Assembly (NCBI GenBank): GCA_045806525.1
Contig: JBJMJD010000009.1
Coordinates: forward strand, 6,626 to 70,625
Source: Gaiellales bacterium
GTDB lineage: Bacteria > Actinomycetota > Thermoleophilia > Gaiellales > JAICJC01
Length of the DNA stretch: 64,000 bases
Direction of reading: 5' to 3'
Shown: positions 1-64,000 of the stretch, in pieces
Layout: each line of letters starts with the position of its first letter
How positions within the stretch are numbered: the stretch's first letter is position 1
The notes under the pieces: generated by a model
What the model was told of the DNA's origin: nothing
What the model saw: only the letters and a program-made list of their open reading frames with translations
Databases searched by the model: none
Translations under genes and position numbers: made by a program

Positions 1-212
1 AACATCTCGGCCTGCTGGCGGACGGCGGGCTGCTGTCGCGCCGCCGCGAGGGCCTGCGCTGCTACTACGCGATCGCCGATGACGCGGTCTTCACGCTCTG
101 CGATCAGGTCACCGCGTCGGTGCTGAGCCATCTCGACCAGCGCACCGAGCTGCTACGGGGGTCTACATCCGCGATTCCAGCGCCAGCACGTCCGCCACGT
201 AGCGCTGGGTGA
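1..212 (+). CDS. ArsR/SmtB-family transcriptional regulator, C-terminal fragment (5' end outside window)
   Basis: Frame 3 is open from the window edge to TGA at 210-212: HLGLLADGGLLSRRREGLRCYYAIADDAVF... This matches the ArsR recognition-helix/wing pattern (HL..L...GL...RREG....Y). It is absent from the ORF track because it has no in-window start. Confidence 0.55.
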   Translation, partial: HLGLLADGGLLSRRREGLRCYYAIADDAVFTLCDQVTASVLSHLDQRTELLRGSTSAIPAPARPPRSAG

Positions 213-960
213 CCCGCAGCAACCCGGACCGCCGGACGCCGGCAGGGCCCTGGTAGTAGGCGGCCAGCGCCAGCCGCTGGTCTCCGCCGAACACGTTCAG
301 CAGGTGGTGCAGGTAGGCCACGCCGATGCGGACGTTGCCGTCGGGCGTGCGCGCCACGGGATGACCGATCAGCCGCTCCGTGAACCGCCAGGTCGTGGGC
401 ATCACCTGCATCACACCCCAGGCGCCGACCGAGGAGACTGCGCCGCTGTTGTACCCGGATTCCATCCAGGCGACGGCTCGCGCCATCCGCGGATCGACGC
501 CGTAGTGGGCGGCCCACCGATCGAGCGAGCTGACCGCGTCGAAGCTGCCGCCAGCCGGCGAGGCCGGGACGGCTGCGGAGCCGGGGACGCGCAGGTCGCT
601 GCCTGCCAGCAGCACGCCGAACGGCGACATGCCGTTGATCGCGGCCAGGTGCGTGAGCGTGGTGCCGTAGCGGGCGGCGATGCCGCTGAGGGTGTCGCCC
701 CACTGCACCGTTATGCGGTGTGCGCCGGAGCTGGTGTGCCCGTGACCGGGGATGCGCAGCGTCGTGCCGGCGAGCAGCAGGCTGCGCGGCCGCATGCCGT
801 TGGCCTCCGCCAGGCGACGCAACGACACGCCGTGTGCGGATGCGATCCCGGTAAGCGTGTCGCCCCAGCGCACCGTGCAGCGCTGTGCGGCCAGGGCCGG
901 GCCGGCCGCGAACAGCGCCGCCATCGGGATCACCACCAGCAGGTATCGGAATCGGCGCAT
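163..960 (-). CDS. Secreted LysM-domain lytic transglycosylase (2x LysM + SLT-like domain)
   Basis: 265-aa ORF. Signal-like N-terminus MRRFRYLLVVIPMAALFAAGPALA. Two LysM repeats (VRWGDTLTGIASAHGVSLRRLAEANG and VQWGDTLSGIAARYGTTLTHLAAING). C-terminal SLT motifs AWMESGYN, WGVMQVMP, AYYQG. Confidence 0.85.
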   Translation of the reverse strand: MRRFRYLLVVIPMAALFAAGPALAAQRCTVRWGDTLTGIASAHGVSLRRLAEANGMRPRSLLLAGTTLRIPGHGHTSSGAHRITVQWGDTLSGIAARYGTTLTHLAAINGMSPFGVLLAGSDLRVPGSAAVPASPAGGSFDAVSSLDRWAAHYGVDPRMARAVAWMESGYNSGAVSSVGAWGVMQVMPTTWRFTERLIGHPVARTPDGNVRIGVAYLHHLLNVFGGDQRLALAAYYQGPAGVRRSGLLRVTQRYVADVLALESRM

Positions 961-1060
961 GAACTGGTGCAGTTCGCGGCCGCCCTGGCGACTCCTCCAC
1001 AGCGGCTGCGAGGACCCAGCCGGATCTTCACCTGGGCCGGCGCGTCCGCTATGCTGTGCT

Positions 1061-1080
1061 CTGACTGACTAGTCAGTCAG
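1061..1080. promoter_or_regulatory. Perfect 20-bp palindrome, candidate TetR operator
   Basis: CTGACTGACT/AGTCAGTCAG is an exact reverse complement. It sits 18 nt upstream of the tetR start at 1099. Confidence 0.6.
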
Positions 1081-1098
1081 TACCCCGGGAGCGAACAG

Positions 1099-1695
1099 AT
1101 GGCCGACCGTAAGACCGAGATCCTCGAGGCAACGTGCCGCGTCATCGCCCGGGAGGGCGCCGACGGGCTGCGCATGGGGACGGTGGCCCGCGAGGCCGGC
1201 GTCTCGAGCGCGCTCCTGCACTACTACTTCGACACCCGGGCCGACCTGCTGATGCAGGCCTTCGAGCACGCGGACATCAAGGCCGACCAGGCTGCCGACG
1301 CCGCGCTGGCCGGCATCCCGGGGGCGGTCGAGCGGCTGCGGCGGCTGCTGGAGATCTACGCCGGGGCCGATGCCGTGTTCCGTGACGACTGGGTGCTGTG
1401 GGTCGAGATGTGGCGCAGCGCGATCTTCGACGAGCGGCTGGCCGAGAGCGTGCGCCGCTCGTCGGCCTCGTGGATCGAACAGATCACGGACCTGCTGGAG
1501 CAGGCGCGCGACGAGGGGTCGATCGGCGACGCGATCGTCGTCAACGACGTGGCGATGCGGCTGGCGGCGACCGTGGACGGGCTTGGCCTGCAGATCCTTT
1601 CCGGCATCACCAGCCACGACCGAGCCGCGGAGCTGATCAGAAGCGCGCTGGCGATCGAGCTGGGGCTTCCCACAACTGCGAGGAGCGGCGTATGA
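1099..1695 (+). CDS. TetR/AcrR-family transcriptional regulator
   Basis: 198 aa. N-terminal HTH: ILEATCRVIAREGADGLRMGTVAREAGVSSALLHYYF. Its stop overlaps the next start (ATGA at 1692-1695). Confidence 0.9.
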   Translation: MADRKTEILEATCRVIAREGADGLRMGTVAREAGVSSALLHYYFDTRADLLMQAFEHADIKADQAADAALAGIPGAVERLRRLLEIYAGADAVFRDDWVLWVEMWRSAIFDERLAESVRRSSASWIEQITDLLEQARDEGSIGDAIVVNDVAMRLAATVDGLGLQILSGITSHDRAAELIRSALAIELGLPTTARSGV

Positions 1696-2804
1696 GCGTG
1701 GTCGGCGACACCAAGGGCAAGACACTGCCGGCACGGGCGTACACGTCGCCCGAGGTGTACGAGTCGGAGATGCGCGAGGTGTTCCTGAAGTCGTGGAACT
1801 TCGCCTGCCACGTCAGCGACGTCGCGGAGCCGGGCAGGTTCTGGACGACCACGATCGCGGGCGAGCCGATCGCCGTGCTGCGCGACAAGGAGGGGCAGCT
1901 GCGCGCGCTCTCGAACGTCTGCCGGCACCGCGCGGCGCGCATCCTGGACGGCCAGGGCAGCTGCCCGAAGGTGCTGCGCTGCCCCTACCACGGCTGGACG
2001 TACCGGCAGGACGGCCAGCTGGCGGCGGTGCCCGAGGCGCGCGGCTTCGAGGAGCTCGACCGCGAGAGCGTGCGGCTACCGGCCTTCCGGGTGGGCGAGC
2101 TGAGCGGGATGGTGTTCGTCTGCATGAGCGAGGAGACCGAGCCGCTCGACAGCTACTTCGGCGACCTGGCCGAGAAGCTGGCGCCGCTGCGGCTGGCCGA
2201 GCTGGGCGCCGGCCCGCGGATCGCGAACGGCTATGACCACAACTGGAAGGTGATCACCGACAACTACCTGGAGGGCTACCACATCCCGGTCGGCCATCCC
2301 GGCCTGCTGCGGCTGCTCGACTACAAGCGCTACGTCGCCACCCCTGCAAAGAACCACACCTGGATCGACGGGCCGTTCCGCAACAAGCCGTCGCGGAACT
2401 ACCAGGAGCGGCTGTACCAGAAGCTGCTGCGGCCGATGAAGGAGTTCCCCGAGGACCTGCTGGGAGCGTGGACGTACGTCCACTTGTGGCCCGCCACGTT
2501 CATCGACATCTACCCGGACCAGGTCGACACCTGGCAGCTGTTCCCCGCCGGGCTGCGGCACACCCGCACCGAGGCGCGGGTCTATCACTCGGGCTCCGGC
2601 GCCATCCGCGACCGGCTGGTGCGGGCCATCAACTGGCGCGTCAACACCAAGGTGATGGCCGAGGACGTGGAGCTGTGCGACATGGTGCAGCTGGGCCTGG
2701 AGTCGCGCACGTATGAGCGCGGCGTGCTGAACCGCAACGAGAACGGCGTGCTGGCGTTCCACGACCTGCTGCGGCAGGCCGTTCCGGGCATCGACGAGCC
2801 GTGA
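1692..2804 (+). CDS. Rieske [2Fe-2S] non-heme iron oxygenase, alpha-subunit type
   Basis: ATG at 1692, in frame with ORF 1398..2804. Rieske motif CRHRAARI...CPYHGWTY. Mononuclear-iron motif NWKVITDNYLEGYHIPVGHP. No beta subunit gene is adjacent. Confidence 0.85.
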   Translation: MSVVGDTKGKTLPARAYTSPEVYESEMREVFLKSWNFACHVSDVAEPGRFWTTTIAGEPIAVLRDKEGQLRALSNVCRHRAARILDGQGSCPKVLRCPYHGWTYRQDGQLAAVPEARGFEELDRESVRLPAFRVGELSGMVFVCMSEETEPLDSYFGDLAEKLAPLRLAELGAGPRIANGYDHNWKVITDNYLEGYHIPVGHPGLLRLLDYKRYVATPAKNHTWIDGPFRNKPSRNYQERLYQKLLRPMKEFPEDLLGAWTYVHLWPATFIDIYPDQVDTWQLFPAGLRHTRTEARVYHSGSGAIRDRLVRAINWRVNTKVMAEDVELCDMVQLGLESRTYERGVLNRNENGVLAFHDLLRQAVPGIDEP

Positions 2805-3148
2805 GGATCATCCGTGGCGATGACCGCTGGCTGTTCCTGACGCCGGAGATCGAGCGCGAGGTGCCGTCGCTGCTGGCCGCGCTCGGCGCGGGTGACGCCG
2901 ACGCCGAGGCGGGGCGGATCGAGCGGCTGATCCACGACGGGCACATGCAGGACTGGTTCGACTATCTGCGCGACTGCCGGGCGCGGCTGGAGGCGGCCGA
3001 GGTCGCCGGCGAGCAGGCGGCGTCGGCCGAACGGATGGCGGCGGTGCTGCGTGAGCAGTACCTGCTGGCGCCGGCGCTGCGCGACGACGAGGCCCATGAC
3101 GCGCCCGAGCGACGACGACTGGAGGAGCTTCTGTGGACTTCGCACTGA
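2801..3148 (+). CDS. Hypothetical protein (115 aa) coupled between the oxygenase and ACAD genes
   Basis: GTG start overlaps the oxygenase stop (GTGA). Its end overlaps the ACAD start by 16 nt. No recognisable motif. Confidence 0.4.
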   Translation: MRIIRGDDRWLFLTPEIEREVPSLLAALGAGDADAEAGRIERLIHDGHMQDWFDYLRDCRARLEAAEVAGEQAASAERMAAVLREQYLLAPALRDDEAHDAPERRRLEELLWTSH

Positions 3149-4320
3149 CCCCCGGGCAGCGTGAGCTGCGAGCCCGCGCCGCTGCGTTCGTGGACGAGGT
3201 GCTGATCCCGCTTGAGCTGACGGCGGAGCTGGCCGGCGGACGGCTGCCGGAGGCGGACCGCCGCTACGTCCGCGACCAGGCCCGCGAGCGAGGGCTCGAC
3301 TCGGGCAACCACCCGGTGGAGCTGGGCGGGCGCGGCTGGGACAACATCGAGCAGGTGCTGGTGCAGGAGGAGCTGGGCCGCAACACCAATGCGATCTGGT
3401 GGAACATGGCGGGCGGCTACAACGTGCTGTCCAGCGGGACGTCCGAGCAGATCGACCGGTACCTGCGCCCGACGCTGCGGGGCGACCGGGCCGACGCCTA
3501 CGCCGTCACGGAGGGGGGCGCAGGGTCGGACTCCGGCTCTATCGCCGGCACGGCGGTCGAGACGGCCGGCGGCTGGCACCTCAGCACCGAAAAGTGGTTC
3601 GTCACAACCGGCGACGTGGCCGACTACTTCATCGTGATGGTGAACGTGCTGCGCGACGGGGATCTGCTGCCGACGCTGTTTCTGGTCGACCGCGACACGC
3701 CCGGGATCGAGGTGGTGGACGATCCGCCCTTCACCCACAACTACCCGCACGGCCACCCCACCATCCGGTTCGACTGCGACCTGCCCCCAGACGCGGTGCT
3801 GGGCGGCCCGGACATGGTGGGCAAGGGCGCCGAGCTGCAGAACGAGTGGTTCGTGGAGGAGCGGATCCACATCGGCGCCCGTTGCGTGGGCGCGATGCGA
3901 CGGCTGCTGGCCGAGACGGTGGACTGGACGATCGAGCGCCGCCAGTTCGGCTCCCGCATCTTCGACTTCCAGGGCGTCAGCTTCCCGCTCGCCGACTCGG
4001 CGTCGGACTGCCTGGCGGCACGGCTGCTGGTCTACCACGTGGCCTCTATGGCGGATGACCCTGCCGCCGACCCCAAGCTGGTGCACCACCGGGCGAGCGC
4101 GGCCAAGCTGTTCGCCAGCGAGGCGGCCCACCGCTGCGCCGACCGGTCGGTGCAGGCGTTCGGCGGCCGTGGATACATGCGGACGAACACGGCCGAGCGG
4201 TTCCTGCGCGAGCTGCGGGTCGACCGCATCTGGGAGGGCACCAGCGAGATTCAGCGGCTGATCGTGGCCCGCGGGCTCGAGCGCCGCGGCGTCGAGACGC
4301 TGCTCGACGTGACCGGCTGA
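3133..4320 (+). CDS. Acyl-CoA dehydrogenase family protein
   Basis: 395 aa. Starts DFALTPGQRELRARAAAFVDE. C-terminal RIWEGTSEIQRLIVARGL is typical of ACADs. Confidence 0.85.
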   Translation: MDFALTPGQRELRARAAAFVDEVLIPLELTAELAGGRLPEADRRYVRDQARERGLDSGNHPVELGGRGWDNIEQVLVQEELGRNTNAIWWNMAGGYNVLSSGTSEQIDRYLRPTLRGDRADAYAVTEGGAGSDSGSIAGTAVETAGGWHLSTEKWFVTTGDVADYFIVMVNVLRDGDLLPTLFLVDRDTPGIEVVDDPPFTHNYPHGHPTIRFDCDLPPDAVLGGPDMVGKGAELQNEWFVEERIHIGARCVGAMRRLLAETVDWTIERRQFGSRIFDFQGVSFPLADSASDCLAARLLVYHVASMADDPAADPKLVHHRASAAKLFASEAAHRCADRSVQAFGGRGYMRTNTAERFLRELRVDRIWEGTSEIQRLIVARGLERRGVETLLDVTG

Positions 4321-4453
4321 TCTCTCGATTTCGGCGATGGGCCGGGGCCACGATGTGTCACGGATCCGGTGCGATCCTCGTCGAACCCGGGAGCGGATGT
4401 TTGACACCATCCGCCGGGCGCGCGAGGGTGCATCGGTGGACGGGATCCGCCGC

Positions 4454-4984
4454 ATGCGGCGCGTGTGGGTGATCGGGATCAGTGGGTCGGGCAAGACCAC
4501 GCTTGCGGCCGAGCTGGCTCGCCGGCTGGGCGTCCCTCACATCGAACTGGATGCCATGCATCACGGCCCCGATTGGGCGGAACCTGACCTCGACCAGTTC
4601 CGCGGCGACGTGGCGGGCGTCGTTGCCGGCGATGGATGGGTGGTCGACGGCGGCTACCAGCGCAAGCTCGGCACCATGGTGCCCGAGGCGGCCGACACGC
4701 TGATCTGGCTCGACCTGCCGCTGCATGTGTCGATGCTGCGCACCGCCCGCCGCTCGCTCAGCCGGGTGCTGCGCCGCGCCGAGCTCTGGAACGGCAACCG
4801 CGAGACGCTTGGCGCCCTGTTCTGGGGACGCGAGTCGCTGCTCTGGTGGTCGGTCAAGCAGCACCGTATCTACGAGCACTCGCTGCCGGAGCTGTTCGCG
4901 TCGCCCGAGTGCGCGGACAAGCGGATCCTGCGCCTGCGGTCCGCGAAGTCCGTGCGGGCGTGGCTGGCAACCGTTCCCGGCTGA
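4454..4984 (+). CDS. P-loop NTPase/kinase (adenylate-kinase-like, topology-modulation-protein-like)
   Basis: Walker A VWVIGISGSGKTTLAAELARRLG lies right after M at 4454. Upstream in-frame ATGs at 4337 and 4397 are possible, but homolog-like N-termini begin just before the P-loop. Confidence 0.7.
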   Translation: MRRVWVIGISGSGKTTLAAELARRLGVPHIELDAMHHGPDWAEPDLDQFRGDVAGVVAGDGWVVDGGYQRKLGTMVPEAADTLIWLDLPLHVSMLRTARRSLSRVLRRAELWNGNRETLGALFWGRESLLWWSVKQHRIYEHSLPELFASPECADKRILRLRSAKSVRAWLATVPG

Positions 4985-4988
4985 ACCG

Positions 4989-5204
4989 CTAGCTCTGCTC
5001 GGGCTCCGAGCGGCCCAGCCGCTCCAGCAGCTCGCCCACGCGCTGCTCGGCCTGGTTCAGCCGGGCCAGGCACAGCGCATGCAGCTGCTCGCCGCGCTCC
5101 CACAGCTTCAGCGACTCGTCCAGCGAGATCTGCCCGTCCTCCAGGCGCCGCACGATCTGCTCGAGCTCGGCCCGCGCCTGCTCGAAGGTCATCTCGTCGC
5201 TCAC
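4989..5204 (-). CDS. xseB: Exodeoxyribonuclease VII small subunit
   Basis: 71 aa: VSDEMTFEQARAELEQIVRRLEDGQISLDESLKLWERGEQL. The GTG start overlaps the xseA stop (GTGA at 5201-5204). An alternative ATG is at 5192. Confidence 0.85.
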   Translation of the reverse strand: MSDEMTFEQARAELEQIVRRLEDGQISLDESLKLWERGEQLHALCLARLNQAEQRVGELLERLGRSEPEQS

Positions 5205-6433
5205 TCCGTCACCTCCTCGACCGTGGCGGCGATCCGGCCCTGCGACAGCCGCACCCCGATCCGCTGGCCGGCCGAGACCGCGTCCGCCGCCGTCACCACG
5301 GTGCCGGCCGCGTCCTGCACGATCGCATACCCGCGTTCGAGCGTCGCCGCCGGCCCCAGCAGCCGCAGGCGGTCGAAGGCATGGCCCACTCGCACCCGCT
5401 CCCGCTCCAGGCGGCCGACCGGCCAGCGGTCGAGGCCGTCGCGCACCCGCAGCAGCGACTCCCGCCGCACGGCGATCCAGCTGCGCGGGTCGGCGAAGGC
5501 CGGCCGCGACACCAGCATCGCGAGCGACTCCCGGCAGCGGTGGGTGCGCGTCTGCAGCGCCCGCCCTGCGCGTGCGGCCAGATCGTCCAGGTCGGCGGTG
5601 ATCGCCGCGTGGTCGGGCACCACCAGCCGTGCCGCCAGGCTGGGCGTGCCCGCCCGCAGGTCGGCCACGTGGTCGACGATCGGCGTGTCCTGCTCGTGCC
5701 CGATCGCCGACACCACCGGCGTCCGGCACCGATCCACCGCCCGCACCAGCCGCTCGTCCGAGAACGGCAGCAGGTCCTCGAAGCTGCCGCCGCCGCGCGC
5801 CAGCACGATCACATCCACCTCGCCGTCCCGGTCGAGCCGCTCCAGCGCCGCCAGGATCTGCGGCACCGCGCCCGGCCCCTGCACGGCGGCCTCCTCCACC
5901 CGGAACCGCGCCGGCGGGTAGCGCACGGCGGCGGTCTCGATCACGTCGCGCTTGGCCGCTGCGTCACGTCCGCAGATCACCCCGATCACCCGAGGCAGCA
6001 GCGGCAGGGGCCGCTTCCGCTCCGGTGCGAACAGCCCCTCCTCGCCCAGGCGCCGCTTCAGGTCCTCGATCTGCCGCAGCACCAGGCCCAGCCCGTACGG
6101 CTCGATCGCGCTCACCCGCAGCCGCAGCTCGCCCCGCTTCGCATACAGCTCGGCCCGCCCCCGCGCGTGCACCCTGTCTCCCGGCCGCAGCGGCGGCCGG
6201 ATCGCCTCCAGCCGATAGCGCGGCACCAGCGCCTGCAGCGATGCGCCCTCACCCGGGTCCTTCAGCGTCAGGTAGGCGTACGTCCAGCCGCTCTGCTGTT
6301 TCATCTCGGCCACCTCGCCGTCCACCCACACCTCCGGCAGGCGCTGCAGCCAGCCGCTCACACCGTGGTTGAAGCCGGCCACGGAATAGACCTGCCGGTC
6401 GCCGTACTGCACGGGCTGGGGCTTCACGCTCAT
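5201..6433 (-). CDS. xseA: Exodeoxyribonuclease VII large subunit
   Basis: 410 aa with an OB-fold N-terminus and catalytic region (PLLPRVIGVICGRDAAAKRDV, ARGGGSFEDLLPFSDE). It sits directly upstream of xseB. Confidence 0.9.
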   Translation of the reverse strand: MSVKPQPVQYGDRQVYSVAGFNHGVSGWLQRLPEVWVDGEVAEMKQQSGWTYAYLTLKDPGEGASLQALVPRYRLEAIRPPLRPGDRVHARGRAELYAKRGELRLRVSAIEPYGLGLVLRQIEDLKRRLGEEGLFAPERKRPLPLLPRVIGVICGRDAAAKRDVIETAAVRYPPARFRVEEAAVQGPGAVPQILAALERLDRDGEVDVIVLARGGGSFEDLLPFSDERLVRAVDRCRTPVVSAIGHEQDTPIVDHVADLRAGTPSLAARLVVPDHAAITADLDDLAARAGRALQTRTHRCRESLAMLVSRPAFADPRSWIAVRRESLLRVRDGLDRWPVGRLERERVRVGHAFDRLRLLGPAATLERGYAIVQDAAGTVVTAADAVSAGQRIGVRLSQGRIAATVEEVTE

Positions 6434-6470
6434 GGCGGCAGTATCGCCCCAGAACGGCAGGTCGCGCCGG

Positions 6471-6671
6471 TCAGGTGAGGATGCGCACGGCCACCTGCGG
6501 CGCGCATCCGTGCTCGAGCATGTTCACGGCCACGTGCAGGTCGGCGTCGGCCAGCGCGATGCGCTCGGCCACGTTCAGCGGATAGCCCGCCTGCAGCAGC
6601 ACATGCAGCCTCCACGCCTCCACCTCGGCGGACGTCCCGGGCTGCACCTCGATCACTTGGGCTGCGGTCAT
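6471..6671 (-). CDS. Small hypothetical protein (66 aa)
   Basis: ATG at 6671 within ORF 6471..6755. Product MTAAQVIEVQPGTSAEVEAWRLHVLLQAGYPLNVAERIAL... has no recognisable family. Confidence 0.35.
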   Translation of the reverse strand: MTAAQVIEVQPGTSAEVEAWRLHVLLQAGYPLNVAERIALADADLHVAVNMLEHGCAPQVAVRILT

Positions 6672-6730
6672 CGGGTGATGGTACGAACGGGGTCGGACGT
6701 ACCAATCTTGGGTGGCGGGACGCTGGTATC

Positions 6731-7717
6731 GTGGCCTGCATGGGCGCCGTCGCACGCGGTCTGTGGCTCGAGTTGCGGGTGATTCCGGTGCTGCTCTGGA
6801 GCTTCTCCGCCATCACCCTCGGCACCGCTCTGGGCGGCCGATCGGACGTCGAGGGCTGGTACTACCTGGGAGCGGTGGCCCTGGGCGTGTTGATCCAGGG
6901 CGTGCTCGCACACACCCTCAACGAGATCGAGGACTGGCGCTCGGGCACCGATCGCCACGATTCGCCGCGCGTCATCTCCGGCGGCAGCAAGGTGCTGGTG
7001 GCGGGGCTGCTGACGCCGCGTGCGCTGAAGCTGCTGTTCGCGGTCGCCTTCGTCGCAACCACCGTGCTGGGACTCGCCCTGGTCGCCTCACGCGGCCTTG
7101 TGATGCTCCCGTTCGGCCTGGCGGGCGTGGCCGGAGCGGTGCTGTACACGCTGCCGCCGGTGCGGGCCGCCTACCGACCGTTCCTGGGCGAGGCGATCGC
7201 GTGCGTCTGCCTGTGGCTGTGCGTGACCGGAGCCGCCGTGCTGCAGGGCGGCAGGATCGACGGGACGGTGGCCGTGGCGGCGCTGGCGGTGGCCGCCTAC
7301 GCCGTCGGCATGCTGATGGTGCACCACTACCTCGACTACGAGGCCGACCGCTCGGCCATCCCCATGAAGACCACCACCATTGTGCTGCTGGGCCTGCGAC
7401 GGGGCCGGATCTACGCGATCGGGTGGGGGACAGTGGCGCTGGGGTCGGCGGCCGGCGCCGCCGTGGCCGAGCCGAAGCTGACGCCGCTGGCGGTGGCGTA
7501 CGTGGTCGGCCTCGCGTGTCACGTGCGCTGCCGTCCGGACGACGTCGCCTCCGTGACCACGAATGAGATGGGCATCATCTTCTTCGGCATCGCCGGCGCC
7601 CTGATCTCGGCCGCGCTGCTCGTGCCGGCGCTGGCCTGGGCTGCCCTCGCAGCCGCCGCGCTGGTCGCGCTCGAGATGCGCCTCGCGGTGCAGCCGGCGG
7701 AGACGCCTGCCGCATGA
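6731..7717 (+). CDS. UbiA-family aromatic/polyprenyl prenyltransferase (integral membrane)
   Basis: 328 aa and multi-TM. Two Asp-rich motifs: HTLNEIEDWRSGTD and HHYLDYEADR. Confidence 0.7.
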   Translation: MACMGAVARGLWLELRVIPVLLWSFSAITLGTALGGRSDVEGWYYLGAVALGVLIQGVLAHTLNEIEDWRSGTDRHDSPRVISGGSKVLVAGLLTPRALKLLFAVAFVATTVLGLALVASRGLVMLPFGLAGVAGAVLYTLPPVRAAYRPFLGEAIACVCLWLCVTGAAVLQGGRIDGTVAVAALAVAAYAVGMLMVHHYLDYEADRSAIPMKTTTIVLLGLRRGRIYAIGWGTVALGSAAGAAVAEPKLTPLAVAYVVGLACHVRCRPDDVASVTTNEMGIIFFGIAGALISAALLVPALAWAALAAAALVALEMRLAVQPAETPAA

Positions 7718-8370
7718 GCCTCGAGCTGGAGCTGGAAGCCGCCCGTGATGCCGCCCAGCACCTGGCCGGCAACGGCGAGCAGGTGGCGGCGGTGATGGCC
7801 AGCGAGCCGGGGCTGGCGGCGCGCGTCTATCTGATCGCGTTCGAGGCGGATGGGGAGCACAGCTACCTGGCGCTGGGCCCGGACCTGTCGCCGGTGCACG
7901 ACCGCCGGCTTGTGCGCGACGCCGTCGTCATGCTGGCGCTGGCGGAACGGGCCGAGGAAGCGTCCGTGGCGCTGCAGGCGGAGTCGCTCGAGCGGGAGTT
8001 TGCGACCGCCGAGCAGGCGCTGCGGGACGGCCATCCCGCCGAGGCCGCCGCGGCGGCCGATGTGCGCTCGGCGTTGCACGAGCTGGCGGAGGCCGCGGAC
8101 GGCCCGCGGGTGGCCACGCCCCTCTACCTGGACACGATCGGCGCCGCCTCCGGCCGGCTGGCCGTGGCCCTGGTCGGGCTCCGCGACCAGGTCGAGCTGA
8201 TGACCTCGCCGGGAGCCGCACCCAGCGGCGCGGCCGAGGCCGCCTGGCGGGCGCTGGGCGTGGCCGCCAGCGCCGGTGACCCGTCCCAGTTCTCGCACTC
8301 CATGACCGCGACAACCGCCGCCGCGGAGGCGCTCGCCGATGACGTGCTGGAGCGGCTGCGGCCCGTATGA
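7714..8370 (+). CDS. Hypothetical protein (218 aa, Ala/Glu-rich)
   Basis: Start overlaps the prenyltransferase stop (ATGA). No motif recognised. Confidence 0.45.
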   Translation: MSLELELEAARDAAQHLAGNGEQVAAVMASEPGLAARVYLIAFEADGEHSYLALGPDLSPVHDRRLVRDAVVMLALAERAEEASVALQAESLEREFATAEQALRDGHPAEAAAAADVRSALHELAEAADGPRVATPLYLDTIGAASGRLAVALVGLRDQVELMTSPGAAPSGAAEAAWRALGVAASAGDPSQFSHSMTATTAAAEALADDVLERLRPV

Positions 8371-8382
8371 TCCGCGGCGCCC

Positions 8383-9297
8383 GTGCGAATCGTTGACCGT
8401 CTCATCGCGACCTCGCTGCCTGTCGTGCCGCGACCGCTGGTGCGCCACTTCGCCGACCGCTACATGGCCGGCGAGACGCTGGCCGATGCCATCTCGACGG
8501 TCTCCGCGCTGAACGGGATCGGCGCCGCGGCGACGGTCGACGTGCTGGGCGAGTTCGTCCACGACGTCGCGCAGTGCCAGGCCACGGCCGACGAGTACGT
8601 CGAGCTGCTGGACGCTATCGCCGGCGAGGGCCTCGACGCCAACGTCTCGATCAAGCTGTCGGCACTGGGCGCCGAAATCGATCCTCAGCTCGCGCTCGAA
8701 CACACCCGCCGGGTGGTGCTGGCCGCCGCCGGCCACGGCAGCCGGGTGCGGATCGACATGGAGCACAGCGGTCTCACCGACCAGACGATCGGCGTCTACC
8801 GCACGCTCCGCGACGAGGGGCACGACAACGTGGGAATCGTGCTGCAGGCCTACCTGCGCCGCACCTCCGGCGACGTGCGCGCGCTGGCCGACCTCGCGCC
8901 GAGCGTGCGCCTGGTCAAGGGCATCTACATCGAGCCTCCCGACATCGCCTACACCGAGCCGGCGCTGGTCAATCGCAACTTCCTGGCGCTGCTGCGCGAC
9001 CTCGTCGACCGCGGCTGGGCGGTGGCGGTTGCCAGTCACGACAACGAGCTGGTGGGAGAGGCCCGGCGGATGGCCGACGAGCGGCACCTGCAGCCCGACC
9101 GATTCGAGTTCCAGCTGCTGCTCGGCGTCAAGGAGCCACTGCGCGACCAGCTGATCGCGGCCGGCCACCGAGTGCGCATCTACGTGCCCTACGGCCAGGC
9201 CTGGTACGCCTACTCGCTGCGACGGCTGAAGGAAAACCCCAGCATCGCCGGGTACGTTGCCCGCGACGTGGTGCGCGGCCTGGTGCGGAAGCCGTGA
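8383..9297 (+). CDS. Proline dehydrogenase
   Basis: 304 aa. PRODH barrel motifs: VDVLGEFV, VSIKLSALG, VRIDMEHS, GIVLQAYLRRT, VRLVKGIY, FEFQLLLGV, YVPYG..WYAYSLRRLKENP. Confidence 0.8.
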   Translation: MRIVDRLIATSLPVVPRPLVRHFADRYMAGETLADAISTVSALNGIGAAATVDVLGEFVHDVAQCQATADEYVELLDAIAGEGLDANVSIKLSALGAEIDPQLALEHTRRVVLAAAGHGSRVRIDMEHSGLTDQTIGVYRTLRDEGHDNVGIVLQAYLRRTSGDVRALADLAPSVRLVKGIYIEPPDIAYTEPALVNRNFLALLRDLVDRGWAVAVASHDNELVGEARRMADERHLQPDRFEFQLLLGVKEPLRDQLIAAGHRVRIYVPYGQAWYAYSLRRLKENPSIAGYVARDVVRGLVRKP

Positions 9298-10469
9298 GCG
9301 CCCACCCCCGGCCGGCCGACGGGGAGCAGCTGTGGCGCATCCTGCGCCGGTATGAGGGGCCGCTGGGCGACGGGACGGAACCGGCCATCGTCTGGCAGCG
9401 GGCCGAGGGCGCCACCGTCTGGGACGCCGACGGACGCGCCTACACCGATCTCAGCTCCGGCTTCGGCGTGGCCGCCGTCGGGCACCGCAACCCACGGGTG
9501 GTGGCCGCCATCCACCGCCAGGCCGACCTGCTGCTGCACGGGCTCGGCGACCTGCACCCGACCGACGTCCGCGCCCGGCTGGCGGAGCGGTTGGCGGGGC
9601 TGGCGCCCTTCGGGCTGACCCGGATGCTGTTCCAGCTGACCGGCGCCGGCGCGATCGAGCTGGCCCTCAAGACCGCACACCTGGCGACCGGCCGGCCGGT
9701 CGTGGTCGGGTTCGGCGGGGGCTATCACGGCACCGGTTTGGGGGCGCTCGCCCCGGGCGGCTGGCCCGAGTTCCGCGATCCCTTCCGGGAGTGGCTGGCG
9801 CCGGCCCGGATCGAGGACTACGGCGTGGTTCCGCAGCTGGACGCCTCGGTCGCGTGCATCGTGGTCGAGCCCATGCAGGGGCGTGGGGGAGTGGTCGAGC
9901 CGCCGCCCGGCTTCCTGGCCGGGCTGCGCGACGCCTGCGACCGGGCCGGCGCCCTGCTGGTGGTCGACGAGGTGTTCACCGGGCTCGGGCGCACCGGCAC
10001 GATGTGGATGTGCCAGGCGCTGGACGTGCGGCCCGACCTGCTGGTGTGCGGCAAGGCGCTGGCCGGAGGGCTGCCGCTCTCAGCCTGCCTGGGCACGCCC
10101 GAGCTGATGGATCGGGCCTGGGCCGGGCACGGCGATATCGCGATCGACACCCATACCCATCTCGGCAGCCCTCTGTCGTGTGCGGCCGCGCTGGCGGTGC
10201 TGGACGAGATCGAATCGCAGGTGTTGCCCCAGCGGGCACTGGAGCTGGAGCTGGTGGTGCGCTCGGCCCTGCCCGAGGTGCGCGGGCGCGGGCTGGCGCT
10301 GGGCCTGCCCTGCGATGCGCCTGCGGCCTGCGGCCGGCTGCTGCGGCGCGGCGTGATCGCTGTGCCGGCTGGGCGAGACGCCGAGGTGCTCGAGATCAGC
10401 CCGCCGCTGACGATCGGCGAGCCGCAGCTGGTCGATGCGCTGGCGCTGGTCGCGGAGGCGGCCGCGTGA
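9294..10469 (+). CDS. Class-III PLP-dependent aminotransferase
   Basis: GTG at 9294 overlaps the PRODH stop (GTGA). Motifs DLSSGFGVAAVGHRNPRVV, GGYHG, VDEVFTGLGRTG, and CGKALAGG (PLP Lys). Confidence 0.85.
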   Translation: MSAHPRPADGEQLWRILRRYEGPLGDGTEPAIVWQRAEGATVWDADGRAYTDLSSGFGVAAVGHRNPRVVAAIHRQADLLLHGLGDLHPTDVRARLAERLAGLAPFGLTRMLFQLTGAGAIELALKTAHLATGRPVVVGFGGGYHGTGLGALAPGGWPEFRDPFREWLAPARIEDYGVVPQLDASVACIVVEPMQGRGGVVEPPPGFLAGLRDACDRAGALLVVDEVFTGLGRTGTMWMCQALDVRPDLLVCGKALAGGLPLSACLGTPELMDRAWAGHGDIAIDTHTHLGSPLSCAAALAVLDEIESQVLPQRALELELVVRSALPEVRGRGLALGLPCDAPAACGRLLRRGVIAVPAGRDAEVLEISPPLTIGEPQLVDALALVAEAAA

Positions 10470-11173
10470 CCGAGTCCGGCGGCAGCGCACCCATCTCGGC
10501 CCGCTACGTGACCGTGGCGTGCGTGTTCGTCACCTGCCTGATCCTGTCGAACATCCTGGCCGTCAAGCTGCTCGAGTTCCACGGACGCGTGCTGGATGCC
10601 GGCAACGTCGTGTTTCCGGTCAGCTACATCATCGGCGACGTGCTGACCGAGGTATGGGGCTTCCGCGCAGCCCGCCGCGTGATCTGGACCGGCTTTGGCT
10701 GCAACCTGCTGGCAGCGGTGGCGATCCAGGCCGCCATCCACCTGCCACCGGCCGGTTTCTGGGGTGACCAGAAGGCGTATGAGACGATCCTCGGCTTCTC
10801 CACGCGGCTGCTGGTTGCCTCGTTCTGCGCATTCCTGGTGGGCGAGTTCGTGAACTCGGCGATCATGGCCAAGATGAAGGTGCTGACCGAGGGCCGCTGG
10901 CTGTGGACGCGCACCATCTCGTCCACCGTGGTCGCCGAGGCGCTGGACTCGACCGTGTTCGTCACCATCGCCTTCGCGGGCGCGGGCGTCCCGCTCTGGA
11001 ACACGATCGTCACCAACTGGGGCTTCAAGACGGCGTACGAGATCCTGGCCACGCCGCTCACCTACTGGGTGGTGGCCTACCTGAAGCGCACCGAAGGGGT
11101 GGACGTCTACGACCGCGACACGCCGCTGGTGCCGATCGAGTTCCACCGCCCCGCGCCCGCGGCGCAGCCCTGA
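10466..11173 (+). CDS. YhhQ/VUT-family membrane protein (queuosine-precursor transporter family)
   Basis: GTG at 10466 overlaps the upstream stop (GTGA). Multi-TM with FPVSYIIGDVLTEVWG and LDSTVFVTIAF, as I recall for the YhhQ family. Confidence 0.65.
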   Translation: MTESGGSAPISARYVTVACVFVTCLILSNILAVKLLEFHGRVLDAGNVVFPVSYIIGDVLTEVWGFRAARRVIWTGFGCNLLAAVAIQAAIHLPPAGFWGDQKAYETILGFSTRLLVASFCAFLVGEFVNSAIMAKMKVLTEGRWLWTRTISSTVVAEALDSTVFVTIAFAGAGVPLWNTIVTNWGFKTAYEILATPLTYWVVAYLKRTEGVDVYDRDTPLVPIEFHRPAPAAQP

Positions 11174-11189
11174 CGGCGACCGGCCATCG

Positions 11190-11393
11190 TCAGTGCGCCG
11201 GCTCGGACCCCTTGCTGGTGCCCTGAGCCAGGCGATCGAGGTCGGCCAGGCGCTGCATGCCGTACTCGCGCACCGGGTCGCCGGCCGGCAGGCCGCTGAT
11301 CAGCGCCGCCATCCGCTCCGCCAGCTGGTAGGCAAACTGCGGCGTGGCCGGGCCCCAGAGGGCGTCGATGTCGCGTTTGGTCGGTGCGCTCAT
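11190..11393 (-). CDS. Small hypothetical protein (67 aa)
   Basis: Intact ORF with normal-looking codon usage. No motif recognised. Confidence 0.35.
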   Translation of the reverse strand: MSAPTKRDIDALWGPATPQFAYQLAERMAALISGLPAGDPVREYGMQRLADLDRLAQGTSKGSEPAH

Positions 11394-11550
11394 GGCCGGC
11401 GGAGTCTAGATGACGGGCTTCTGGGGAATGCGTCTTCACCGAACCTTCACCCGATCGACACCGCGGCGCGACCCATACACCGACCGTGCGGGGCCACACT
11501 GCGTCGATGATCGGCAACCGTGCCAGTTGTGGGTTCGAGGCCGAGAGCCC

Positions 11551-12261
11551 ATGCCCCGCGTTCTGATCGTCGAGGACGACTCGCTGATCGCGAACGCGAT
11601 GGCAACCCATCTCCGCCATGCGGGGATGGACGTCGAGTGGTCGGACCGCGGCGACCGCGCCATGAAGAAGCTGCGATTCGAGCGGCCCGACGTGGCCATC
11701 ATCGATCTGATGTTGCCGGGGATGGACGGCTGGCGCATGATCGAGGCGCTGCGTGCCGATGGCATCGGGATACCGCTGATCGTGGTCAGCGCCCGGGGCA
11801 CCGAGCAGGACAAGGTGCACGCGCTCGGGATCGGCGGCGATGACTACCTCGCCAAGCCGTTCGGCATGGGTGAGCTTGTCGCGCGTGTCAAGGCCGCGGT
11901 CAGGCGGGCGGGCGCGTTTTCGAGCGATGGGGGACGCTCGAGGGTGGAGGTACCGGGGCTGATCGTCGACCCGGACCTCCACCGCGCCCTCATCGATGGC
12001 CGCGATGCCGAGCTGACCCGCACCGAGTTCCGGCTGCTCTCGGTGCTGGCGTCCGAGCAGGGCCGCGTGATGACGCGCGACCAGCTGCAGCAGCGGGTCT
12101 GGGGCACGCCCTACCGGCCGCGCGACCGCTCCGTCGACGTGTGCGTGCGCAAGCTGCGCGAGAAGCTCGACCAGCGCTCGGGCACGCATAGCTACATCCA
12201 CACCCACTACGGCGTCGGCTACCGCTTCGACGCCGAGCCGCTGGCCGTCGCCCCAACGTAG
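11551..12261 (+). CDS. OmpR/PhoB-family response regulator
   Basis: ATG at 11551: MPRVLIVEDD..., DVAIIDLMLPGMDG, GDDYLAKPF. Winged-helix C-terminus LTRTEFRLLSVLA...YIHTHYGVGYRF. No histidine kinase gene is adjacent. Confidence 0.9.
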   Translation: MPRVLIVEDDSLIANAMATHLRHAGMDVEWSDRGDRAMKKLRFERPDVAIIDLMLPGMDGWRMIEALRADGIGIPLIVVSARGTEQDKVHALGIGGDDYLAKPFGMGELVARVKAAVRRAGAFSSDGGRSRVEVPGLIVDPDLHRALIDGRDAELTRTEFRLLSVLASEQGRVMTRDQLQQRVWGTPYRPRDRSVDVCVRKLREKLDQRSGTHSYIHTHYGVGYRFDAEPLAVAPT

Positions 12262-12267
12262 ACGTAC

Positions 12268-13467
12268 CTAGCCCGCCGCGGCCTGCTGCGCCCGGTTGGT
12301 GATCACCTCTCCGGACTCGAGGTCGAAGAAGTGGAATCGGTCGGTCGCGATCGCCAGCTCCACCTCGTCGCCCGCGCGCGCCGGGCAGCGGGCGTTGACG
12401 CGGGCCGTGCAGATCGTCTCGTTGGCGTCGGCCACCAGCGGCACCACGGTGCTGTCGGCGGCGTCCGGCTCCGCCGCCGCGCGCACCGCCTCGGTGGCCA
12501 CCGGGGCGATGTCGAGGCGGAAGATGACGTTGATCTCGGAGCCCAGCTCCTCGACCACGTCTGCCCGCACGTGCAGGGTGGGAGAGCCCTCGTCCCGCCC
12601 CAGTGCGGCGTCCTCGAAGTCGGCCGGACGCAGGCCCAGCACCAGTGAGCGGCCCTCGTAGGCGCGCAGATCGATGCCGTCGGGAACCGGCAGCCGGTGC
12701 TCGGCGAAGGCCAGCTCGCCGCCGTGCACGGTGGCCTCGATCAGGTTCATCGACGGCGATCCGATGAACGCCGCCACGAACAGGTTGGCGGGCTCGCGGT
12801 AGAGCGTCTGGGGCGTGTCCAGCTGCTGGACGACGCCGTCCTTCATCACCGCCACACGGTCGCCCAGCGTCATTGCCTCGACCTGGTCGTGGGTGACGTA
12901 GATGGTGGTGGTGTGCAGGGTGTCGCGCAGGCGTGCCAGCTCAGCCCGCATCTGCACCCGCAGCTTGGCGTCGAGGTTCGAGAGCGGCTCGTCCATCAGA
13001 AACGCCTGCGGCTCGCGCACCATGGCACGGCCCATGGCGACGCGCTGCCGCTGGCCGCCCGAGAGCTGTGCCGGCTTTCGGCCGAGCAGCGTGTCAAGAC
13101 CCAGCACCTGTGCCACCTCATCCACCTTTGCCTTGCGATCGGCCTTGGGCGCGCCGCGCAGCTTCAGGCCCAGGCCGAGGTTCTGCTCGACCGTCATGTG
13201 CGGGTAGAGCGCGTAGTTCTGGAACACCATGGCGATGTCGCGGTCGCGCGGGGACATGTCGGTCACGATGCTGTCCCCGATCACGACCTCGCCGGTCGAG
13301 AGCTCCTCCAGCCCTGCGATGATCCGAAGCAGCGTCGACTTGCCGCAGCCGGACGGGCCTACGAGCACCATGAACTCGCCGTCCGCGACCTCCAGGCTGA
13401 CGTGGTCGACCGCGACCACCTCGGACCCGAACACCTTCGTCACCTCGTCCAGCAGGATCCGCGCCAC
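12268..13467 (-). CDS. Sugar ABC transporter ATP-binding protein (MalK/MsiK/UgpC type)
   Basis: 399 aa. Walker A GPSGCGKST, signature LSGGQRQRV, Walker B FLMDEPLSNLD, plus a C-terminal regulatory domain. Confidence 0.9.
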   Translation of the reverse strand: MARILLDEVTKVFGSEVVAVDHVSLEVADGEFMVLVGPSGCGKSTLLRIIAGLEELSTGEVVIGDSIVTDMSPRDRDIAMVFQNYALYPHMTVEQNLGLGLKLRGAPKADRKAKVDEVAQVLGLDTLLGRKPAQLSGGQRQRVAMGRAMVREPQAFLMDEPLSNLDAKLRVQMRAELARLRDTLHTTTIYVTHDQVEAMTLGDRVAVMKDGVVQQLDTPQTLYREPANLFVAAFIGSPSMNLIEATVHGGELAFAEHRLPVPDGIDLRAYEGRSLVLGLRPADFEDAALGRDEGSPTLHVRADVVEELGSEINVIFRLDIAPVATEAVRAAAEPDAADSTVVPLVADANETICTARVNARCPARAGDEVELAIATDRFHFFDLESGEVITNRAQQAAAG

Positions 13468-14480
13468 TACCGCTCCCTTCCAGGGGATGTCAGCCGATCG
13501 TGCGTCACCGCCGCGCGCAGCTCGGCATATGCTCGCCGCCCGGCCCCGATCTCGTCAAGGCCGAGGAAGGCGGCGCCCAGCACCGGCGGGGCGTCCAGCA
13601 CGCTCACACGGGCGTCGGCGGCGACCGCCTTCACGCCCTGCTCGATGTGCCCGAGCAGCCGAGGGTCGCGCCCCCGCGCCACGCCGCCGCCGAGCACCAC
13701 GTCGCTGTCGCGGCGGGTCATGGCCAGGCGGCGCAGGGCCGAGACCACCATCGCCACGATCTCGTCGGCCAGGCGGTCGACGATGTCCTGGGCGGCCGTA
13801 TCACCGGACCCGGAGCTGGACAGCACCAGACGCGGCAGCTCCGTGAGGCTGTGCTGGTCGATCGTTCCCAGGTAGATGGCCTCCATCAACTGGTGGGGTG
13901 TGCGCAGGCCGAAGTGGGCCGGCACCGACTGCTCGAGCGAGGTCCTCGGCCCGCGGCCGTCGCGTCCGCGGATGGCCGCGCGCAGCGCCTGCAGGCCGAT
14001 CCAGTCGCCACCGCCGCCGTCGCCGGAGATCTCGCCGATGGCGGCGTAGCGGACGATCTTGCCGGTGGGGGAGACGGCACAGCAGTTGAGGCCGGTGCCG
14101 CAGACGACCCCGACGCCCCACGACCGCTCGGTGCCGGCGCGGAGCACGGCGAATGTGTCGTTGCGCAGGACGACCCGCTCAGCCCAGCGGCGCGCGTGCA
14201 GGCTGCGGCTCAGGCGCCGGTCGTCCACCGGCAGATCGGCGCCGGCCAGGCAGAGCACGGCGGCATCGGCGATCGGGCCCGGGCCGGGCGTGATGCCGGC
14301 GCTGCGGCAGGCGCGGGCCACCGTCGCGTCGAGTCGGGCGAAGGATCCGTCGTGGTCATGCGGCGCGAAGCTGGCGCCGCGCCCACGGGCGGCGCCAAGC
14401 ACGCGCCCTCCGCGGCTGAGCAGCACCGCATCCAGCTTCGAGTTGCCGCCGTCCACGGCCAGCACCGCCGGTCTAGCCAA
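13467..14480 (-). CDS. BadF/BadG/BcrA/BcrD-type ATPase (N-acetylglucosamine-kinase-like sugar kinase)
   Basis: 337 aa. N-terminal phosphate-1 motif VLAVDGGNSKLDAV, then VVCGTGLNC and VVLGGGVA. Confidence 0.7.
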   Translation of the reverse strand: MARPAVLAVDGGNSKLDAVLLSRGGRVLGAARGRGASFAPHDHDGSFARLDATVARACRSAGITPGPGPIADAAVLCLAGADLPVDDRRLSRSLHARRWAERVVLRNDTFAVLRAGTERSWGVGVVCGTGLNCCAVSPTGKIVRYAAIGEISGDGGGGDWIGLQALRAAIRGRDGRGPRTSLEQSVPAHFGLRTPHQLMEAIYLGTIDQHSLTELPRLVLSSSGSGDTAAQDIVDRLADEIVAMVVSALRRLAMTRRDSDVVLGGGVARGRDPRLLGHIEQGVKAVAADARVSVLDAPPVLGAAFLGLDEIGAGRRAYAELRAAVTHDRLTSPGRER

Positions 14481-15069
14481 GCTGCTCCACCCCCACGATC
14501 TCGGCGCCGGCTCGGCGCAGGCGTTCGAGCAGCTCGGGCAGGGCTGCGGCGGTCACGTCCGGCCAGCTGTGCATGAGCGCGATGCCGCCGTCGCCCTCGC
14601 GGTCATGGCCGTCGAGCACGCGCTCGACCAGGTCGGCGGTGGTGCGGACCGGCTCCCAGTCGAAGGAATCGATCGTCCAGCTGACGTGCCGGTAGCCGGC
14701 CCGCTCGATGGCGGCCAGCACGCGCGGGTCGTCCTGGCCCTGGCCGTAGGGGCAGCGGAACCACGGTCGCGGGCTAACGCCGCCGGCCTGCTCGATCATC
14801 TCCTCGGCCTCGCTCAGGGAGGCGGCGATGCCGGCGTCGGTCAGCATGTCCATGGGGGCGTGGGACTTGGAGTGGTTGCCGATCGTGTGGCCGTCCTCGG
14901 CGATCCGCCGCGCCATGACCGGGTTGGAGCTCGCCCAGCGGCCCTGGATGAAGAAGGTGGCGCGCGCGCCCGCGGCGCCCAGCGCGTCCAGCATCGCCGG
15001 CAGGTTGTCCGGGGTGCACGGGAAGTCGGGGTGCTCGGTGTCGATCGTGAGGGCGATGCGTGCGCTCAT
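14473..15069 (-). CDS. Polysaccharide/chitooligosaccharide deacetylase (NodB domain)
   Basis: 198 aa. Motifs LTIDTEHP, ATFFIQGRW, HTIGNHSKSH. Confidence 0.75.
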   Translation of the reverse strand: MSARIALTIDTEHPDFPCTPDNLPAMLDALGAAGARATFFIQGRWASSNPVMARRIAEDGHTIGNHSKSHAPMDMLTDAGIAASLSEAEEMIEQAGGVSPRPWFRCPYGQGQDDPRVLAAIERAGYRHVSWTIDSFDWEPVRTTADLVERVLDGHDREGDGGIALMHSWPDVTAAALPELLERLRRAGAEIVGVEQLG

Positions 15070-16097
15070 TCGCGGGTGGTCACCTTCCCTGCGATGGCGA
15101 ACTCGCCGGGAGTCAGGCCGCGGCAGCGCGCCAGGCGCCAGGCCAGCAGCTGGGCCGGAACGGTGGCGACCGCTGCCGCCAGGCCACCGCTGAGCGGGCC
15201 CACCGAGATCGCCTCGGTACCCTCCGGGCAGTCGCCGTCCTGGCTGACGACGAGCACGGCCGCCCCGGCACCGGCCAGCTCGCCGGCCAGCTTCAGCTCG
15301 AGCGTGCGCGTGCCGGGCTCGGTTGCGATCACCATCACGGCCAGGTGAGGGCCGGCCAGCTCGAGCGGGCCGTGGCGGAACTGGGCCGCCTGCATCGACT
15401 CGGCCGGGAAGCGGGCCGCCTCCTTCAGCGTCAGCGCGCCCATCTCGGCGGCGGCGCGGGCCGAGCCGCGGCCAACCAGGGCCAGCGTGGGGCGGCCGTC
15501 GATCCAGGAGCTGAGGTGGTCGGCGGCCGCGTCCGGCTCGGCCACCAGGCGCTCCATCTCGAGGGCGGCGCGCTCCAGCGGCGGGTTACCGGTGAGCGCC
15601 TCGAGCACGGCCATGGCACCGGCGAAGGTCATGGTTGAGGGGCCGAACTCCTCGCCGGCGCAGGTGTCGAGCGCGATGTCGGCGGCGGCGGCGACGGTGT
15701 TGGCGGAGCCGTTGGTGACGGCGGCGATGGTGGGACGGGCGCCGGCCGGGAGCCTGTCGATGAGGCGGACAAGCTCGGCGCTCTCGCCGGACTGGCTGAC
15801 ACAGACGAGCAGCGAATCCGGCTGCAGCAGGGGCATGCGGAAGTGCAGCAGCTCGGCCGTGTCCAGCATCGAGCAGGGCCGGCCCTGCCCGGCGAGGGCG
15901 GTGACGACCGGATAGCACGCATCGTAGGAGCTGCCCATGCCGGTGAACAGGATCGACCGCGATGACGCGACGGCGTCGCGCAGGCGGGCGAGCTGCTCGG
16001 ACTGTCTGACCAACCCCCGGCCGGCCCGGCGGAGCGCCTCGGGCTGCTCCGCGATCTCGGCCACGAATCTGTCAGGAAACTTTCCTAACGATTTCAT
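15066..16097 (-). CDS. SIS-domain sugar-phosphate isomerase/deaminase (GlmS C-terminal-like)
   Basis: ATG at 16097 (MKSLGKFPDRFVAEIAEQPEAL...). First SIS motif ILFTGMGSSYDA...VCVSQSGESAE, followed by a second SIS half. The rest of track ORF 15066..17579 is a shadow extension. An alternative GTG start is at 16064. Confidence 0.75.
   Translation of the reverse strand: MKSLGKFPDRFVAEIAEQPEALRRAGRGLVRQSEQLARLRDAVASSRSILFTGMGSSYDACYPVVTALAGQGRPCSMLDTAELLHFRMPLLQPDSLLVCVSQSGESAELVRLIDRLPAGARPTIAAVTNGSANTVAAAADIALDTCAGEEFGPSTMTFAGAMAVLEALTGNPPLERAALEMERLVAEPDAAADHLSSWIDGRPTLALVGRGSARAAAEMGALTLKEAARFPAESMQAAQFRHGPLELAGPHLAVMVIATEPGTRTLELKLAGELAGAGAAVLVVSQDGDCPEGTEAISVGPLSGGLAAAVATVPAQLLAWRLARCRGLTPGEFAIAGKVTTRE
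16070..16089 (+). promoter_or_regulatory. Shared cis element copy 1 (TGTCAG-N5-TTTCCTAAC)
   Basis: TGTCAGGAAACTTTCCTAAC, 42 nt upstream of the GH4 start at 16131. It matches 18933-18952 at 17 of 20 positions, and similarity continues about 11 nt further. Confidence 0.4.
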
Positions 16098-16130
16098 TCC
16101 GCGGCCAGGATACCGTAGGATGAGGCCGTC

Positions 16131-17393
16131 GTGAAGGTTGCAGTCATCGGTGGAGGTAGCACGTACACGCCCGAGTTGGTGGAGGGCTTCGGCCTGCGCC
16201 GCGACGTGCTGCCGGTGGACGAGCTGGTGCTGCACGACATCGACCAGGAGCGGCTGGACATCGTCGGCGGGCTGGCCGGCCGGATTCTCGAGAAGCTGGA
16301 GTTCCCTGGGCGGCTGACGCTGACCACCGACCGGGAACAGGCCGTCGAGGGTGCCAGCTTCGTGCTGGTGCAGCTGCGGGTGGGCGGCCTGCGGGCGCGG
16401 CTGGGGGACGAGACGATCCCCGCCAGGTTCGGGCTGATCGGCCAGGAGACGACGGGTCCGGGCGGCTTCGCGAAGGCGCTGCGCACGGTGCCGGTGGTGC
16501 TCGGGATCGCCGAGGACACGGCCCGGCTGGGCGCCGAGGGCGCATGGCTGCTCGACTTCACGAACCCCGCGGGGCTGGTCACGCAGGCGCTGTCCGACGC
16601 GGGACACCGCGCGATCGGGCTCTGCAACATCCCGATCGGGTTCCAGCGGATGCTGGCCAAGCAGCTGGGAGTGGAGCCGGCCCAGGTGCAGCTCGAGCAC
16701 GTCGGGCTGAACCACCTGTCGTGGGAGCGCAAGGTGGTGGTGGACGGCGTCGACCGGCTGCCCGACCTGATCAAGACCTATGCCGACCAGCTGGGGGAGG
16801 AGGTCGATCTGCCCGGTGACCTGGTGCGTTTGACGCGGTCGATCCCCTCGTACTACCTGCGCTACTTCTATCTGACGGGCGAGGTGCTCGAGAAGCAGGC
16901 CGGCGCGCGCTCGCGAGCCGACGAGGTGATGCAGATCGAGCGAGAGCTGCTGGAGATGTACCGCGACCCGGCGCTGGACGTGAAGCCGAAGCTGCTCGAG
17001 CAGCGGGGCGGTGCCTTCTACTCGGAGGCGGCGGCGATGCTGGTGGAGTCGCTGTACACGGATCGCGGCGACGTGCAGGTGGTGAACGTGCGCAACGCCG
17101 GGGCGATCCCGAACGTCGATGCGGACGCGGTGGTGGAGGTGGCGTGCCGGATCAGCGCGTCGGGAGCAGAGCCGCTCCCGGTCGACCCGCTGGCGCCGGA
17201 GATGCTGGGGCTGGTCGAGCAGGTGAAGGCCTACGAGCGGCTGACCGTGGCGGCGGCGATCAGCGGCGACCGCGAGCTGGCCCTGAAGGCGCTGATGGCC
17301 AACCCGCTGTCGTCGGACTACCGGGTGGCGGTGCCGCTGCTGGACGCGCTGCTCGAGGGCAACCGCGAGCACCTGCCGCGCTTCTTCGGCTGA
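16131..17393 (+). CDS. Glycoside hydrolase family 4 (6-phospho-beta-glucosidase / ChbF-like)
   Basis: 420 aa. NAD-binding N-terminus KVAVIGGGSTYTPEL. Also LIGQETTGPGGFAKALRTVPV and GLCNIP. Confidence 0.85.
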   Translation: MKVAVIGGGSTYTPELVEGFGLRRDVLPVDELVLHDIDQERLDIVGGLAGRILEKLEFPGRLTLTTDREQAVEGASFVLVQLRVGGLRARLGDETIPARFGLIGQETTGPGGFAKALRTVPVVLGIAEDTARLGAEGAWLLDFTNPAGLVTQALSDAGHRAIGLCNIPIGFQRMLAKQLGVEPAQVQLEHVGLNHLSWERKVVVDGVDRLPDLIKTYADQLGEEVDLPGDLVRLTRSIPSYYLRYFYLTGEVLEKQAGARSRADEVMQIERELLEMYRDPALDVKPKLLEQRGGAFYSEAAAMLVESLYTDRGDVQVVNVRNAGAIPNVDADAVVEVACRISASGAEPLPVDPLAPEMLGLVEQVKAYERLTVAAAISGDRELALKALMANPLSSDYRVAVPLLDALLEGNREHLPRFFG

Positions 17394-17636
17394 CGGCCTT
17401 GCACGCGGCCGCCGTGACGCCCGCGTGAGCAGGTCGTCACGCCTCGCCAACTGCAAAGGGCTCAGAGCCCGACTCGGGCCGGGTGATGCCCTCGTGACGA
17501 GGCCGGCACACCTGTAACGGCCGGTGTGACGCGGGTTTCGCATGGTTACCTCGAGCGCCCGATTATTGGAGTCAAACACCGACTCGGCCCCCGGCGAGGG
17601 TTCGCCGCACGATCGGCACGGGCCGTTGCGCGGGAG

Positions 17637-18878
17637 CTACGTTCGGACGACCGTCAGCTCGTGGGCGTGCTGTTGCACTTTTGCGATGGCTGTGACGGCA
17701 TCCTCGACGCCCTTGAGGCCGGCCCGAAACACGCTCTCGTTCAGGTACACCGCCTCGCGTTCGCCGGCCGACTCGGCGATCGGAAAGCTCATCGTCGCCG
17801 GATCCAGGCGGTTGGCGTGCACCACGCACACCGGCAGGCGTGACAGCTGCGGCTGGAACAGGTCGTAGCGGCTCATCGGCGGATACTGCACCTCGGCTGC
17901 GATCCCCTCGGCCTCGAGCGCGTCGGCCACGGCCTCGCAGGTCGCGCCGGCGAACGCGTCGGGGTCGATCCGGAACAGGTAGCGGTAGAAGCCCCAGCGC
18001 GTGATCCGCGGGTGGATCGGGTTGATCGAGACGCCGGTGAGCCCCGCGGCCAGCTGCTCGAACAGCCGCGCGCCTGTCTCCCGCTCGGCCCGCTGGGCCT
18101 CGAACCGGTCCAGCTGCGTGCACAAGAGCGCGCAGGCCAGCTCGCCCAGCCGGTAGTTCGCACCGAACGTGAACTGCTGCTCGGCCTCGTCCTTCGGCCG
18201 GCCGCAGTCGATGATCGAGTGGGCGAGCCGTGCCAGATCCTCGTCGCCGGTCAGGAGCGTCCCACCCTCGCCCGCCGTCAGCGTCTTGGAGGACTGGTGG
18301 CTGAACGAGCCGAACGCGCCGATGCTCCCGGCGCCGCGGCCGCCCCACTGCTGGCCGTGCGCGTGCGCGCAGTCCTCGACGATCGCCAGCCCGTGCCGGT
18401 CGGCGATCGCGACCAGGCGATCCATGTCGGCCATCTGCTGGCCCAGATGCACCGGCATGATGGCGCGCGTCCGCGGTGTGATCGCGGCCTCGACGGCGTC
18501 GGGGTCGATCGTCCAGCGCTCCGGTTCCACGTCCACGATCACCGGCAGCGCACCCGCTGCGATCGCGGCATAGGCGGTGGCGGCGAACGTCAGCGCCGGC
18601 ACGATCACCTCGTCGCCCCAGCCGATCCCGAGCGCCTTCAGCGCCACCTCCATCGTCACCGTCCCGTTCACCATCACGATGCCGTGTGCCGCGCCCTGGT
18701 AGGCGGCGAACCGCGCCGCGAACTCGGCGTTACGCGGGCCTGGCTCCGGCCAGCCGCCGATCTGCCCGTTCAGCACCACATCCGCCACGGCGTCGGCGTC
18801 TCGCTGGTCGACCTGCGGCCAGGCCGGATACGGCTCGCTGCGCACGCGGGTACCGCCGTGTATCGCCAGAACGCTCAT
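17637..18878 (-). CDS. DegT/DnrJ/EryC1/StrS-family PLP aminotransferase (inosose/keto-sugar aminotransferase-like)
   Basis: ATG at 18878 is preceded by GGAGG. Motifs VIVPALTFAATA, IVEDCAHAHG, and SFSHQSSKTLTAGEGG (PLP Lys). Confidence 0.85.
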   Translation of the reverse strand: MSVLAIHGGTRVRSEPYPAWPQVDQRDADAVADVVLNGQIGGWPEPGPRNAEFAARFAAYQGAAHGIVMVNGTVTMEVALKALGIGWGDEVIVPALTFAATAYAAIAAGALPVIVDVEPERWTIDPDAVEAAITPRTRAIMPVHLGQQMADMDRLVAIADRHGLAIVEDCAHAHGQQWGGRGAGSIGAFGSFSHQSSKTLTAGEGGTLLTGDEDLARLAHSIIDCGRPKDEAEQQFTFGANYRLGELACALLCTQLDRFEAQRAERETGARLFEQLAAGLTGVSINPIHPRITRWGFYRYLFRIDPDAFAGATCEAVADALEAEGIAAEVQYPPMSRYDLFQPQLSRLPVCVVHANRLDPATMSFPIAESAGEREAVYLNESVFRAGLKGVEDAVTAIAKVQQHAHELTVVRT

Positions 18879-18932
18879 CCCATCCTCCGTGACGTCTTGA
18901 CACCCGTCCGCTCCAGGGCGTATTTTCCTCAC

Positions 18933-18952
18933 TGTCAGTAAGGTTTCCTAAC
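18933..18952 (+). promoter_or_regulatory. Shared cis element copy 2 (TGTCAG-N5-TTTCCTAAC)
   Basis: TGTCAGTAAGGTTTCCTAAC lies in the divergent region between the DegT-type gene and the ROK gene. It ends 12 nt before the GGAAGGAG Shine-Dalgarno at 18964-18971. Confidence 0.4.
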
Positions 18953-19046
18953 TATATGCTTCCGGAAGGAGCACAGCACGGCAACGGAACCGATCAGTTT
19001 CGCCGCGGGCCAGCCCCGTCTCCTGCGAGCCATCAACGAGCGTAGC

Positions 19047-20183
19047 GTGCTCGAGCTGATCCGGCGCACCGGCGCCACCTCGCGCGCCCAGATCGCCCGC
19101 GCCAGCGGCCTCTCCAAGCCGACCGTCTCGCTCGCGCTGGGCGGACTGGTGGACGCCGGCCTCGTGCACGAGGTCGGCCGCGCCACCGGCGGCAAGGGGC
19201 CCAGCGCCGTGCTCTATGAGCTCAACCCGGAGTCCGGATGGGTGGTCGGCATCGACGTCGGCGCCCACTGGGTGAGGGTGGCGCTGGCCGACATCACGGG
19301 AGCCATCGTCGCCCGCCGCGACGAGCGTGCGCGCTCGCGCAGCTCCGGCGCGCTGGTCGCTCAGATCGGCGAGATCGCACACGGCGTGGCCAGCCAGGGC
19401 GACCTGCGCTGGCGCCAGGTGACGCACGCTACGGTCGGGAGCTCCGGCGTGCTCGATCCATCCCGTGGCCTGCTGGCCCACGCCCCCAACCTGCCCGGCT
19501 GGGGTCGCCAGGGCCTGGTCGGGGCCATCCGCGCCGAGCTTGGCACCGCCGTCAGCTTCGAGAACGACGTCAACCTTGCCGCCCTCGGCGAGCGCGCGCA
19601 CGGCGCCGGCCGCGACGTCGGCACGTTCGTGTTCCTGTGGGTCGGGACCGGCGTGGGCATGGGCATCGTCATCGACGGCGAGCTCTACCGCGGCGCCGGC
19701 GGCGCCGCCGGCGAGATCGGCTACAAGCCGGTCGGAACCGGCGACCCCGGTGACGCCGGCTTCCGCCGCCGCGGCATGCTCGAGGAGCAGACCGGCGCCT
19801 CGGCCGTGATGCGCGACGCTCGCTCGGCCGGCCTGCGGCCGGCCCGCTCGCCGAAGTCGGTGTTCGCGGCGGCCGCCCGCGGCAGCGCCGACGCCGCGGC
19901 CGTCGTCCGCCGCGAGGCCGACCGCGTCGCGCTGGCGATCGCCGCCGTCGCACCCGTGCTCGACCCGGAGCTGGTGATCCTGGGCGGAGGCATCGGCAGC
20001 AACTCCGACCTGCTGGCGCCCGTCGACGCCCGCCTGCGCGAGATCTCCCCGTTCCGCCTGCGCCTCGCCACCACCCAGCTGGGCGCCGACGCCGTCCTGC
20101 ACGGCGCCGTCAGCACCGCACTGCAGGCGGCGCAGGAGCAGCTGTTCACCCGCAAACCCCTCTCCCGAATCGCCGTCATATGA
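19047..20183 (+). CDS. ROK-family transcriptional regulator
   Basis: 378 aa from the first canonical start (GTG 19047). HTH LIRRTGATSRAQIARASGLSKPTVSLALGGL, then a ROK sugar-kinase-like fold (GIDVGAHW). Conserved-looking N-terminal residues (RLLRAINERS) lie upstream of any ATG/GTG/TTG, so the true start is probably near 18978; see findings. Confidence 0.8.
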   Translation: MLELIRRTGATSRAQIARASGLSKPTVSLALGGLVDAGLVHEVGRATGGKGPSAVLYELNPESGWVVGIDVGAHWVRVALADITGAIVARRDERARSRSSGALVAQIGEIAHGVASQGDLRWRQVTHATVGSSGVLDPSRGLLAHAPNLPGWGRQGLVGAIRAELGTAVSFENDVNLAALGERAHGAGRDVGTFVFLWVGTGVGMGIVIDGELYRGAGGAAGEIGYKPVGTGDPGDAGFRRRGMLEEQTGASAVMRDARSAGLRPARSPKSVFAAAARGSADAAAVVRREADRVALAIAAVAPVLDPELVILGGGIGSNSDLLAPVDARLREISPFRLRLATTQLGADAVLHGAVSTALQAAQEQLFTRKPLSRIAVI

Positions 20184-20206
20184 TGAAAGGTCAGGAGGCC
20201 ACACCG

Positions 20207-21574
20207 ATGAGACGAATGCGATTGCTCGCCCTGAGCTCGCTGGCCATGCTGGTCGTTGCAGCAGGCTGCGGCGGGGGAAGCTCCAGCTCCAGCAGCTCGG
20301 GCGGCCCCGCCACCACGCTCGACAAGACGCCGGTCACGATCACCATGTGGGATCTGTGGAGCGGTGAGGAGGGTAAGCCCTTCAACGACGCCCTCAAGGG
20401 CTTCACCAAGAAGTACCCGTGGATCACGGTCAAGCAGGTCGTGCAGCCGAACACACCCAACGACACGTTCGACCCGAACCTGGTCAACGCCATCAACGGC
20501 GGCAACGCGCCCGACGTGGCGATGCCGTTCGGCCCTGACTACATCGGTCAGTACTGCTCCACCGGCCTCTGGCAGGACCTGACGCCGTACATGCAGGCCG
20601 ACAACCTCAACATCGACGACTTCGCTCCCGGCGCGATCACCTACACCAACTCCGGCGGCAAGCAGTGCGCGCTGCCGTCGTTGACCGACGCCTACGGCCT
20701 CTACTACAACACCAAGCTGCTTCAGCAGGCCGGCATCGCCGAGCCGCCCAAGACCATGGACGAGCTGATGGCCGACGCCAAGAAGCTGACCGTGCGCAAC
20801 TCGGACGGAAGCATCAAGGTGGCCGGGTTCGTGCCGCTCAACCAGTGGGAGGAGCTGGGGCCGGGCGACCTCAGCAACGCCTGGGGCGCCAAGTGGTTCG
20901 ACAGCTCGAACAAGGCCGTCCTCGGCACCGATCCCGGCTGGGCTGCCGCGCTCCGCTGGCAGAAGCAGCTGATCGACTGGTACGGCTACGACAACATCAC
21001 CAAGTTCTTCGCCGCCAACACCAACAACGAGTTCAACACCAGCAATGCGTTCCAGAAGGGCAACGTGGCCATGACGTTCGACGGTGAGTGGCGCACGGCG
21101 TTCATCAAGCGCGGCGCCCCCAAGCTCCAGTACGGCACCGCGCCGTTCCCGGCCGATGCCGCCCACCCCGACCAGTACGGCTCCTCACGGGTCGGCGGCA
21201 CCATCGTCGGCATCCCCAAGGGCGCCAAGCATCCCGACCAGGCATGGCTGCTGGTCAAGTACCTGGCATCCGACACCAACTACCTGGTGCAGATGGCAAA
21301 CGCGGTCGGAAACGTGCCCACCACCAAGGCTGCGGTCGCGTCTCCCGACCTGACGCTGCCGCCGCAGTTCAAGACATTCCTGCAGGCCTGGGTCAACCCG
21401 AAGTCGGCGTTCGCACCGCCGTTGCAGGCTGCGGGAGGCGGATACGCCGACCTGCTCGACACGTTCGAGGACAAGTGGCAGGCCGGCAAGATCCCCGACT
21501 CGCAGCTCGAGTCACAGCTGAACACGCTTGACCAGAACATCGACAACCAGCTGACCCAGGGGACGGCCCCGTAG
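20207..21574 (+). CDS. ABC transporter extracellular solute-binding lipoprotein (family 1, sugar)
   Basis: ATG at 20207 lies 8 nt after AGGAGG. Lipobox MRRMRLLALSSLAMLVVAAGCGGGSSSSSSS. Confidence 0.85.
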   Translation: MRRMRLLALSSLAMLVVAAGCGGGSSSSSSSGGPATTLDKTPVTITMWDLWSGEEGKPFNDALKGFTKKYPWITVKQVVQPNTPNDTFDPNLVNAINGGNAPDVAMPFGPDYIGQYCSTGLWQDLTPYMQADNLNIDDFAPGAITYTNSGGKQCALPSLTDAYGLYYNTKLLQQAGIAEPPKTMDELMADAKKLTVRNSDGSIKVAGFVPLNQWEELGPGDLSNAWGAKWFDSSNKAVLGTDPGWAAALRWQKQLIDWYGYDNITKFFAANTNNEFNTSNAFQKGNVAMTFDGEWRTAFIKRGAPKLQYGTAPFPADAAHPDQYGSSRVGGTIVGIPKGAKHPDQAWLLVKYLASDTNYLVQMANAVGNVPTTKAAVASPDLTLPPQFKTFLQAWVNPKSAFAPPLQAAGGGYADLLDTFEDKWQAGKIPDSQLESQLNTLDQNIDNQLTQGTAP

Positions 21575-21669
21575 CGCTGGCCGCCCCCAGCACGGCGCCC
21601 TACACGCGGCGCACGCCGGCCGAACGCCGGCGTGCGCGGCGTAGGGCGTCGCTGCGCAAGTACCTGACG

Positions 21670-22575
21670 GTGCTGCTATTGCTGTCGCCGTGGATCATCG
21701 GCTTCGTCGCGTTCACGATGGGGCCGATGGTGCTGAGCTTCTACTACTCGTTCACGCACTACGACCTGCTGACCTCGCCGCACTGGATCGGGCTGGACAA
21801 CTACCGGTTCATGTTCGGCAAGCTGACGCTGAACGGTCAGCCCGACCAGGGTGACCCCTTCTTCTGGACGTCGGTCAAGAACACGCTGTGGATCATCGTC
21901 TTCGGCGTGCCGCTGCGGATCTTCTTCGGCATCATCACGGCCATGCTGCTGACCCGCCCCAAGCGCGGCGTCAACGGCTACCGGACGCTGTTCTTCATGC
22001 CGTCGATGGCGCCCACCGTCGGCGCCTCGCTGGTGTTCGTCTACCTGTTCAACCCCGCCACCGGCCCGATCAACCAGTTCCTCGGCCATCTCAGCCTCAA
22101 CCAGCCGCTCTGGTTCTTCGATCCGCGGTGGGCGAAGCCCGCGCTGCTGATCCTGGGGCTGTGGGGGATCGGCGATGCGATCGTGCTGTACCTGGCCGGC
22201 CTCCTGAACGTCCCGCGCGACCTGTACGAGGCGATCGCGATCGAAGGCGCCAACGCCTGGCAGCGGTTCCGCTACGTGACGCTGCCGATGCTGACGCCGG
22301 TGATCTTCTTCACGCTGATCATCGGGATCATCGACGGCTTCCAGTACTTCGATCAGGCATACGTCAGCTCCACGACCGCCGGTGGCGGCGTTGGCTCGCC
22401 CGACAACTCGCTCCTGTTCTACTCGGTCTGGCTCTACGAACAGGCCTTCAGCTACTTCCACATGGGCTACGCCTCGGCCATGGCGTGGGTGATGTTCGTC
22501 GCGACGATGGTGCTGACGGCCGTGCTGCTTCTGACCTCACGGCGCTGGGTGCACTACGGCGGGGGTCTGTCATAG
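21670..22575 (+). CDS. Carbohydrate ABC transporter permease (MalF/UgpA type)
   Basis: 301 aa from GTG 21670. Carries the EAA-loop region AIAIEGANAWQRFRYVTLPML. The Arg-rich cytoplasmic N-terminus expected for this family is encoded in frame upstream without a canonical start; see findings. Confidence 0.8.
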   Translation: MLLLLSPWIIGFVAFTMGPMVLSFYYSFTHYDLLTSPHWIGLDNYRFMFGKLTLNGQPDQGDPFFWTSVKNTLWIIVFGVPLRIFFGIITAMLLTRPKRGVNGYRTLFFMPSMAPTVGASLVFVYLFNPATGPINQFLGHLSLNQPLWFFDPRWAKPALLILGLWGIGDAIVLYLAGLLNVPRDLYEAIAIEGANAWQRFRYVTLPMLTPVIFFTLIIGIIDGFQYFDQAYVSSTTAGGGVGSPDNSLLFYSVWLYEQAFSYFHMGYASAMAWVMFVATMVLTAVLLLTSRRWVHYGGGLS

Positions 22576-22634
22576 CCCAGGTCGCCCAGCCCCGCTCTGG
22601 CATCCCGGTCGCCACCAGACGGCGCCCCGCGGCC

Positions 22635-23483
22635 GTGCGCAGGCGCCGGTTTCTGATGATGGTGGCCAACCACTGCGTGCTGATCGCCGTCTCCTGCGCC
22701 TTCCTGTTCCCGGTCGTCTACATGTTCTTCACCGCTCTGCAGAGCGACAACCAGGCGCTGACCGGGTCGCTGTGGCCAAACCCGTTCGTCTGGTCGAACT
22801 TCAGCACCGTGTTCCACGACATCAACGTCGGCCGGTATGCCTGGAACACGTTCCTGTACGCCGGGCTCTCGACCGTCGGCGTCGTCTGCAGCTGCGTGCC
22901 GGTTGCGTACGCCTTCGCCCGGATCGACTGGCGTGGCCGCAACATCGTGTTCCTGCTCGTGCTCTCGACGCTGATGTTGCCCAACCAGGTGACGTCCATC
23001 CCGCTCTACATCCTGTGGGCCAAGCAGTTCCACGAGTGGACCGGGATTCAGTTCATCGGAACGCTCAAGCCCCTGATCATCCCCAGCTTCTTCGGCGACG
23101 CCTTCTCGATCTTCCTGCTCCGCCAGTTCTTCATGACCATCCCCAAGGAGCTGTCGGAGGCGATGCGGGTGGACGGCGCCAACGAGCTGCAGATCCTGTG
23201 GAAGGTGATCGTGCCGCTGGCCAAGCCGGCGATCGTCGCCGTTGCCCTGTTCAACTTCATCTACGCCTGGAACGACTTCTACGGGCCGTTGGTGTATCTG
23301 GCGCAGAGCCCTGACTCGCAGACGCTGTCCGTGGCGCTGTCGGCCTTCCGCGGCATCCACCACGTCGACTGGAACCTGACGATGGCCGCGGCCCTGATCT
23401 TCATGCTGCCCGTGATCGTGATCTTCTTCCTGGCCCAGCGCGTCTTCATCGAAGGGATCACGCTGACCGGCGTCAAAGGGTAG
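22635..23483 (+). CDS. Carbohydrate ABC transporter permease (MalG/UgpE type)
   Basis: GTG at 22635 (an alternative ATG is at 22656). Product VRRRRFLMMVANHCVLIAVS... EAA loop EAMRVDGANELQILWKVIVPLAKP. Confidence 0.8.
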   Translation: MRRRRFLMMVANHCVLIAVSCAFLFPVVYMFFTALQSDNQALTGSLWPNPFVWSNFSTVFHDINVGRYAWNTFLYAGLSTVGVVCSCVPVAYAFARIDWRGRNIVFLLVLSTLMLPNQVTSIPLYILWAKQFHEWTGIQFIGTLKPLIIPSFFGDAFSIFLLRQFFMTIPKELSEAMRVDGANELQILWKVIVPLAKPAIVAVALFNFIYAWNDFYGPLVYLAQSPDSQTLSVALSAFRGIHHVDWNLTMAAALIFMLPVIVIFFLAQRVFIEGITLTGVKG

Positions 23484-23492
23484 GTTGCCCCG

Positions 23493-24431
23493 GTGCGCAT
23501 CGCCCTGTTCGGCTCCGGTTGGATCATGGACTTCCACGCCCGTGGCGTGCTGGAGCACCCAGGCGGCGAGCTGGTGGCGGCCGCGAACTGGCGCGAGGCA
23601 TCGCTGCGATCGCTGGCCCAGCGGCACAGCATCCCTCGCGTCACCACAGACTGGCGGGAGCTGGCCGCCGATCCCGAGGTCGAAGCCGTGATCATCGGCA
23701 CGCCCAACGCCCTGCACGCTCCGCAGGCGATCGCCTGCCTGGAGGCCGGCAAGCACGTGCTGGTGGAGAAGCCGATGGCCCGGACGCTGGCCGAGGCCGA
23801 GGCCATGAACAGGGCCGCCGCCGCGTCCGGCAGGCGGCTGATGGTGGCACATTGCTGGCGCTTCCACGACGACGTGCGCGCGCTGCGGGTGCGGATCGCG
23901 AGCGGCGAACTGGGCGAGATCACCAAGACCCGCGGCTACGGCGTGCACGCGGGCTGGGGCCCGTCGGGATGGTTCACGGATCCCGAGCTGGCCGGCGGTG
24001 GAGCGCTGCTGGACCTGGGCGTCCACGCCATCGACACGGTGCGGTTCCTGCTGGGCGACCCCGCCCTGGACAACGTCTGCGCCCGCATCGCCACCCGCTA
24101 CGGCGACTACGCGGTGGACGACGACGGGCTGCTCCTGATCGGTTGGGCGAACGGCACCAGCTCGCTGGTCGAATCGGGATGGTGGCACCCTCATCTCGCC
24201 GGCCTGGAGGCCGATACGGAGGTGTATGGCACCGGCGGATACGCACGCGTATGGCAGTTCACCGAGGGGCCCGAGGGCTACGAGCACTGCGCGCAGCCGA
24301 TGTACAGCGCCCAGGTGGCGGAGTTCATCGACGCGCTGGTGGAGGGCCGGCAGCCGCGGCCCAGCGGTGAGGACGGAGCGGTGGTGATGGACGCGGTCGA
24401 GCGCGCGTACCGATCGGCGGGGATCCGATGA
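23493..24431 (+). CDS. Gfo/Idh/MocA-family NAD(P)-dependent oxidoreductase
   Basis: 312 aa. Rossmann start RIALFGSGWIM, then VIIGTPNALHAPQAIACLEAGKHVLVEKPMA. Confidence 0.85.
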   Translation: MRIALFGSGWIMDFHARGVLEHPGGELVAAANWREASLRSLAQRHSIPRVTTDWRELAADPEVEAVIIGTPNALHAPQAIACLEAGKHVLVEKPMARTLAEAEAMNRAAAASGRRLMVAHCWRFHDDVRALRVRIASGELGEITKTRGYGVHAGWGPSGWFTDPELAGGGALLDLGVHAIDTVRFLLGDPALDNVCARIATRYGDYAVDDDGLLLIGWANGTSSLVESGWWHPHLAGLEADTEVYGTGGYARVWQFTEGPEGYEHCAQPMYSAQVAEFIDALVEGRQPRPSGEDGAVVMDAVERAYRSAGIR

Positions 24432-25390
24432 CGGCCGTCCTCGGTGTCGACGGCGGCGGCTCCAAGACGCACGCCGCGATCTGTGACGAGAACGGCACGC
24501 TGATCGGCGCCGGCACCGCCGGCCCCAGCAACTGGGAGACGGTGGGGCTGCGGGGCGCGTCGGACAGCATCGGCGACGCGATCGAGCGCGCGATGGACGG
24601 CACCGGCCTGCGCCGGTCGGCCCTGGAGGCGGCCGTGTTCGGCCTCGCCGGCGTCGACTGGCCGTCGGACGTACCACGGCTGGAGGCGGCGTTCGAGGCG
24701 CTCCGGCTGGACATCCCGCCGACCATCCTGAACGACTCCTTCATCGCGCTTCGGGCAGGTGTGCGGGCCCCCTGGGGGGTGGTGGTGATCGCCGGCACGG
24801 GCACCGTTGCCGCGGGGCGCAACAGCGCCGGCGAGACGTACCGCACGCTCGGGCTGGGCAGGCTGCTGGGCGACGAGGGCAGCGCCTCCGACGTCGGCGA
24901 GGCGGCCTTGCGCGCGGTTGCCAGGGCGTACGTCGGGCGCGGGCCGGCCACGTCCCTGAGCGAGGGACTGTGCGAGCTGATGGGCGCCGCCACCGTCGCC
25001 CAGCTGCTGGAGGAGTACAGCCGTGGCGGCGAGCGCGAGTCGAACGCGGCGCCGCTGGTGCTGCGCCACGCCGAGCGCGGGGACGAGGTCGCGACCGACA
25101 TCGTGGAGTGGGCGGGCGCACAGCTGGGCGAGGCGGCGCGAGTGGTCGCATCCAGGCTGGCGATGGATGACGAGCCGTTCGAGCTGGTGATGAGCGGCGG
25201 GCTGTTCCACGGCCGCAGCGAGCGGCTCGAGCAGCGCATCGCGGCCGAGGTGCCGAGCGCGCTTCTGACCAGGCTGGAGGCGCCACCGGTGGTGGGTGCG
25301 GTGCTGATGGCGCTCGAGCAGCGCGGCAGCCGCCCGACGGCGGAGGTGCACGATCGCATCGGCGGCAGCCTGGTGACGGCGTTCCGATAG
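24428..25390 (+). CDS. BadF/BadG/BcrA/BcrD-type ATPase (second N-acetylglucosamine-kinase-like kinase)
   Basis: 320 aa. Motifs VLGVDGGGSKTHAAI and VVIAGTGTVAAG. Its start overlaps the upstream stop (ATGA). Confidence 0.75.
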   Translation: MTAVLGVDGGGSKTHAAICDENGTLIGAGTAGPSNWETVGLRGASDSIGDAIERAMDGTGLRRSALEAAVFGLAGVDWPSDVPRLEAAFEALRLDIPPTILNDSFIALRAGVRAPWGVVVIAGTGTVAAGRNSAGETYRTLGLGRLLGDEGSASDVGEAALRAVARAYVGRGPATSLSEGLCELMGAATVAQLLEEYSRGGERESNAAPLVLRHAERGDEVATDIVEWAGAQLGEAARVVASRLAMDDEPFELVMSGGLFHGRSERLEQRIAAEVPSALLTRLEAPPVVGAVLMALEQRGSRPTAEVHDRIGGSLVTAFR

Positions 25391-25400
25391 CGGTGCCTGC

Positions 25401-26225
25401 ATGGCGGTAGCGCTGGCGCTGATCGCCTCGCTGTGCTGGGGCGTGGCCGACTTCATGGGCGGGTCACTCAGCCGCCGGCATCCGCTGGTGGTGGTGGTGC
25501 TGGTCAGCCAGGCCGTGGGCCTGGCGGGTGTGGTGGTCGCGGCCGCGGTTCGCAGCGGAGGCTACGACACGGGTGCCGCGCTGCCGGGTGTCCTGGCCGG
25601 CCTGGCCGGTGTGGTGGCGGTCTCGTCGTTCTACCGCTCCATGACGCTGGGCGCGATCAGCGTGGCGGCGCCGATCCTCGCCACCAGCGCGGTGGTGCCG
25701 GTCGTGGTGGGGCTGGCCACCGGCGAGCGGCCGAGTGCCGTGCAGCTGGCCGGCATCGGCGCCGCCCTGGCCGGGGTCGCCCTGGTGTCACGCGAGCCGT
25801 CGGCGGGGGGAGGCACCGTCCGCGGTGCCGGCGTGACGCTCGCCCTGGTGGCGGCGCTGGGCCTGGGGCTGCAGCTGGTCGCGCTCGATCACGCCGCCCG
25901 CGCCGATCCGCTGTGGGGCGTTGCCACCGCGCGTCTCACCTCCGTCACCGCATTCGCCGTGGCCGCCCTCGTTGTGCGACCGGCGTTCACGCGCGCGGCG
26001 CTGCCCGCCCTCGTGGTGGTGGGCTTGCTGGATGTCACCGCCAACGCGGGGTTCGCGGTGGCCACGACCCACGGCTACCTCAGCATCGTGGCCGTGCTGG
26101 GGTCACTGTTTCCCCTGGTCACGGTCGCGCTGGCGCACGTGCGGCTGCAAGAGCGCCTCAGCAGCGGTCAGCGGGCCGGCGTCGGCCTGGCGCTGGCTGG
26201 GGTGGTCGCGATCGCCGGCGGGTGA
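25401..26225 (+). CDS. EamA/DMT-family transporter
   Basis: 274 aa, about 10 TM helices, with the two-repeat hydrophobic architecture typical of DMT transporters. Confidence 0.7.
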   Translation: MAVALALIASLCWGVADFMGGSLSRRHPLVVVVLVSQAVGLAGVVVAAAVRSGGYDTGAALPGVLAGLAGVVAVSSFYRSMTLGAISVAAPILATSAVVPVVVGLATGERPSAVQLAGIGAALAGVALVSREPSAGGGTVRGAGVTLALVAALGLGLQLVALDHAARADPLWGVATARLTSVTAFAVAALVVRPAFTRAALPALVVVGLLDVTANAGFAVATTHGYLSIVAVLGSLFPLVTVALAHVRLQERLSSGQRAGVGLALAGVVAIAGG

Positions 26226-26234
26226 TGACCAACC

Positions 26235-27305
26235 CTAGGGGAATAGGTGCCGCAGTGGTTCGACCGCGCCCTTGTTCTGCGCGCCGCCCTTCGGGCCGCG
26301 CATCATCAGCACCACGGTTGCGATCATCGCCAGCACCAGCATCAGCAGCGCTGCCGCCACGAACAGGTGCCAGCCGTAGTGCTGGACTACACGGACCACG
26401 GTTACGGGCGGCACCAGCGCTGCGGCGTCGACGTGGCGAGCCCTGCACAGCGCGCTGGGGTTCGCCGGCTTGCCGAGGAAGCGGTTGACCGTCGCCCGTT
26501 GCTCGGAGATCTGCGTGTGCCGCGGCACCTGGCACCGGAGTGCCGCACCGCCTCGCTGGCGCAGCTCGACCAGCCCCACGACGTCGGCCGCGGTCAGATC
26601 GGTCGAGGCCGAGTCGGCGAGCACACCGCCCATCGTCTGCATCCGCTCAAAGCCTGCCGGCGCCAGCACCTTGTGCACGATCCCCGCAAGCACCGCATCG
26701 CTGGCTGTCTCGAGCTGCTCGCGGGTGGTCGCCGCGTCCACGTAGGCCTGGGCCCGATCACCGTCCAGGTTCAGCTTGCCCCTGCCGAAGCGCAGCTCGC
26801 GGCCGTCTGGGGTCAGTGCCACGAACGTGGCCTTGTTCTCGACGGTGATGCCACCCAGACCGTCGACCAGAGGGCCGACACGAGCCGGGTCGATCAGGGC
26901 CACGTGGTCGACCCTGATGCCTTCCGCTCGGAGCGCTCCGATCGCTTGCCGGGTGTTCAGGTCGTCGAGCGGCGAGCTGTTCACCTGGGTGCTTGGGGGC
27001 AGTGTCAGGAAGGCGGCCAGGTTCTGGTCGGGAACGGTCGAGAACAGCACCGCCGCACCGGCGGAGATCCCGGAGCTGTAGCGCACCAGCGTCACCTGCG
27101 GATGGTCGAGGATGCCGGCGTCGGCCGGCAGCGCCGCGCGTACGGGCGCGGGCAGCCGCGCCTGCGACTTCGAGATATCGCCCGACACGCCCCGCAGCTG
27201 ATAGGCCACCCAGCCGAGCACCACTGCGGCCATGCAGAGCCCGACCACGAGCAGCACCCCCGACACCTGTATCAGCCTTACGAGCAGACGGTCGCGCGCC
27301 TCCAT
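26235..27305 (-). CDS. LytR/CpsA/Psr (LCP)-like membrane-anchored protein
   Basis: ATG at 27305 is preceded by GGGGGGAG. N-terminal TM helix. Core VDHVALIDPARVGPLVDGLGGITVEN...LDGDRAQAYV resembles the LCP domain. There is an extra C-terminal TM helix. Confidence 0.5.
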   Translation of the reverse strand: MEARDRLLVRLIQVSGVLLVVGLCMAAVVLGWVAYQLRGVSGDISKSQARLPAPVRAALPADAGILDHPQVTLVRYSSGISAGAAVLFSTVPDQNLAAFLTLPPSTQVNSSPLDDLNTRQAIGALRAEGIRVDHVALIDPARVGPLVDGLGGITVENKATFVALTPDGRELRFGRGKLNLDGDRAQAYVDAATTREQLETASDAVLAGIVHKVLAPAGFERMQTMGGVLADSASTDLTAADVVGLVELRQRGGAALRCQVPRHTQISEQRATVNRFLGKPANPSALCRARHVDAAALVPPVTVVRVVQHYGWHLFVAAALLMLVLAMIATVVLMMRGPKGGAQNKGAVEPLRHLFP

Positions 27306-27431
27306 GCAGACTCCCCCCAGAGCCTCGAAACAGAGCCGTGGCTGGGTGTCCACAGACCCACCCCAGCCACACACCGTGCACAGTACCGCGATTCGTGGTC
27401 GTGTCAATAGCCACGCCTGGCTGGCGCGATC

Positions 27432-28232
27432 TCAGCCACCGACGGGCGTCAGCATGTAGTGCACGGCCAGATTCGTGTGCTCGCCGAACGGGGCCATCGC
27501 CTCACGAACGCGCTGCTCGGACCAGATCGGATCGTCGGAGAACCAGGCGGCCACCGCCTTGCGCACAGCCAGATCGCCCGCCGCGACAACATCGCGGCGT
27601 CCCAGGCAACGCGCCAGCAGCCAGTCCGCCGTCCAGCGCCCGATCCCAGGCAGCCGCGTCACGTATGCGATCACTGCCTCGTTATCGAGGTGGGCAACAT
27701 CCAGATCGGCGTCTGCCAGTGCCGCGATCGACCGCATCTTCATCGCCGACAGCTTGAGGCCGGCCAGGTCGGCGCCGCGCACCTCCTGCTGCCGCGGGAA
27801 GCGCCACCACTCGAAGCCGTCATGGTCGATGCGCTGCCCCAGCCGTTGCACCAGCGCCGCACGCATCACCGCCGCCGCCCGCAGCGAGATCTGCTGCGCG
27901 GTGACCGCCGTCACCATCGCCTCGAACGGATCGGCCAGCAGCGGCGGCCGGAATCCGGGTGCGCGGGCTGCGAGCGCCGGGAACGCCCGCGCGAACCCGT
28001 CGATGTCGAAGCCCGCCCCGAGCAGGTGGGCCACCTCGTCGCGGTCGCGGTCGGTGTAGACGCCGTAGGCAGTCAGCCCGTGTGCCTCGATGCGAACGGG
28101 CAAGCCCGACCCGAGCACGCGATGCAGGCCGCCACCCTGCCAGCGGCTGGCCAGGTCGTCGCCGAACATCCGGAACCGGAAGGTCGAGCGCTCGAAGTCG
28201 TAGGGTGCCGGGACCGGCAACGGGAGCTTCAT
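27432..28232 (-). CDS. DNA-3-methyladenine glycosylase II (AlkA-like, HhH-GPD)
   Basis: 266 aa. Motifs FEAMVTAVTAQQISLRAA and HhH LPGIGRWTADWLLARCLGRRDVVAAGDLAVRKA. Confidence 0.8.
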   Translation of the reverse strand: MKLPLPVPAPYDFERSTFRFRMFGDDLASRWQGGGLHRVLGSGLPVRIEAHGLTAYGVYTDRDRDEVAHLLGAGFDIDGFARAFPALAARAPGFRPPLLADPFEAMVTAVTAQQISLRAAAVMRAALVQRLGQRIDHDGFEWWRFPRQQEVRGADLAGLKLSAMKMRSIAALADADLDVAHLDNEAVIAYVTRLPGIGRWTADWLLARCLGRRDVVAAGDLAVRKAVAAWFSDDPIWSEQRVREAMAPFGEHTNLAVHYMLTPVGG

Positions 28233-28246
28233 GCGAAGATTGTCCC

Positions 28247-29518
28247 ATGGCCCGGATCGCCATCATCGGAGGGGGCTCCGCCTACATGCCGGGGCTGGCG
28301 TTCAGCTTCGCCCGCGAGTCGCAGCGGTTCGCGGGCTCGACGCTGGTGCTGCACGACATCGACCCGGATGCGCTCGACGTGCAGACGCGCCTGACCGGCT
28401 CGATCCTGCGCGCGCACGCAGCAGCACCGCTCGAGGTGACCTCCACCCGAGAGCTGGGGCGCGCCCTGGACGGCGCCGACTTCGTTCTCACCAGCTTCCG
28501 GCCGGGCGGACTCGAGGCGCGCCACCGCGACGAGTCGATCCCGCCCCAGTACGGCGTGATCGGCCAGGAGACGACTGGTCCCGGCGGGCTGGCCATGGCC
28601 ATGCGGTCGATCCCTGCCGTGCTCGAGATCGCGGCCGGCATGCGCCGCGGCGCCGCCGACGGCGCGCTGCTCCTGAACTACACGAACCCGGTCCAGCTCG
28701 TGACCGATGCCCTCGTCCGCCATGGCGGAGTGAACGCGATCGGGCTGTGCGACCAGCACGGCGGCGAGATCGCCTTTCTGGCCGGCCTGCTCGGCGCCGA
28801 CCCGCACGACATGGAAACCGACATCTGGGGCACGAATCACCTCACGTGGACGCGCGCGGTCCGGCTGCGCGGCGAGGACGTGACCGGGCTCGTGTTCGAG
28901 CTGCTGGAGGCGCTCGACCCGGCCGACGTCGATGGCGACTACTGGGTGCCGGTCGTGCGGCTGTTCCCGCTGTACGGCCTGATTCCGAGCCGCTACCTGG
29001 GCTACTACGCCATGCATGACGAGATGCTGGAGCGCTACCGCCGCAGCGGCCGCACGCGCGCGCAGGAGATCTTGGCCGAGCTGCCGCCGATCCTCGCCAG
29101 CTACCGGGAGCAGGCAGACAGCGACGATCCGCGCCCGCTGGGCGGGCGCTTCAGCGCCGAGCACGGCGACTTCGCGGTGGGCGTGATGGCGGCTGTGCTG
29201 TCCGGCGAGCCGCGCCGGTTCGTGCTGAACGTGCCCAACCGGGGAGCCATCGACGGGCTGCCGGACGACGCGATCGTGGAGGTGCCGTGCACGCTGCGCG
29301 GCCTCGACATCGTGCGCCACCGCATGGGGCCGATGCCCGCGCAGGTGGCGGGCCTGGTGCTGCAGCTGACCGCGCATGCCCGGCTGGCCTCCGAGGCCGC
29401 CGTCACGGGCGATCGCCGGCTGGCGCTGCGAGCGATGATGGCGCACCCGTTGGTGAACGACATCACGGCCGCGGAGGAGATGCTTGACCGGCTGATCCCG
29501 GACGAAGCACCATCGTGA
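28247..29518 (+). CDS. Glycoside hydrolase family 4, second paralog
   Basis: ATG at 28247 within ORF 27959..29518. Motifs MARIAIIGGGSAYMPGL, VIGQETTGPGGLAMAMRSIPA, GLCDQH. Confidence 0.85.
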   Translation: MARIAIIGGGSAYMPGLAFSFARESQRFAGSTLVLHDIDPDALDVQTRLTGSILRAHAAAPLEVTSTRELGRALDGADFVLTSFRPGGLEARHRDESIPPQYGVIGQETTGPGGLAMAMRSIPAVLEIAAGMRRGAADGALLLNYTNPVQLVTDALVRHGGVNAIGLCDQHGGEIAFLAGLLGADPHDMETDIWGTNHLTWTRAVRLRGEDVTGLVFELLEALDPADVDGDYWVPVVRLFPLYGLIPSRYLGYYAMHDEMLERYRRSGRTRAQEILAELPPILASYREQADSDDPRPLGGRFSAEHGDFAVGVMAAVLSGEPRRFVLNVPNRGAIDGLPDDAIVEVPCTLRGLDIVRHRMGPMPAQVAGLVLQLTAHARLASEAAVTGDRRLALRAMMAHPLVNDITAAEEMLDRLIPDEAPS

Positions 29519-30236
29519 CCATCTCGAGCGGCGCGCCGGCGAACGCGGCATCGAGCGACGTCTGGTCGGGGTACGTACCCTCGAGCAACCGTGCCTCGAC
29601 CTGCAGCCGCAGCGCTGCCCCGGCGAGCGGCCAGGGCGTAAGCGCCGCCTGCGTGCGCGCATCGTCGTCCCAGCGCAGGTCGAGATCGGCCGGCTCGCCG
29701 TCGGTGGGGACGGCGGTGAACGCCGCCTGCTGGTCGGCGCCGGTGCAGAGGAACAGCGACAGCCAGTCCCAGCAGCGCAGCAGCGTCGCGTTGAGTGCGA
29801 CGTTTGCCGCATCCGCGCCGAGCGACTCGCGCAGCCGCTTCTGGAACGCGTACTCGCCGGCGAGGTATCCGCGCACCGGCTCAGCCGCCCGCTCCTGCTC
29901 AGAGACGTAGCGTTCGTAGAGGCCGGTGCCGTGCATCGACACCAGCAGCGCCGCATAGCCGCTCTGGGCCACCATCAGCCGCGCCGCCCGGCTCCACAGC
30001 TCAACGTGCGTCGCGCGCGGCATCGACGTGAACGAGTAGGGGAGACCCGAGCGCGGGTCGAGCACCGGCGCCGCGTCCCAGGCGGCCATGCCGATATCGT
30101 GCTGCAGCGCCGCCAGGCGCACCGCGTCGGGCGGCTCGAAACGCCAGGCCCAGGCTTCGGCCAGGCGGCCGGACAGCCACGCGTGCGCCGGCTGTCCGAT
30201 CGCCAGCGTCCCGCGCGGATCGGGCCGCAGGATCAC
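29463..30236 (-). CDS. HD-domain-like hypothetical protein
   Basis: GTG at 30236 overlaps the upstream GNAT stop (GTGA). Motif QPAHAW...LAALQHDIGMAAWD resembles the H...HD signature of HD-superfamily hydrolases. Its 3' end overlaps the convergent GH4 gene by 56 nt. Confidence 0.45.
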   Translation of the reverse strand: MILRPDPRGTLAIGQPAHAWLSGRLAEAWAWRFEPPDAVRLAALQHDIGMAAWDAAPVLDPRSGLPYSFTSMPRATHVELWSRAARLMVAQSGYAALLVSMHGTGLYERYVSEQERAAEPVRGYLAGEYAFQKRLRESLGADAANVALNATLLRCWDWLSLFLCTGADQQAAFTAVPTDGEPADLDLRWDDDARTQAALTPWPLAGAALRLQVEARLLEGTYPDQTSLDAAFAGAPLEMVTMVLRPGSAGQASPPRP

Positions 30237-30769
30237 GCCTCTCCCGGCAGCAGTGAGAACACGACGTGATCGCGGGCGACCCCGCGCGCCAGCATGCCGG
30301 ATCGCATCACGCCCTCGCGGGTGAAGCCGGCCCGTTCGGCCACGGCCTGGGAGGCCGTGTTGTCGACATCGGCCATCAGGTGCAGGCGGCCGATCGGCCA
30401 TTCCCGCAACGTCCATCGCGCCAGCAACCGCAGCGCGCGGGTGGCGGCGCCGCGGCCGCGTGCCTCCGGAGCCAGCCAGTAGCCGATCTCGGCCATGCCC
30501 GCGTCCCACGGCTTGAGGGCCACGCCCACCGCTCCCAACAGCGCGCCGGTGGCCCGGTCTGTGACGGCCAGGTTCAGCTCGCCCGCCGTCACGGTGCGGG
30601 CCACGAATGCGCGGGCGTCCTCGGGCATGTAGGGGATCGGGATCACGGGGATGAAACGCCGTACGCCCGGGTCGTTGCAGCAGCGCACCAGCTCCTCGAC
30701 GTCCGCCTCTGTCCACGGGCGCAGCGCCACGGCCTGATCCACCAGCGGCGGGTCGGGAGCTGCGTTCAC
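30233..30769 (-). CDS. GNAT-family N-acetyltransferase (RimJ/RimL-like)
   Basis: 178 aa. Motifs IGYWLAPEARGRGAATRALRLLARW and NTASQAVAERAGFTREG. Confidence 0.8.
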   Translation of the reverse strand: MNAAPDPPLVDQAVALRPWTEADVEELVRCCNDPGVRRFIPVIPIPYMPEDARAFVARTVTAGELNLAVTDRATGALLGAVGVALKPWDAGMAEIGYWLAPEARGRGAATRALRLLARWTLREWPIGRLHLMADVDNTASQAVAERAGFTREGVMRSGMLARGVARDHVVFSLLPGEA

Positions 30770-31311
30770 GATCGATCACCCGGCAGCAGCGAGAACATGA
30801 CGGCGTCGCGTCGCTCGCCGCGCAGGTCATACCAGTTGCGAAGCGTCCCCTCCGGTACGAAACCGGCTCGCTCGGCGACCCGCATCGAGGCCGGGTTGTC
30901 GACGTCGGTGAACAGCTGCAGTCGGATCAGTGGAAGCGTCGCCAGCGCCCAGCGCGACAGCAGCACCAGCGCTTTGGAGGCCAGGCCGCTGCCCCGGGCC
31001 TCGGGCGCCACCCAGTAGCCTGTCTGGGCGATGCCCGCGGCAATCGTTCGCAGGCCGATCGAGCCGCGCAGCGCCGCATCTGCGGCGTCGCCGATCACGA
31101 GCGTCGCCGAGCCCTGGTCGAGCCGCTGCTGGGCCGCGCCGATGAAGGCGATCGCGTCGTCCTCGGTGTAGGGCATCGGCAGCGTCGGGATGAACCTGCG
31201 GATCTGCTCCTCGTTGCAGCAGCGCACGGCGTCCGGCACGTCCTGCATCGACCATGGCCGAAGCGCGATGACGCCGTCCGAGAGCGGGGGATCCGGGTAG
31301 CCCAGAGCCAT
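30766..31311 (-). CDS. GNAT-family N-acetyltransferase (tandem paralog)
   Basis: 181 aa and collinear with the neighbouring GNAT: ALRPW...VRCCN...RRFIP..P.PY; TGYWVAPEARGSGLASKAL; NPASMRVAERAGFVPEG. Confidence 0.8.
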   Translation of the reverse strand: MALGYPDPPLSDGVIALRPWSMQDVPDAVRCCNEEQIRRFIPTLPMPYTEDDAIAFIGAAQQRLDQGSATLVIGDAADAALRGSIGLRTIAAGIAQTGYWVAPEARGSGLASKALVLLSRWALATLPLIRLQLFTDVDNPASMRVAERAGFVPEGTLRNWYDLRGERRDAVMFSLLPGDRS

Positions 31312-31333
31312 CCACCTAGCCTAGCCCCGCTGC

Positions 31334-31621
31334 TCAGCGTGCCCGCGCGAACCGTTCCACCGCGTGCAGCAGCTCCTGCGTCTTTGCCTCCGCAGCCTGC
31401 GGGTCACCGGAGCGCATCGCATCGCTGACGCAGTGGTTGACGTGGCCGTCCAGCACCCGCAGCCCGACCTTCTCGAGCGCCGTCGAGACGGCGCTGATCT
31501 GGTCGAGGATGTCGATGCAGTAGCGGTCGTCCTCGACCATCCGCTCGATCCCGCGCACCTGGCCCTCGATCCGGTGCAGCCGCTTCGTGATCGCGTCCTT
31601 CTCCCCGCTGTATCCCTGCAT
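31334..31621 (-). CDS. csoR: CsoR-family metal-sensing transcriptional repressor
   Basis: 95 aa. Motif RLHRIEGQVRGIERMVEDDRYCIDILDQISAV...H..HC carries the C-H-C ligand pattern. Its ATG shares one nt with the copA stop. Confidence 0.85.
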   Translation of the reverse strand: MQGYSGEKDAITKRLHRIEGQVRGIERMVEDDRYCIDILDQISAVSTALEKVGLRVLDGHVNHCVSDAMRSGDPQAAEAKTQELLHAVERFARAR

Positions 31622-33810
31622 CAGACCGGCTCCTCTCTGCGGCTGCGGAAGCTCCGCAGCCGCAGGCTGTTGGTAACGACGAACAGGCTCGAGCAGGCCA
31701 TGGCGGCCGCGGCGAGCATCGGGTTCAGCAGGCCGGCGAAGGCCAGCGGTATCAGAACCACGTTGTAGGCGAACGCCCAGAACAGGTTGCCCTTGATCAC
31801 GGCCAGCGTGCGCCGCGCCAGCCGGATCGCGTCGCCGGCCGCGCGCAGGTCGCCCGACACGAGCGTCAGGTCGCCGGCCTCGACGGCCACCTCGGTGCCG
31901 GTGCCCATGGCCAGGCCGAGGTCGGCCTGGGCCAGCGCCGGGGCATCGTTGACGCCGTCTCCAACCATGGCAACGACCGCGCCCGCATCCTGCAGGCGCC
32001 GCACCTCGGTCGCCTTGTCCTGCGGCAGCACGCCGGCCCGGTAGCGATCGATGCCGACGCTGCTGGCCACCGCCGCAACCGCCCGGTCGTTGTCCCCGCT
32101 GAGCAGGAACGGCTCCAGTCCCAGCTGGCGCAGCTGCATGATCGCCTCGGCGGCTTCGGGCTTGACCGCGTCGATCAGCCGGATCCTGCCGATCGGCCTG
32201 CCGTCACACGTCACGGCGGCAACGGTGCCATCCTCGTCCACGGCCTCCGGCACGTCGCTTCCCCGTCCGACCATGATCGTGTGGCCGTCCACCTTCGCCT
32301 CGGCGCCTTGCCCGGGCAGGGTGCGCGCCTCGGTCGCGGCCGGCAGCGGGCCGGCGGCACCGGCATGCCGTGCGATGGCGCGCGACACCGGGTGGTCGCT
32401 TGCGGCGGCGGCTGCGCCGGCCAGCCGCAGCAGCTGTGCGACGGCGACGTCGCCGGTTGCGGTCACCTCGGCCACACGCATGTGGCCGGTCGTGACGGTG
32501 CCGGTCTTGTCGAGCACGATCATCGTCACGCGCCGCGTCTGCTCGAGCACCTCGGGGCCCTTGATCAGCACACCCAGCTGGGCGCCGCGCCCCGTGCCGA
32601 CCAGCAGCGCGGTGGGTGTGGCAAGACCCAGCGCGCACGGGCAGGCCACCACCAGCACGGCCACCGCGGCGCCGAAGGCCTCTGCGGCGCCGGCGCCGTT
32701 CAGCAGCCAGAACGCCAGCGCTGCGGCGGACAGCACGATCACGACCGGGACGAACACCGCGGATACGCGGTCGGCCAGCCGCTGGGCGTCGGCCTTGCCG
32801 CCCTGGGCTGCGAAGACCATGCGGCCGATGCGGGCGACCATCGTGTCAGAGCCGACCGCGGTCGCCCGGATGACCAGCCGCCCCTCACCGTTCACGGTGG
32901 AGCCGGTGACGCTGTCGCCGGGGGCCACGTCGACGGGCACGCTCTCACCGGTCAGGAGCGAGCGGTCGATCGCTGACCGTCCGTCCAGCACCAGCCCGTC
33001 GGTGGCGACGCGCTCACCCGGCCGCACCACGAAGGTATCTCCCACCACCAGCTGTGCGGTCGGCACACGCCGTTCGCGCCCGTCCGCGAGCAGCGTCGCC
33101 TCCGGCGCCCCCAGCTCCAGCAGCGCTCGCAGCGCAGCTCCCGCCTGGCGCTTCGCCCGCGCCTCGAAGAACCGGCCGGCCAGCACCAGGGTCGTGACCA
33201 CCGCCGCCACCTCCAGGTACAGGTCCTCACCGGGAGAGCCGCCCGTCTGCAGCGACCAGGCGATGGACATGCGGTAGTGGAGCCCGCCTGCGTCGAGGAA
33301 CAGGATCGCGACCGCCGACCACGCCCATGCCGCCAGGGTGCCGATCGAGACCAGCGTGTCCATCGTGGCTGCGCCGTGGCGAAGGGCGCTCAGCGCCGCG
33401 CGGTGGAACTCGGCGCCGCCCCAGAACACGACCACCGTCGTCAGCGCAAACGAGATCCACTGCCAGCCGTCGAACTGTAGCGACGGCACCATCGCGAGCA
33501 GCAGCACCGGCAGGGAAAGCCCCGCCGACACGGCCAGGCGCACGCCGACGCGGCGGTCGCTCGCGGGCGGTAGCGGGGTCATGTCGGCGCCGGGCAGCTG
33601 CGCCCGGTAGCCGGTCTCCTCGATGGTGCGCAGGATCAGCCGCGGTCCGGCACGGCCGGGGTCGAAATCGACCGCCGCCCGCTCGGTGGCGAAGTTGACG
33701 GTGGCGTGGACGCCGTCCAGGCCGTTCAGCCGGCGCTCGATGCGGCCGGCGCAGGACGCGCAGCTCATGCCCTCGACGGGCAGCTCGAGGTGCTCGCGCG
33801 TTGCAGGCAT
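31621..33810 (-). CDS. copA: Copper-translocating P1B-type ATPase
   Basis: 729 aa. N-terminal metal-binding domain GMSCASCAGRIE, TM CPC motif VVACPCALGLATP, phosphorylation site DKTGT, and hinge MVGDGVNDAPAL. Confidence 0.95.
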   Translation of the reverse strand: MPATREHLELPVEGMSCASCAGRIERRLNGLDGVHATVNFATERAAVDFDPGRAGPRLILRTIEETGYRAQLPGADMTPLPPASDRRVGVRLAVSAGLSLPVLLLAMVPSLQFDGWQWISFALTTVVVFWGGAEFHRAALSALRHGAATMDTLVSIGTLAAWAWSAVAILFLDAGGLHYRMSIAWSLQTGGSPGEDLYLEVAAVVTTLVLAGRFFEARAKRQAGAALRALLELGAPEATLLADGRERRVPTAQLVVGDTFVVRPGERVATDGLVLDGRSAIDRSLLTGESVPVDVAPGDSVTGSTVNGEGRLVIRATAVGSDTMVARIGRMVFAAQGGKADAQRLADRVSAVFVPVVIVLSAAALAFWLLNGAGAAEAFGAAVAVLVVACPCALGLATPTALLVGTGRGAQLGVLIKGPEVLEQTRRVTMIVLDKTGTVTTGHMRVAEVTATGDVAVAQLLRLAGAAAAASDHPVSRAIARHAGAAGPLPAATEARTLPGQGAEAKVDGHTIMVGRGSDVPEAVDEDGTVAAVTCDGRPIGRIRLIDAVKPEAAEAIMQLRQLGLEPFLLSGDNDRAVAAVASSVGIDRYRAGVLPQDKATEVRRLQDAGAVVAMVGDGVNDAPALAQADLGLAMGTGTEVAVEAGDLTLVSGDLRAAGDAIRLARRTLAVIKGNLFWAFAYNVVLIPLAFAGLLNPMLAAAAMACSSLFVVTNSLRLRSFRSRREEPV

Positions 33811-33824
33811 GCGCCCAGCCTAGC

Positions 33825-33841
33825 ATACCCCCAAGGGGTAT
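33825..33841. promoter_or_regulatory. CsoR-type operator (ATACCCC-N3-GGGGTAT)
   Basis: ATACCCCCAAGGGGTAT is a 7-bp perfect inverted repeat 15 nt upstream of the copA start. It matches the GC-tract inverted repeat described for CsoR operators. Confidence 0.7.
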
Positions 33842-34603
33842 CTAGGAGGGGTCTGCGACTGCCGCCGCCAGCTCCAGCAGGTGCTCGGACTCGGGCACAG
33901 GCGGCCCCAGCTCGCGGTAGAGGCCGGGCGCACGCGACAGCTCGACCAGCCCGGCCCACGCCAGGTCCTGGTCACGGTCGTCGCGCAGCGTCTCCAGCAC
34001 CGCCAGCGACCGTTCCAACGTGCGCCGGCAGAACGTCAGCCAGACCATGCCGTGCTCGCGCCGCTGCGGCTCGGCGGGCACCTCGCCGCCGTCCGCCTGG
34101 CGCAGGTGCGCGGTGCAGGAGTCGGCCAGCATCTGCACGGCCTGATCGGCGTCCTCCGTCTCCGGATCGGGCGCTGTCTGAGAAGCGTGCGCGACCTCCA
34201 GCAGCTCGTCCGCCACGACGAACAGCGCGGCCGAGACGCCATCCACCTGCTCCAGGAAGCCGGCATGCAGGCCGCGTTCGGCCGGGGTTGGTGCGGTCGC
34301 AGGACGCACCCCGTCGCGGTCGAGCCTGATGTAGCCGCCGGCGTCGACTCCGATGTGCGACAGCAGGTCGGCGAACACCAGCGCCTGCACCGCGTCCTGC
34401 AGCCCGTGCACGACCTCGATCGAGACAGCGTCGCGCTCGTGCGCAAGCGCGGCGGCTGTCATTCGGTCGTTCACGAAACGGGACAGCTTCCGCAGCGTTT
34501 GCAGTCGCGGCGACGGCGGCGATGCGTCCAGGCGCCCGGCCGCGCCGTGCGTGCGGGCGCACAGCGACAGCAGGTCGTCGGCGGTCAGTTGCTCAGAGGG
34601 CAT
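33842..34603 (-). CDS. Hypothetical protein
   Basis: ATG at 34603 within ORF 33842..34690; the start is uncertain. No motif recognised. The stop codon abuts the copA operator. Confidence 0.4.
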   Translation of the reverse strand: MPSEQLTADDLLSLCARTHGAAGRLDASPPSPRLQTLRKLSRFVNDRMTAAALAHERDAVSIEVVHGLQDAVQALVFADLLSHIGVDAGGYIRLDRDGVRPATAPTPAERGLHAGFLEQVDGVSAALFVVADELLEVAHASQTAPDPETEDADQAVQMLADSCTAHLRQADGGEVPAEPQRREHGMVWLTFCRRTLERSLAVLETLRDDRDQDLAWAGLVELSRAPGLYRELGPPVPESEHLLELAAAVADPS

Positions 34604-34658
34604 GCCGCCAGGGTACACCTGCGGCGGGCGTTCTGACCGCGCGGCTACCCTCTTGCCC

Positions 34659-35552
34659 GTGCGCCGAACACCGGACTCCGCGGATGCCATGCTGGTGTTC
34701 GCGAACGTCCTCTGGTCGTTGAACTACGCGACCACCAAGTACGCCTTCGGCGAGTGGCTGCCGCTGGCATTCTCGGCCACGCGCTTTCTCTGCGCGGGCA
34801 TCATCTTCGCCCTGTTCGTGCTGTGGCGCGAGGGCAGCCTGCGCATCCGGCGCTCGGACGTGAAGCTGGTGCTGGCCACCGCGGCCGTGGGCATCCTGCT
34901 CAACCAGCTCACGTTCAACTACGCGGTCGACAAGACGACCGCCGGCAACACCGCGCTGATCCTGGCCTCCGCGCCCGCGTTCGCGGCGCTGTTCGCCTCG
35001 CTCGCCGGGCACGAGCACGTGCAGCGCAAGCACTGGCTGGCGTTGGCCGTGTCGGTGGCCGGCGTGGTGCTGGTGATCCAGGGCGGCTCCGGCGTGGCCG
35101 GCGTCAGCCTGGTCGGCGACCTGCTGGCGGTGGGCGCCGCCATCACCTGGGCCGCCTACTCCGTGATGCTGCGGCCGCTGTTCGGACGCTACTCGGCGGC
35201 ACGCATCAGCGCGCTGATGGTGTCGATCGGCGGGGTCATGATCCTGCCCTTCGGCCTGCCCCAGATGCACGAGCAGGACTGGGCCGGTCTCAGCGGGCTG
35301 CACTGGGCCGCCTGGGGCTACTCCACGATCTTCCCGGTGCTCGTGACCAACCTGCTCTACTTCCGCGCGCTCCGCACGATCGGCGCCTCGCGGGCCACGC
35401 TCTACATGTACCTGCAGCCGTTCCTGGGCGCGCTGTTCGCCGCCTGGCTGCTGGGCGAGCAGGTCACCGGCCTGCAGATCCTGGGCGGCGCCGTGATCGT
35501 GGGCGGGGTCTCCATGGGCCGGCTGATGCCGGGCGCGACGGTGCGCGAGTGA
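34659..35552 (+). CDS. EamA/DMT-family transporter
   Basis: GTG at 34659 or ATG at 34689. Product MLVFANVLWSLNYATTKYAF... has 10 predicted TM helices. Confidence 0.75.
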   Translation: MRRTPDSADAMLVFANVLWSLNYATTKYAFGEWLPLAFSATRFLCAGIIFALFVLWREGSLRIRRSDVKLVLATAAVGILLNQLTFNYAVDKTTAGNTALILASAPAFAALFASLAGHEHVQRKHWLALAVSVAGVVLVIQGGSGVAGVSLVGDLLAVGAAITWAAYSVMLRPLFGRYSAARISALMVSIGGVMILPFGLPQMHEQDWAGLSGLHWAAWGYSTIFPVLVTNLLYFRALRTIGASRATLYMYLQPFLGALFAAWLLGEQVTGLQILGGAVIVGGVSMGRLMPGATVRE

Positions 35553-36670
35553 CGGGCCGGCGCGCGACGCTGCCTCTGTACCTGGGCGGCTTCCTGGGCC
35601 CGTTCGGCGGCGCCGTGCTGGCCGTGCTGATCCCCGAGCTGCGCGACGCCTTCCACGCGACCACCGATCAGGTGGCGCTGGCGGTGCCGGCCTACCTCGT
35701 GCCGTTCGCGCTGCTGCAGATCGTGTCGGGCACGATCGGCGAGCGGATCGGCCGCCGCCGGGCCGTGCGCGCGGCCTACCTGGTGTACGCGGTGGCCCTG
35801 CTGCTGGCCGCGGTGGCGCCCACGATCGGGGTATTCCTGGTGTCGCGCGGGCTGCAGGGAACGGCCAACGCGTTCACGACGCCGCTGCTGCTGGCAGGGC
35901 TGGCCGACGCGGTGCCGGCCGGCGAGCGCGGCCGCGCGGTCGGCATGTTCGCAGGCGTACAGGCCGGCGGCTTGTCGCTGGCGCCGCTGCTGGGCGGCCT
36001 GGCCGCCGAGGGCAGCTGGCGGCTTGCATTCATCCTGCCGGCCCTGGTGTCGCTCGGGCTGATGCTGATGCCGCCGCCCGACCCGATCCGGGCCGTTGGT
36101 GAGCAGCTGCCGACGCTGCGGTCGGTGGCCACGCCGCGGATGGGCCTGCTGTGCGCCGCCGGCTTCGCGGGCTACCTGGGCATGGCCGGCCTCGCCCTCC
36201 TGATCTCGCTGCGCGCCGACGACGCGTTCGCGTTGGGTGCCACCGGCCGTGGCGCGGTGCTGGCCGTCTATGGGGCGGCCGGCCTCCTGTTCGGGCGGCT
36301 GGGCGGGCTCGGGTCGGAGCGGCTGGGCCCGGCCCGTGCCGCCGTGCTGGCAGCGATCGGCTGCGCCGCGATGATCGCGCCGCTCGGGATCGCTCCGTCG
36401 GTCGGGGCGACGGCGCTGCTGTGGTTTGCAGCAGGTGCTGTGTCGGCGCTTCTCTGGGCGGCCCTGAACACGATCGCCGTGGAAGCCGTACCGGCCAACC
36501 GAGGCGGCGCCGTGTCGCTGTTCGCCGCGTTCAAGTTCTCCGGCACGGCGGTGGCGCCGCTGGCGTGGCTACCCGTCTATGACGCCTCGCCGGGCCTGGC
36601 CTTCCTGGCCGCCGGGATCGTGCTGCTGGCGATCGTGCCGCTGGCGCCGTGGTCGCTGCGCGTGCCCTAG
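35549..36670 (+). CDS. MFS transporter
   Basis: GTG at 35549 overlaps the upstream stop (GTGA). Contains the MFS loop motif GTIGERIGRRRA. About 12 TM helices. Confidence 0.75.
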   Translation: MTGRRATLPLYLGGFLGPFGGAVLAVLIPELRDAFHATTDQVALAVPAYLVPFALLQIVSGTIGERIGRRRAVRAAYLVYAVALLLAAVAPTIGVFLVSRGLQGTANAFTTPLLLAGLADAVPAGERGRAVGMFAGVQAGGLSLAPLLGGLAAEGSWRLAFILPALVSLGLMLMPPPDPIRAVGEQLPTLRSVATPRMGLLCAAGFAGYLGMAGLALLISLRADDAFALGATGRGAVLAVYGAAGLLFGRLGGLGSERLGPARAAVLAAIGCAAMIAPLGIAPSVGATALLWFAAGAVSALLWAALNTIAVEAVPANRGGAVSLFAAFKFSGTAVAPLAWLPVYDASPGLAFLAAGIVLLAIVPLAPWSLRVP

Positions 36671-37938
36671 CCCGCGGCGGCGAGCGCCCGCATCACCCAC
36701 ACCGCTAACACCCGCGCGCACCGCGCCACATCCTCGAGCTCGATGTGCTCGTCCGGGGCGTGGGCCAGGAACGGATCGCCAGGCCCGTAGAGCACGGTCG
36801 GCGTCGCTCCCTCGTTGATCAGCAGGCGCATGTCGGCGCCGTAGGGAACGCCCACGAAGCCGGGCAGCTTGCCCAGCACGTCGCGGGCCGCCTCGCCCAC
36901 GCCCCAGGGCAGCTCGTGGGTGTGGGGCACGACCGCCGAGGCGAACCGTCCGCCGGTGATCTCGATCGAGGCGGGGTGGTCGCGCAGCCAGTCGTCGCCC
37001 GCACAGGCCCCGACCACGGCGGCTCGCAGCGCCTGCTCGGCCTGCTCCGGCGTCTCGCCGACGCGCACGCCGTAGCGGCCCTCGACGGTGACCCGGTCGG
37101 GAACGGTCGACGACCAGTCGCCGCCGGATATGCGGCCCAGGTTGGTGGGGTAGGGAAGGCCGAGCTCGCGCATGGCGGGGTTCTGCTCGCTCTCGTTCCG
37201 TTCCCTCTCATCGGCCAGCAGCCCGTCGTGGACGACGCGCAGCTTCTCGATCGCCGAGACGCCCTTGAGACGGTAGGCGGCGTGCGCGGAGCGGCCGCTG
37301 ACTGTCAGCAGAAAGGTGATCGCGCCGGCCTGCGCGGTCACGATCTCGAGCCTGGTGGGCTCGGTGATCACCGCCATCTCGGCCACGTAACCGGACCGGA
37401 TCGCGGCCAGCATGCCGGCGCCGCCGTCCTCTTCGCTGGGCACGGTCACCAGCACCGCCTCGCCCTGTAGCTCGGTCCCGGTGTCGACCAGCGCCCGCAG
37501 CGCGGCCAGGCCGGCCACCACGCCGCCCTTCATGTCCATCGAGCCGCGCCCGTACAGGCGGCCGTCGCGCAGCTCCGCGCCGAACGGGTCGGTGCTCCAG
37601 TCCTCCCGCGGCCCGGGCGGCACCGTGTCGATGTGCCCGGCGACGATCACCCGCCGCGGGGCTCCGACCTCGCCGATGGCGCCCGCCACGACCGGCAGCG
37701 TCGTGCGCGGCGCCTCCATGCCCGGGAAGTCGGGGTCGCCCGCCAGCTGTGCCGGGTCGGTGTCGACGCGCGTCACCTCGAGGCCGGCGTGCGCCATCCG
37801 CAGGGCCGCCTCGGTCTGCACGGCGCCCTCCTGACCGGTGACGCTGGGGATCCGCACCAGCGCCGCCAGGTCGTCGCCGATGCGGTCACGGTCGACGGCC
37901 GCGATCACGGCCAGCTCCGACGGCGTCAGGTTCTTCAT
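36667..37938 (-). CDS. M20-family metallopeptidase / ArgE-DapE-type deacylase
   Basis: 423 aa. Motifs VIVAGHIDTVPPG and LYGRGSMDMKGGV, with a dimerisation lid region. Confidence 0.8.
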   Translation of the reverse strand: MKNLTPSELAVIAAVDRDRIGDDLAALVRIPSVTGQEGAVQTEAALRMAHAGLEVTRVDTDPAQLAGDPDFPGMEAPRTTLPVVAGAIGEVGAPRRVIVAGHIDTVPPGPREDWSTDPFGAELRDGRLYGRGSMDMKGGVVAGLAALRALVDTGTELQGEAVLVTVPSEEDGGAGMLAAIRSGYVAEMAVITEPTRLEIVTAQAGAITFLLTVSGRSAHAAYRLKGVSAIEKLRVVHDGLLADERERNESEQNPAMRELGLPYPTNLGRISGGDWSSTVPDRVTVEGRYGVRVGETPEQAEQALRAAVVGACAGDDWLRDHPASIEITGGRFASAVVPHTHELPWGVGEAARDVLGKLPGFVGVPYGADMRLLINEGATPTVLYGPGDPFLAHAPDEHIELEDVARCARVLAVWVMRALAAAG

Positions 37939-38798
37939 CCGCGCAGGATGGGACGCGTCAGGCAGGTCGGCCCGCCGCTGCCGTTCACGCCCACCTGGCC
38001 GGCGGGAAAAGCGTGCACCTCGGCCCCGGCAGCCTCCAGGCGCGCGCGCGTGACCGGGTTGCCATCTGCGACAACGGCCACCCTGGGGCTGACGGCCAGC
38101 ACGTTGCAGCCCAGCGAGAGGTACTCCTGCTCGGGCACCTCCACCAGCCGCACGCCCCGCTCCTGCAGCAGCTCCAGCAGGCCGCAGGGGAACAGCGGCA
38201 GGAACACCACCGCCAGATCGTCGGCGATCGGCGAGATCACGCTCATCAGGTGCACGAGCTCGCCGGCGCCCTTCCAGTAGGGGACGTCGAATACCTCAAC
38301 CTCTACCTCAGGTTCAAGGATCGAGCGCAGCTGGGCGGCACCGGAGCGGTTCGTGCGAAGCGTCCGGCCCACGCACAGGGTGCGCTCGTCCAGCCAGAAC
38401 GTGTCGCCGCCCTCGGCCGTGCCCGGCGACTCGATCCGGCCCACGGTGGGGATGCCTCGCTCGTTGCACCAGCGCTCGATCACCAGCTCCTCGCCGACCC
38501 GGTTGGGCTTGCCGGCCAGCAGCGGCAGCACGCCGCGGTCGGTGACCAGCGCCGGGTCGAAGGTGTAGGTGAGGTCGGGATCGGACTCGCAGTCCAGCTC
38601 GTGGACGGTGGCGCCCAGGTCGGCCAGGATCGTCGTCAGCGCGTCGTGCTCGCGCTGCGCTGCGACCAGGTCGACCGGGTGCAGGAAGCCGTGGGCGGGA
38701 TCGTCGAAGGCGGCGCCGAAGGCCGCAGCGGGGCGCTTCACCAGGACGTCGCGCAGCTGCGCGGTCATGCTCTGGGCGCCGAAGGTGGGGGTGCTCAT
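37935..38798 (-). CDS. Amidinotransferase-fold guanidino-modifying enzyme (dimethylarginine dimethylaminohydrolase / arginine-deiminase-like)
   Basis: 287 aa. Motifs TAEGGDTFWL and HLMSVISP, and the C-terminal catalytic Cys context GSGGPTCLTRPI. Confidence 0.7.
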   Translation of the reverse strand: MSTPTFGAQSMTAQLRDVLVKRPAAAFGAAFDDPAHGFLHPVDLVAAQREHDALTTILADLGATVHELDCESDPDLTYTFDPALVTDRGVLPLLAGKPNRVGEELVIERWCNERGIPTVGRIESPGTAEGGDTFWLDERTLCVGRTLRTNRSGAAQLRSILEPEVEVEVFDVPYWKGAGELVHLMSVISPIADDLAVVFLPLFPCGLLELLQERGVRLVEVPEQEYLSLGCNVLAVSPRVAVVADGNPVTRARLEAAGAEVHAFPAGQVGVNGSGGPTCLTRPILRG

Positions 38799-38829
38799 GC
38801 TTGCGAACAGTAGACTGTCGCGACGTCAC

Positions 38830-39114
38830 ATGAGCGATGAACACGACTACCGCGAGCAGTACAACGAGGCCATCGCCAGGGCCGTGGCCGGTCAGGTCGG
38901 TGTCTACCCGGACTTCGACCGCCACCGCCAGGAGACGGTGTGGCGGGTGCTCTCGTCCGACCGCCAGGCGCTGCTCACGTTCTGCCAGCGCCAGGGCATC
39001 TCGGTGGGCAGGATGGACACCATCAAGACCCTGAAGAGCCCCAAGCCGCTGTACCAGCTGATGGCCGTCGGCCACGACGCCCAGACGATCGCGAAGTGGC
39101 AGGGAGCGCACTAG
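38830..39114 (+). CDS. Small hypothetical protein (94 aa)
   Basis: ATG at 38830 within ORF 38569..39114. No motif recognised. Confidence 0.4.
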   Translation: MSDEHDYREQYNEAIARAVAGQVGVYPDFDRHRQETVWRVLSSDRQALLTFCQRQGISVGRMDTIKTLKSPKPLYQLMAVGHDAQTIAKWQGAH

Positions 39115-39118
39115 CGGC

Positions 39119-39748
39119 GTGGCCCTGATCGTCGTCGACTTCGACGGCACGATCACCGAGTCAGACAGCCTCGTCCAGATCGTGCAGACGTACGCGCCGC
39201 AGCTGTTCGACGAGCTGGAGGGCGACCTCGACGCCGGGCGGATCACGCTGCACCAGTGCATCGAGCGCGAGTTTGCCGCGGTCCGCGGCGACCACGACGC
39301 GATCGTGGCGGAGGCGGTCGCGCGGGTGCGGGTGCGGCCCGGCTTCGCGGAGTTCGTGGCCGCGGCGCAGGCGGCGGGGCACCGGGTGGTGGTGGTATCA
39401 AGCGGGTTCGAGGCGATCATCCGGCCGGTGCTGGTGCGCGACGGTGTCCCCGAGGTGGAGCTGTTCGCTCACGACGTGCGGTTCTCAGCGAAGGGCGGGG
39501 TGGTGGATTTCCGCTACGGCGAGCAGTGCGACGTCTGCGGGCAGGAATGCAAGCGGTCGGTGGTCCGTGCGCTGCGGGACGGCGGCGACGTTGTCTACGT
39601 TGGTGACGGCTACTCCGACCGCTGCGCGGCGCTGGCGGCCGATCGCGTGTTCGCCCGTCGAGAGCTGGCCCGGGACATGGAGGCCCGGGGCGTCGCGTAC
39701 GAGCCGTTCGACGACTTCGTGAGCGTGCGGGCGGCGCTGGGCCTGTAG
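39119..39748 (+). CDS. HAD-IB family phosphatase (PSPase/MtnX-like)
   Basis: 209 aa. Motif I VVDFDGTIT, motif II VVVVSSG, motif III/IV CK...VVYVGDGYSD. Confidence 0.75.
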   Translation: MALIVVDFDGTITESDSLVQIVQTYAPQLFDELEGDLDAGRITLHQCIEREFAAVRGDHDAIVAEAVARVRVRPGFAEFVAAAQAAGHRVVVVSSGFEAIIRPVLVRDGVPEVELFAHDVRFSAKGGVVDFRYGEQCDVCGQECKRSVVRALRDGGDVVYVGDGYSDRCAALAADRVFARRELARDMEARGVAYEPFDDFVSVRAALGL

Positions 39749-40531
39749 CTACTCGGCCGTGGTGTAGGTGGCGGTGATACCGCCGTCCACCAGCATGGCC
39801 GCGCCGTTCGTCCAGCTGGACTCGTCGCCGGCCAGGTAGAGCACGGCGTTTGCGACCTCCTCGGGCGTGCCGAGGCGGCCGTCGGGGAGGTGCACGGCGC
39901 GGCGCTGCCACTGATGCTCATCGGTCAGGAACGCTCCCACCAGGCCGGTGTCGACCGGGCCCGGGCAGACGGCGTTGCAGCGGATGCCCTGCTTGGCGTA
40001 GACGGCGGCCACCTCACGGGTCATCGACACGACGCCGCCCTTGCTGGCCGAATAGGCGATCTGGGGGGTGGCGGCGCCCATCAGTGCGACGAAGCTGGCG
40101 GTGTTGATGATAGAGCCGCCGCCGCAGCGCAGCAGGTGCGGGATCTGGTGGTGCAGGCACAGGAACACGCCGGTCAGGTTGACCGAGAGGATCCGCTGCC
40201 AGGTGGCGGGGCTGGTCGATACCGGGTCGGTGTCGTCGGGCAGCAGGATGCCGGCGTTGTTGTGGCAGACGTCGATGCGTCCGTGGCGGTCGGCGACGGC
40301 GGCGTAGAGGGCGGCCACGGAGGCGTCGTCGGTGACGTCGACGGAGAAGGCCGCGGACTCGCCGGGCAGCCCGGCGGCGGCGCGCTGGGCTGCCGCCAGG
40401 TCGATATCCGCGACGGCGACGCGGCCGCCCTCCGCGGCCAGGCGGCGGCAGGTGGCAAGGCCGATGCCGGAGGCACCGCCGGTGACGACGCAGACCTTTC
40501 CCTCGACGCGTCCGGGGGGCATGGCGGGCAT
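39749..40531 (-). CDS. Short-chain dehydrogenase/reductase (SDR)
   Basis: 260 aa. Motifs VVTGGASGIG, NNAG, and YSASKGGV (YxxxK). Confidence 0.9.
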   Translation of the reverse strand: MPAMPPGRVEGKVCVVTGGASGIGLATCRRLAAEGGRVAVADIDLAAAQRAAAGLPGESAAFSVDVTDDASVAALYAAVADRHGRIDVCHNNAGILLPDDTDPVSTSPATWQRILSVNLTGVFLCLHHQIPHLLRCGGGSIINTASFVALMGAATPQIAYSASKGGVVSMTREVAAVYAKQGIRCNAVCPGPVDTGLVGAFLTDEHQWQRRAVHLPDGRLGTPEEVANAVLYLAGDESSWTNGAAMLVDGGITATYTTAE

Positions 40532-40540
40532 TAAACGCGA

Positions 40541-40571
40541 GAGGGGCGCCCGCGTGTCGCGGACGCCCCTC
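40541..40571 (-). terminator. GC-rich hairpin downstream of the permease gene (putative intrinsic terminator)
   Basis: Outer stem GAGGGGCG/CGCCCCTC (8 bp) with inner stem CCGCG/CGCGG. On the minus strand it is followed by TCGCGTTTAAT. It starts 15 nt after the permease stop. Confidence 0.45.
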
Positions 40572-40585
40572 CGGCGGTCATCGGG

Positions 40586-42151
40586 TTACAGCCCGTCGTG
40601 CACCATCCGGCCGATCGTCTCGTACTTGGCGCGGTCGTTCGATTTCAGATACAGCGCGTATCCGATACCTCCCACGAACACCAGCACGTCGATTATCACC
40701 AGGTACCAGGCGTAGGTGTAGCCGGCGCCGAGGAAGTCGATCTTATCGATCGCGACCCCCAGCACCGCCAGCTGACCAACCACCGAGATGATCGGGGCGA
40801 TCGTGTGGTTCCACATCCGGTGCTCACCCGGATGATGGGTGCGGAAGTAGTTCCAGATCGCCACCGACACCAGCGCCTGGATGAACAGGATCAACACCAC
40901 GCCCATGAATGCGGCCAGGCCGTAGAGCTGGACGTAGGCCTGCGACGACGCGGCGGTCTGGTTCGGAGCCGTCGTGGTGAAGAAGTAGAACGCCAGCACG
41001 ATCAGGGCCGCGATCACGGACTGCGCGATCGAGGCGATGTGCGGGCTGCGGTACTTCGGGTGCGTCCGGCCCAGCGCCGACGGCAGCACCTTCTCGCGTC
41101 CCAGCGAGTAGAGGTAGCGGGCCGTGGTGTTGTGGAAGGCCATGCCACACGCGAATGAGCCGGTGATGATCAGGTAGCTCATCACGTCGCTCAGGAACTG
41201 GTTGCCGAACTCCTTGGCCGGGGCGAGATAGAACGCTGCCGGGTCGGACACGGCCACCAGTGCCGCGTCGTGGGTGGTGAAGTACGACGAGAGCGCCGCC
41301 CACGAGGTGATGGTGTAGAAGATGCCCAGTCCGATCACCGAGACGTACATCGCCCTCGGCACGATCTTCTTGGGGTTGCGCGACTCCTCGCCGTAGTTAG
41401 GAGCCATCTCGAATCCCACCCACGACCAGAAGGCGAAGAACACGCCGACCGCCCATGCGCCGGCCGCGACTGCGTTGTCGCCGCTGCCGGATGCGGGCAG
41501 GTTCTTGAAGGCGTTCAGCGGGTTGATGGCCGCTGCCTGGATGTTGTTACCGCCGTGTCAGAACACGACCAGGTCGAAGATCAGCAGTGCGATCACCTCG
41601 CTGATCAGCGCCAGGCCCAGCACGCGTGCCGAGATGTGCACGTCGAAGTAGGCGAGGATCGAGATCAGCACGACCATGAACAGCGCGACGATCACCCATG
41701 AGGGGTGATAGCCGTACTGGGCGAGCTTGAGCGTGCCGAAGTATGCGAAGCCCCCGCACAGCGAGGCCTCGAACACCGAGTAGGCAACCACCATTGCGAG
41801 ACCACTGGCCATGCCCAACTCGCGGCCGAGCCCGTGGCTGATGAAGCTGTAAAAACCGCCCGCAGCGGTGACCTTGCGGGCCATGGATACGTACCCCACC
41901 GAGAAGATGGCGAGGATGACCGTCGCGAACGCAAAGCCGGCGGGTGTGCCGACGCCGTTGCCGTATCCGACTGACAGCGGCGTGTTGAAGAGCATTGCGG
42001 AGATCGGCGCCGCGCCGGTCACCGTCAGGAAGAGAACGCCGGCGAGACCAACGGCGCCGCCGTGCAGCTTCTGGACATCGTCGCGTTCGGAGACGTCGAC
42101 GCTGTCGATCTGGATCATCCCCTGATGGCCAGGGGGTTCCATGCCTTCCAC
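40586..42151 (-). pseudogene. APC-family amino acid permease interrupted by a single in-frame TGA (41558-41560)
   Basis: ORFs 41558..42535 and 40586..41443 are in the same frame. Read through, the junction is ...LIFDLVVF*HGGNNIQAAAINPLNAF...VFFAFWSWVGFEMAPNYGEESRNPKK. The total is 522 codons from GTG 42151, which is preceded by AAGGAGGG. Confidence 0.75.
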
Positions 42152-42195
42152 TTGTCCCTCCTTTGAGCATTGACCGGTATGGGCATCTGCCCGGG

Positions 42196-42660
42196 CTAGC
42201 TGACGGCTGCCACCTCCTTGTTCTCGCCCCCGTCGCGCGTCTCGCCGGCGGCGAGCGTCGCGACCAGGATGCGCTCGACGACGTCCCGCCACTCGTCCTG
42301 GCGGACTTCGACGCGATCGGGCAGCAGCCGGCGCCGCTTGACGTCGGCGTAGTGGTCCTTCGCGAGCACGTCGAAGGCGCCGATCGTGCGGATCACGATG
42401 CCGTAGTCGCCGGCGCCGACGAAGCTGCCGATCCAGTCGCCCGGCCGGCCGTCGTCTGCGAACACGCCCTCCTCGACGCCCTGCCAGTACGCGTGCTGGA
42501 ACAGGCAGCCGGCGACGCCGCGGTCCGTCCAGCATCCGGCGGTGACGGCTCGTTCACCGCGGCCGATGCCACGAAGCGCGAGCTGAAGGAGTTCGCGGCC
42601 GCGATCACTCTCGGCCAGGACGGCCAGATCGTCGCGCACCCTTTGCTCTTGCGGGTTCAT
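42196..42660 (-). CDS. Hypothetical protein (154 aa)
   Basis: ATG at 42660 lies 6 nt after GGAGG. No motif recognised. It is directly upstream of the permease. Confidence 0.45.
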   Translation of the reverse strand: MNPQEQRVRDDLAVLAESDRGRELLQLALRGIGRGERAVTAGCWTDRGVAGCLFQHAYWQGVEEGVFADDGRPGDWIGSFVGAGDYGIVIRTIGAFDVLAKDHYADVKRRRLLPDRVEVRQDEWRDVVERILVATLAAGETRDGGENKEVAAVS

Positions 42661-42827
42661 GTTTGACCTCCGCTCGTCGGATCTGGCCACGATAATGCCA
42701 GCTTGAACGCTTAGATACAAGGGTCTGGACGGCATCGCGGCACGCGATGTGCCGCCAGCACTGTCAACACGCGGGACGCCGTGCAACCCGGCCGATGACG
42801 GTTCGCCGGGCTCTCCGGAAGGGCGCC

Positions 42828-42865
42828 GGGTGATAGAGAGGTGCCGGGCACCGTCGTAACAGCCG
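42828..42865 (+). repeat. REP-like repeat, left copy
   Basis: GGGTGATAGAGAGGTGCCGGGCACCGTCGTAACAGCCG. It contains the hairpin GGTGCC-G-GGCACC and ends 11 nt before the transposase stop codon. Confidence 0.85.
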
Positions 42866-42876
42866 TTGCACCGCCG

Positions 42877-43599
42877 TTACATCGCCGCGACGACCCGCCG
42901 CCACGCGGTCATCTCGCTCACGCCTAGGTGAGTGGCGATCTGTGCATAGGTGTAGCCGTTGAGTCGAGCCGCTCGCAGTCCCTCTGGGCCGACGGGCTTC
43001 CCCGGCCGCAGGATCCCGATCAACGGCTTCGGATGCGACGATCGAATTTCGTGCCTCCCGTCCTCGACCCATTCTCGGAGCAATACTCGGGCTTCGTCCG
43101 GATCTGGGGAGAATCGGTCAAGCGTCGGTCGCACGCTTAGAAACGGCTCTCGCGGGCCATAGCCGAGAGTCGCGCGGCAGCTCGACCAGGGCCAGCCTTC
43201 GGGCCGCTTGCACAAACCCGCTCTCACGGGGTTGAGCGGGATGTACCGGATTACCTCGCGCAGGTGCTCGTCCGTGAGGATGAGGCCGTCGGAATATCGC
43301 CGCTGGAACAGATGCCCGATCCGCTCGTACTTCTCGTTGAAGCGATGGGCGTAGGTGCTGTTGAGCCACTGCATGCCGATCGCGATGTTCGGTTCGGGAG
43401 TCTCGATCAGCAGGTGGTAGTGGTTCGACATCAGGCAGTAGGCGTGAACCTTCCAGCCGTGGCGCTGCTTGGCCCGTGCGATCGTCTGTAGGAGCAACAC
43501 CCGATCCTCGTCCGAAGCGAAGATCTCGCGCCGGTTGTTCCCACGCATGGTGACGTGATAGAGGCCGCCGGCTACCTGGGGTCTGCGTCTTCGAGGCAT
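42877..43599 (-). CDS. IS200-like / REP-associated tyrosine transposase (Y1 HUH family) with C-terminal HTH
   Basis: 240 aa. Motifs GLYHVTMRGNNRREIF and AYCLMSNHYHLLIE (HUH = HYH). RYIPLNPVRAGL carries the catalytic Tyr context. Also WPWSS, and a C-terminal HTH GYTYAQIATHLGVSEMTAWRRV. Confidence 0.85.
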   Translation of the reverse strand: MPRRRRPQVAGGLYHVTMRGNNRREIFASDEDRVLLLQTIARAKQRHGWKVHAYCLMSNHYHLLIETPEPNIAIGMQWLNSTYAHRFNEKYERIGHLFQRRYSDGLILTDEHLREVIRYIPLNPVRAGLCKRPEGWPWSSCRATLGYGPREPFLSVRPTLDRFSPDPDEARVLLREWVEDGRHEIRSSHPKPLIGILRPGKPVGPEGLRAARLNGYTYAQIATHLGVSEMTAWRRVVAAM

Positions 43600-43659
43600 G
43601 GTTCGACGCTACCGGCGCCGGCTTCTCGTGTCTGTCACGGAACGGTCTCGGATCGGTGC

Positions 43660-43697
43660 CGGCTGTTACGACGGTGCCCGGCACCCCTCTATCACCC
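43660..43697 (-). repeat. REP-like repeat, right copy (inverted)
   Basis: CGGCTGTTACGACGGTGCCCGGCACCCCTCTATCACCC is the reverse complement of the left copy except for one base. It lies 60 nt upstream of the transposase start and 19 nt downstream of the BMC-T-like gene stop. Confidence 0.85.
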
Positions 43698-43716
43698 GCG
43701 ACCGGGCCGAGCGACG

Positions 43717-44322
43717 CTACGCGCCCTCCTGCAGCGCTTCCACCGCTGCCTGATATCCCTCCACGGCCTCTGCGTCGCGCCCGCTCATGATCAGCCGGCC
43801 GGTTGCGCCGAGCAGCGCCGCGTAGATCAGCTTCACCGGTGCTCGTTTCTCGGCCCGGTTGGCCGCCGTGGCGATGTAGGCCGCCGGGGTCGCCTCGATC
43901 AGGAACATCGTCTCGTCCTGCAGCAGCAGGTTCGCGCCGCCCATCCTGTTGATCAGCTGCGCCTGGTTGGGATGCACCCGCGTCACCAGCTCCGACGCCA
44001 CCACCTCCGGCCGCCTCGCGTCCGCCACCGTCAGCTTCAGCCGCTCCAGCACCGCCCGCGCCGCCTCCCGCACCGCAACCGGGTCGCGCCCGTGCAGCTC
44101 CAACGTCCCGTACTGCCGCTCCACCACCTGCAGCCCCGACCGCACGTCCGCGTTCTTCACCGCCGCGTTCACGAGCGAGAACACCTCGTTCGCCGGCGCC
44201 ACCTCCACGTACAGCTGCGCGAACCCCGCCGACGGCGGATCGCCCTGGCAGGTCTGCGCCACGTAGGCCGCCCACTGCGGCTGCATGGCGTCGATCTCGA
44301 CGAAGGCGCGGAGGTCGGCCAC
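43717..44322 (-). CDS. Divergent tandem-domain BMC shell protein (BMC-T-like)
   Basis: 201 aa, made of two roughly 100-aa halves. Each half aligns by eye to the in-window BMC-H core. Example: LIEATPAAYIATAANRAEKRAPVKL...GRLIMSGRDAEAVEGYQAAVEA against [25 protein letters not shown]...[21 protein letters not shown]. The first half reads LYVEVAPANEVFSLVNAAVKNADV...GTLELHGRDPVAVREAARAV. It is the last gene of the shell operon. Confidence 0.55.
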   Translation of the reverse strand: MADLRAFVEIDAMQPQWAAYVAQTCQGDPPSAGFAQLYVEVAPANEVFSLVNAAVKNADVRSGLQVVERQYGTLELHGRDPVAVREAARAVLERLKLTVADARRPEVVASELVTRVHPNQAQLINRMGGANLLLQDETMFLIEATPAAYIATAANRAEKRAPVKLIYAALLGATGRLIMSGRDAEAVEGYQAAVEALQEGA

Positions 44323-44324
44323 CT

Positions 44325-44570
44325 CTACCGGGACGGATCCACGATCGCGACCACCGCCGCGTCGGTCGGAACGCCGCGCGTCTGATCCGTCTCACGCGCC
44401 GCGCCGCCCATCGCGACCAGCACCATGTCGCCCTCTCCGGCGCCCACCAGATCCACCGCCACCAGCTCCCCGCCGCCCCCCACCGGGGTCACCGTCAGCA
44501 GGCTGAACCCGGTTAGCCCGGCCGCCTTCTGCGTCGCCACCGTGCTTCCCGTGACATGGCATCGCTGCAT
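44325..44570 (-). CDS. BMC vertex protein (BMC-P, EutN/CcmL family)
   Basis: 81 aa: VTGSTVATQKAAGLTGFSLLTVTPV...LVAVDLVGAGEGDMVLVAMGGAAR...DAAVVAIVD. This matches the EutN/CcmL pattern. Confidence 0.85.
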   Translation of the reverse strand: MQRCHVTGSTVATQKAAGLTGFSLLTVTPVGGGGELVAVDLVGAGEGDMVLVAMGGAARETDQTRGVPTDAAVVAIVDPSR

Positions 44571-44579
44571 CTCGTCCTC

Positions 44580-45056
44580 CTAGCTTTGCGGCCGCAGTCG
44601 CACGGCGCCGTCGAGGTCGTTCCAGGGAATGATCGCGTCCACCGCCGCCTGTATCCGGTTCAGCGCCATCAGCAGGTGCTCGATCACGACCGCGTACTCG
44701 CGCGACGTGTCCGGCCGCCACTCGGCCAGGATCGACGCCGCCCGACGCAGCAGCTGCACCGTCTCGGGCATCTCCCACTTCGCCGTCCGCGCCGCCGTCC
44801 GCTCCAGCAGCATCGCCGTCACCGAGCACAGCTCCGGCAGCCGCAGGTCGCCGTCCAGCGCCGCCTGCCGCACCACCTGCAGCTGCTCCCCGGCCCAGAA
44901 CAGGTCGAAGTTGCAGTACAGCACGCACGGCAGATTGCCCATCGGCGGCAGCGTGAACCGCCGCAGCGCCGCCACGTCCGGCGGCTCGCCGATCCAGCGG
45001 TCGACCGTGAACTCGCGCAGCTCCTCCACCAGCATCGCCGCCGACACGTAGGCCAT
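44580..45056 (-). CDS. Hypothetical protein (158 aa) embedded between shell genes
   Basis: ATG at 45056 shares one nt with the upstream stop (TGATG). The N-terminus MAYVSAAMLVEELREFTV looks like a short amphipathic helix. No family recognised. Confidence 0.45.
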   Translation of the reverse strand: MAYVSAAMLVEELREFTVDRWIGEPPDVAALRRFTLPPMGNLPCVLYCNFDLFWAGEQLQVVRQAALDGDLRLPELCSVTAMLLERTAARTAKWEMPETVQLLRRAASILAEWRPDTSREYAVVIEHLLMALNRIQAAVDAIIPWNDLDGAVRLRPQS

Positions 45057-45436
45057 CAGGCCAGCTCCATCCGCACCGGCAGCGATCCCGCCTCCAGGAT
45101 CTTGCGCCCGCACCGTGCCAGCCCATCCAGGTTGCTCCGCACGCGTGCCACATAGCTGACCTCGCCGAACGGCTGCGTTTCGCCGTAGAACAGGCACAGC
45201 GTCTGCCGACCCGGGTAGTAGCCGATGTCTCCCGCGACAACGTCGGTCTTGCCGTTCTCCTGCTCTGCGAAGAACGGCACCATGACGATCGTCTCCTCGC
45301 CCGCGAACTTGGCGTGCACCATCGTCGACTCGAACGGCAGGATCGAGCGGATATAGCCGCACACGCGCGGCGCATCGTCCACCAGCAGCTCGGCCTCGAT
45401 CACCTCGCCGTCGCAGAGGATGCGGATCGCCGGCAT
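45056..45436 (-). CDS. Small hypothetical protein, possibly cyclophilin-like fold (DUF3830-like, unverified)
   Basis: 126 aa: IRILCDGEVIEAELLVDDAPRVCGYIRSILPFESTMVHAKFAGEE...GDIGYYPGRQTLCLFYGE. From memory only, this pattern resembles cyclophilin-like DUF families. Confidence 0.4.
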   Translation of the reverse strand: MPAIRILCDGEVIEAELLVDDAPRVCGYIRSILPFESTMVHAKFAGEETIVMVPFFAEQENGKTDVVAGDIGYYPGRQTLCLFYGETQPFGEVSYVARVRSNLDGLARCGRKILEAGSLPVRMELA

Positions 45437-45438
45437 CC

Positions 45439-45735
45439 TCAGCGCTTCGCCGCGGCCGGTGCCACCGCCGCCGGCAGCACCTTCATCACGTCCTCGTGCG
45501 GCCGCGGGATCAGGTGCGCCGACACCAGCTCGCCGGTCTTCTTGGCCGCCGTCGCGCCGGCGTCGATCGCCGCCTTGACCGCACCCACGTCGCCACGCAC
45601 GGCAACGGTCACGTAGCCGCCGCCGATCGACTCGCGGCCAAGGATCTCGACGCTGGCCGCTTTCACCATCGCGTCCGCCGCTTCGATCGCGGCCACCAGC
45701 CCGCGCGTCTCGATCAGCCCCAGTGCTCCATCCAT
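45439..45735 (-). CDS. BMC hexamer shell protein (BMC-H, PduA/EutM type)
   Basis: 98 aa. [61 protein letters not shown] is near-consensus PF00936. Confidence 0.95.
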
Positions 45736-45749
45736 GTCTGCGTCCTCCT

Positions 45750-47546
45750 TTAGGACCCGTACCAGTCGAGGGTGTCAGTTCCGATGTTCAGGTGAATGTT
45801 CTTGGACTCCAGGTACTCGCTCAGCGACTCCAGCCCCAGGTCGTAGCCGGTGCCGCTCTCCTTGTATCCGCCGAACGGCGCCTCCGACGGGTAGACCCCG
45901 TACTGGTTGACCCAGATCGACCCGGCCTCCAGCCTATGCGCCACGCGGTGCGCGCGCCCGACGTCGCTCGTCCAGATCCCGGCCGCCAGCCCGTAGCGCA
46001 CGTCGTTCGCGATCCGCACCGCCTCATCCTCGCCGTCGAATGGCACGATCACCACCACCGGCCCGAAGATCTCCTCCTGCGCGATCCGCATGTCGTTTGA
46101 GCCCGCGAAGATCGTGGGCTCGATGAAGTTGCCGCCGGCCAGCTCCGGGTGCGACGGCCGCACGCCGCCGGCCACCACCGTCGCCCCCTCCGCCTTCCCG
46201 ATCTCGACGTACTCGTAGACGCGCTGGCACTGGCGCTCGTTGATCAGCGCACCCAGCTGAGTCGACCAGCGGTGCGGCATGCCGACCCGGATCCCGGACG
46301 CCTTGTCGGCGAACCGCCGCACGAACTCGTCGTAGACCGGCCGCTCGACCAGCACCCGCGACCCGGCCGAGCAGACCTCGCCCTGGGCCAGGTAGATGCC
46401 GAACACCGAGCCGATCACGGCCCGCTCCAGGTCGGCGTCGGCGAACACGATCGACGGCGACTTACCGCCCAGCTCCAGCGACACCCGCTTGATCGTGCCG
46501 GCCCCCGCCCGCATCACCGTGCGCCCGGTCACGGTCGACCCTGTGAACGCGATCTTGTCGACGCCGGGGTGCTCCGCCAGCGCCGCGCCCGCAGTCGCGC
46601 CCAGCCCCGGCACCACGTTCAACACTCCCGGCGGCAGCCCCGCCTCCAGCGCGATCCGGCCCAGCTCCAGGCACGTCAGCGGTGCCAGCTCGGGAGCCTT
46701 CAGCACGACCGTGTTACCGGCCGCCAGCGCCGCCGAGCCCTTGCGGCAGGCGATGTGCAGCGGAAAGTTCCAGGGGATGATCATGCCCACCACGCCCATC
46801 GGCTCCTTGCGCACGTAGTCGAGCGAGCTGGTCGGCATCGCCAGCACCCGCCCGTCGATCACGCGCACCAATCCCTGGTAGTAGCGCCACGGGTCCCAGC
46901 AGGCCGGCAGGTCGACCAGCGCCGCCTCGCGGATCGGCTTGCCGACGTCGTACGACTCGATCCGCGCCAGCCGGTCGCGGTCGGCCTCGATCAGCTCCGC
47001 TATCCGAAGCAGGATCCGCGACCGCCTCTCCGGCGCCATGTCGCGCCAGGCCGGCAGCGCGTCGCGCGCCGCGCGGACCGCCCGGTCGATGTCGTCGGGC
47101 CCGGCCGCCGCTACCTCCACGATCGTGCGGTTGGTGGCCGGATCGATCGTGGGCACGGTCTCACCGCCGGCGGCTTCGCGCCATTCGCCGTTGATCAGCA
47201 GCTTCGTCTGCAGCGAGCCGGTGTCGGGCAGGCCCTCGATCGGCGCACCGCCGGGCGCCGGCGGCCGGGAGCCGCCCTGCACCCGCCGCCCGGCGGCCGG
47301 CTGTTCGCGCACCAGCCCCGCCAATGCCGGCGCCGGCAAGCCGCCCGCGGTTACAGGAAGCGCCGCCACCACGTCGCCCGCGGGCTGGGGCTGGGACGTC
47401 GCGCCACCCTCGACCAGCCGCACGCCGTGCATCCGGGCCGCGTCCAGCGCCGCGTCGGTCAGCGTCGTGTGCTCGCGCACCATCAGCTCCCGCTCTCCCT
47501 GCTCGGCCAACGCGCGGATGTCGTCGGCGGTGACGAACTCCTTCAC
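45750..47546 (-). CDS. NAD(P)-dependent aldehyde dehydrogenase (hydrolytic type) with about 115-aa N-terminal extension
   Basis: GTG at 47546 overlaps the upstream stop (GTGA); 598 aa. The core starts near residue 115 ([11 protein letters not shown]). Hallmarks [33 protein letters not shown]. The extension is a roughly 46-aa module ([45 protein letters not shown]) plus a Pro/Gly/Ala linker. The remainder of track ORF 45750..49091 is a shadow. Confidence 0.9.
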
Positions 47547-48838
47547 CGCTGGATCCGCCCCACCAGAGGCACCCCGGTGATCGCCTCGCACTCGAGCGTC
47601 AGCGCGCGCAGATCCTCGGGCTCCAGGTTGTGCACGTCCGATTTTCCGCAGGCCCGCGCCAGCATCTGGATCTCCATGGTCATGGCGTTCAGGAAGTTCA
47701 CCACACGCTCGGTGGCCGAGTCTACGTCGAGCCGCGCCATCAGTTCCGGGTCCTGTGTGGTGACCCCGACAGGGCAGAGGCCGGTGTGGCACTCGCGGCA
47801 GGTGCCCGGCGCCACGCCGAGCCTGGCGTAGTCCTCCTCGTAGAGCGGCGCGTTGCAGTTGAGTGCGACCATCGCGGCGGTGGCGATGTAGACGGCGTCG
47901 GCGCCCAGCGCCAGCGCCTTGGCGGCATCGACGCCGTTGCGGATGCCGCCGGCTATCACGATCTGGACATCGCCGTAGGCGCCGATGTCGATCAGCGCCT
48001 CGCGGGCCTCGACCACCGCCGCCAGCGTGGGCACGCCGGTGTGGTCGAACAGCAGCAGCGGTGAGGCCGCCGACGCGCCCTCGAGCCCGTCGATCACGAC
48101 CACGTCGGCGCCGGCCTTGACCGCCAGCCGCACGTCGTCGAACACCCGGCAGGCGCCCAGCTTGACCCAGATCGGCACCCTGTGGCGGGTGGTCTCGCGC
48201 AGCTCCTCGATCTTCAGGCGCAGGTCGTCGGCGCCCAGGAAGTCGGGATGCCGCACCGGCGAGCGCTGGTCGACGCCGGGCGGCAGGTCGCGCATGCCGG
48301 CCACCTCGTCGGACACCTTGAAGCCCAGCAGCACGCCGCCGGTGCCGGGCTTGGCGCCCTGGCCGACCACGATCTCGACCGCATCCGCCTCCGCCATGTG
48401 GTGTGGGTTGTTGCCGTAGTGGCTGGGCGTCACCTGGTACACGAGCGTCTTCGACGCCGCCCGCTCGCGCGGGTGCATGCCGCCGTCGCCGGTGGTGGTG
48501 GAAATGCCAACCTGCGACGCCGCCCGGCCGAGCGCCTCCTTTGCATTCGCCGAAAGCGCTCCGAAGCTCATGCCCGAGATCGCGATCGGCGTCTCCAGCA
48601 CAACCGGGTTCGCGGCCCTCGTTCCCAGTGTGGTGCGGGTCTGGCAACGCTCGCGGTAGCCCTCCAGCGGCACTCGTGACAGCGTGCACGGGATGAAGGT
48701 GAGGTCGTCGAAGTTGGGCACCCGGCGGGTGGTCGAGAAGGCGCCCATCACGTACCGCCCGAGCTCGGCCTTCTGGCGGATGTCGGCCAGCGTCTCCTGC
48801 GACCAGACGTGGCTGGGACGGGACGGGTGCTCGATCAC
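47543..48838 (-). CDS. Glutamate-synthase-type FMN subunit (GltB domain 2 / N-methylglutamate synthase subunit C-like)
   Basis: GTG at 48838 overlaps the upstream stop (GTGA); 431 aa. Motifs LEGYRERCQTRTTLG, PIAISGMSFGALSANAKEALGRAA, TTTGDGGMHPRER, GQGAKPGTGG, IAGGIRNG. Confidence 0.85.
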   Translation of the reverse strand: MIEHPSRPSHVWSQETLADIRQKAELGRYVMGAFSTTRRVPNFDDLTFIPCTLSRVPLEGYRERCQTRTTLGTRAANPVVLETPIAISGMSFGALSANAKEALGRAASQVGISTTTGDGGMHPRERAASKTLVYQVTPSHYGNNPHHMAEADAVEIVVGQGAKPGTGGVLLGFKVSDEVAGMRDLPPGVDQRSPVRHPDFLGADDLRLKIEELRETTRHRVPIWVKLGACRVFDDVRLAVKAGADVVVIDGLEGASAASPLLLFDHTGVPTLAAVVEAREALIDIGAYGDVQIVIAGGIRNGVDAAKALALGADAVYIATAAMVALNCNAPLYEEDYARLGVAPGTCRECHTGLCPVGVTTQDPELMARLDVDSATERVVNFLNAMTMEIQMLARACGKSDVHNLEPEDLRALTLECEAITGVPLVGRIQR

Positions 48839-49545
48839 AGCGCGTCCCTCCAGATCGAGAACTCCTTCTTGTCGTAGCGCCACAGCTTCCCGGCCGAGCG
48901 CACCTTCTGCCACTCGCCGGCAGGCGCGAGGCCGTGACTACCGCAGAGGTCGGCCAGCCAGGCCAGCTCGTCGGCGGACGGTGGCTCGCAAACCGTGTCT
49001 GAGCCCAGCTCGGCGATGCGGCCACCGCAGAACAGCTCACCCTCGTACATCGAGTCGCCGAACCCGGGCCCGGCGTCGCCGCACACCACAAGCCGCGTGC
49101 GCTGGTTCATGAACCCCGACATGTACCCGGTGGATCCGCCGATCACCAGCGTGCCGCCCTTGCCGGCGATCGCCGACCGCGCGCCCGCGTCGCCCTTGAC
49201 GACCACCAGCCCGCCGCGCATCGAGGCGCCGGTGGAGCTGCCGCTATTTCCGCCCACGACGATGCTGCCGTCCATCATGTCGGCGCCCAGCGACCAGCCT
49301 GCGTTGCCGTCAACGGCAACGTCCAGCCCGTCGGACAGGCCGCCGCAGAAGTAGCCGACGTCGCCGCGGAACCGGACGGCCGCGCCGGGGTGGTCAAGGA
49401 AGCCCACCGCCAGGCTGTGCCGAGATCCCGGGTGCAGTACGTCCACCGTTCCGGCTCCGTCGTGCAGCAGCTGCCGTAGGCGGTCGTTGATCTGGCGCGT
49501 GCTGAGGCCCTGCGCGTCCAGCGTGGCCGGCGCTAGCGTGTCCAT
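48835..49545 (-). CDS. GXGXG-motif protein (GltB domain 3 / N-methylglutamate synthase subunit B-like)
   Basis: 236 aa. Beta-helix repeats VDGNAGWSLGADMMDGSIVVGGNSGSSTGASMRGGLVVVKGDAGARSAIAGKGGTLVIGG. Confidence 0.85.
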   Translation of the reverse strand: MDTLAPATLDAQGLSTRQINDRLRQLLHDGAGTVDVLHPGSRHSLAVGFLDHPGAAVRFRGDVGYFCGGLSDGLDVAVDGNAGWSLGADMMDGSIVVGGNSGSSTGASMRGGLVVVKGDAGARSAIAGKGGTLVIGGSTGYMSGFMNQRTRLVVCGDAGPGFGDSMYEGELFCGGRIAELGSDTVCEPPSADELAWLADLCGSHGLAPAGEWQKVRSAGKLWRYDKKEFSIWRDAL

Positions 49546-50450
49546 GCCCGCGCCTCGCCGCCCGCCAGCTCGTAGGTGTCGAAGTCGGCGCGGTCGCCGA
49601 ACGCCTCGGCCAGGGCGATGCCTTCGCTGACGACGGCCACCCAGTCGTCGGTCTCGGCCACCAAACAGGGCTTCGTGGAGAAGCGGTCGCGCGCGACGCC
49701 GAAGCCCTCGGCGGTCGACACCAGATAGGTGAAGGATCCATCTAGGTCGTCGATCGAGTCGCGCACAGCATCGTCCAGCGGCACGCCGGCCGCCATCCGG
49801 TCGGCCAGGTACACCGCGACGAACTCGGTGTCGTTGCCGGTCTGGAAACGGTGGCCGCGCATCTCGAACAGGCGCCGGTTCTTGTAGTAGTTGGTGACGT
49901 GGCCGTTGTGGACGACGGTCACGTCTGGGAACGGTCGCGCCCAGAACGGGTGCGAATGGTTCACGTCAACCCGCGACTCGGTCGCCATTCGGGCGTGACC
50001 GATCGCGTGGCTGTAGCTCGTTCCCAGCACGCCGAACCGCTCCGCCAGCTCGCGGGCGTCGGACGTGTGCTTGAGCAGCTCCAGCGATGTGCCGACCGAG
50101 AACACCCTCACGCCGGGTGCGCTGCGCTCGATCGCATCGGCCAGCGCCCCGATGTCACCGTCACCGCCGTTTCGCGCCAGCCCCAGCCGCCAGTAGCCGT
50201 CGCGGAACTGCTGGTCGGAGAGCTCGAACCCGGCCTCCGAGACGCCGTCGGACACCGCCGCGCGCGTGGCCTCACCGCCGGCCTCGCCGGCCCAGGCCGA
50301 AGCCACCAGGTCGCCCTGGAAGGGTGCGCCGTAGAGCGACAGCCCGGTCGAGTCCGGCCCGCGGCCGCGCAGCGCGGCAAGCATCGCCGTCAGCGTGGCG
50401 GCGACATCGACGCCGTCACGCTTTGCAAGGAATCCGGCGATGCCGCACAT
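49533..50450 (-). CDS. Class-II (Ntn) glutamine amidotransferase (GltB domain 1 / N-methylglutamate synthase subunit A-like)
   Basis: 305 aa, starting MCGIAGFL with nucleophile Cys2. Also RGPDSTG and HARMATES...HPF. Confidence 0.85.
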   Translation of the reverse strand: MCGIAGFLAKRDGVDVAATLTAMLAALRGRGPDSTGLSLYGAPFQGDLVASAWAGEAGGEATRAAVSDGVSEAGFELSDQQFRDGYWRLGLARNGGDGDIGALADAIERSAPGVRVFSVGTSLELLKHTSDARELAERFGVLGTSYSHAIGHARMATESRVDVNHSHPFWARPFPDVTVVHNGHVTNYYKNRRLFEMRGHRFQTGNDTEFVAVYLADRMAAGVPLDDAVRDSIDDLDGSFTYLVSTAEGFGVARDRFSTKPCLVAETDDWVAVVSEGIALAEAFGDRADFDTYELAGGEARAWTR

Positions 50451-50486
50451 GGATGCGACCCTACGCGCTCGGCGGCCGGTGCGTGA

Positions 50487-50501
50487 TGTGCACGATGCAC
50501 A
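50487..50501. promoter_or_regulatory. Inverted repeat TGTGCA-CGA-TGCACA in the 60-nt gap upstream of the amidotransferase gene
   Basis: A 6-bp perfect inverted repeat. It shares the octamer TGTGCACG with the repeat at 55520-55542. It could alternatively be a weak hairpin. Confidence 0.3.
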
Positions 50502-50510
50502 CCCTGCCGC

Positions 50511-51998
50511 TCACCGGGCCAGGTCGGCGAAGGCCGGCGCCAGCGCGTCGAACAGCAGCCGGTAGCGGCGGTAGCCCTGCTCGTAGGCGGCCGCAGCATC
50601 AGGGTCGGGATGGTGCTGCTCGGACGCCAGACGGCACATCGCCGCGGCCGCGGCCGGTACGTCCGCGTGCAACTCGCCGCCCGCGGCTGCCAGCATCGCG
50701 GCGCCACGGGAGGTCGTCTCGACGTCCTCGCTGTATCCGACCGGCAGCCCCGTCACGTCGGCGCGCATCTGACGCACCAGGGCCGAGCGCGCGCCGCCTG
50801 CCACGCAGACCACGCGCTGGCAGCCGAGCCCGGCTGCGGTGATGGCCTCGACGACGTCGCGCAGCGCGTAGGCCGAGCCCTCGAGCAGCGCCCGCACGAG
50901 GTGTCCGCGCCCGTGCGCGGGCGTCAGCCCGTACCAGGCGCCACGGGCTTCCGCCTCCCAGCGAGGCGCCATGGCGCCGCCCATCCAGGGCAGGAACACG
51001 AGCCCTTCGCTGGCCGCCGGCACCGCCTCGGCCGCCCGGTTGAGAGCCTCGTAGTCGGCACCGCCGCCCAGCTCGTCGCGGAACCAGCGGTAGTTGGCGC
51101 CGCTCGCCCAGCCCGGGTTCTCGAGCAGCCAGCGGCCGGGTGCGGCGTGGGGATGGCACTCGGCCACGCGACCGGCGTCGCGCAGCGGCCGGTCGCTGAC
51201 CGCACACACGGGCTCCGCTGTGCCGAGCACGTCGCAGACGGCGCCAGGCTCGGCCAGGCCGGCGCCCAGCGTGGCCGCCATCTCGTCGCCGCACCCACAG
51301 ATCACGAGCGCCTTCTCGCCGAGCCCGGTGGCGTCGGCGAACCCGGCGCTGACAGTGCCGAGCACCGCGTCGGCGGACACGACCGGCGGCAGCAACTCGG
51401 CGTCGATGCCGAACGCATCCAGCAGCGTCGTGTCCCAGCTGCCGGTGTCCGGATCGAGCAGCATGGTGGAGGACGCATTCGACCGGTCGACCGCGTCGGC
51501 TCCGCAGGCAACGCGCACCATGTACGAGCCGGGAAGCAGCGCCCGTGCCGTCCGCGCGTAGTCGTCGGGACGCTCCTGCGCGACCCAGGCCAGCTTCGCC
51601 GCCACATGCGACCCGTCCAGGTTGCAGCCCGACCGCCGGTACCACTCGTCGGCGTCGACGCGCGCCTCGGCCTGCCGGCAGAGCGGGTCGGCGCGGCGGT
51701 CCATCCAGATGATCGCGGGGCCGACCGGCTGCGCGTTGCGGTCGACGCAGACCAGCCCGTCCAGCTGCGAGCCGAACGAGATCGCCCGCACCCGGCGCAG
51801 GTTCACCCGTGCCGCCAGGTCGCGGAACCCGTTCACCAGCGCCGCGCGCCAGTCACGCGGGTCCTGCTCCACCCAGCCCGGACGCGGGTAGCGGAGCGGG
51901 TGCGGCTGGTATGTGGTGGCCAGCCGTTCGCCGGCCGCATCGAACACCGACAGGCATGACCCCTGCGAGCCGACGTCGATGCCGCAGACCAGCTCCAC
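50511..51998 (-). CDS. FGGY-family carbohydrate/polyol kinase
   Basis: 495 aa. Motifs VCGIDVGSQGS, GWVEQDP, PAIIWMDRRA, and the C-terminal FGGY half GGGARS. Confidence 0.85.
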   Translation of the reverse strand: MELVCGIDVGSQGSCLSVFDAAGERLATTYQPHPLRYPRPGWVEQDPRDWRAALVNGFRDLAARVNLRRVRAISFGSQLDGLVCVDRNAQPVGPAIIWMDRRADPLCRQAEARVDADEWYRRSGCNLDGSHVAAKLAWVAQERPDDYARTARALLPGSYMVRVACGADAVDRSNASSTMLLDPDTGSWDTTLLDAFGIDAELLPPVVSADAVLGTVSAGFADATGLGEKALVICGCGDEMAATLGAGLAEPGAVCDVLGTAEPVCAVSDRPLRDAGRVAECHPHAAPGRWLLENPGWASGANYRWFRDELGGGADYEALNRAAEAVPAASEGLVFLPWMGGAMAPRWEAEARGAWYGLTPAHGRGHLVRALLEGSAYALRDVVEAITAAGLGCQRVVCVAGGARSALVRQMRADVTGLPVGYSEDVETTSRGAAMLAAAGGELHADVPAAAAAMCRLASEQHHPDPDAAAAYEQGYRRYRLLFDALAPAFADLAR

Positions 51999-52001
51999 GC
52001 G

Positions 52002-53054
52002 TCAGCCGTTCGGGGCGACGACGACCTTCAGCGCCTCACCCGAGCGGATGCGCTGAAAGGCCGCCGGCGTGTCGTCCAGCGAGACAACATCCGACACGAC
52101 CCCGCGGATGTTGTGCGTGTTGCGGCGCAGCATCTCCAGCGCCTGCACCTGGTCGCGGTGCCGGGAGGCGTAGCTGCCGTGCACCGCCACCTCGCGGTAG
52201 TGCAACACGTTGGAGGGGAAGGCGATCGTGGTCGTGCCCTTGGGCAGTCCGCCGAAGTACAGCACCCGGCCCCGCGGCGCCGCCATCTCCATGGCCTGCT
52301 CCTGCGCCTGCACGTTCGAGCACGCCACGATCACGCGGTCGGCTCCGTCGCCGGTCTCGTCCTTGATGAACTGCACGGGGTCGATGCCGGTGGTGTCGAC
52401 GTACCGGACGTTCGCGTCGTTCAGCACTCCGCGGGCCAGATCCAGCCGGCCGGCCGAGGTCTCGAGCAGGTAGACGAGATCGGCGCCCTGCGCCAGCGCC
52501 AGCGCCACATGCGCGGTGCCGACCGGGCCGGCCCCGATCACGACCACGTGCTGCTCGAGCCCGATGTCGAGGTCCTTGTGGCCGCAGATCGCATCCGAGA
52601 GCGGGTCGGCGAACGTGGCGTGCACCGGGTCCAGGCCATCCGGGAGCACGAACACGTTCTTCAGCGCCACCTGCGGTACCGCGACCAGCTCGGTGTAGGC
52701 GCCCTGGTAGTCGAAGCCCATCAGGCCGCCGTTCTGGCAGAGGTGCTCGTTGCCGCCGCGGCAGAGGCTGCAGTGGCCACAGTAGAGCGTCGAGATCACG
52801 TGCACGGTGTCGCCGACTGCGGCCGCCAGGTCGGCGCCCGCGTCCGGTCCGATGTCGAGCACCTCACCGCAGATCTCGTGTCCCAGCACCGCGCCAGGCT
52901 GGATCCGGCGGTCGCCGTTGAAGAAGGTGCGCACGTCGGTGCCGCAGATCCCGCAGGCGGTCACGCGCAGCAGGCAGCCGTCGGCCGGGCAGGTCGCATC
53001 CGCGACCTCGCCCAGGTGCATCTCGCCCGGCCCGTCCCATATCGCCGCCCTCAT
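52002..53054 (-). CDS. Zinc-dependent alcohol/polyol dehydrogenase (MDR family)
   Basis: 350 aa. Catalytic Zn motifs CGICGTDV and GHEICGEV, structural Zn Cys cluster CGHCSLCRGGNEHLC, and Rossmann VVVIGAGPVG. Confidence 0.85.
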   Translation of the reverse strand: MRAAIWDGPGEMHLGEVADATCPADGCLLRVTACGICGTDVRTFFNGDRRIQPGAVLGHEICGEVLDIGPDAGADLAAAVGDTVHVISTLYCGHCSLCRGGNEHLCQNGGLMGFDYQGAYTELVAVPQVALKNVFVLPDGLDPVHATFADPLSDAICGHKDLDIGLEQHVVVIGAGPVGTAHVALALAQGADLVYLLETSAGRLDLARGVLNDANVRYVDTTGIDPVQFIKDETGDGADRVIVACSNVQAQEQAMEMAAPRGRVLYFGGLPKGTTTIAFPSNVLHYREVAVHGSYASRHRDQVQALEMLRRNTHNIRGVVSDVVSLDDTPAAFQRIRSGEALKVVVAPNG

Positions 53055-53103
53055 GAGCCGCTGATCGTATCGTGAAACCGCTCGCCCGGGCAGGCCGCGT
53101 GGG

Positions 53104-53784
53104 TCACCCGGCGTGGGCGGCTCCGCGCGCGGCGCCCAGGATCGCCGTCAGCTGGGCGGCCAGGTCGCCGCCCGGCACGAACTCGCCGTTGAGCGCGGCC
53201 GTCCCGACCGTGAAGGCCCACACGCCAAGCGCCGACAGCTCCTCGATCCGCGCCACCGAGTCGACCGAGCCGGCGCAGATCAGCGGCAGGCTGGTGGTCT
53301 CGGAAACCCGACGCACCAGCTCGGCGACGTCGCCGTCGTAGCGGTATGCCAGCAGGTTGATCCCGTCCACGCCCTGCGCCTCGACGCGGCGGGCGTCCTC
53401 GCAGATCTCGTCGATCGTTCCCCGCAGCAGGCAGGGATGTCCGACGATGCGGCCGATGTAGGGGAAGTAGCGCATCCCCGACCCCTCGATGATGCGCTGC
53501 ACATCCTGCACCTGCGTTCCGCCGATCAGGTAGTCGGGGTGCACCCGCATCGCCGCCTCGGCTGAGCGCAGCTCGTCCTCGAGCGTGGCCGACACCACCT
53601 CCAGGTGGGTGGTCGCCCCGGCCGCGCGGGCCGAGTCCAGGAACGCCGCGAGCTCCGCCTCGGGCAGGCCGATGTCCTTGCAACCGACGTGGCTGACACC
53701 CACCGTTGTCACGTCTGCGAACACCTCCTGGGCGTCCGTGAGCGTCTTGTCGTCGCGGGTCAGCATGAAGATGAACTCAGGCAT
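53104..53784 (-). CDS. TIM-barrel-like protein of unknown function
   Basis: ATG at 53784 lies 5 nt after GAGGAG; 226 aa. EFIFMLTRDD... and ...PLICAGSVDSVARIEELSALGVWAFTVGTAAL show a distant, from-memory resemblance to ribulose-phosphate-binding barrels of the GlpP/NanE type. Confidence 0.4.
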   Translation of the reverse strand: MPEFIFMLTRDDKTLTDAQEVFADVTTVGVSHVGCKDIGLPEAELAAFLDSARAAGATTHLEVVSATLEDELRSAEAAMRVHPDYLIGGTQVQDVQRIIEGSGMRYFPYIGRIVGHPCLLRGTIDEICEDARRVEAQGVDGINLLAYRYDGDVAELVRRVSETTSLPLICAGSVDSVARIEELSALGVWAFTVGTAALNGEFVPGGDLAAQLTAILGAARGAAHAG

Positions 53785-53798
53785 GTCGTCTCCTCGGG

Positions 53799-55502
53799 TC
53801 AGGGTTGCACGGTGCTCCGGAACCGCACCAGCCGGACCGCAAGGCCCAGCTCGAACCAGCTGCCCGGCTCCCGCACGTCGCGGTCGATGATCTCTCCGAT
53901 CCGGCGCAGGCGCTGGCGGAGGGTGTTGCGGTGGATGAACAGCGCCTCGGCCGAGCGACGGGCGTTGCCATGCTGCTCGAGGTAGACCTCGAGCGTCCGG
54001 AACAGCTGGCTGCCACGGCGTGCATCCGTCTCCTGCAGCCGCACCAGCGCCAGCTCCAGCGGGTCGGGGTCGCCTTCGCGGGAGATCGTCCACAGGTGCC
54101 GCTGTGCGCCCAGCGCCTGGTAGCTCCGCACGCCGCTGCCCCCGGCGCGGGCAATCGTGGCGGCGATCCGGGCCTGACGCACGGCGCTCTGCGGATCGTC
54201 GCCGGCGGGCTCGCTGATGCCGGCTCCGGCGCCCGGGGGCAGCGACCGGGCCAGCAGCTGCTCGAGCCGCGGCCGCCAGCTCTGGCTGGCGATCGGCACC
54301 AGCGCCGACAGCTCATGCGCGCGCGCGTCGATCACGGTCTGTGGGAAGCTGCCCGCGAGCTGCTCGCCGAGCGCGCCCCATAGCCGGTCGGGGTCGCCTC
54401 CCGCCGCGGCCTCCGCCAGCACCACCACATGGGGCCGGTCGAGCGGCACCGACTCACCCGCTCGCAGCGCCTCGAACAGCTGCCGTGCCCGCGTCCGCTG
54501 GGCGGCGGCGTCGCGCCGTCGATCCTCCTCGAGAGCCAGCGCGGCATGGTTGGCTATGGTCGCGATCAGCTCGGTGTTGTCGGTCGAGAGAACGCGTCGC
54601 TCCTGCGAGAAACAGAGCAGCACGCCGGTCGGCCGTCCCTCCAGCCGCACCGCAGCGGCGAACAGGGAGCGCGCACGCGGGTGCAGCGCCAGCTCGGGCG
54701 CGTCGTCCAGCGCGATGCTGGCCGGCCCGCCGCCCAGCAGCCGGGCCCAGGCGCGGGTCGCTGCGATCGGCTCACCGCTCAGCCGGGCCTGGTCGCTTGA
54801 TGCCCAGGCCTCCACCAGCAGCCGATCACGCGCCGCGTCGAACCGCAGCAGGGCCGCCAGCGAGCCGTCCAGCAGCTCCATGGTCGCGATCGCGAGACGG
54901 TGCATGGTCTCGCGTGGGCTGGCCGAGGTCATCCGGTGCGAGAGGTCGGCCAGCCGACGGAACACGTCCACGCTGCGCAGCGCCCGCTCGTGCAGCTGCG
55001 CGTTCTCGACCGCGCCGGCGACCAGGCTGGCGATCGTCTCCAACATCGTCACATCGGAGTCGCTGAACTCGTGCGGCGCCTCGGTGTGCAGGGTCAGCAC
55101 TCCCAGCAGCTGGCCGGAACGGCCCACCACCGGCACCGTCGCCACCGACTGGAAGCGCTCGTCATTGAGGTCGGGCACGTACCGGTAGCGCGCATCCTCG
55201 AGTGGGCGCTCGGTGATGATCCCGGCCTGTCGGGTGAGCGCAGTCCAGCCGGTAAGGCCCTCGCCCATGCCCAGCGAAAAGCGCCCGATCCACTCGGTGT
55301 AGCCGTCGATCGCGCCGCGCACCACCAGCCGCTCCTGCTCGGAGTCCCACAGGTAGACGAGGGCGCCCTGGCAGCGGGTCAGCTCGGCGCAGACCGCTAT
55401 CGCCTCCTCCAGCACGCGGTCGAGGTCGAGGCTGGAGTTGACGCGCGAGGCCAGCGCCGAGATCGCCTCGAGATCGCGCGCGTGCTCCTCGACCCGCACC
55501 AT
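53799..55502 (-). CDS. GAF-domain / PucR-family transcriptional regulator
   Basis: ATG at 55502; 567 aa. N-terminal GAF (LDLDRVLEEAIAVCAELT...GEGLTGW) and a second GAF-like region. C-terminal PucR HTH LFRTLEVYLEQHGNARRSAEALFIHRNTLRQRLRRIGEI. The upstream part of track ORF 53799..56321 is a shadow. Confidence 0.8.
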   Translation of the reverse strand: MVRVEEHARDLEAISALASRVNSSLDLDRVLEEAIAVCAELTRCQGALVYLWDSEQERLVVRGAIDGYTEWIGRFSLGMGEGLTGWTALTRQAGIITERPLEDARYRYVPDLNDERFQSVATVPVVGRSGQLLGVLTLHTEAPHEFSDSDVTMLETIASLVAGAVENAQLHERALRSVDVFRRLADLSHRMTSASPRETMHRLAIATMELLDGSLAALLRFDAARDRLLVEAWASSDQARLSGEPIAATRAWARLLGGGPASIALDDAPELALHPRARSLFAAAVRLEGRPTGVLLCFSQERRVLSTDNTELIATIANHAALALEEDRRRDAAAQRTRARQLFEALRAGESVPLDRPHVVVLAEAAAGGDPDRLWGALGEQLAGSFPQTVIDARAHELSALVPIASQSWRPRLEQLLARSLPPGAGAGISEPAGDDPQSAVRQARIAATIARAGGSGVRSYQALGAQRHLWTISREGDPDPLELALVRLQETDARRGSQLFRTLEVYLEQHGNARRSAEALFIHRNTLRQRLRRIGEIIDRDVREPGSWFELGLAVRLVRFRSTVQP

Positions 55503-55519
55503 GGCGCGAGCATATCGCG

Positions 55520-55542
55520 CCTGTGTGCACGCTGAACACAGG
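55520..55542. promoter_or_regulatory. Inverted repeat CCTGTGT-N9-ACACAGG in the divergent promoter region of the BMC locus
   Basis: A 7-bp perfect inverted repeat containing TGTGCACG. It is adjacent to a second palindrome, GCGCGA-N5-TCGCGC, at 55504-55520. It lies between the regulator start (55502) and the divergent gene start (55575). Confidence 0.3.
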
Positions 55543-55574
55543 CGAATCGGGGGCGATTCCGATAGTCTCGCCAC

Positions 55575-56378
55575 GTGAGCAGCACGACCGTCGTCACGGA
55601 CTGGGCCGAGCGCACCGCCGAGCTGCACCGCGAGCTGATGCCGCAGAAGGACAACCTGTGCGGCGCGTTCTGGGGCGCGCTGGTTCTGACCGCGGCCGGC
55701 GTGCACGGGATTGACCAGGACCTGGTCGCGCAGGAGTCGGGCACGCTGCTGCCGGAGGGCGGCGAGCCACCGCCGCTTGCAGGCGTCGAGTCGCGGGTGG
55801 ACTACCGCCTTGAGCTGCCGCTGGCGCCTAGGCCTCAGTCCGGCACGCCGGGGCGGGGGCTGGCGATCGCGATCGAGCGCCTGTCGGCCGGCCGCCTGGC
55901 GGCGGTGCCGGTGGCCGGTCCCTGGACGGCCGAGACGGTGGCCGAACTGCTCTCGCTGGACCGGCAGATGCCGCTGATCGCAAACGTCGACACCGGCGCG
56001 CTGTGGGGAGCGTCTGCTGACCGCAAGCAGGTGCAGCGCCACCTCGACACCGGAGCGGACGACGGCCCCGCGGCCGACTGGTCTGTTGGCCACTTCGTCA
56101 ACCCGGTGGCAGTTCAGCGCGGGCGGGGTGCCGCCATCGTCACTGTCCGCGACACGTACCCCGCGATTGCCGGAGGCGTCCACCTGCAGCCGGCGTCGCG
56201 CCTTGCCGCGGCGCTTCGCCGTGACGACGGGCGCGAGGGCGGCGTGCTCTGCGTGTGCGATGCTGGGCGAGCCGCCGGCCTCGAGCGCGACCTGGCCGCG
56301 GGCGGGTTGCAGGTTCGCCATTGGGACAACGGAACCCCCGAACGCCTGTCAAGGCATGGGCGGGGAAGGAGGGGATAG
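55575..56378 (+). CDS. Hypothetical protein with papain-like Cys/His/Asp pattern (phytochelatin-synthase-like?, unverified)
   Basis: 267 aa. Gln24-x4-Cys29 (PQKDNLCGAFWGALVL), His173 (DWSVGHFVNPV) and Asp193 (VTVRDTY). The His-Asp spacing is close to that of gamma-glutamylcysteine peptidase/PCS-type enzymes. The stop abuts the GS-like start. Confidence 0.4.
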   Translation: MSSTTVVTDWAERTAELHRELMPQKDNLCGAFWGALVLTAAGVHGIDQDLVAQESGTLLPEGGEPPPLAGVESRVDYRLELPLAPRPQSGTPGRGLAIAIERLSAGRLAAVPVAGPWTAETVAELLSLDRQMPLIANVDTGALWGASADRKQVQRHLDTGADDGPAADWSVGHFVNPVAVQRGRGAAIVTVRDTYPAIAGGVHLQPASRLAAALRRDDGREGGVLCVCDAGRAAGLERDLAAGGLQVRHWDNGTPERLSRHGRGRRG

Positions 56379-57713
56379 GTGGCCACTGACACCACGATCG
56401 GCGCCGCTCAGGTGCTCGACGGTTGGCGCGCCCAGGGGATCCGCTTCGTGCGGTTCGAGCTGCCCGACATGCACGGCACCAGCCGAGCCAAGATGGTGCC
56501 GATCGAGCGGGCCTACGGCTACGCCGAGTCGGGGCTGAACATGTACGGCGGCGTTGCCGTCCTGGACAGCAGGTCTGACGTCGTGGGTGGAACGCTCTAT
56601 CACGAGGAGGTCGCATACGGCGACCAGCTGCTGTTGCCCGATCTGGAGACGGCCGCGGTGGTACCCTGGCGCGAGGCCACGGCGCGCTGGATCTGTGATT
56701 CCACCTGGGCCGACGGCACCCCGCTCGAGGCGTTGCCGCGGCGGGTCTGGCGCACACAGCTGGAGCGCGCCCGCGCGCTCGGCTACGAGCCCCTGATCGG
56801 GTACGAGCCGGAGTTCTACCTGCTGACCGCCGACCAGGAGCTGCTGTTCGAGGGCTACCACATCTTCAACGTCACGCGGAACACGTACGTGCCCTTCATC
56901 CAGGAGCTGGTCGAGCAGCTGAACGCGTATGGGCTCGAGGTGATCACGGCCAACTGCGAGTACGCCGGCTCGCAGTGGGAGCTGCCCTGCCTGCCGCAGC
57001 GCGGCATGGCCGGTCCCGACCGCTGCTTCTCGTTCAAGAACGCGGTCAAGGAGCTGGCCCACCTGCACGGCTACACCGCCACGTTCATGAGCAAGCCGTT
57101 CGCCGACTCGGCTGGATCGGGGCTGCACACCCACGTGTCTCTGCTGAACGTCGCCGACGGCGGCAACGCGTTCGGGGATGCGTCAGACGAGGCCGGTATC
57201 TCGGCCGCGTGCCGCAGCTTCATCGCCGGCAACGTGCGCCACGCCGCTTCCACCTATGCGCTGCTGGCTCCGACGGTGAACTGCATGAAGCGCCGCCGCA
57301 CGCACACGTTCAGCCCCACCAACGTGTCCTGGGGGCTGGAGGATCGCTCGGCGCTGATCCGGATAAAGGGCGGCACCACCGAGTCGAGGCACATCGAGCA
57401 CCGTGCTCCCACCGGCCTGGCCAACCCATACCTGGTGGGGGCGGCGATTCTGGCGGCCGGGCTGAACGGCATCGAGGACGGCCTCGAGCTGGAGCCGGCC
57501 GCTCATCCGCCGGCCGAGGAGGACGAGTCGCGGGCGAAGCTGCCGACATCGGTGCGCGAGTCGCTGGAGGCGCTGGAGGCGGACGAGCGGATTGCGGGCG
57601 CCCTCGGCCAGGACTTCGTCACCGCCTACGGCGTGATGCGACGCCACGAGCTGTCCCGCTTCGACGATCACGTTACCGACTGGGAACGCAACGAGTATGT
57701 CGAGATCTACTAG
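56379..57713 (+). CDS. Glutamine-synthetase-like ligase (gamma-glutamyl-amine synthetase candidate; GmaS/PuuA/GlnA-like family)
   Basis: GTG at 56379 follows GGAAGGAGGGG; 444 aa. Has a GS beta-grasp N-terminus (IRFVRFELPDMHGTSRAKMVP). Catalytic-domain motifs YEPEFYL, KPFADSAGSGLHTHVSL, NVSWGLEDRSALIRI. Confidence 0.85.
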   Translation: MATDTTIGAAQVLDGWRAQGIRFVRFELPDMHGTSRAKMVPIERAYGYAESGLNMYGGVAVLDSRSDVVGGTLYHEEVAYGDQLLLPDLETAAVVPWREATARWICDSTWADGTPLEALPRRVWRTQLERARALGYEPLIGYEPEFYLLTADQELLFEGYHIFNVTRNTYVPFIQELVEQLNAYGLEVITANCEYAGSQWELPCLPQRGMAGPDRCFSFKNAVKELAHLHGYTATFMSKPFADSAGSGLHTHVSLLNVADGGNAFGDASDEAGISAACRSFIAGNVRHAASTYALLAPTVNCMKRRRTHTFSPTNVSWGLEDRSALIRIKGGTTESRHIEHRAPTGLANPYLVGAAILAAGLNGIEDGLELEPAAHPPAEEDESRAKLPTSVRESLEALEADERIAGALGQDFVTAYGVMRRHELSRFDDHVTDWERNEYVEIY

Positions 57714-57907
57714 ATGGTTGGTTTCACGGGATGCGTGGATGCTGGTCGCAGGATGGGGCGCGTTGGGCGTCGGGAGCGTCCGCAGGGCAGGCTGGATGAT
57801 GTCCTGGCCGAGGACGATCGTGGCGTTCGGCGTGTCCCGGACCAGTCCGGCGCCGCGTAGCTCGTGGAACAACCATCTCTGCCGGCGACGCTGGGCGTGA
57901 CCGGGCG

Positions 57908-58579
57908 ATGAGGATCTCGGTCTTCATCACCTGCTTCAACGACACCCTGTTCCCGCAGACCGGCAGGGCGATGGTGGAGCTGCTGGAGCGGCTGGGGCAC
58001 GACGTCGAGTTCCGCCCGGAGCAGACGTGCTGCGGCCAGATGCACCTGAACAGCGGCTACCGCGACGAGGGGCTGGAGCTGGCGTCACGGATGCGGCGCG
58101 TATTCGACGGCGCCGAGGCGATCGTGACCCCGTCGGCCTCGTGCGCCGGCCACGTGCTCGAGCACGCGCCGGAGCTGCCGGTGCACGAGCTGTCGCAGTT
58201 CCTGACCGGCGTGCTCGGCGTCGAGGACGTCGGCGCGCGCTACCCGGCGCGGGTCGCGTATCACCCCACCTGTCACTCGCTGCGCACCCTGCATGTGGGG
58301 GACGGGCCGGGCCGCCTGCTCGCCGCCGTCCACGACCTCGATCTGGTGAAGATCGACGAGAGCGATCAGTGCTGTGGCTTCGGAGGCACCTTCGCGGTGA
58401 AGAACGCGGAGGTGTCGATGGCGATGCTCGACGACAAGCTGTCGGCCATCGAGCGCAGCGGCGCTGAGGCCGTCACCGCCGTCGACAACTCATGCCTGAT
58501 GCAGATCGGCGGCGGGCTCTCGCGGCGCGGCTCGCCGGTGCGCACGGTGCACCTGGCAGAGATCCTGGCGGCCACGTGA
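57908..58579 (+). CDS. lutA: L-lactate utilization protein A (CCG-domain Fe-S oxidoreductase)
   Basis: 223 aa: MRISVFITCFNDTLFPQTGRAMVELLERLG..VEF...QTCCGQ, with a second CCG motif CCGFGGTF. Confidence 0.85.
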   Translation: MRISVFITCFNDTLFPQTGRAMVELLERLGHDVEFRPEQTCCGQMHLNSGYRDEGLELASRMRRVFDGAEAIVTPSASCAGHVLEHAPELPVHELSQFLTGVLGVEDVGARYPARVAYHPTCHSLRTLHVGDGPGRLLAAVHDLDLVKIDESDQCCGFGGTFAVKNAEVSMAMLDDKLSAIERSGAEAVTAVDNSCLMQIGGGLSRRGSPVRTVHLAEILAAT

Positions 58580-59952
58580 GCAGCGCCAGGCGCGGCGGTG
58601 CCGCGTTTCCCCAGGCCGCGCACGTGGAGCTGCAAAACACGCAGCTGCGGCGGAACCTCGGCCACGCCACCCGCACGATCCGCGCCAAGCGGGCGGCGGT
58701 CGTTGACGAGCTCGGCAACTGGCAGCAGCTGCGCGAGGCCGGTGCGGCGATCAAGCGCGACGTGATGGCCAACCTGGACAGCTACCTGACGGAGTTCGAG
58801 CGGTCCGCCACCGACGCCGGTGCGACCGTGCACTGGGCGGCCGACGCCGGCACTGCCAACGACCTGGTCGCGGGCATCGTCGCAGCGCACGGCGAGCACC
58901 AGGTGGTCAAGGTGAAGTCGCTCACGACCGACGAGATCGGGCTCAACGACGCGCTTTCGGCCCGCGGCGTGGAAGCACTCGAGACCGACTTCGCGGAGCT
59001 GATCCTGCAGCTCGACGGCGACTGGTCGTCGCACATCCTGGTGCCGGCCATCCACCGCAACCGCACCGAGATCCGCGACCTGCTGCGGCGCACCATCGGC
59101 CCCGCCGACCTGTCGGACGATCCGGCCGCGCTGGCCGAGGCGGCGCGCATCCACCTGCGCGAGCGGTTCCTGCGCGCCCGCGTCGGCATCAGCGGCGCCA
59201 ACTTCGCGATCGCCGAGACCGGCACCCTGGTCGTGCTCGAGTCGGAGGGAAACGGCCGCATGTGCACGACCCTCCCCGACGTGCTGATCAGCGTGGTCGG
59301 GATCGAGAAGCTGCTGCCCCGCTTCGAACACCTGGCCGTGTTCATGCAGCTGCTCCCGCGTAGCTCGACCGGCGAGCGCATGAACCCCTACACCTCCCTC
59401 TGGACCGGCGTCACGCCCGGCGACGGCCCCGGCGAGATGCATGTTGTCCTGATCGACAACGGCCGCAGCGACGTGCTCCGTGACCCGGTCGGGCGCGAGG
59501 CGCTGCACTGCATCCGCTGCTCCGCCTGCCTGAACGTGTGCCCGGTCTACGAGCGCACCGGCGGCCATGCCTACGGATCGATCTACCCCGGGCCGATCGG
59601 GGCGATCCTGACGCCGCAGCTCGAGGGCATCGGCGCGGCCGCCAGCCTGCCATACGCCTCCAGCCTGTGCGGGGCCTGCTACGAGGTGTGCCCGGTCAAG
59701 ATCGATATCCCGCGCGTGCTGGTGCACCTGCGGGGTCTGGCGCGCAAGAGCGGAGCCGAGCGGCGGGCGATGCGGACGCTGGCCTGGCTGTTCGCGGACG
59801 CCGGCCGCTACCGGCGCGCGCAGCGGCTGGCGCGGGTGCTGCCGGCCCGCGTGGCCGGCGCTGGCCCGATGAGGGCGTGGACGGCCGGCCGCGACCTGCC
59901 CCCCGTGGCGCCCCAGAGCTTCCGGGAGTGGTGGCATGAGCGACGCCCGTGA
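58576..59952 (+). CDS. lutB: L-lactate utilization protein B (4Fe-4S ferredoxin-type, LUD domain)
   Basis: GTG at 58576 overlaps the lutA stop (GTGA). Motifs CIRCSACLNVCPVY and CGACYEVCPVKIDIP. The LUD domain carries ISGANFAIAETGTLVVLESEGNGR. Confidence 0.9.
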   Translation: MSSARRGGAAFPQAAHVELQNTQLRRNLGHATRTIRAKRAAVVDELGNWQQLREAGAAIKRDVMANLDSYLTEFERSATDAGATVHWAADAGTANDLVAGIVAAHGEHQVVKVKSLTTDEIGLNDALSARGVEALETDFAELILQLDGDWSSHILVPAIHRNRTEIRDLLRRTIGPADLSDDPAALAEAARIHLRERFLRARVGISGANFAIAETGTLVVLESEGNGRMCTTLPDVLISVVGIEKLLPRFEHLAVFMQLLPRSSTGERMNPYTSLWTGVTPGDGPGEMHVVLIDNGRSDVLRDPVGREALHCIRCSACLNVCPVYERTGGHAYGSIYPGPIGAILTPQLEGIGAAASLPYASSLCGACYEVCPVKIDIPRVLVHLRGLARKSGAERRAMRTLAWLFADAGRYRRAQRLARVLPARVAGAGPMRAWTAGRDLPPVAPQSFREWWHERRP

Positions 59953-60553
59953 GATCGTGCTGGGCCGCGTCCGCGCGGCGCTGGTCGACAGCCCGCAGCC
60001 GGCCGCCACGGCGCTGCCGCCGGCGCCGCCCCCTCCTGCCGACCCGGTCGCGCTGTTCGCAGAGCGCGCGGGCGAGTATCGCGCCGCCGTGCACCGCGTC
60101 GATCGGGCCGGCGTGGCAGAGCGGGTCGCCGAGATCTGCGCCGCCCACGGTGCCCGCCGCCTGGCCGTGCCGGAGGATCTGCCGGGAGGCTGGCTTCCGC
60201 ACGGTGTGGAGGCGACCCGCGATGCGACGGTCTCGGCTCTCGATCGGGTGGACGGCGTGCTCACGGGCTGCGCCGCTGCCATCGCCGAGACCGGCACCAT
60301 CGTGCTGGACGGCGGTCCCGGCCAGGGCATCCGCGCGATGACGCTGGTGCCGGACCTGCACATCTGCGTGGTCCCGGTGGAGCTCGTATGCGCCTCGATC
60401 GGCGAGGCGTTTCAGCGGGTGGAGCCGTCGGTACGGTGCCGCCGCGCGCCGCTGACGCTGATCTCGGGACCGTCCGCCACCTCCGACATCGAGCTGTCTC
60501 GGGTCGAAGGCGTGCACGGCCCACGCCGGCTTGAGATCGTGATCGCCAGCTAG
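59936..60553 (+). CDS. lutC: L-lactate utilization protein C (LUD domain)
   Basis: 205 aa. Motifs ILGRVRAAL, GCAAAIAETGTIVLDGG, and SGPSATSDIE. Confidence 0.8.
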   Translation: MSDAREIVLGRVRAALVDSPQPAATALPPAPPPPADPVALFAERAGEYRAAVHRVDRAGVAERVAEICAAHGARRLAVPEDLPGGWLPHGVEATRDATVSALDRVDGVLTGCAAAIAETGTIVLDGGPGQGIRAMTLVPDLHICVVPVELVCASIGEAFQRVEPSVRCRRAPLTLISGPSATSDIELSRVEGVHGPRRLEIVIAS

Positions 60554-61230
60554 CTGACGACCGGCCAGTCCGGCCGGTCGCGGATCGCGTCGAGGTCGCT
60601 GTCGCCGGCCGACCAGGTGCGCACCGCGTCCGGATCGCCGGCGAAGGCCTGCGACAGCAGCTCGATCGCCTCGTCGTCGCGGCCGGCCAGCGCCCGGTAG
60701 CACGCCGCGTTGTAGAGGATCGAGGTGTTGCCCGGGTGCTCGGCAAGGCCGGCCTTGAGCAGGTCGTAGGCCCCGTCCAGATCTCCGGCCTTCGCGACCG
60801 CGTCCGCCGCGAAGTAGTGCTCCCACGCCGACGGCGTGAAGGCTTCCCCCGGCTTACCGCCGATCGCGAGCACCGTCGTGTTCGGCTCCGCCGCCACGGC
60901 GTGCCGCTTCAGCGCCGGATCGGCCAGGTACACCAGGGAGCCCGCGGGCACGTCGCTGGTCTCGCCGTCCACCGTGAAGGTCGCCCGGCCGTTCAGCACC
61001 AGGTAGATCTCCTCGTGTCCGAGCTGCGTCTCGGTGTGCTCCTCGACCAGGTCGTCGCCGATGTTGGCCGCGGTGTAGGCATTGATGCCGAAGGCACGCA
61101 CGCCCAGCGTGCGCCGCAGCGGCCGCCACTGCAGCGTTCCGTTCACCACCGCCAGGGACGGCACGTCGCCGATCGCGAGCACCTGAAAGCCGTCGGTCAC
61201 CTCCCTCACCTTACCCGCGAAATCACGCAT
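60550..61230 (-). CDS. Cupin-domain protein with C-terminal TPR-like region
   Basis: 226 aa. Cupin core GHEEIYLVLNGRATFTVDGE. The C-terminus AYDLLKAGLAEHPGNTSILYNAACYRALAGRDDEAIELL is TPR-like. Confidence 0.6.
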   Translation of the reverse strand: MRDFAGKVREVTDGFQVLAIGDVPSLAVVNGTLQWRPLRRTLGVRAFGINAYTAANIGDDLVEEHTETQLGHEEIYLVLNGRATFTVDGETSDVPAGSLVYLADPALKRHAVAAEPNTTVLAIGGKPGEAFTPSAWEHYFAADAVAKAGDLDGAYDLLKAGLAEHPGNTSILYNAACYRALAGRDDEAIELLSQAFAGDPDAVRTWSAGDSDLDAIRDRPDWPVVS

Positions 61231-61268
61231 CTAGCGAGGCTCCAGATCTTGGGCTAGAGTTCGTTGCG

Positions 61269-61841
61269 ATGTCAATCACTCTCTACTCAGCCGACATTTG
61301 CCCCTACTGCGTGCGCACCCGCCTGGTGCTGAACGGAAAGGGCATCGAGTACGACCTGGTGCAGGTCGACCTGCCCGACAAGCCGGCCTGGCTGCGCGAG
61401 CTGAACCCGCGCAACCGCGTGCCCGTGCTCGACGTCGACGGACAGGTGCTGTGGGAGTCAGAGGCGCTCAACGACTTCCTCGACGAGACGCACCCCGAGC
61501 CGGCCATGATGCCGTCCGACCCGATCGATCGTGCCTGTGTGCGGATGGTGCTGCGGCGATTCGAGGATCTCTCCGACGCGTTCTACGCCGCCCGCAGGGA
61601 AGAGGACGGGGCGATCGAGGCGCTGCACGCCGAGCTTCGGTGGGTGTCGTCACAGCTCGAGCAGAGCAGCTACCTGGTCGGCGAGAGCTACACGCTGGCC
61701 GAGCCGGGTGTCTGGCCGTGGATCACGCGCCTGCACCGGGTCGGAGTCGACATCGGTCAGTACCCGGCCATCGCTGCCTGGTGTGACCGCCTGGCGGAGC
61801 GGCCCGAGTACGCGGCCGAGCTCAGCCTGCTGGCCGCGTAG
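61269..61841 (+). CDS. Glutathione S-transferase / glutaredoxin-2-like protein (CPYC active site)
   Basis: 190 aa. Motifs LYSADICPYCVRTRLVL and RVPVLDVDGQVLWESEALNDFL, followed by a C-terminal GST helical domain. Confidence 0.8.
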   Translation: MSITLYSADICPYCVRTRLVLNGKGIEYDLVQVDLPDKPAWLRELNPRNRVPVLDVDGQVLWESEALNDFLDETHPEPAMMPSDPIDRACVRMVLRRFEDLSDAFYAARREEDGAIEALHAELRWVSSQLEQSSYLVGESYTLAEPGVWPWITRLHRVGVDIGQYPAIAAWCDRLAERPEYAAELSLLAA

Positions 61842-62532
61842 CGAACCGCGCGAAGCGTTCGGCCAGCGTGCGGCCCACCCGCTGGTGCGTCTCGAGGTGC
61901 GCGTCCAGCGACTCCAGGAACCGGTCGCGGGGATAGCCGTTCGTGGCCAGGTCGTCGCCGCCCATCTCCAGCCAGGTCAGCAGCACCGGCCGCGTCACCT
62001 CGATGTGGAACTGGGTGCCCCAGGCGGCGTCACCGACCCGCAGCGCCTGCAGCGAGACCGGGTTGGTCATCAGCTCCACGGCCCCGCTGCCGGGACGGCA
62101 GGCGTAGTAGTGCCACTGCATCGCCTGGAACCGCCGCGGGAGCTCGTCGAACAGTGCGTCGCCGGCGGCGGCGGGCGTCAGCTCCACCTCGTGCCAGCCG
62201 ATCTCGTGCGGCTCGCAGCGGTACACGGTGCCGCCCGCGGCCTCGGTCAGCACCTGCGCGCCCAGGCACAGGCCCATGTAAGGCGTGCGCCGCTCGAGCG
62301 CCTCGCGCACCAGCTCGATCTCCCGCGCCAGCCAGGGATGCTCGGCGGCCTGGTGCGTGTCGACCAGGCCGCCGCCCGCCACCACCGCCTCGAAACCGTC
62401 CAGCGACGCGGGCAGCTCGTCCCCGGCGTAGGGGTGCAGCGTGTCGACCGTGAACCCGTGCTGCTCGAGCGCATCCACGAACAGGCCGGCGGGATCGGTC
62501 GACTCGTTCTGGATATGCAGCGCCCTAGCCAC
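61822..62532 (-). CDS. Class-I glutamine amidotransferase-like protein
   Basis: 236 aa. Nucleophile elbow YMGLCLGAQVL and the downstream motif FHIE. Confidence 0.8.
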   Translation of the reverse strand: MARALHIQNESTDPAGLFVDALEQHGFTVDTLHPYAGDELPASLDGFEAVVAGGGLVDTHQAAEHPWLAREIELVREALERRTPYMGLCLGAQVLTEAAGGTVYRCEPHEIGWHEVELTPAAAGDALFDELPRRFQAMQWHYYACRPGSGAVELMTNPVSLQALRVGDAAWGTQFHIEVTRPVLLTWLEMGGDDLATNGYPRDRFLESLDAHLETHQRVGRTLAERFARFATRPAG

Positions 62533-63598
62533 GGAACTTCGCCGCCTCGCGGTACGCCTCCTGCTCGCGCCGGATCAGGTCGGGGTTGACGTCGCGCGCC
62601 ACCGCCAGCTCGTGCGCCAGCCACTGCACGGCGGGTGCCGTCGCCAGCAGCGCCTCGGCCGCGGCGGGAAGCGCATCCGCCGCCGGCGTCGGCACGTACC
62701 CAGCTGCGGCCATCCCCCGGTCGGGCGCCTGGCGGCCGACCACGGCACACCGCACACCGACCCGAGCGGACGCCTGCAGGACCATCTGGCCGAGCTCCCG
62801 GCGAGGGCCGGAGCGCCGTCGCTCGTGCTCGATCAGCACCAGCCCGGTGCGCTCGTCGCAGGCCGGCAGGTGGCCGTGCAGGAAGGTCTCGAGATCCCGC
62901 ATCGCCGTCGGGATGTGGGCCGCCTCCTCGATCTTGAGGGTCAGCTCGCGGGCCGCGATGCGGTCGGCGCCCGACCCGACCACGATCAGGTGGTCGCAGC
63001 CGTTCAGGGCTTCGGCCACGGCCGTGACGGAGCCGCGGTCGCTGACTCCGGCCGTGACCAGCCCCTCGACGACGCCGGGCGACGGCCTCGCGGCCAGGGC
63101 CAGGGTGGCGGCGATCGGCGAGGTGTAGCCGACCGTGTGACACCAGCTGCGGTCGACCATGGGCGTGACCAGCACGGCGTCAGCCTGCTCGGTGGCCTTG
63201 CTCTCGCCCCGCGCGGTGATCAGGGCGGTGCTCGACCCGGCGCGCCGAGCCGCCTCGAGCGCCTCGATCGTGGCCCAGGTGCCGCCTTCGTGGGAGATGC
63301 CAAGCACCGCTCCGCCCTGCTGTGGGTCGAGTGCCGCCTCGTACGCCTGCCGTGATCCGGCCGCTGTGCCCGCCTCGGTCAGGATCTCCGCCGCCGCCAT
63401 CGCCGCGTGCTCGCTGGTGCCGCAGCCGACCATGGTCAACGGGCCGTCCACCTTCAGCAGCAGCGCCAGCGCTGCCGTGTCGCTCGTGGTTGCGATCCGC
63501 TCGAGCAGCGCCGGCTGGGCCTCGATCATCTCCTGCATCACCCAGGGCGGGTGGGCGCGCAGCTCCGGGAAGTCGTCGGTGTGCCAGTCGTCGGTCAT
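62525..63598 (-). CDS. SIS-domain sugar-phosphate isomerase/deaminase (second GlmS-C-like paralog)
   Basis: 357 aa. Motifs MIEAQPALL, MVGCGTSEHAA, ISHEGGT, and a second SIS half LIVVGSGAD. Confidence 0.8.
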   Translation of the reverse strand: MTDDWHTDDFPELRAHPPWVMQEMIEAQPALLERIATTSDTAALALLLKVDGPLTMVGCGTSEHAAMAAAEILTEAGTAAGSRQAYEAALDPQQGGAVLGISHEGGTWATIEALEAARRAGSSTALITARGESKATEQADAVLVTPMVDRSWCHTVGYTSPIAATLALAARPSPGVVEGLVTAGVSDRGSVTAVAEALNGCDHLIVVGSGADRIAARELTLKIEEAAHIPTAMRDLETFLHGHLPACDERTGLVLIEHERRRSGPRRELGQMVLQASARVGVRCAVVGRQAPDRGMAAAGYVPTPAADALPAAAEALLATAPAVQWLAHELAVARDVNPDLIRREQEAYREAAKFRG

Positions 63599-63622
63599 GC
63601 GGCGCAGTCTATGCGCGCCCGG

Positions 63623-64000
63623 TCATCGTCCGGCGCCGGCCGCCAGCACCGTGACGCGACCGCGGCCGATCTCGACGTGGCCGCCGCGCTGGAGCTGGTG
63701 CAGTACGCGGTTCACCGTCAGCCGCGAGGTGCCTGCCAGACCGGCCAGATCGTCCTGCGTGAGCGGGATCGTGGCCCGTCCGGACGGTTCGCGGTACCGC
63801 TCGGCGAGCCCGTCCAGCATCAGACGCACGCGCCGCGGCGCCGGCGTGTAGAGCGCCTCGACCAGGCGCTCGGTCAGCTCGGCAACACGCTGCCCGAGCA
63901 GCTCCACCAGGAACACGTCGATCTCCCGGTAGCGGGCACGCAGGCGGTCGAGGTCGGTGCGGGACAGCGCATAGGTCTCGCTGGCCGAGATCGCCTCGAC
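63623..64000 (-). CDS. Crp/Fnr-family transcriptional regulator, C-terminal part (5' end outside window)
   Basis: The frame is open to the window edge. Product ...YALSRTDLDRLRARYREIDVFLVELLGQRV... with HTH LTQDDLAGLAGTSRLTVNRVLHQLQRGGHVEI. Confidence 0.7.
   Translation of the reverse strand, partial: VEAISASETYALSRTDLDRLRARYREIDVFLVELLGQRVAELTERLVEALYTPAPRRVRLMLDGLAERYREPSGRATIPLTQDDLAGLAGTSRLTVNRVLHQLQRGGHVEIGRGRVTVLAAGAGR

Follow-up and report, generated by a model that had tools for sequence, protein, structure and literature searches.

At the locus described here, a single gene for a HUH/Y1 nuclease, enclosed by two inverted repeats, lies between the last gene of a BMC operon and the leader region of a 154-aa gene and a permease gene. 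We studied it in a 64-kb window of DNA from a Gaiellales bacterium (the window being the whole stretch analysed), within which all positions are counted. Its parts, from the BMC operon outwards, are as follows:

43717 to 44322, minus strand: BMC-T shell gene (CsoS1D_N / BMC domain), which closes the BMC operon and adjoins the slot as its conserved neighbour on the upstream side.
43660 to 43698, minus strand: upstream terminal inverted repeat (TIR-L), 18-19 nt past the BMC-T stop codon, made up of an outer 'head' GGGTGATAGAG, a central hairpin GGTGCCGGGCACC and an inner arm GTCGTAACAGCCG.
43600 to 43659, minus strand: inner tail of TIR-L, from the hairpin to the ATG, with the degenerate GTGAC-type pentamers GCAC / GAGAC / GTGAC at ~11-nt spacing.
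42877 to 43599, minus strand: gene of a HUH/Y1 nuclease, putatively of RAYT/TIRYT type, 240 aa, with a core (about residues 1-150), a linker (151-200) and a three-helix HTH (205-239).
42866 to 42900, plus strand: inner tail of TIR-R, with the pentamers TTGCA / GTTAC / GCGAC, overlapping the last codons and the stop of the nuclease gene.
42827 to 42865, plus strand: TIR-R, the terminal inverted repeat on the downstream side, reverse-complementary to TIR-L apart from a single mismatch.
42800 to 43727, no strand assigned: hypervariable cassette, comprising the gene, both TIRs and an unconserved margin of ~27-29 nt outside each TIR.
42661 to 42799, minus strand: highly conserved leader/promoter region that belongs to the 154-aa gene and permease lying downstream; it forms the conserved right edge of the slot and lies outside the element.

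A repeat search of the window returned inverted arms of 39 nt at 42827-42865 and 43660-43698 that are 97% complementary, confirming the two inverted repeats with a single mismatch proposed in a preliminary description of this DNA. Both arms contain the central palindrome GGTGCC-S-GGCACC, in agreement with the GGTGCC-G-GGCACC hairpin core named there, and with up to three mismatches allowed the 38-mer has exactly two sites in the 64-kb window, against 0.00 expected from shuffles. The cassette consists of a single ORF between the repeats (42877-43599, minus strand), which matches Y1_Tnp as anticipated for a 240-aa HUH/Y1 gene, and has no tnpB. The stop codon of BMC-T occupies 43717-43719, and the measured 18-19 nt from there to the repeat reproduce the 19 nt noted earlier. 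By Pfam, the BMC-T product has a BMC domain, and its orthologues are annotated as PF27545 CsoS1D_N. For the annotation of the window, the nuclease element is an otherwise ordinary feature that delimits the BMC operon on its 3' side and has no part in the BMC pathway. An Rfam search of 42100-44000 returned no family.

The nuclease matched Pfam Y1_Tnp with an E value of 6e-15 and scored 103.7 bits with the NCBIfam equivalog NF047646, 'REP-associated tyrosine transposase' (cut-off 80), whereas the IS200 model NF033573 yielded 18.1 bits, well under its cut-off of 55. The sole match in a sequence search of the PDB was 4ER8, E. coli TnpA-REP with a REP hairpin (E 1e-8). This structure also provided the best fold match (4er8_A, TM 0.78 on the target, rmsd 2.7 Å) to an AlphaFold model of the nuclease based on 40 homologues (pLDDT 91.4), ranking before the transposases of IS608, ISDra2 and IS200, with the HUH/Y1 fold common to all. 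The HUH histidines H60 and H62 (in NHYHLL), the catalytic tyrosine Y119 (in RYIPLNPV) and the residues N123 and P124 of the class 2 Y---NP signature are invariant among the 40 homologues, and W138-S139-S140 is invariant or nearly so. The nuclease is thus a RAYT-family class 2 (Y---NP) Y1 enzyme, and the earlier choice of a RAYT-type enzyme over an IS200 transposase is upheld by the NF047646 score above cut-off, the IS200 score below it and the proximity to 4ER8. A C-terminal HTH, likewise claimed, was recovered as three helices (205-213, 218-225 and 229-239) in the last 36 residues of the AlphaFold model, as Pfam scores slightly below threshold (Sigma70_r4_2, 24.0 vs 25.7; HTH_23, 23.4 vs 24.6) and as precomputed HTH_23, HTH_28 and HTH_38 matches in homologues. 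Because of this HTH, the protein is better placed with the TIRYT / subclass 2.1 enzymes than with the canonical GTAG-REP RAYTs, an assignment that fits its domain architecture and motifs; the RAYT label therefore stands for the family and falls for the subtype. The further proposal that this RAYT is 'domesticated' may be correct.

The genomic position of the gene is fixed. In all 23 related contigs that contain a homologue and reach either BMC-T or the leader/hyp154 gene, the nuclease sits in the same slot, and none of these 23 has an empty one. When an empty site was sought on metagenome contigs via the conserved downstream promoter anchor, all eight matches carried the gene. Close homologues (84-94% aa identity) keep the order BMC-T, nuclease, 154-aa gene and permease, with the nuclease co-directional with BMC-T. 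Across the syntenic type-A loci of alignment A1, the nuclease coding sequence differs by ~10-15% while the 38-mers are invariant, TIR-L remaining unchanged as the coding sequence drifts. Distant homologues also come directly after BMC-T (L007, 61% identity; L008, 57%; L049, 57%). Since L049 has a different downstream neighbour, a divergent GntR gene, it is the 3' end of the BMC operon with which the nuclease is associated. Two more distant homologues (L048 and L051) display the same architecture in unrelated contexts, each with 54-69-nt TIRs of its own. The element had been interpreted as an insertion that marks the boundary between the BMC locus and the permease module, to be verified at the junction of relatives lacking it. 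The boundary was borne out on the side of the BMC operon 3' end, even in L049 with its other downstream genes; for the insertion, no element-free strain was found with which the junction could be compared, which makes it ancient at best.

To survey the dispersal of the repeat, we scanned one genome per GTDB species with its invariant 21-nt core, GGTGCCGGGCACCGTCGTAAC. The core was found at 29 loci, nearly all of them in MAGs of Gaiellales or 'uncultured Actinomycetes', with 3-9 exact copies per Gaiellales MAG on different contigs. The best GTDB match to the nuclease of the window reached 94% at the protein level, and none was identical. Three MAGs (MFD05442, locus L036; SMAG_U1443, L015; SMAG_U15821, L011/L031) share the same 38-mer and a nuclease allele 93-94% identical to that of the window, and each holds 2-7 more exact cores away from the nuclease gene, mostly intergenic. 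These further cores, which have no nuclease nearby, identify the repeat as a real dispersed non-autonomous family of related soil actinobacteria, albeit a small one. A TIR pair spaced by 825 nt was found once per MAG. The repeats had been described as the cognate REPs of the enzyme, a claim that would have failed had the 38-mer occurred nowhere else; its family is present elsewhere in the three related genomes. The accompanying expectation of numerous, intergenic copies was mostly right as to location and wrong as to number.

A Hamming scan of the fetched loci resolved 1-4 hairpin units per cluster, with at least 13 units at six loci in the best-sampled MAG. According to a GC3-based gene call, the clusters are almost all intergenic, and no nuclease homologue was detected near them in 400 kb of related-locus DNA. 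The majority of the copies are located a short distance downstream of genes. They are arranged as singlets, as head-to-tail tandems (L014, L027, L028 and L037) or as inverted dimers with their heads outward, as around the nuclease gene (L012, L018, L021, L030, L032 and L039), singlets and tandems being as common as inverted dimers. Many of the dispersed copies occupy orthologous positions in different species, which suggests that they may be old and static; at this low copy number, any recent or ongoing mobilisation would be hypothetical.

Alignment of 19 copies revealed a conserved unit consisting of the head GGGTGATAGAG, the apical hairpin, the arm GTCGTAACA and three CGTGAC motifs. The repeat is a composite of ~75-79 nt, in which a 38-nt imperfect hairpin precedes three CGTGAC motifs at 11-nt spacing, and its tandem copies recur with a 79-nt period (L014, L027). 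Among 42 unique tails, GTGAC occurs at offsets 2, 13 and 24, that is, 11 nt apart, in 19, 23 and 25 tails, respectively, and averages 1.76 occurrences per tail versus 0.057 expected. GTAG is absent from both strands of the 38-mer, which excludes the canonical GTAG-REP subtype but not the enzyme family. Membership of the CGTC-tagged REP family, suggested by the CGTC that comes after the hairpin, was also considered and rejected: the stems of the published families (PMC3733652) are 8-9 bp long and include AT base pairs, and their loops measure 4-5 nt, in contrast to the present repeat.

Within the same clusters, type-A repeats are accompanied by a 'GGAACGG' (D-type) variant and by a fully palindromic GATAGAA/TTCTATC variant. 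As 38-nt imperfect DNA hairpins both variants fold strongly (z -5.5 for the D-type and -8.3 for the palindromic variant; -5.4 to -8.3 over RNA and DNA folds). The type-A repeat folds weakly as DNA (z -1.9), which we count against the TIRtron explanation favoured below. To judge from the arms, type A could be a chimera of the left arm of the palindromic variant and the right arm of the GGAACGG variant, joined at their shared apex. Partial TIR duplications at four loci (L001-L004) have their breakpoints at the hairpin apex, and these, together with the putatively chimeric TIR-A, would suit a broken strand or a switch of template at the apex, of which they are no proof.

A 60-nt sliding comparison brought out, from ~43730 to ~42800, a sharply delimited island of divergent nuclease alleles (57-94% aa identity) between flanks that are 92-100% identical. 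The island comprises the gene, both TIRs and ~28 nt beyond each, and identity inside it drops to 45-75% in L008 and 53-90% in L043. In L008, seven neighbouring proteins are 94-100% identical to those of the window and the nuclease is 57% identical, its TIR being a different 43-mer. Nuclease dN/dS values of 0.09-0.28 (Nei-Gojobori), below 1 in every domain, indicate purifying selection. The dS of the nuclease amounts to 2-10 times the values of its neighbours (0.90 vs 0.07-0.18 in L043; 1.30 vs 0.08-0.22 in L008) and does not track flank divergence, on which grounds we rejected the idea that the gene diverged uniformly in place. A GC3 that is lower in the nuclease gene (0.79) than in its neighbours (0.88-0.96) may inflate dS in part but cannot explain its saturation. 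Such a high dS within near-identical flanks implies that the alleles are much older than the DNA that surrounds them: either the flanks have been homogenised by recombination with divergent alleles persisting, or alleles have been brought in through the conserved flanks, by homologous recombination.

Comparison of alleles A and D uncovered a mosaic, with identity of 87% in the core, 74% in the linker and 61% in the HTH, and dS of 0.67, 1.19 and 2.21, respectively. Repeat and protein co-vary: the TIR arms change with the allele (GATAGAG in A, GGAACGG in D), and alleles B, C, D, E, F and G have TIR arms of their own, mostly around the conserved GGTGCCGGGCACC core. Inverted repeats flank the nuclease in alleles B-F too, each with its own repeat; the TIRs of D, E and F are 54-69 nt long and 78-81% complementary. 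Genomes with allele A also hold dispersed D-type repeats. Alleles A, B, E and F have iterons in the stretch that separates the hairpin from the ATG, and GTGAC-like motifs precede the ATG in L049 and L051, the two of the distant homologues with an examinable upstream flank. Tentatively, the slot might be seen as an ancient recombining polymorphism of matched nuclease/target cassettes, in which allelic lineages 55-80% identical and mosaic, fastest-evolving in linker and HTH and each with its own hairpin arms, keep to one chromosomal position between homogenised flanks; the D-type repeats in allele-A genomes would then look like traces of alleles that have replaced one another. If this were true, the slot would represent a natural specificity-swap series that could show the subclass 2.1 HTH to read the repeat arms and TIRYTs to act on REP-like hairpins, the link missing for the second-largest TnpA-Y1 subclass.

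We consider it probable, at about three chances in four, that the locus is a TIRtron/REPtron, in which a class 2 HUH/Y1 single-stranded DNA nuclease-ligase (an HTH-bearing TIRYT / subclass 2.1 enzyme) is encoded by a gene that is long resident and present once, with its own inverted repeats and low-copy dispersed units. Catalytic activity, cleavage sites, the role of the HTH and any host benefit are here what we infer, and the scheme is modelled on relatives. If the nuclease works like E. coli TnpA-REP and IS608 TnpA, and as is established for HUH enzymes, it would recognise the hairpin when this is folded in single-stranded DNA, such as at replication forks, and Y119 and an HUH-bound metal would cleave and rejoin the strand beside the hairpin. 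Such cutting and rejoining could create, move or maintain non-autonomous copies, while the nuclease gene itself would no longer multiply. The C-terminal HTH probably makes a further sequence-specific contact, on double-stranded DNA or on the arms, its target being the variable arms of the repeat or else the GTGAC iterons. Besides the weak fold of the type-A repeat, three points count against the TIRtron explanation: the low copy number, the orthologous positions of many dispersed copies, and the absence of REP-like structures beside subclass 2.1 genes reported by Quentin et al. (PMC6006769).

Three other explanations were weighed. An ordinary autonomous IS of the IS200/IS605 type, newly arrived in the gap that separates the BMC operon from the permease genes, would account for the Y1_Tnp domain, the low GC3 and the presence of close homologues in large clusters and on many ~1-kb metagenome contigs. 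These contigs and a 202-member cluster had first suggested a multi-copy IS, an idea that was rejected, as the contigs are the same syntenic locus. The gene is present in one copy per locus, with none elsewhere in the 400 kb of related-locus DNA, its slot is filled even where alleles are only 57-61% identical, the IS200 HMM stays below cut-off, and the element has symmetric inverted ends around a single ORF, with no tnpB. A recent IS is thus largely refuted and highly improbable. The preliminary description had itself named multiple identical copies with target duplications as evidence for an ordinary IS; what we found is one copy per locus, at a conserved site and under purifying selection. 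The invariable location directly 3' of BMC-T and in the same direction, even with other genes downstream, would in turn suit a nuclease co-opted as a BMC-linked DNA-binding regulator or architectural factor, with its HTH bound to the phased GTGAC iterons and its nuclease role secondary or lost. Conservation of the HTH and the 11-nt, helical-repeat spacing of the iterons between hairpin and ATG in alleles A, B, E and F point the same way. However, the HUH motif and the tyrosine are invariant and the core is under purifying selection, L048 and L051 show the same architecture in surroundings of another kind, the repeats also occur behind unrelated genes, and a regulator specific to one slot would hardly be expected to vary more than every other gene of its locus. 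We regard such co-option as unlikely.

It is similarly doubtful that the repeats are primarily host RNA or DNA elements, acting as 3'-end terminators or mRNA stabilisers and accumulating after genes for that reason, with the nuclease merely lying between two of them. At several independent loci the repeat head does stand, in the same orientation, 6-19 nt past a stop codon, the hairpins of the D-type and palindromic variants are highly stable whether as RNA or as DNA, and REPs are placed mainly downstream of coding regions in PMC3733652. Against this, no terminator-like site with a T-run was found, the arms co-vary with the nuclease allele, which is unexpected for a purely host-driven hairpin, and one repeat copy is inserted in-frame within an Lhr gene. 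Indeed, neither a sigma-70-like promoter nor an intrinsic terminator was detected in 42500-43900, and the fold of the type-A repeat within the mRNA at the 3' end of BMC-T does not surpass that of shuffled sequences (z +0.26 and -0.93). The suggestion that the repeat next to BMC-T serves as terminator or stabiliser of the operon thus gained no support; such a role is conceivable only as loosely as it is for REPs in general.

Under the TIRtron explanation, the locus bears on a very common, uncharacterised enzyme subclass, since subclass 2.1 / TIRYT occurs in ~15% of sequenced strains and its link to REP-like repeats was left explicitly open (PMC6006769). It offers a compact testable case, with a 38-nt hairpin of variable arms, phased GTGAC iterons, few non-autonomous copies and several natural enzyme/repeat allele pairs in otherwise near-identical backgrounds. 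Old alleles with matched arms inside young flanks could make the function of subclass 2.1 experimentally tractable. A RAYT-type gene that is positionally fixed, yet the most divergent of its neighbourhood, is also awkward for the picture of RAYTs as vertically inherited, housekeeping-like genes.

Compared with known systems, the element shares with IS200/IS605 members such as IS608 and ISDra2 the HUH/Y1 fold and end hairpins, presumably recognised on single-stranded DNA. The IS200/IS605 cleavage sites TTAC and TTGAT are brought to mind by the present GTGAC/GTAAC-like motifs. Unlike those elements, it does not occur in multiple copies, has symmetric, inverted ends, lacks tnpB and has Y---NP instead of Y---Q as its tyrosine motif.

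Closer parallels exist with the REP-RAYT and REPIN-RAYT systems (E. coli TnpA-REP, 4ER8; Pseudomonas Groups 2 and 3, PMC5581495), which likewise combine a single-copy, vertically persisting Y1 gene with a palindromic repeat that flanks it in inverted orientation and is also scattered over intergenic sites, each enzyme having its own repeat. Fold and catalytic motifs are shared, and several loci contain REPIN-like inverted dimers. The present system departs from them in its tens of copies at most rather than hundreds, the lack of a GTAG tag, the extra HTH, the longer repeat unit of ~75-79 nt, and alleles that are much older than their flanks and not host-congruent. In abundance it resembles the Group 1 RAYTs of Bertels et al. 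2017 (PMC5581495), whose flanking 16-mers reach ~12 copies per replicon, and not Groups 2 and 3, for which flanking-oligomer abundance is 57-140.

RAYT-like genes with long flanking TIRs were named 'TIRYT', and the resulting elements 'TIRtron', by Di Nocera, De Gregorio & Rocco 2013 (PMC3733652). The TIR families that they described occur in moderate abundance as singles, dimers or clusters, and include some self-complementary TIRs. Quentin, Siguier, Chandler & Fichant 2018 (PMC6006769) defined subclass 2.1 of TnpA-Y1 class 2 by Y---NP, a serine motif, a C-terminal HTH_23/HTH_28/DnaA_C-like domain and low copy number, found it in 14.9% of strains and stated that it 'probably corresponds to the TIRYT'. 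The element agrees with these descriptions in its RAYT-like Y1 protein with an HTH_23-like C terminus, its low copy number, its long terminal inverted repeats, moderately abundant TIR copies as singles, dimers and clusters, and the Y---NP signature, with the tyrosine helix followed by a serine motif. The head of the TIR, (C/G)GGGTGAT, and the iterons, which read (C)CGTGAC, resemble the GGGGWSAS motif that many TIRs share according to PMC3733652, the match of the head extending to only 6-7 of 8 positions. It differs from subclass 2.1 of PMC6006769 in that its TIR is a REP-like imperfect hairpin with a conserved GGTGCCGGGCACC apex, and from the published TIRYTs in the three phased CGTGAC iterons of its unit and in a gene that forms a hypervariable island in a fixed slot. 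Its host belongs to the Gaiellales (Actinomycetota), and 'Actinobacteria' are unmentioned in PMC6006769, PMC3733652 and PMC5581495. The REP-like hairpin TIR with its conserved apex, the phased GTGAC iterons and the hypervariable-island behaviour are not described in these three papers. The kind of element is nevertheless already known: on the features compared it fits TIRYT / subclass 2.1, showing neither the GTAG tag of canonical REPs nor any of the features that define IS200/IS605.

The nuclease gene that lies within the cassette (window 42877-43599, minus strand) has a GC content of 63% and a GC3 of 0.79, against GC3 values of 0.88-0.96 in the adjacent genes, and this lower GC was common to every allele examined. 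The stretch that separates the cassette from the 154-aa gene holds a non-coding leader with 97-100% identity across strains, a conservation exceeding that of the surrounding coding genes, and two elements were discerned in this leader:

42661-42799, minus strand: non-coding leader of the 154-aa gene
within 42661-42799, minus strand: TTGTAT-17 nt-CATTAT
~42735-42755, within the leader: palindrome CATCGCG-TGC-CGCGATG

Searches of Rfam returned zero matches to this leader, which likely serves as promoter and operator of the unit formed by the 154-aa gene and the permease gene. In this latter gene, which encodes an amino-acid permease (40586-42151, minus strand), an in-frame TGA at codon 198 (41558-41560) divides the window's reading frame into two ORFs. 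At this codon, the related locus L008 has GGG and L001 has GCC, with an intact gene of 521 aa. Possible origins of the TGA are a nonsense mutation, making the gene a pseudogene, an error in sequencing and recoding.

The BMC locus (window ~43700-54000; positions 1-10000 of the related contigs L006 and L008) harbors an unusual gene set, encoding BMC-H, EutN and BMC-T, an aldehyde dehydrogenase that carries a fused N-terminal extension, a cyclophilin-like DUF3830 protein and a 158-aa protein without family that is 99-100% conserved. Genes for Glu_synthase/FMN_dh-like, GATase_6/7, FGGY kinase and Zn-ADH proteins lie upstream.

Among the contigs carrying the nuclease homologue P0003 (L001-L004), the outer end of the TIR, the inverted hairpin repeat at each side of the gene, is partly duplicated in tandem in L002 (2862-2916 and 3711-3760), as well as in L003 and L004, while in L001 the partial duplication occurs at the right side only. 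On the left, the duplication consists of GGTGATAGAGGGGTGCC followed by the full TIR, with a breakpoint that coincides exactly with the hairpin apex; on the right, it comprises two occurrences of TCTCTATCACC. Three of these four contigs (L002-L004) terminate 82-137 nt beyond the gene.

Exact copies of the repeat core were also found on contigs binned to unrelated families:

L035 (Gemmatimonadaceae MAG), 29-49: at the contig end
L038 (Streptosporangiaceae MAG), 5866-5886
L022 (Thermoleophilaceae MAG)

Mis-binning of Gaiellales contigs would be a more likely explanation for these copies than horizontal spread. In L007 (ERZ25039464 contig_19804), the contig with allele C of the nuclease, several genes (those for aldehyde dehydrogenase, permease and peptidase M20) are broken into fragments, which suggests frameshift errors in this particular long-read assembly. 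The sequence of allele C and its TIR, which has indels between the arms, should therefore be taken with caution.

The gene of the DNA-repair helicase Lhr (1415 codons) holds one in-frame copy of the 38-mer, encoding ..GDREVPGTVVTC.., which falls in the linker joining the WH3_Lhr and WH4_Lhr domains. The insertion occupies the identical site in four species:

L017, 4536-4573
L016, 1600-1637
L020, 7790-7827
L029, 7231-7268

Its location in a repair gene resembles that of published intragenic REPs, which are frequently found within replication and repair genes (PMC3733652).

What the first reader, a model, noticed from the sequence alone, without database searches (positions are those of the whole stretch)
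43717..57713. Bacterial microcompartment locus with a non-canonical enzyme core
Seen: 13 co-directional minus-strand genes run from 55502 to 43717. They are joined by 1-13 nt overlaps or 2-14 nt gaps; only two gaps are larger (49 and 60 nt). In order they are: a GAF/PucR regulator, a TIM-barrel-like protein, a Zn-ADH, an FGGY kinase, a class-II amidotransferase, a GXGXG protein, an FMN glutamate-synthase-type subunit, an ALDH with an N-terminal extension, BMC-H, two small unknowns, BMC-P, and a tandem BMC-T-like protein. A Cys/His protein and a glutamine-synthetase-like ligase are transcribed divergently from the regulator. Established: one BMC-H, one BMC-P and one trimer-type tile form a minimal shell set. 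Characterised metabolosomes combine a signature enzyme with a CoA-acylating PduP/EutE-type ALDH, a phosphotransacylase and an ADH. Known signature enzymes are B12 diol/glycerol dehydratase, ethanolamine ammonia-lyase, glycyl-radical enzymes, and the aminopropanol kinase plus phospho-lyase of the mycobacterial RMM type. None of those signature enzymes is in this window, and neither an acylating ALDH nor a PduL/Pta is present. Inference: this may be an organelle for amine or amino-alcohol catabolism that uses gamma-glutamyl / N-alkylglutamate chemistry and confines an aldehyde intermediate. From sequence alone I cannot tell whether this locus architecture is already listed in published BMC locus catalogues.
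Basis: partly seen in the sequence, partly recalled or inferred. Interest (0 to 1): 0.92.

Follow-up and report, generated by a model that had tools for sequence, protein, structure and literature searches.

The report
Uncatalogued microcompartment locus in soil Gaiellales
This is a real gene cluster for a protein-shelled bacterial organelle, of a type missing from the published catalogues. It is found only in uncultured soil Actinobacteria (Gaiellales/Thermoleophilia) and pairs an unusual aldehyde dehydrogenase with enzymes of glutamate-linked amine chemistry; its substrate is still unknown.

Summary
[quoted passage not shown] They also encode a non-acylating ALDH with a ~120-aa N-terminal extension, a GATase/GXGXG/FMN trio 57-59% identical (FMN subunit) to rhizobial trio + type III GS (glnT) operons arranged like mgsABC-gmaS, and a GS-like ligase. 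The rest are FGGY kinase, Zn-ADH, a phosphate-barrel-like protein, a GAF/PucR regulator and DUF6885, here modelled as a papain-like Cys hydrolase.

A scan of one genome per species found 39 related loci, all in Gaiellales/Thermoleophilia MAGs. The invariant module is ALDH, BMC-H, cyclophilin-like protein, helical unknown, BMC-P and BMC-Tdp. The upstream enzyme set varies: the trio is present in 22 of 31 informative loci, and a DeoC-aldolase/FGGY/ADH set replaces it in 9.

The closest catalogued shell is MIC1 (Tdp 50%, BMC-H 78%), but the enzymes differ. No catalogue type lists these Pfams or these taxa.

Best reading: a new metabolosome type that oxidises an aldehyde to a free acid. In this window the aldehyde probably comes from gamma-glutamyl/N-alkylglutamate amine chemistry. 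The substrate and the aldehyde-releasing step are inferred, not shown.

The parts
43717..44322 (-). BMC-Tdp shell protein (tandem permuted BMC domains, CsoS1D/CcmP/MSM0275 class), 201 aa
   Evidence: PF00936 at 26 bits on the C-terminal half. Homologues carry PF27545 CsoS1D_N. The family profile matches solved BMC-Tdp chains over their full length, E 5e-54 to 1e-45.
44325..44570 (-). BMC-P pentamer protein, 81 aa
   Evidence: PF03319 at 82 bits, full length.
44580..45056 (-). Conserved accessory protein 'unk2', 158 aa, all-helical, no Pfam match
   Evidence: 168 homologues; those listed are 72-99% identical, and the few that carry a taxon name, like the loci examined, are Gaiellales/Thermoleophilia. 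AF2 model pLDDT 88. The only Foldseek PDB matches above noise are the bacterial Pictet-Spenglerases McbB and KslB: TMq 0.63-0.77, E ~1e-2. Present in every related locus where that stretch of the contig is present.
45056..45436 (-). Conserved accessory protein 'unk1', cyclophilin-like/DUF3830, 126 aa
   Evidence: PF12903 at 55 bits and PF04126 at 46 bits. PDB relatives TM1367 and 3kop are uncharacterised. Present in every related locus where that stretch of the contig is present.
45439..45735 (-). BMC-H hexamer protein, 98 aa, PRPH interface motif
   Evidence: PF00936 at 103 bits. PduA/EutM-class PDB hits at E 1e-34 to 1e-30.
45750..47546 (-). NAD(P)-dependent non-acylating aldehyde dehydrogenase, 598 aa, with N-terminal extension. 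Catalytic domain is aa 122-584 (45795-47183).
   Evidence: PF00171 at 572 bits. NCBIfam BADH, ABALDH and PuuC-like hits, all below equivalog cut-offs. ELGGKS and GEVCSAG catalytic motifs are present. Start overlaps the FMN-subunit stop by 4 nt.
47403..47546 (-). ALDH N-terminal ~48-aa conserved domain ([48 protein letters not shown]); candidate encapsulation domain
   Evidence: Conserved in all four locus variants. Only 39 hits among 1.84 billion representative proteins, mostly fragments that look like N-termini of the same ALDH family, plus a few stand-alone or tandem forms. No Pfam match. Weak hit to the PPDK swivel domain, E 0.028.
47313..47342 (-). Short motif [10 protein letters not shown] in the Pro/Ala/Gly-rich ALDH linker; candidate shell- or scaffold-binding peptide
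   Evidence: In all six reading frames of the window and of the related loci that hold this stretch, the motif occurs only in the ALDH linker, in 1-3 copies per protein.
47543..48838 (-). FMN-binding glutamate-synthase-type subunit (MgsC/GlxD-like), 431 aa
   Evidence: PF01645 at 322 bits. 57-59% identical to the FMN subunit of rhizobial GATase-GXGXG-FMN-glnT operons.
48835..49545 (-). GXGXG subunit (MgsB-like), 236 aa
   Evidence: PF01493 at 37 bits.
49533..50450 (-). Class-II (Ntn) glutamine-amidotransferase-type subunit (MgsA-like), 305 aa, starts MCGIAGF
   Evidence: PF13522 and PF13537. The nucleophile Cys is at position 2.
50511..51998 (-). FGGY-family sugar/polyol kinase, 495 aa
   Evidence: PF00370 and PF02782. 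Best NCBIfam hit is xylulokinase at 327 bits, below its cut-off.
52002..53054 (-). Zn-dependent medium-chain alcohol dehydrogenase, 350 aa
   Evidence: PF08240 and PF00107. Best NCBIfam hit is threonine 3-dehydrogenase at 164 bits, far below its cut-off.
53104..53784 (-). Phosphate-binding (beta/alpha)8-barrel-like protein, 226 aa, function unknown
   Evidence: Weak hits only: His_biosynth E 2e-3 and HisF/PriA in the PDB at E 8e-5 to 2e-4. Orthologues are found in variants A and C.
53799..55502 (-). GAF-GAF-PucR(HTH_30) transcription regulator, 567 aa
   Evidence: Pfam. Orthologue at 50-55% identity at the head of variant-B loci.
55575..56378 (+). DUF6885 protein, 267 aa; predicted papain-like cysteine hydrolase
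   Evidence: PF21819 at 224 bits. AF2 pLDDT 94. Foldseek matches to papain-family, phytochelatin-synthase and C39 folds at E 2e-4 to 1e-2. Q24, C29, H173 and D193 are invariant.
56379..57713 (+). Glutamine-synthetase-like ligase (gamma-glutamyl-amine synthetase candidate), 444 aa; starts at the base after the DUF6885 stop
   Evidence: PF00120 at 279 bits. NCBIfam type III GS 259 bits and gamma-glutamylputrescine synthetase 229 bits, both below cut-off.
57908..60553 (+). LutA/LutB/LutC-like lactate-utilisation genes directly downstream of the GS-like gene (possible extension of the divergent operon)
   Evidence: CCG, LUD_dom, Fer4 and LutB_C domains. The same DUF6885-GS-LutABC order occurs in a relative, with a 19-nt GS/LutA gap.
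37935..42535 (.). Conserved neighbourhood downstream of the shell genes: amino-acid permease (in-frame TGA at 41558-41560), SDR, HAD phosphatase, ADI/DDAH-like protein
   Evidence: Pfam. The same set follows the shell genes in variants A and C at 62-96% identity. Permease, SDR and ADI also occur in variant D.

Best explanation
The locus encodes a metabolosome-type bacterial microcompartment of a type not listed in published catalogues.

Shown:
- The organelle core is a fixed six-gene module: a non-acylating NAD(P)+ aldehyde dehydrogenase, BMC-H, a cyclophilin-like protein, a helical protein with a Pictet-Spenglerase-like predicted fold, BMC-P and BMC-Tdp.
- The ALDH carries a conserved ~48-aa N-terminal domain, then a flexible linker with 1-3 copies of a [10 protein letters not shown] motif.

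Inferred:
- That extension recruits the ALDH into the shell.
- An aldehyde made by the neighbouring enzymes is oxidised inside the shell to a free carboxylic acid. This would explain why no CoA-acylating ALDH or phosphotransacylase is needed.
- In this window the aldehyde comes from an amine or amino alcohol. The GS-like ligase gamma-glutamylates it with ATP. The class-II amidotransferase/GXGXG/FMN trio then passes the alkylamine onto the 2-oxoglutarate skeleton to give an N-alkylglutamate, as MgsABC-GmaS does for methylamine. Oxidative C-N cleavage releases the aldehyde and regenerates glutamate. An SbnB-like OCD-family dehydrogenase may do this step in the commonest variant; the enzyme is unidentified in this window.
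- DUF6885 (papain-like) and a nearby C26 amidase hydrolyse gamma-glutamyl amides.
- The Zn-ADH may recycle NADH.
- The FGGY kinase and barrel protein feed or drain a phosphorylated polyol branch.
- The adjacent LutABC genes suggest a 2-hydroxy acid such as lactate as the product.
For: Shell and ALDH identity:
- Shell proteins identified.
- The ALDH is of the classical type: 572 bits to PF00171, against ~90 bits for the PduP-like ALDHs of RMM-like loci.

Invariant module:
- It is present in all 39 Gaiellales/Thermoleophilia loci, as far as each contig reaches, and across four different upstream enzyme sets.

Candidate targeting element:
- The ALDH N-terminal domain and linker motif are conserved in every variant. 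The motif occurs nowhere else in the loci.
- The trio shows no N- or C-terminal extension relative to non-BMC homologues.

Trio and ligase:
- The trio is 57-59% identical (FMN subunit) to rhizobial GATase-GXGXG-FMN-glnT operons. It has the mgsABC-gmaS architecture described in PMC6237917.
- The FMN-subunit stop overlaps the ALDH start by 4 nt. The trio sits next to the ALDH in 22 of 31 informative loci.
- The GS-like ligase scores as type III GS or gamma-glutamylputrescine synthetase.

Amide hydrolases and dehydrogenase:
- DUF6885 has a papain-like fold and an invariant Q/C/H/D set.
- A C26 amidase lies at 61822-62532.
- The OCD-family protein of variant B scores best as SbnB, an N-alkylglutamate dehydrogenase family.

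Product and precedent:
- The DUF6885-GS-LutABC order is conserved in a relative.
- A cytosolic gamma-glutamylation route for ethanolamine is known in Streptomyces (PMC9397018).
Against: - Nine of 31 informative loci lack the trio. They carry DeoC aldolase, FGGY and two Zn-ADHs instead, so N-alkylglutamate chemistry is not obligatory for this organelle.
- No N-methylglutamate-dehydrogenase (MgdABCD) homologue or other aldehyde-releasing enzyme is identified in the window.
- SbnB cleaves on the glutamate side, which would give back the amine rather than an aldehyde.
- Every enzyme assignment falls below NCBIfam equivalog cut-offs.
- Only the ALDH has a candidate targeting element, so which other enzymes are inside the shell is unknown.
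- The roles of FGGY, Zn-ADH and the barrel protein are not explained by an amine route.
- No riboswitch or other RNA clue to the inducer was found.
- There are no experimental data, and all carriers are uncultured MAGs.
Confidence: 0.5

Rival explanations
1. The organelle serves sugar- or polyol-phosphate cleavage, like PVM/SPU-type microcompartments. An alcohol dehydrogenase and the FGGY kinase make a phosphorylated ketose. An aldolase (DeoC in variant D, perhaps the barrel protein here) splits it into a triose phosphate and an aldehyde such as lactaldehyde. The encapsulated ALDH oxidises that aldehyde to lactate, and LutABC converts lactate to pyruvate. On this view the GS-like ligase and the trio are nitrogen-handling neighbours and not part of the compartment's pathway.
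For: - Variant D has DeoC (PF01791, the SPU signature family), FGGY and two Zn-ADHs directly upstream of the ALDH, with no trio.
- Fuculokinase and rhamnulokinase belong to the FGGY family.
- LutABC follows the GS-like gene here and in a relative.
- A DUF6885/DeoC/FGGY/ADH module also exists without any shell genes.
Against: - Variants B and C (16 loci) have no kinase or aldolase, but do have the trio translationally coupled to the ALDH.
- The window's barrel protein is only weakly HisA/HisF-like and is not a recognised aldolase.
- The GS-like ligase and DUF6885 accompany variant D as well, so amide chemistry stays linked even there.
Confidence: 0.2
2. It is a Puu/GlnA4-type gamma-glutamylation pathway placed in a compartment. 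The amine (amino alcohol or diamine) stays gamma-glutamylated throughout. A dehydrogenase makes a gamma-glutamyl-aminoaldehyde. The ALDH, which is PuuC- or aminoaldehyde-dehydrogenase-like, oxidises it. DUF6885 or the C26 amidase then releases glutamate plus an amino acid.
For: - The GS-like ligase scores 229 bits to gamma-glutamylputrescine synthetase. The ALDH scores 434 bits to PuuC and 485 bits to aminobutyraldehyde dehydrogenase.
- A papain-like hydrolase is coupled to the ligase gene.
- A C26 (PuuD-type) amidase lies nearby, both here and in variant B.
- The GlnA4 pathway in Streptomyces is a precedent.
Against: - It gives no role to the GATase/GXGXG/FMN trio, which is the gene set most tightly coupled to the ALDH.
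- Bulky gamma-glutamyl intermediates would have to cross the shell pores.
- All scores are below equivalog cut-offs.
Confidence: 0.15
3. It is a methylamine (N-methylglutamate pathway) organelle. GmaS-like and MgsABC-like enzymes make N-methylglutamate, and the formaldehyde released from it is confined and oxidised to formate by the encapsulated ALDH.
For: - The trio plus a type III GS-like ligase has the mgsABC-gmaS architecture, with 57-59% identity in the FMN subunit.
- Formaldehyde is the kind of toxic, diffusible aldehyde that microcompartments are thought to confine.
Against: - No MgdABCD-type N-methylglutamate dehydrogenase is in the locus or the window.
- The ALDH belongs to the aminoaldehyde/betaine-aldehyde class, not to known formaldehyde dehydrogenases.
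- The GS-like ligase scores 259 bits against a 470-bit cut-off for the type III family.
- No C1-assimilation or tetrahydrofolate-linked genes were seen nearby.
Confidence: 0.07

Closest known systems
MIC1 metabolosome loci (Axen 2014; Sutter 2021), e.g. Methylibium petroleiphilum PM1 plasmid RPME01 and Rhodococcus oxybenzonivorans S2-17 plasmid pRB98
   Same: [quoted passage not shown]
- It is the closest shell found outside Thermoleophilia. Tdp is 50% and 44% identical, BMC-H 78% and 69%, BMC-P 46% and 45% (Methylibium and Rhodococcus respectively).
- A Zn-ADH and a large GAF-containing regulator are present.
- There is no phosphotransacylase and no recognised signature enzyme.
   Different: - The MIC1 ALDH is a divergent PduP-like type, only 24-25% identical over part of its length.
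- MIC1 carries EutJ, a malate/lactate dehydrogenase with an N-terminal extension, HAD/SurE and pyruvate phosphate dikinase.
- MIC1 lacks the trio, the GS-like ligase, DUF6885, FGGY, the cyclophilin-like protein and unk2.
- The two MIC1 loci examined also carry a second BMC-domain gene.
MIC2 metabolosome loci (Sutter 2021, Supplementary Data 2)
   Same: [quoted passage not shown]
- An ALDH and a pfam00120 glutamine-synthetase-family protein are in the locus.
- A few actinobacterial members exist.
   Different: - MIC2 is defined by a pfam02866 lactate/malate dehydrogenase with an N-terminal extension and a 6-phosphogluconate-dehydrogenase-like protein. Neither is present here.
- The MIC2 ALDH has no encapsulation peptide.
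- The MIC2 description mentions no trio.
- No MIC2 sequence was compared directly here.
RMM1/RMM-like aminopropanol microcompartments (Mycobacterium, Rhodococcus jostii RHA1 pRHL2; similar loci in Roseovarius and Stappia)
   Same: - Actinobacterial H+P+Tdp shells, with the ALDH gene next to the shell genes.
- An amine or amino-alcohol substrate and an amino-acid/ethanolamine-type permease nearby.
- Tdp is 41-44% identical.
   Different: - RMM uses a phosphotransferase plus a class-III aminotransferase-type phospho-lyase and a PduP-like ALDH.
- None of these is present here. The gene order and accessory proteins also differ.
N-methylglutamate pathway genes mgsABC-gmaS (Methylobacterium extorquens; rhizobial GATase-GXGXG-FMN-glnT operons)
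   Same: - The same three-subunit architecture (class-II amidotransferase, GXGXG, FMN glutamate-synthase domain) together with a GS-like ligase.
- The FMN subunit is 57-59% identical to rhizobial trio-glnT operons.
   Different: - No MgdABCD dehydrogenase is present.
- Here the ligase is transcribed divergently rather than in the same operon.
- Here the trio is fused into an operon with an ALDH and shell genes. The literature search found no such arrangement described.
Gamma-glutamylation pathways: PuuABCD (E. coli putrescine) and GlnA4 / SCO1611 / SCO1612 / SCO1615 (Streptomyces ethanolamine)
   Same: A GS-like ligase, an alcohol dehydrogenase, a PuuC-like ALDH and gamma-glutamyl amidase candidates.
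   Different: The known pathways are cytosolic. They have no shell proteins and no amidotransferase/GXGXG/FMN trio.

Membership tests
Bacterial microcompartment (BMC) locus | Genes for a PF00936 hexamer protein and a PF03319 pentamer protein, clustered together | tested here: met
   BMC-H at 103 bits and BMC-P at 82 bits, about 0.9 kb apart. The arrangement is conserved in 39 species-level genomes.
Bacterial microcompartment (BMC) locus | The trimer tile has tandem BMC domains (BMC-T) | tested here: met
   The family profile matches the solved BMC-Tdp structures 5v76, 5l39, CcmP and CsoS1D over their full length, E 5e-54 to 1e-45. PF27545 CsoS1D_N is present on homologues.
Bacterial microcompartment (BMC) locus | The proteins assemble into a closed shell that encloses cargo | not testable with these tools
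   This needs expression followed by TEM or cryo-EM. Here there is only a conserved N-terminal extension on the ALDH.
Canonical metabolosome core (signature enzyme + acylating AldDh + PTAC + AlcDh) | CoA-acylating PduP/EutE-type aldehyde dehydrogenase | tested here: not met
   The ALDH scores 572 bits to PF00171 and 430-535 bits to non-acylating BADH, ABALDH and PuuC models. PduP-like ALDHs in RMM-like loci score about 90 bits to PF00171. It is 24-25% identical to MIC1 ALDHs, and the search found no match to the ALDH of the RMM1 locus.
Canonical metabolosome core (signature enzyme + acylating AldDh + PTAC + AlcDh) | Phosphotransacylase (PduL PF06130 or Pta PF01515) | tested here: not met
   None found among the ~45 window genes scanned with Pfam.
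Canonical metabolosome core (signature enzyme + acylating AldDh + PTAC + AlcDh) | Known signature enzyme (EutBC, PduCDE, glycyl-radical enzyme, or RMM kinase plus phospho-lyase) | tested here: not met
   No such Pfam families in the locus or the window.
Canonical metabolosome core (signature enzyme + acylating AldDh + PTAC + AlcDh) | Alcohol dehydrogenase for cofactor recycling | tested here: inconclusive
   A Zn-ADH is present. It has no extension suggesting encapsulation, and it is absent from variants B and C.
MIC2 (Sutter 2021) | pfam02866 lactate/malate dehydrogenase with a ~70-aa N-terminal extension, and a 6-phosphogluconate-dehydrogenase-like protein | tested here: not met
   Neither family is present among the 15 locus genes. 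The type description was read.
MIC2 (Sutter 2021) | pfam00120 GS-family protein plus ALDH plus an H/P/Tdp minimal shell | tested here: met
MIC1 (Axen 2014; Sutter 2021) | MIC1-type ALDH, EutJ, malate/lactate dehydrogenase, HAD hydrolase (and PPDK in the loci examined) | tested here: not met
   The annotated MIC1 loci L084 and L085 share only the shell proteins and a distant Zn-ADH (28-29%) with the window.
N-methylglutamate pathway (GmaS + MgsABC + MgdABCD) | Three-subunit NMG-synthase architecture (class-II GATase, GXGXG, FMN domain) | tested here: met
   Pfam architecture. 57-59% identity to the FMN subunit of GATase-GXGXG-FMN-glnT operons. The catalytic activity was not tested.
N-methylglutamate pathway (GmaS + MgsABC + MgdABCD) | Gamma-glutamylmethylamide synthetase (type III GS equivalog) | tested here: inconclusive
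   TIGR03105 scores 259 bits against a cut-off of 470.
N-methylglutamate pathway (GmaS + MgsABC + MgdABCD) | N-methylglutamate dehydrogenase MgdABCD (sarcosine-oxidase-like) | tested here: not met
   No DAO or sarcosine-oxidase subunit families in the locus or in the window genes scanned.
Papain-like cysteine hydrolases (for DUF6885) | Papain fold with a Gln/Cys/His/Asp(Asn) catalytic set | tested here: met
   AF2 pLDDT 94. Foldseek matches to papain family, phytochelatin synthase and C39, but with modest TM-scores of 0.3-0.46. Q24, C29, H173 and D193 are invariant across 42 sequences. Activity was not tested.

The most novel reading that the evidence does not exclude
This would be the first microcompartment built around N-alkylglutamate chemistry. 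Alkylamines or amino alcohols would be captured as gamma-glutamyl amides and converted to N-alkylglutamates. The aldehyde (possibly formaldehyde, acetaldehyde or lactaldehyde) would be released and oxidised inside the shell. The two conserved accessory proteins would be new lumen enzymes or scaffolds: the Pictet-Spenglerase-like helical protein handling the iminium/aldehyde step, and the [10 protein letters not shown] repeats acting as a new, multivalent encapsulation signal. The interchangeable upstream gene sets would show one 'aldehyde-oxidising shell cassette' being re-used for different substrates in abundant, uncultured soil Gaiellales.
Probability: 0.2. Interest if true: 0.85.

Novelty: new variant of a known kind. 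Interest (0 to 1): 0.62.

Why it matters
- **New chemistry for metabolosomes.** Microcompartments are catalogued into about 68 types, and nearly all metabolosomes use a CoA-acylating ALDH. This locus would add a type with a classical acid-forming ALDH, two unknown conserved accessory proteins and a new kind of targeting extension. It would also link BMCs to glutamate-mediated amine chemistry, which has not been described.
- **Ecology.** It occurs only in Gaiellales/Thermoleophilia. These are known almost entirely from metagenomes, so the locus gives a concrete physiological hypothesis for them.
- **Modularity.** The same ALDH-shell cassette sits behind four different enzyme sets. This is a natural example of cargo swapping, which is of interest to people who engineer shells.
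- **Tools.** The small N-terminal domain and the [10 protein letters not shown] motif are candidate orthogonal encapsulation tags.

Tried and rejected
- **MIC2.** I first thought the locus might be MIC2, which has a GS, an ALDH and an H/P/Tdp shell. Rejected: its defining Ldh and 6PGDH-like proteins are absent.
- **Proteobacterial loci with a 39-44% identical Tdp** (Roseovarius, Stappia, the Olavius symbiont). These were expected to be the same type. They are RMM-like instead, with a class-III aminotransferase, a PduP-like ALDH and a fused B12 dehydratase.
- **The trio near a BMC in the Olavius Gamma 3 symbiont.** It is separated from the shell genes by opposite-strand genes and is probably unrelated.
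- **SPU3.** Considered because a catalogue entry for an unclassified Actinobacteria MAG is SPU3 and variant D has DeoC. Rejected: SPU3 has a BMC-P triplet, a BMC-Ts, pfam02502 and a CcmP-clade Tdp.
- **ALDH N-terminal domain.** Pfam and PDB sequence searches gave nothing beyond a marginal PPDK hit at E 0.028.
- **Rfam scan of the whole window.** No riboswitch was found.
- **Source contig.** An exact look-up of the source contig through DUF6885 failed.
- **IS200-like gene.** It looked like a recent insertion, but it is conserved in place across species.
- **Literature.** Searches linking microcompartments with N-methylglutamate, glutamate synthase, Thermoleophilia or Gaiellales found nothing relevant.

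Full report
**1. Observation**

- Junctions are overlaps of 1, 4, 4 and 13 nt or gaps of 2-14 nt.
- The only larger gaps are 60 nt (GATase/FGGY) and 49 nt (ADH/barrel protein).
- Two genes run divergently from the regulator. DUF6885 is at 55575-56378, and the GS-like gene (56379-57713) starts at the base after its stop.

Pfam confirms BMC-H (103 bits), BMC-P (82 bits), ALDH (572 bits, residues 122-584), Glu_synthase, GXGXG, GATase_6/7, FGGY_N/C, Zn-ADH, GAFx2+PucR HTH, DUF6885 and Gln-synt_C.

The trimer candidate scores only 26 bits to PF00936. However, homologues carry PF27545 CsoS1D_N. A family profile also matches solved BMC-Tdp proteins (HO, RMM MSM0275, CcmP, CsoS1D) over their full length at E 5e-54 to 1e-45. 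It is therefore a double-stacking permuted trimer, not merely 'BMC-T-like'.

- One 'small unknown' is cyclophilin-like/DUF3830. The other has no Pfam match.
- The 'TIM-barrel-like' protein has only weak HisA/HisF-type support.
- There is one copy of each shell gene in the window.
- No known signature enzyme, PduP-type ALDH or phosphotransacylase occurs among the ~45 window genes scanned.

**2. Source and distribution**

DUF6885 is 100% identical to a protein annotated from a Gaiellales MAG on a 71.7-kb contig.

The unknown helical protein has 168 homologues, the listed ones 72-99% identical. The BMC-Tdp has 244 (the listed ones at least 70% identical). Most come from unnamed metagenome contigs; the few that carry a taxon name are Gaiellales or Thermoleophilia MAGs.

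A scan of one genome per GTDB species with a BMC-Tdp alignment returned 77 loci.

- 39 are from Gaiellales/Thermoleophilia/unclassified Actinomycetes MAGs, at 71-98% identity.
- 38 are from Alpha- and Gammaproteobacteria, at 39-44% identity.
- No cultured organism carries the actinobacterial type.

**3. Anatomy across relatives**

tblastn of the window proteins against all loci, plus precomputed Pfam contexts, shows an invariant six-gene module. It is ALDH, BMC-H, cyclophilin-like protein, helical unknown, BMC-P and BMC-Tdp.

The genes upstream fall into four variants:

| Variant | Upstream genes | Loci |
|---|---|---|
| A (this window) | barrel protein, Zn-ADH, FGGY, GATase, GXGXG, FMN | 6 |
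| B | OCD/mu-crystallin family, GATase, GXGXG, FMN, headed by a GAF/PucR regulator with a divergent GS-like gene | 13 |
| C | the trio alone, with the barrel protein downstream | 3 |
| D | no trio; Zn-ADH, DeoC aldolase (PF01791), FGGY and a second Zn-ADH, with divergent DUF6885 and GS-like genes | 9 |

Eight loci are too truncated to classify.

The conserved unit is the ALDH-shell cassette.

Further neighbours recur:

- Permease, SDR, HAD and ADI/DDAH-like genes lie downstream of the shell in variants A and C. Permease, SDR, ADI and an M20 peptidase occur in variant D.
- LutABC, a TPR protein, a C26 amidase and an SIS protein lie beyond the GS-like gene in variant A.

**4. The cargo**

*Type of ALDH.* It is a classical non-acylating enzyme.

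- Its best NCBIfam models are betaine-aldehyde, aminobutyraldehyde, PuuC and semialdehyde dehydrogenases, all below equivalog cut-offs.
- It retains the ELGGKS and GEVCSAG catalytic motifs.
- The ALDHs of RMM-like and MIC1 loci are PduP-like. They score ~90 bits to PF00171 and are at most 25% identical to this one.

*N-terminal extension.* Its ~120-aa extension has two parts, and both are conserved in all four variants.

- The first part is a ~48-aa domain. A search of 1.84 billion representative proteins with it gave only 39 hits. Most are short fragments that look like N-termini of the same ALDH family. A few are stand-alone or tandem-repeat small proteins. It has no Pfam match and only a marginal resemblance to the PPDK swivel domain (E 0.028).
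- The second part is a Pro/Ala/Gly-rich linker carrying 1-3 copies of [10 protein letters not shown]. In six-frame translations of the window and of the related loci that hold this stretch, the motif occurs nowhere else.

I infer that this extension is the encapsulation signal. That inference is untested.

*Other enzymes.* The trio aligns end to end with non-BMC homologues and has no extensions. The Zn-ADH shows no extension by eye; the FGGY kinase and GS-like ligase match their NCBIfam models end to end.

**5. The accessory proteins**

- *Helical unknown.* It folds confidently (pLDDT 88, seven helices). Its only PDB fold matches above noise are the bacterial Pictet-Spenglerases McbB and KslB (TMq 0.63-0.77, E ~1e-2, 16-20% identity, covering about half of those enzymes). 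Those enzymes condense amines with aldehydes or 2-oxo acids through iminium ions. This is a lead, not an assignment.
- *Cyclophilin-like protein.* It resembles uncharacterised structural-genomics proteins.
- *DUF6885.* It models at pLDDT 94 and matches papain-family, primitive phytochelatin-synthase and C39 folds (E 2e-4 to 1e-2, TM 0.3-0.46). Gln24, Cys29, His173 and Asp193 are invariant. It is therefore probably a cysteine amidase or transferase. It also occurs beside DeoC-FGGY-ADH genes in a genome region without shell genes.

**6. The amine-chemistry genes**

- The FMN subunit is 57-59% identical to that of rhizobial GATase-GXGXG-FMN-glnT operons. This is the arrangement described for mgsABC-gmaS of the N-methylglutamate pathway (PMC6237917).
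- The amidotransferase begins MCGIAGF, so it keeps the Ntn nucleophile.
- The GS-like protein scores as type III GS (259 bits) and as gamma-glutamylputrescine synthetase (229 bits), both below cut-off.
- The variant-B OCD-family protein scores best as SbnB (247 bits, below cut-off). SbnB is an NAD-dependent dehydrogenase that acts on an N-alkylglutamate.
- There is no MgdABCD.
- A gamma-glutamylation route for ethanolamine (ligase, dehydrogenase, ALDH, amidase) is known in Streptomyces but is cytosolic (PMC9397018).

**7. Most likely mechanism**

*Shown.* This is a conserved BMC shell set with a co-conserved, extension-bearing, acid-forming ALDH and two accessory proteins. The trio is tightly coupled to the ALDH gene in most loci, including a 4-nt overlap in the window.

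*Inferred.*

- The ALDH is encapsulated and oxidises a confined aldehyde to a free acid, so no CoA or PTAC is needed.
- In this window the aldehyde derives from an amine or amino alcohol. The amine is activated by the GS-like ligase and transferred by the trio onto the glutamate skeleton.
- The aldehyde is then released by an oxidative C-N cleavage. The enzyme for this step is not identified here.
- Gamma-glutamyl amidases recycle glutamate.
- LutABC hints at a 2-hydroxy acid such as lactate as the product.

*Open questions.* The roles of FGGY, Zn-ADH and the barrel protein are unexplained. So is NAD+ recycling inside the shell.

*Rivals.* The main rival is a sugar- or polyol-phosphate aldolase route, which variant D makes plausible. 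A Puu-like route and a methylamine/formaldehyde route are less likely. Their evidence is set out in the rival-explanations section.

**8. Comparison with known systems**

- *Catalogue coverage.* The catalogue's component table has no entry for PF01645, PF01493, PF12903 or PF00370. Its shell-protein trees contain no Thermoleophilia taxa, and this includes the complete BMC-Tdp tree.
- *MIC1.* The closest shell is MIC1: Methylibium Tdp 50%, BMC-H 78%, BMC-P 46%. Its enzymes differ: a PduP-like ALDH, EutJ, Mdh, HAD and PPDK.
- *MIC2.* It shares the GS family and the shell composition but not its defining dehydrogenases.
- *RMM and SPU3.* Both fail on signature enzymes and shell composition.
- *Literature.* Searches linking microcompartments to N-methylglutamate, glutamate synthase or Thermoleophilia found nothing.
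- *Limits.* Four of the catalogue tree files are truncated in the held copy, the catalogue HMMs could not be run, and subscription papers are not searchable.

**9. Verdict**

- The locus is real and conserved.
- It is a new variant (type) of a known kind of system.
Its mechanistic idea is reasonable but only partly supported.
- Interest: 0.62.

Noticed in passing
window 41558-41560 (permease gene 40586-~42100, minus strand): The amino-acid permease downstream of the shell genes has an in-frame TGA (...LVVF*HGGNN...) that splits it in two. It could be a pseudogene, a recoding site or a MAG assembly error. Orthologues in related loci align across this point at 79-96% identity.
   Followed up: partly
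window 42877-43599 (minus strand): An IS200-like Y1 transposase-domain protein with a C-terminal HTH/sigma-70 region-4-like segment sits directly after BMC-Tdp. It is conserved at the same position in seven related species (43-94% identity). It therefore looks like a resident, possibly domesticated gene rather than a recent insertion.
   Followed up: partly
window 47313-47342; L001 7537 and 7687; L022 6483, 6588 and 6699: The copy number of the [10 protein letters not shown]-type motif in the ALDH linker varies from 1 to 3 between species, and the linker length varies with it. This resembles the multivalent scaffold repeats of carboxysome proteins.
   Followed up: partly
L054 12988-15276 (Roseovarius aestuarii); also L043-L080 generally: Marine Alpha- and Gammaproteobacteria carry RMM-like BMC loci: class-III aminotransferase, PduP-like ALDH, Tdp, a 146-aa unknown, BMC-P and BMC-H. 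In the Roseovarius aestuarii locus (L054) these are followed by an isochorismatase and a 762-aa protein that fuses the large and medium subunits of B12 diol dehydratase. Aminotransferase and dehydratase signature enzymes occur together in one locus.
   Followed up: no
L076 15276-19482 (Olavius algarvensis Gamma 3 endosymbiont): A GATase/GXGXG/FMN trio (FMN subunit 58% identical to the window's) plus a DAO-family FAD oxidoreductase lies about 3.6 kb from an RMM-like BMC locus. Opposite-strand AMP-binding and RidA genes separate them. It is unclear whether this is coincidence or a second link between this chemistry and BMCs.
   Followed up: partly
L084 3481-6015 and L085 17520-22638 (MIC1 loci on Methylibium and Rhodococcus plasmids): MIC1 loci encode a pyruvate phosphate dikinase; the Rhodococcus locus (L085) also has a stand-alone 'PEP-utilizing enzyme' mobile domain. 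The window ALDH's N-terminal domain has a marginal similarity (E 0.028) to that same PPDK swivel domain. This could be coincidental, or it could hint at a shared shell-associated domain.
   Followed up: no
L083 3523-8885: DUF6885 occurs next to a divergent DeoC-FGGY-ZnADH operon in a genome region with no shell genes and no GS-like gene. The kinase/aldolase/DUF6885 module therefore exists independently of the microcompartment.
   Followed up: partly
window 61822-63598 (minus strand): A class-I amidotransferase/peptidase C26 (PuuD-like) gene and a double-SIS-domain gene (the FrlB/GlmS isomerase-domain type) lie about 4 kb beyond the GS-like gene. They are conserved there in a relative (L088). 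The SIS protein would fit deglycation or isomerisation of an amino-sugar phosphate.
   Followed up: no
window ~12268-26225: A separate sugar/amino-sugar cluster lies here. It includes an ABC transporter ATPase and permease, two BadF/BcrA-type ATPases, a GH4 glycosidase, a DegT-family aminotransferase, a ROK regulator, a GFO/IDH/MocA oxidoreductase and an EamA transporter. It shows no evident connection to the BMC locus.
   Followed up: no
P0385, P0398, P0388, P0391, P0394, P0399: The ALDH N-terminal domain also exists elsewhere in two forms. One is a set of small stand-alone proteins (113-138 aa) with a conserved KPKGCQHGP segment and a C-terminal helix. The other is 2-3 tandem copies within one protein. 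None has a Pfam family, and their genomic context could not be looked up.
   Followed up: partly

Follow-up and report, generated by a model that had tools for sequence, protein, structure and literature searches.

The aldehyde dehydrogenase (ALDH) encoded in the window, by which we mean the whole stretch of 64,000 nucleotides analysed here, is a three-part protein in which a complete hydrolytic-type core is preceded by a small N-terminal module and a linker, and its gene lies immediately upstream of microcompartment shell genes (Table 1). This organisation suggests, with a probability of roughly 0.6, that the protein is a CoA-independent NAD(P)+-dependent ALDH that is recruited to a bacterial microcompartment (BMC) through its own N-terminal extension. 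The anatomy described in the first-pass annotation, an N-terminal module and flexible linker preceding an ALDH core, is borne out, with the module comprising 47 residues and the linker 56. The interpretation offered there, that the extension targets the enzyme to the shell lumen, is supported by the comparative data presented below, from which we infer encapsulation itself.

The GTG start codon overlaps the TGA stop codon of the upstream Glu_synthase-FMN gene, as GTGA. Approximately 90 orthologs (66-96% identity) share this start position and retain the module, in which T6, G17, E20, L21, T30 and A33 are invariant. Met22, encoded by the internal ATG that the first-pass annotation had named as a possible alternative start, is not the start because residues 2-21, upstream of this codon, are conserved in nearly all full-length orthologs; on this conservation, the GTG is the true start. 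Across 38 orthologs, mean identity to the window protein reaches 81% in the core and 70% in the module but drops to 32% in the linker. Individual values range from 60-83% for the module versus 5-55% for the linker, which varies in length from 48 to 100 residues. A reading of the extension as an annotation artefact or evolutionary leftover, with the functional protein beginning near the ALDH core, could draw on the purine-rich stretch that precedes the internal ATG and on the database entries that start at Met22 or later. It is, however, already contradicted by the conservation of residues 2-21 at the protein level and by the excess of module over linker identity, as well as by the coupling of the GTG to the upstream stop codon and the confident independent fold predicted for the module, and is thus considered very improbable. 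The few shorter database entries reflect alternative start calls or assembly frameshifts. At one locus (L003), the module is encoded upstream of the ALDH in a different frame. The “short” ALDH homologs were considered as natural variants lacking the extension and rejected, as P0102 is a frameshifted assembly with the module upstream.

Table 1. Position and annotation of the ALDH gene, its parts and the neighbouring genes in the window.
Feature	Position	Strand	Description
ALDH gene	45750-47546	minus	ORF, 598 aa, GTG start at 47546
N-terminal module, EutQ-N-type mini-domain	47406..47546	minus	aa 1-47, VKEFVTADD...GVRLVEG
Disordered Pro/Ala/Gly-rich linker	47238..47405	minus	aa 48-103; A, G or P at 32/56 residues
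Conserved short linker motif	47307..47345	minus	aa 68-80
Hydrolytic-type NAD(P)-ALDH core and stop codon	45750..47237	minus	aa 104-598
BMC-H shell hexamer gene	45439..45735	minus	Pfam BMC, E 6e-30
DUF3830/cyclophilin-like protein, 126 aa	45056..45436	minus	Pfam DUF3830, E 9e-15; conserved in cassette
Conserved 158-aa protein	44580..45056	minus	no Pfam match
BMC-P shell pentamer gene	44325..44570	minus	Pfam EutN_CcmL, E 4e-23
BMC-T tandem-domain CcmP/CsoS1D-like shell gene	43717..44322	minus	NCBIfam CcmP, E 1.9e-49, below cut-off
GATase-II-like, GXGXG and Glu_synthase-FMN subunits (three genes)	47543..50450	minus	Pfam matches
FGGY sugar kinase and Zn-dependent alcohol dehydrogenase	50511..53054	minus	Pfam and NCBIfam matches

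The Pfam Aldedh model (PF00171) matches residues 122-584 (E 1.3e-171) over its entire length (profile positions 1-461 of 461). All the motifs on which the first-pass annotation based its assignment of a hydrolytic-type ALDH were found, namely ELGGKSP at residues 358-364, which provides the general-base Glu358, EVCSAGSR at residues 390-397, which contains the nucleophile Cys392, and EEIFGPV at residues 491-497 (Glu491/492). The acylating enzyme EutE has Ala/Gly in place of the general-base Glu, and its segment AAGAGNPP aligns with LELGGKSP of the window ALDH. The closest solved relatives (for example 4o6r, E 7e-137) are all non-acylating ALDHs, as are the closest curated relatives, while identity to E. 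coli EutE is 22-26% (E ~1e-7), which places the protein outside the PduP/EutE acylating clade. By these motifs and alignments, the core belongs to the hydrolytic (non-acylating) class. From end to end it can be aligned with betaine-aldehyde, phenylacetaldehyde and ALDH1/2-type enzymes (for example PDB 4o6r and 5gtk), sharing with them both catalytic residues, Cys and general-base Glu, as well as the cofactor motifs, although none of these enzymes carries an N-terminal module or linker. In addition, the window ALDH does not reach the curated cut-off of any specific NCBIfam model, including the top-scoring BADH, StyD and HpaE. The core is predicted from its active-site residues to release a free acid without CoA. 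In agreement with the earlier expectation that such a compartment would do without a phosphotransacylase, a sequence search for Pta revealed no homolog, either in the window or in 43 related loci, and no PTAC family is annotated in related loci L001-L003 or among the operon ORFs.

The module displays a predicted β-α-β-β-α-β fold, with two helices and four strands in 47 residues, and was modelled by AlphaFold2 with a pLDDT of 87-95 within the full-length protein and of 93.8 in isolation. No solved structure matches the predicted fold significantly, and searching the module profile against the sequences of solved structures returned chance matches only (best RuvB-like, E 0.027). No Pfam model covers the module, and hmmscan of the first 58 residues at E<=10 retrieved solely IF3_N (E 0.23). 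Across 1.84 billion representatives, the module profile matched 208 proteins at E<=1e-3, and library-wide it matched eight EutQ-family cupin proteins (E 4e-8 to 1e-4). Residues 1-47 of E. coli EutQ align end to end with the profile (HMM score of 16.9 bits) and hhalign relates the two at 90% probability (E 1.5e-6), with a modest identity of 33% over 45 residues. As judged from these profile comparisons, the module is homologous to EutQ residues 1-47. The adenosyltransferase N-terminal-type domain suggested in the first-pass annotation is not verifiable as a label, since the hmmscan of the N-terminal 58 residues gave no such match; with the module profile, E. coli EutT obtains a score of -0.9 bits. 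The module does precede an adenosyltransferase in one protein (P0248).

The N-terminal end of EutQ binds shell. Binding of EutM requires the N-terminal 100 residues of EutQ (PMC4827028), and a 2025 study located the interaction with the Eut shell in the H1/H2 region, showing that EutQ residues 1-99 are sufficient to target GFP to Eut microcompartments and that deletion of residues 9-41 (H1/H2) leads to loss of shell association (PMC12487888). In the window ALDH, the residues that follow the module are predicted to be disordered (pLDDT ~32 for residues 48-96). Most orthologous linkers contain, once or twice, the motif GGLPxPA(L/I)xGLxR, predicted as a short helical turn. The motif is absent at three loci (L001, L037 and L039), which also lack the 158-aa protein that is otherwise conserved in the cassette at 73-100% identity.

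The module-bearing ALDH is strictly linked to shell genes. At all 39 loci where downstream DNA is available, all of them in metagenome bins, it is followed by genes for BMC-H, DUF3830, BMC-P and BMC-T, with the single exception of BMC-P at one locus (L043), where tblastn found none. The window BMC-H, whose counterpart follows the module-ALDH at every one of these loci, is 67% identical to E. coli EutM, and the BMC-T orthologs are annotated with the CsoS1D_N family. Nearly all 39 loci are labelled Gaiellales, Thermoleophilia or unclassified Actinomycetes, and the cassette is present in ~40 species-level genomes of uncultured soil actinobacteria, in which no fewer than three distinct sets of upstream genes precede it. 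About half of the related loci have the glutamate-synthase-type trio upstream of the ALDH, whereas the others lack it, and the FGGY kinase and Zn-dependent alcohol dehydrogenase are variably present, sometimes with a DeoC-family aldolase. No module-bearing ortholog outside a shell locus was found among the 39, and the extension is missing from an ALDH of 54% identity without linkage to shell genes. The first-pass annotation had raised the question whether the extension occurs in shell-linked copies only, and these data agree with such a restriction. The extension is not universal among such copies, as at one locus (L048) BMC-H and DUF3830 genes follow a 59%-identical ALDH that lacks the module. 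Co-localisation would therefore not depend on the module alone, if the L048 enzyme is encapsulated at all.

Searched in all six frames with the module profile, the window yielded the ALDH copy only. Elsewhere, the same module is reused at the N-terminus of unrelated proteins: it is carried by the DUF3830 ortholog at L001, L037 and L039, and it heads a transaldolase-like protein adjoining BMC-H and BMC-T, an HpcH aldolase, the adenosyltransferase mentioned above and EutQ cupins. For four carriers of the module (P0183, P0145, P0200 and P0163), the contigs span 1-2 kb and gave no information on gene context. A published BMC catalog likewise lists EutQ-like extensions in the MIC1, MIC2 and SPU6 types, in BMC context only (PMC8217296, supplementary data 2). 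The N-terminal extension of the SPU DERA was examined as a possible instance and rejected as a different element.

Taken as a working model, the EutQ-N-type domain would attach the ALDH to a shell built of EutM-like hexamers, as H1/H2 of Salmonella EutQ attach to the EutM/EutL shell. As the module is fused to its cargo via a disordered linker of 50-100 residues, the ALDH would be tethered with neither a separate adaptor nor a classical helical encapsulation peptide. The linker motif, in one or two copies, may provide a second contact, possibly with the 158-aa protein. Within the lumen, the enzyme would convert the aldehyde of the pathway to a free acid, so that the organelle would depend on NAD+ but could dispense with both CoA and a phosphotransacylase.

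The module could instead dock the ALDH on the outside of the shell, facing the cytosol, where the enzyme would intercept escaping aldehyde and could use cytosolic NAD+. A hydrolytic ALDH in this position needs no luminal cofactor recycling and a flexible linker of such length suits a tethered outer enzyme; furthermore, the other enzymes of the window operon carry neither the module nor an obvious encapsulation peptide, the N-terminus of PduV was reported to target the outer surface (PMC4827028), and Held et al. assumed that EutQ contacts the cytosolic face of EutM (PMC4827028). This assumption contrasts with the conclusion of the 2025 study, according to which EutQ is itself encapsulated, its N-terminus joining the shell to internal cargo (PMC12487888). 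In addition, the ALDH is a luminal core enzyme in every characterised metabolosome (PMC8217296), and placing both the ALDH and DUF3830 outside would leave a shell with no identifiable cargo, which makes docking on the outer surface rather unlikely.

A similarly low likelihood is assigned to a module that does not bind shell, serving in cargo-cargo association or as a regulatory (ligand-binding) domain, with encapsulation achieved through the linker motif or by piggy-backing. The BMC catalog suggested that the MIC2 EutQ-like extension possibly interacts with a ligand, the motif is conserved, sometimes duplicated and co-occurs with the 158-aa protein, and the shell-linked L048 relative does without the module. 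Nevertheless, in EutQ itself the H1/H2 region displays no chemical-shift changes upon binding of a cargo encapsulation peptide, and its deletion specifically abolished shell association (PMC12487888). The L001/L037/L039 clade, lacking the motif, keeps the module and adds a second copy on DUF3830, and a neighbourhood of shell genes is the only common denominator of the unrelated enzymes that bear the module. Recruitment of the ALDH to the shell by its own extension accordingly remains the preferred reading.

At a broader level, the locus may represent an uncatalogued type of CoA-independent metabolosome, widespread in soil Gaiellales/Thermoleophilia, in which a fixed cassette (ALDH, BMC-H, DUF3830, 158-aa protein, BMC-P and BMC-T) stands behind interchangeable aldehyde-generating pathways and cargo is loaded by a portable EutQ-N-type shell-binding domain and a repeated linear motif instead of helical encapsulation peptides; this proposal is put forward tentatively, at somewhat less than even odds. 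If it is correct, the module would define a general, so far unnamed family of microcompartment-targeting domains. The homology described above connects the recently characterised shell-binding region of EutQ with a larger group of domains, which no Pfam model describes and which are found at the head of many different enzymes. This makes the module a candidate for a general-purpose targeting tag in the engineering of synthetic compartments. The spread of the cassette over ~40 species-level genomes and several upstream gene sets suggests a modular aldehyde-handling organelle in abundant uncultured soil actinobacteria.

Three features define metabolosomes: an ALDH of the CoA-acylating type, the helical encapsulation peptide that it carries, and a phosphotransacylase for the recycling of CoA. 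The window locus departs from all three: an ordinary ALDH that is predicted to be acid-forming, bearing a EutQ-related domain and always encoded beside shell genes, looks like the core of a CoA-independent protein organelle. The canonical encapsulation peptides of PduP, EutE, EutC and PduD are single amphipathic helices of ~18 residues. Like the extension of the window ALDH, they are terminal, joined through a poorly conserved linker and confined to microcompartment-associated copies, although one shell-linked homolog of the window ALDH lacks the extension. The module itself, however, is not a single amphipathic helix of ~15-20 residues at a terminus: in place of the short terminal helix that usually targets BMC cargo, the window ALDH has a predicted folded 47-residue β-α-β-β-α-β domain with an additional short motif in the linker.

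The N-terminus of EutQ from Salmonella/E. coli is the closest parallel, presenting a homologous extreme N-terminal sequence followed by a flexible region, and both proteins are encoded in microcompartment operons with an EutM-like BMC-H. EutQ is an adaptor, in which H3/H4 bind the encapsulation peptides of other cargo and the C-terminus is a cupin acetate kinase, while in the window protein the module and the cargo enzyme form a single polypeptide. No H3/H4-type helical pair is predicted after the module, where a three-residue turn is the sole helix of the disordered linker. Shell binding by Salmonella EutQ also needed EutL; in contrast, no EutL-type protein is encoded at the window locus, where BMC-T is of the CcmP/CsoS1D type.

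Among catalogued loci, the MIC1/MIC2 “metabolosomes with incomplete core” (PMC4207490, PMC8217296) have a Zn-dependent alcohol dehydrogenase in common with the window locus, MIC2 also having a glutamine-synthetase-like gene, and they likewise carry a EutQ-like N-terminal extension on one enzyme, in microcompartment context only. Their extension sits on a lactate/malate-dehydrogenase-like protein instead of the ALDH, and matches the module profile weakly (4.9 and 11.1 bits). The MIC2 ALDH has no encapsulation peptide according to the catalog (PMC8217296), and the MIC1 ALDH is of the PduP/EutE acylating type in the two MIC1 loci examined; assignment of the window locus to MIC1 was rejected on this difference and on gene content. 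A literature search on microcompartments in Gaiellales or Thermoleophilia, and on DUF3830 in connection with microcompartments, yielded no paper. The first-pass annotation had considered the enzyme the wrong kind of ALDH for a microcompartment; it is indeed of the hydrolytic type, but the ARO type provides a precedent for a non-CoA ALDH in such a locus (PMC10470539). The ARO ALDH of Micromonospora (PMC10470539, PMC8217296) is a non-CoA enzyme of the classical family, found, as in the window, in Actinobacteria beside shell genes and with no phosphotransacylase in the locus. The ARO pathway, a 2-aminophenol meta-cleavage, and its shell set without BMC-T differ from those of the window locus. Furthermore, no targeting extension is detectable in the ARO enzyme, and the window locus, unlike the ARO type, thus offers a plausible route by which the ALDH could be recruited.

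The ALDH of the window starts at a GTG codon, which forms a GTGA overlap with the TGA stop codon of the preceding gene. The whole Pfam Aldedh profile aligns with residues 122-584 (E 1.3e-171), and the motifs ELGGKSP, EVCSAGSR and EEIFGPV, quoted in the first-pass annotation, are all present at residues 358-364, 390-397 and 491-497, respectively. As that annotation had also described, the core is preceded by an N-terminal module, here of 47 residues, and a linker, here of 56 residues, 32 of which are Ala, Gly or Pro. Among 5.8 billion proteins searched, ~90 orthologs (590-655 residues, 66-96% identity) were retrieved from Gaiellales and Thermoleophilia metagenome bins; they share both the start position and the module. 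Over 38 orthologs, mean identity to the window protein is 70% for the module (range 60-83%), 32% for the linker (range 5-55%) and 81% for the core (range 72-90%), and the linkers are 48-100 residues long. Residues 2-21 are conserved in the orthologs and, therefore, the internal ATG (Met22), previously considered a possible true start, is not the start; a mis-called start codon is contradicted by these data. The seemingly short homolog P0102 stems from a frameshifted assembly, in which an intact module lies upstream.

The AlphaFold2 model of the module displays a compact fold with strands at residues 3-5, 20-23, 27-29 and 43-46 and helices at 7-15 and 31-40 (pLDDT of 87-95 in the full-length model and 93.8 alone), followed by a disordered segment at residues 48-96 (pLDDT ~32). 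Within the module, a β-α-β half-unit of ~20 residues seems to have been duplicated. No match to the module was found among solved structures, by sequence or Foldseek, and it has no Pfam model, either in the window ALDH or in the other carriers scanned. The earlier label of an adenosyltransferase N-terminal-type domain found no support, since no Pfam model matches the module. Residues 1-47 of E. coli EutQ align with it end to end (HMM score of 16.9 bits; hhalign probability of 90%, E 1.5e-6, 33% identity). When 1.84 billion representative proteins were searched with a profile built from 19 diverse modules, 208 reached E<=1e-3. Among them, the module occurs from residue 1 in eight EutQ-family cupins, and other carriers are DUF3830 proteins, an HpcH aldolase, a PduO/EutT-type adenosyltransferase and a transaldolase-like protein whose gene adjoins BMC-H and BMC-T. 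In small proteins of 110-135 aa (P0144, P0147, P0172 and P0188), the module is accompanied by a Pro/Ala linker, a KPKGCQHG motif and, at the C-terminus, a helix reminiscent of encapsulation peptides; others, of 190-250 aa (P0143, P0145, P0149 and P0163), possess two copies of the module, a ITEAELRELWQNG segment and a C-terminal helix that is conserved. Neither group matches a Pfam model, and both have the appearance of dedicated scaffold or adaptor proteins of microcompartments.

The ALDH core is predicted to be of the hydrolytic type because the general base Glu358 (LELGGKSP) aligns with AAGAGNPP in the acylating E. coli EutE, overall identity to EutE is just 22-26%, and all of the nearest solved relatives (e.g. 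4o6r, betaine-aldehyde dehydrogenases and ALDH1/2; E ~1e-137 to 1e-117) belong to the non-acylating class. The top NCBIfam models are BADH, StyD and HpaE, every score being under its cut-off. A sequence search for Pta-type phosphotransacylases gave no match in the window or in 43 related loci, and no PTAC family was found among the called genes of three related loci.

The ALDH gene lies in a tightly packed operon on the minus strand. The GATase-II-like/GXGXG/Glu_synthase-FMN trio and the divergent glutamine-synthetase-like gene resemble the N-methylglutamate pathway genes of amine utilisation. A transposase gene lies directly downstream of BMC-T, and beyond it is an amino-acid-permease ORF that may be truncated, since its match to the permease profile is limited to the C-terminal half (positions 194-416).

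Coordinates of features in the window and in related loci
Feature	Sequence	Coordinates	Strand	Remarks
PucR/GAF regulator	window		-	operon position 1
Zn-ADH	window		-	operon position 2
FGGY kinase	window		-	operon position 3
GATase-II-like, GXGXG, Glu_synthase-FMN subunits	window	47543-50450	-	operon positions 4-6
ALDH	window	45750-47546	-	operon position 7; 598 residues
ALDH module	window	47406-47546	-	
BMC-H	window		-	operon position 8; 67% identical to E. coli EutM
DUF3830 (cyclophilin-like) protein	window	45056-45436	-	operon position 9
Conserved 158-aa protein	window	44580-45056	-	operon position 10; no Pfam family
BMC-P	window		-	operon position 11
BMC-T, CcmP/CsoS1D-like	window		-	operon position 12
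Glutamine-synthetase-like gene	window	56379-57713	+	divergent from operon
IS200-type (Y1) transposase	window	42877-43599	-	
Amino-acid-permease ORF	window	40586-41443	-	
Module-bearing DUF3830 protein	L001	13092-13640		
DeoC/LacD-family aldolase	L017	6653-7534		
DeoC/LacD-family aldolase	L002	4408-5232		
ALDH without module, BMC-H and DUF3830 protein	L048	8001-10155		

A scan of one genome per species identified 40 loci with the module, all in metagenome bins and labelled mostly as Gaiellales, Thermoleophilia or unclassified Actinomycetes (two have other labels); these, plus three loci from contig look-ups, were searched by tblastn with the window proteins. In all 39 loci having downstream DNA the module is fused to the ALDH core and followed by BMC-H, DUF3830, BMC-P and BMC-T, the sole exception being L043, where BMC-P gave no tblastn match. 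With the exception of three of these loci, the 158-aa protein is encoded between DUF3830 and BMC-P. Upstream genes display three arrangements: the trio, with or without kinase and ADH; kinase, DeoC-family aldolase and Zn-ADHs without the trio; or phosphotriesterase-like, amidohydrolase and GFO/IDH genes with neither other set. Thus, the ALDH-plus-shell cassette is constant while the feeding pathway is variable; the trio, directly upstream of the window ALDH, is absent from about half of the related cassettes. In related loci (L017 and L002) a DeoC/LacD-family aldolase lies between Zn-ADH and FGGY kinase, an arrangement reminiscent of sugar-phosphate (SPU) microcompartments; the window lacks a DeoC homolog.

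That the extension is confined to shell-linked ALDHs, as initially expected, was borne out in the 39 loci and by a 54%-identical ALDH that lacks it, located in a β-oxidation-like cluster without shell genes. A 59%-identical ALDH in L048, however, has no module, yet genes for BMC-H and a 126-aa DUF3830 protein follow it, showing a sister cassette whose ALDH has no recognisable targeting extension. These two relatives indicate that the extension is specific to shell loci but not universal there. The L048 contig has a lower GC content and ends after the DUF3830 protein.

The DUF3830 protein belongs to the invariant part of the shell cassette. In three loci (L001, L037 and L039), it carries the module at its N-terminus, as does the ALDH, which suggests that the DUF3830 protein is a second cargo protein. 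The 158-aa protein, whose start overlaps the DUF3830 stop codon, presents 73-100% identity across related loci, with high conservation of a PPMGNLPCVLYCNFDLFWAGEQLQV stretch.

The first 100 residues of EutQ are required for EutM binding (Held et al., PMC4827028), and, according to work published in 2025, residues 1-99 are sufficient to target GFP to Eut microcompartments; EutQ lacking residues 9-41 (helices H1/H2) comes off the shell, and binding to the encapsulation peptides of EutC and EutE resides in H3/H4 (residues 62-99) (PMC12487888). The module is most likely the shell-binding half of the EutQ adaptor, fused through a flexible linker to a cargo ALDH, and we infer that it binds the shell. 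Through the module, the ALDH would be tethered to the EutM-like shell, which would make both a helical encapsulation peptide and a separate adaptor unnecessary. The tethered ALDH would convert the pathway aldehyde into a free acid, a product that fits the apparent absence of phosphotransacylase. Docking of the ALDH on the outer surface of the shell is a less probable alternative. The linker carries one or two copies of a GGLPxPA(L/I)xGLxR motif, which is absent in exactly the three loci without the 158-aa protein; this co-absence is confounded by phylogeny and is only a lead. It is likewise less probable that this motif performs the targeting while the module serves another role; the BMC catalog has guessed a ligand-binding role for EutQ-like extensions (PMC8217296, supplementary data 2).

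In the open-access literature, we found neither a study of microcompartments from Gaiellales or Thermoleophilia nor one that links DUF3830 with microcompartments, and no matching type was found in the text or supplements of the BMC catalog. The catalog describes a lactate/malate-dehydrogenase-like protein of MIC1 and MIC2 with a "EutQ-like" N-terminal extension restricted to the microcompartment context, and a EutQ-like protein of ~130 aa in SPU6 (PMC8217296, supplementary data 2). The MIC1 proteins of Methylibium and Rhodococcus plasmids present a weak, shortened module (4.9 and 11.1 bits); the ALDHs of these loci are of the acylating type, in contrast with the predicted hydrolytic type of the window ALDH. 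Non-acylating ALDHs had already been suggested as a possibility for incomplete-core loci (Axen et al., PMC4207490). A non-CoA ALDH, presumptive in the window, is shared with the ARO type, where the enzyme has no detectable targeting signal (PMC10470539). Shell proteins, a classical ALDH and a EutQ N-terminus are each of known kinds; what is new is their combination, a EutQ-type domain on a putatively hydrolytic ALDH within an apparently CoA-free cassette.
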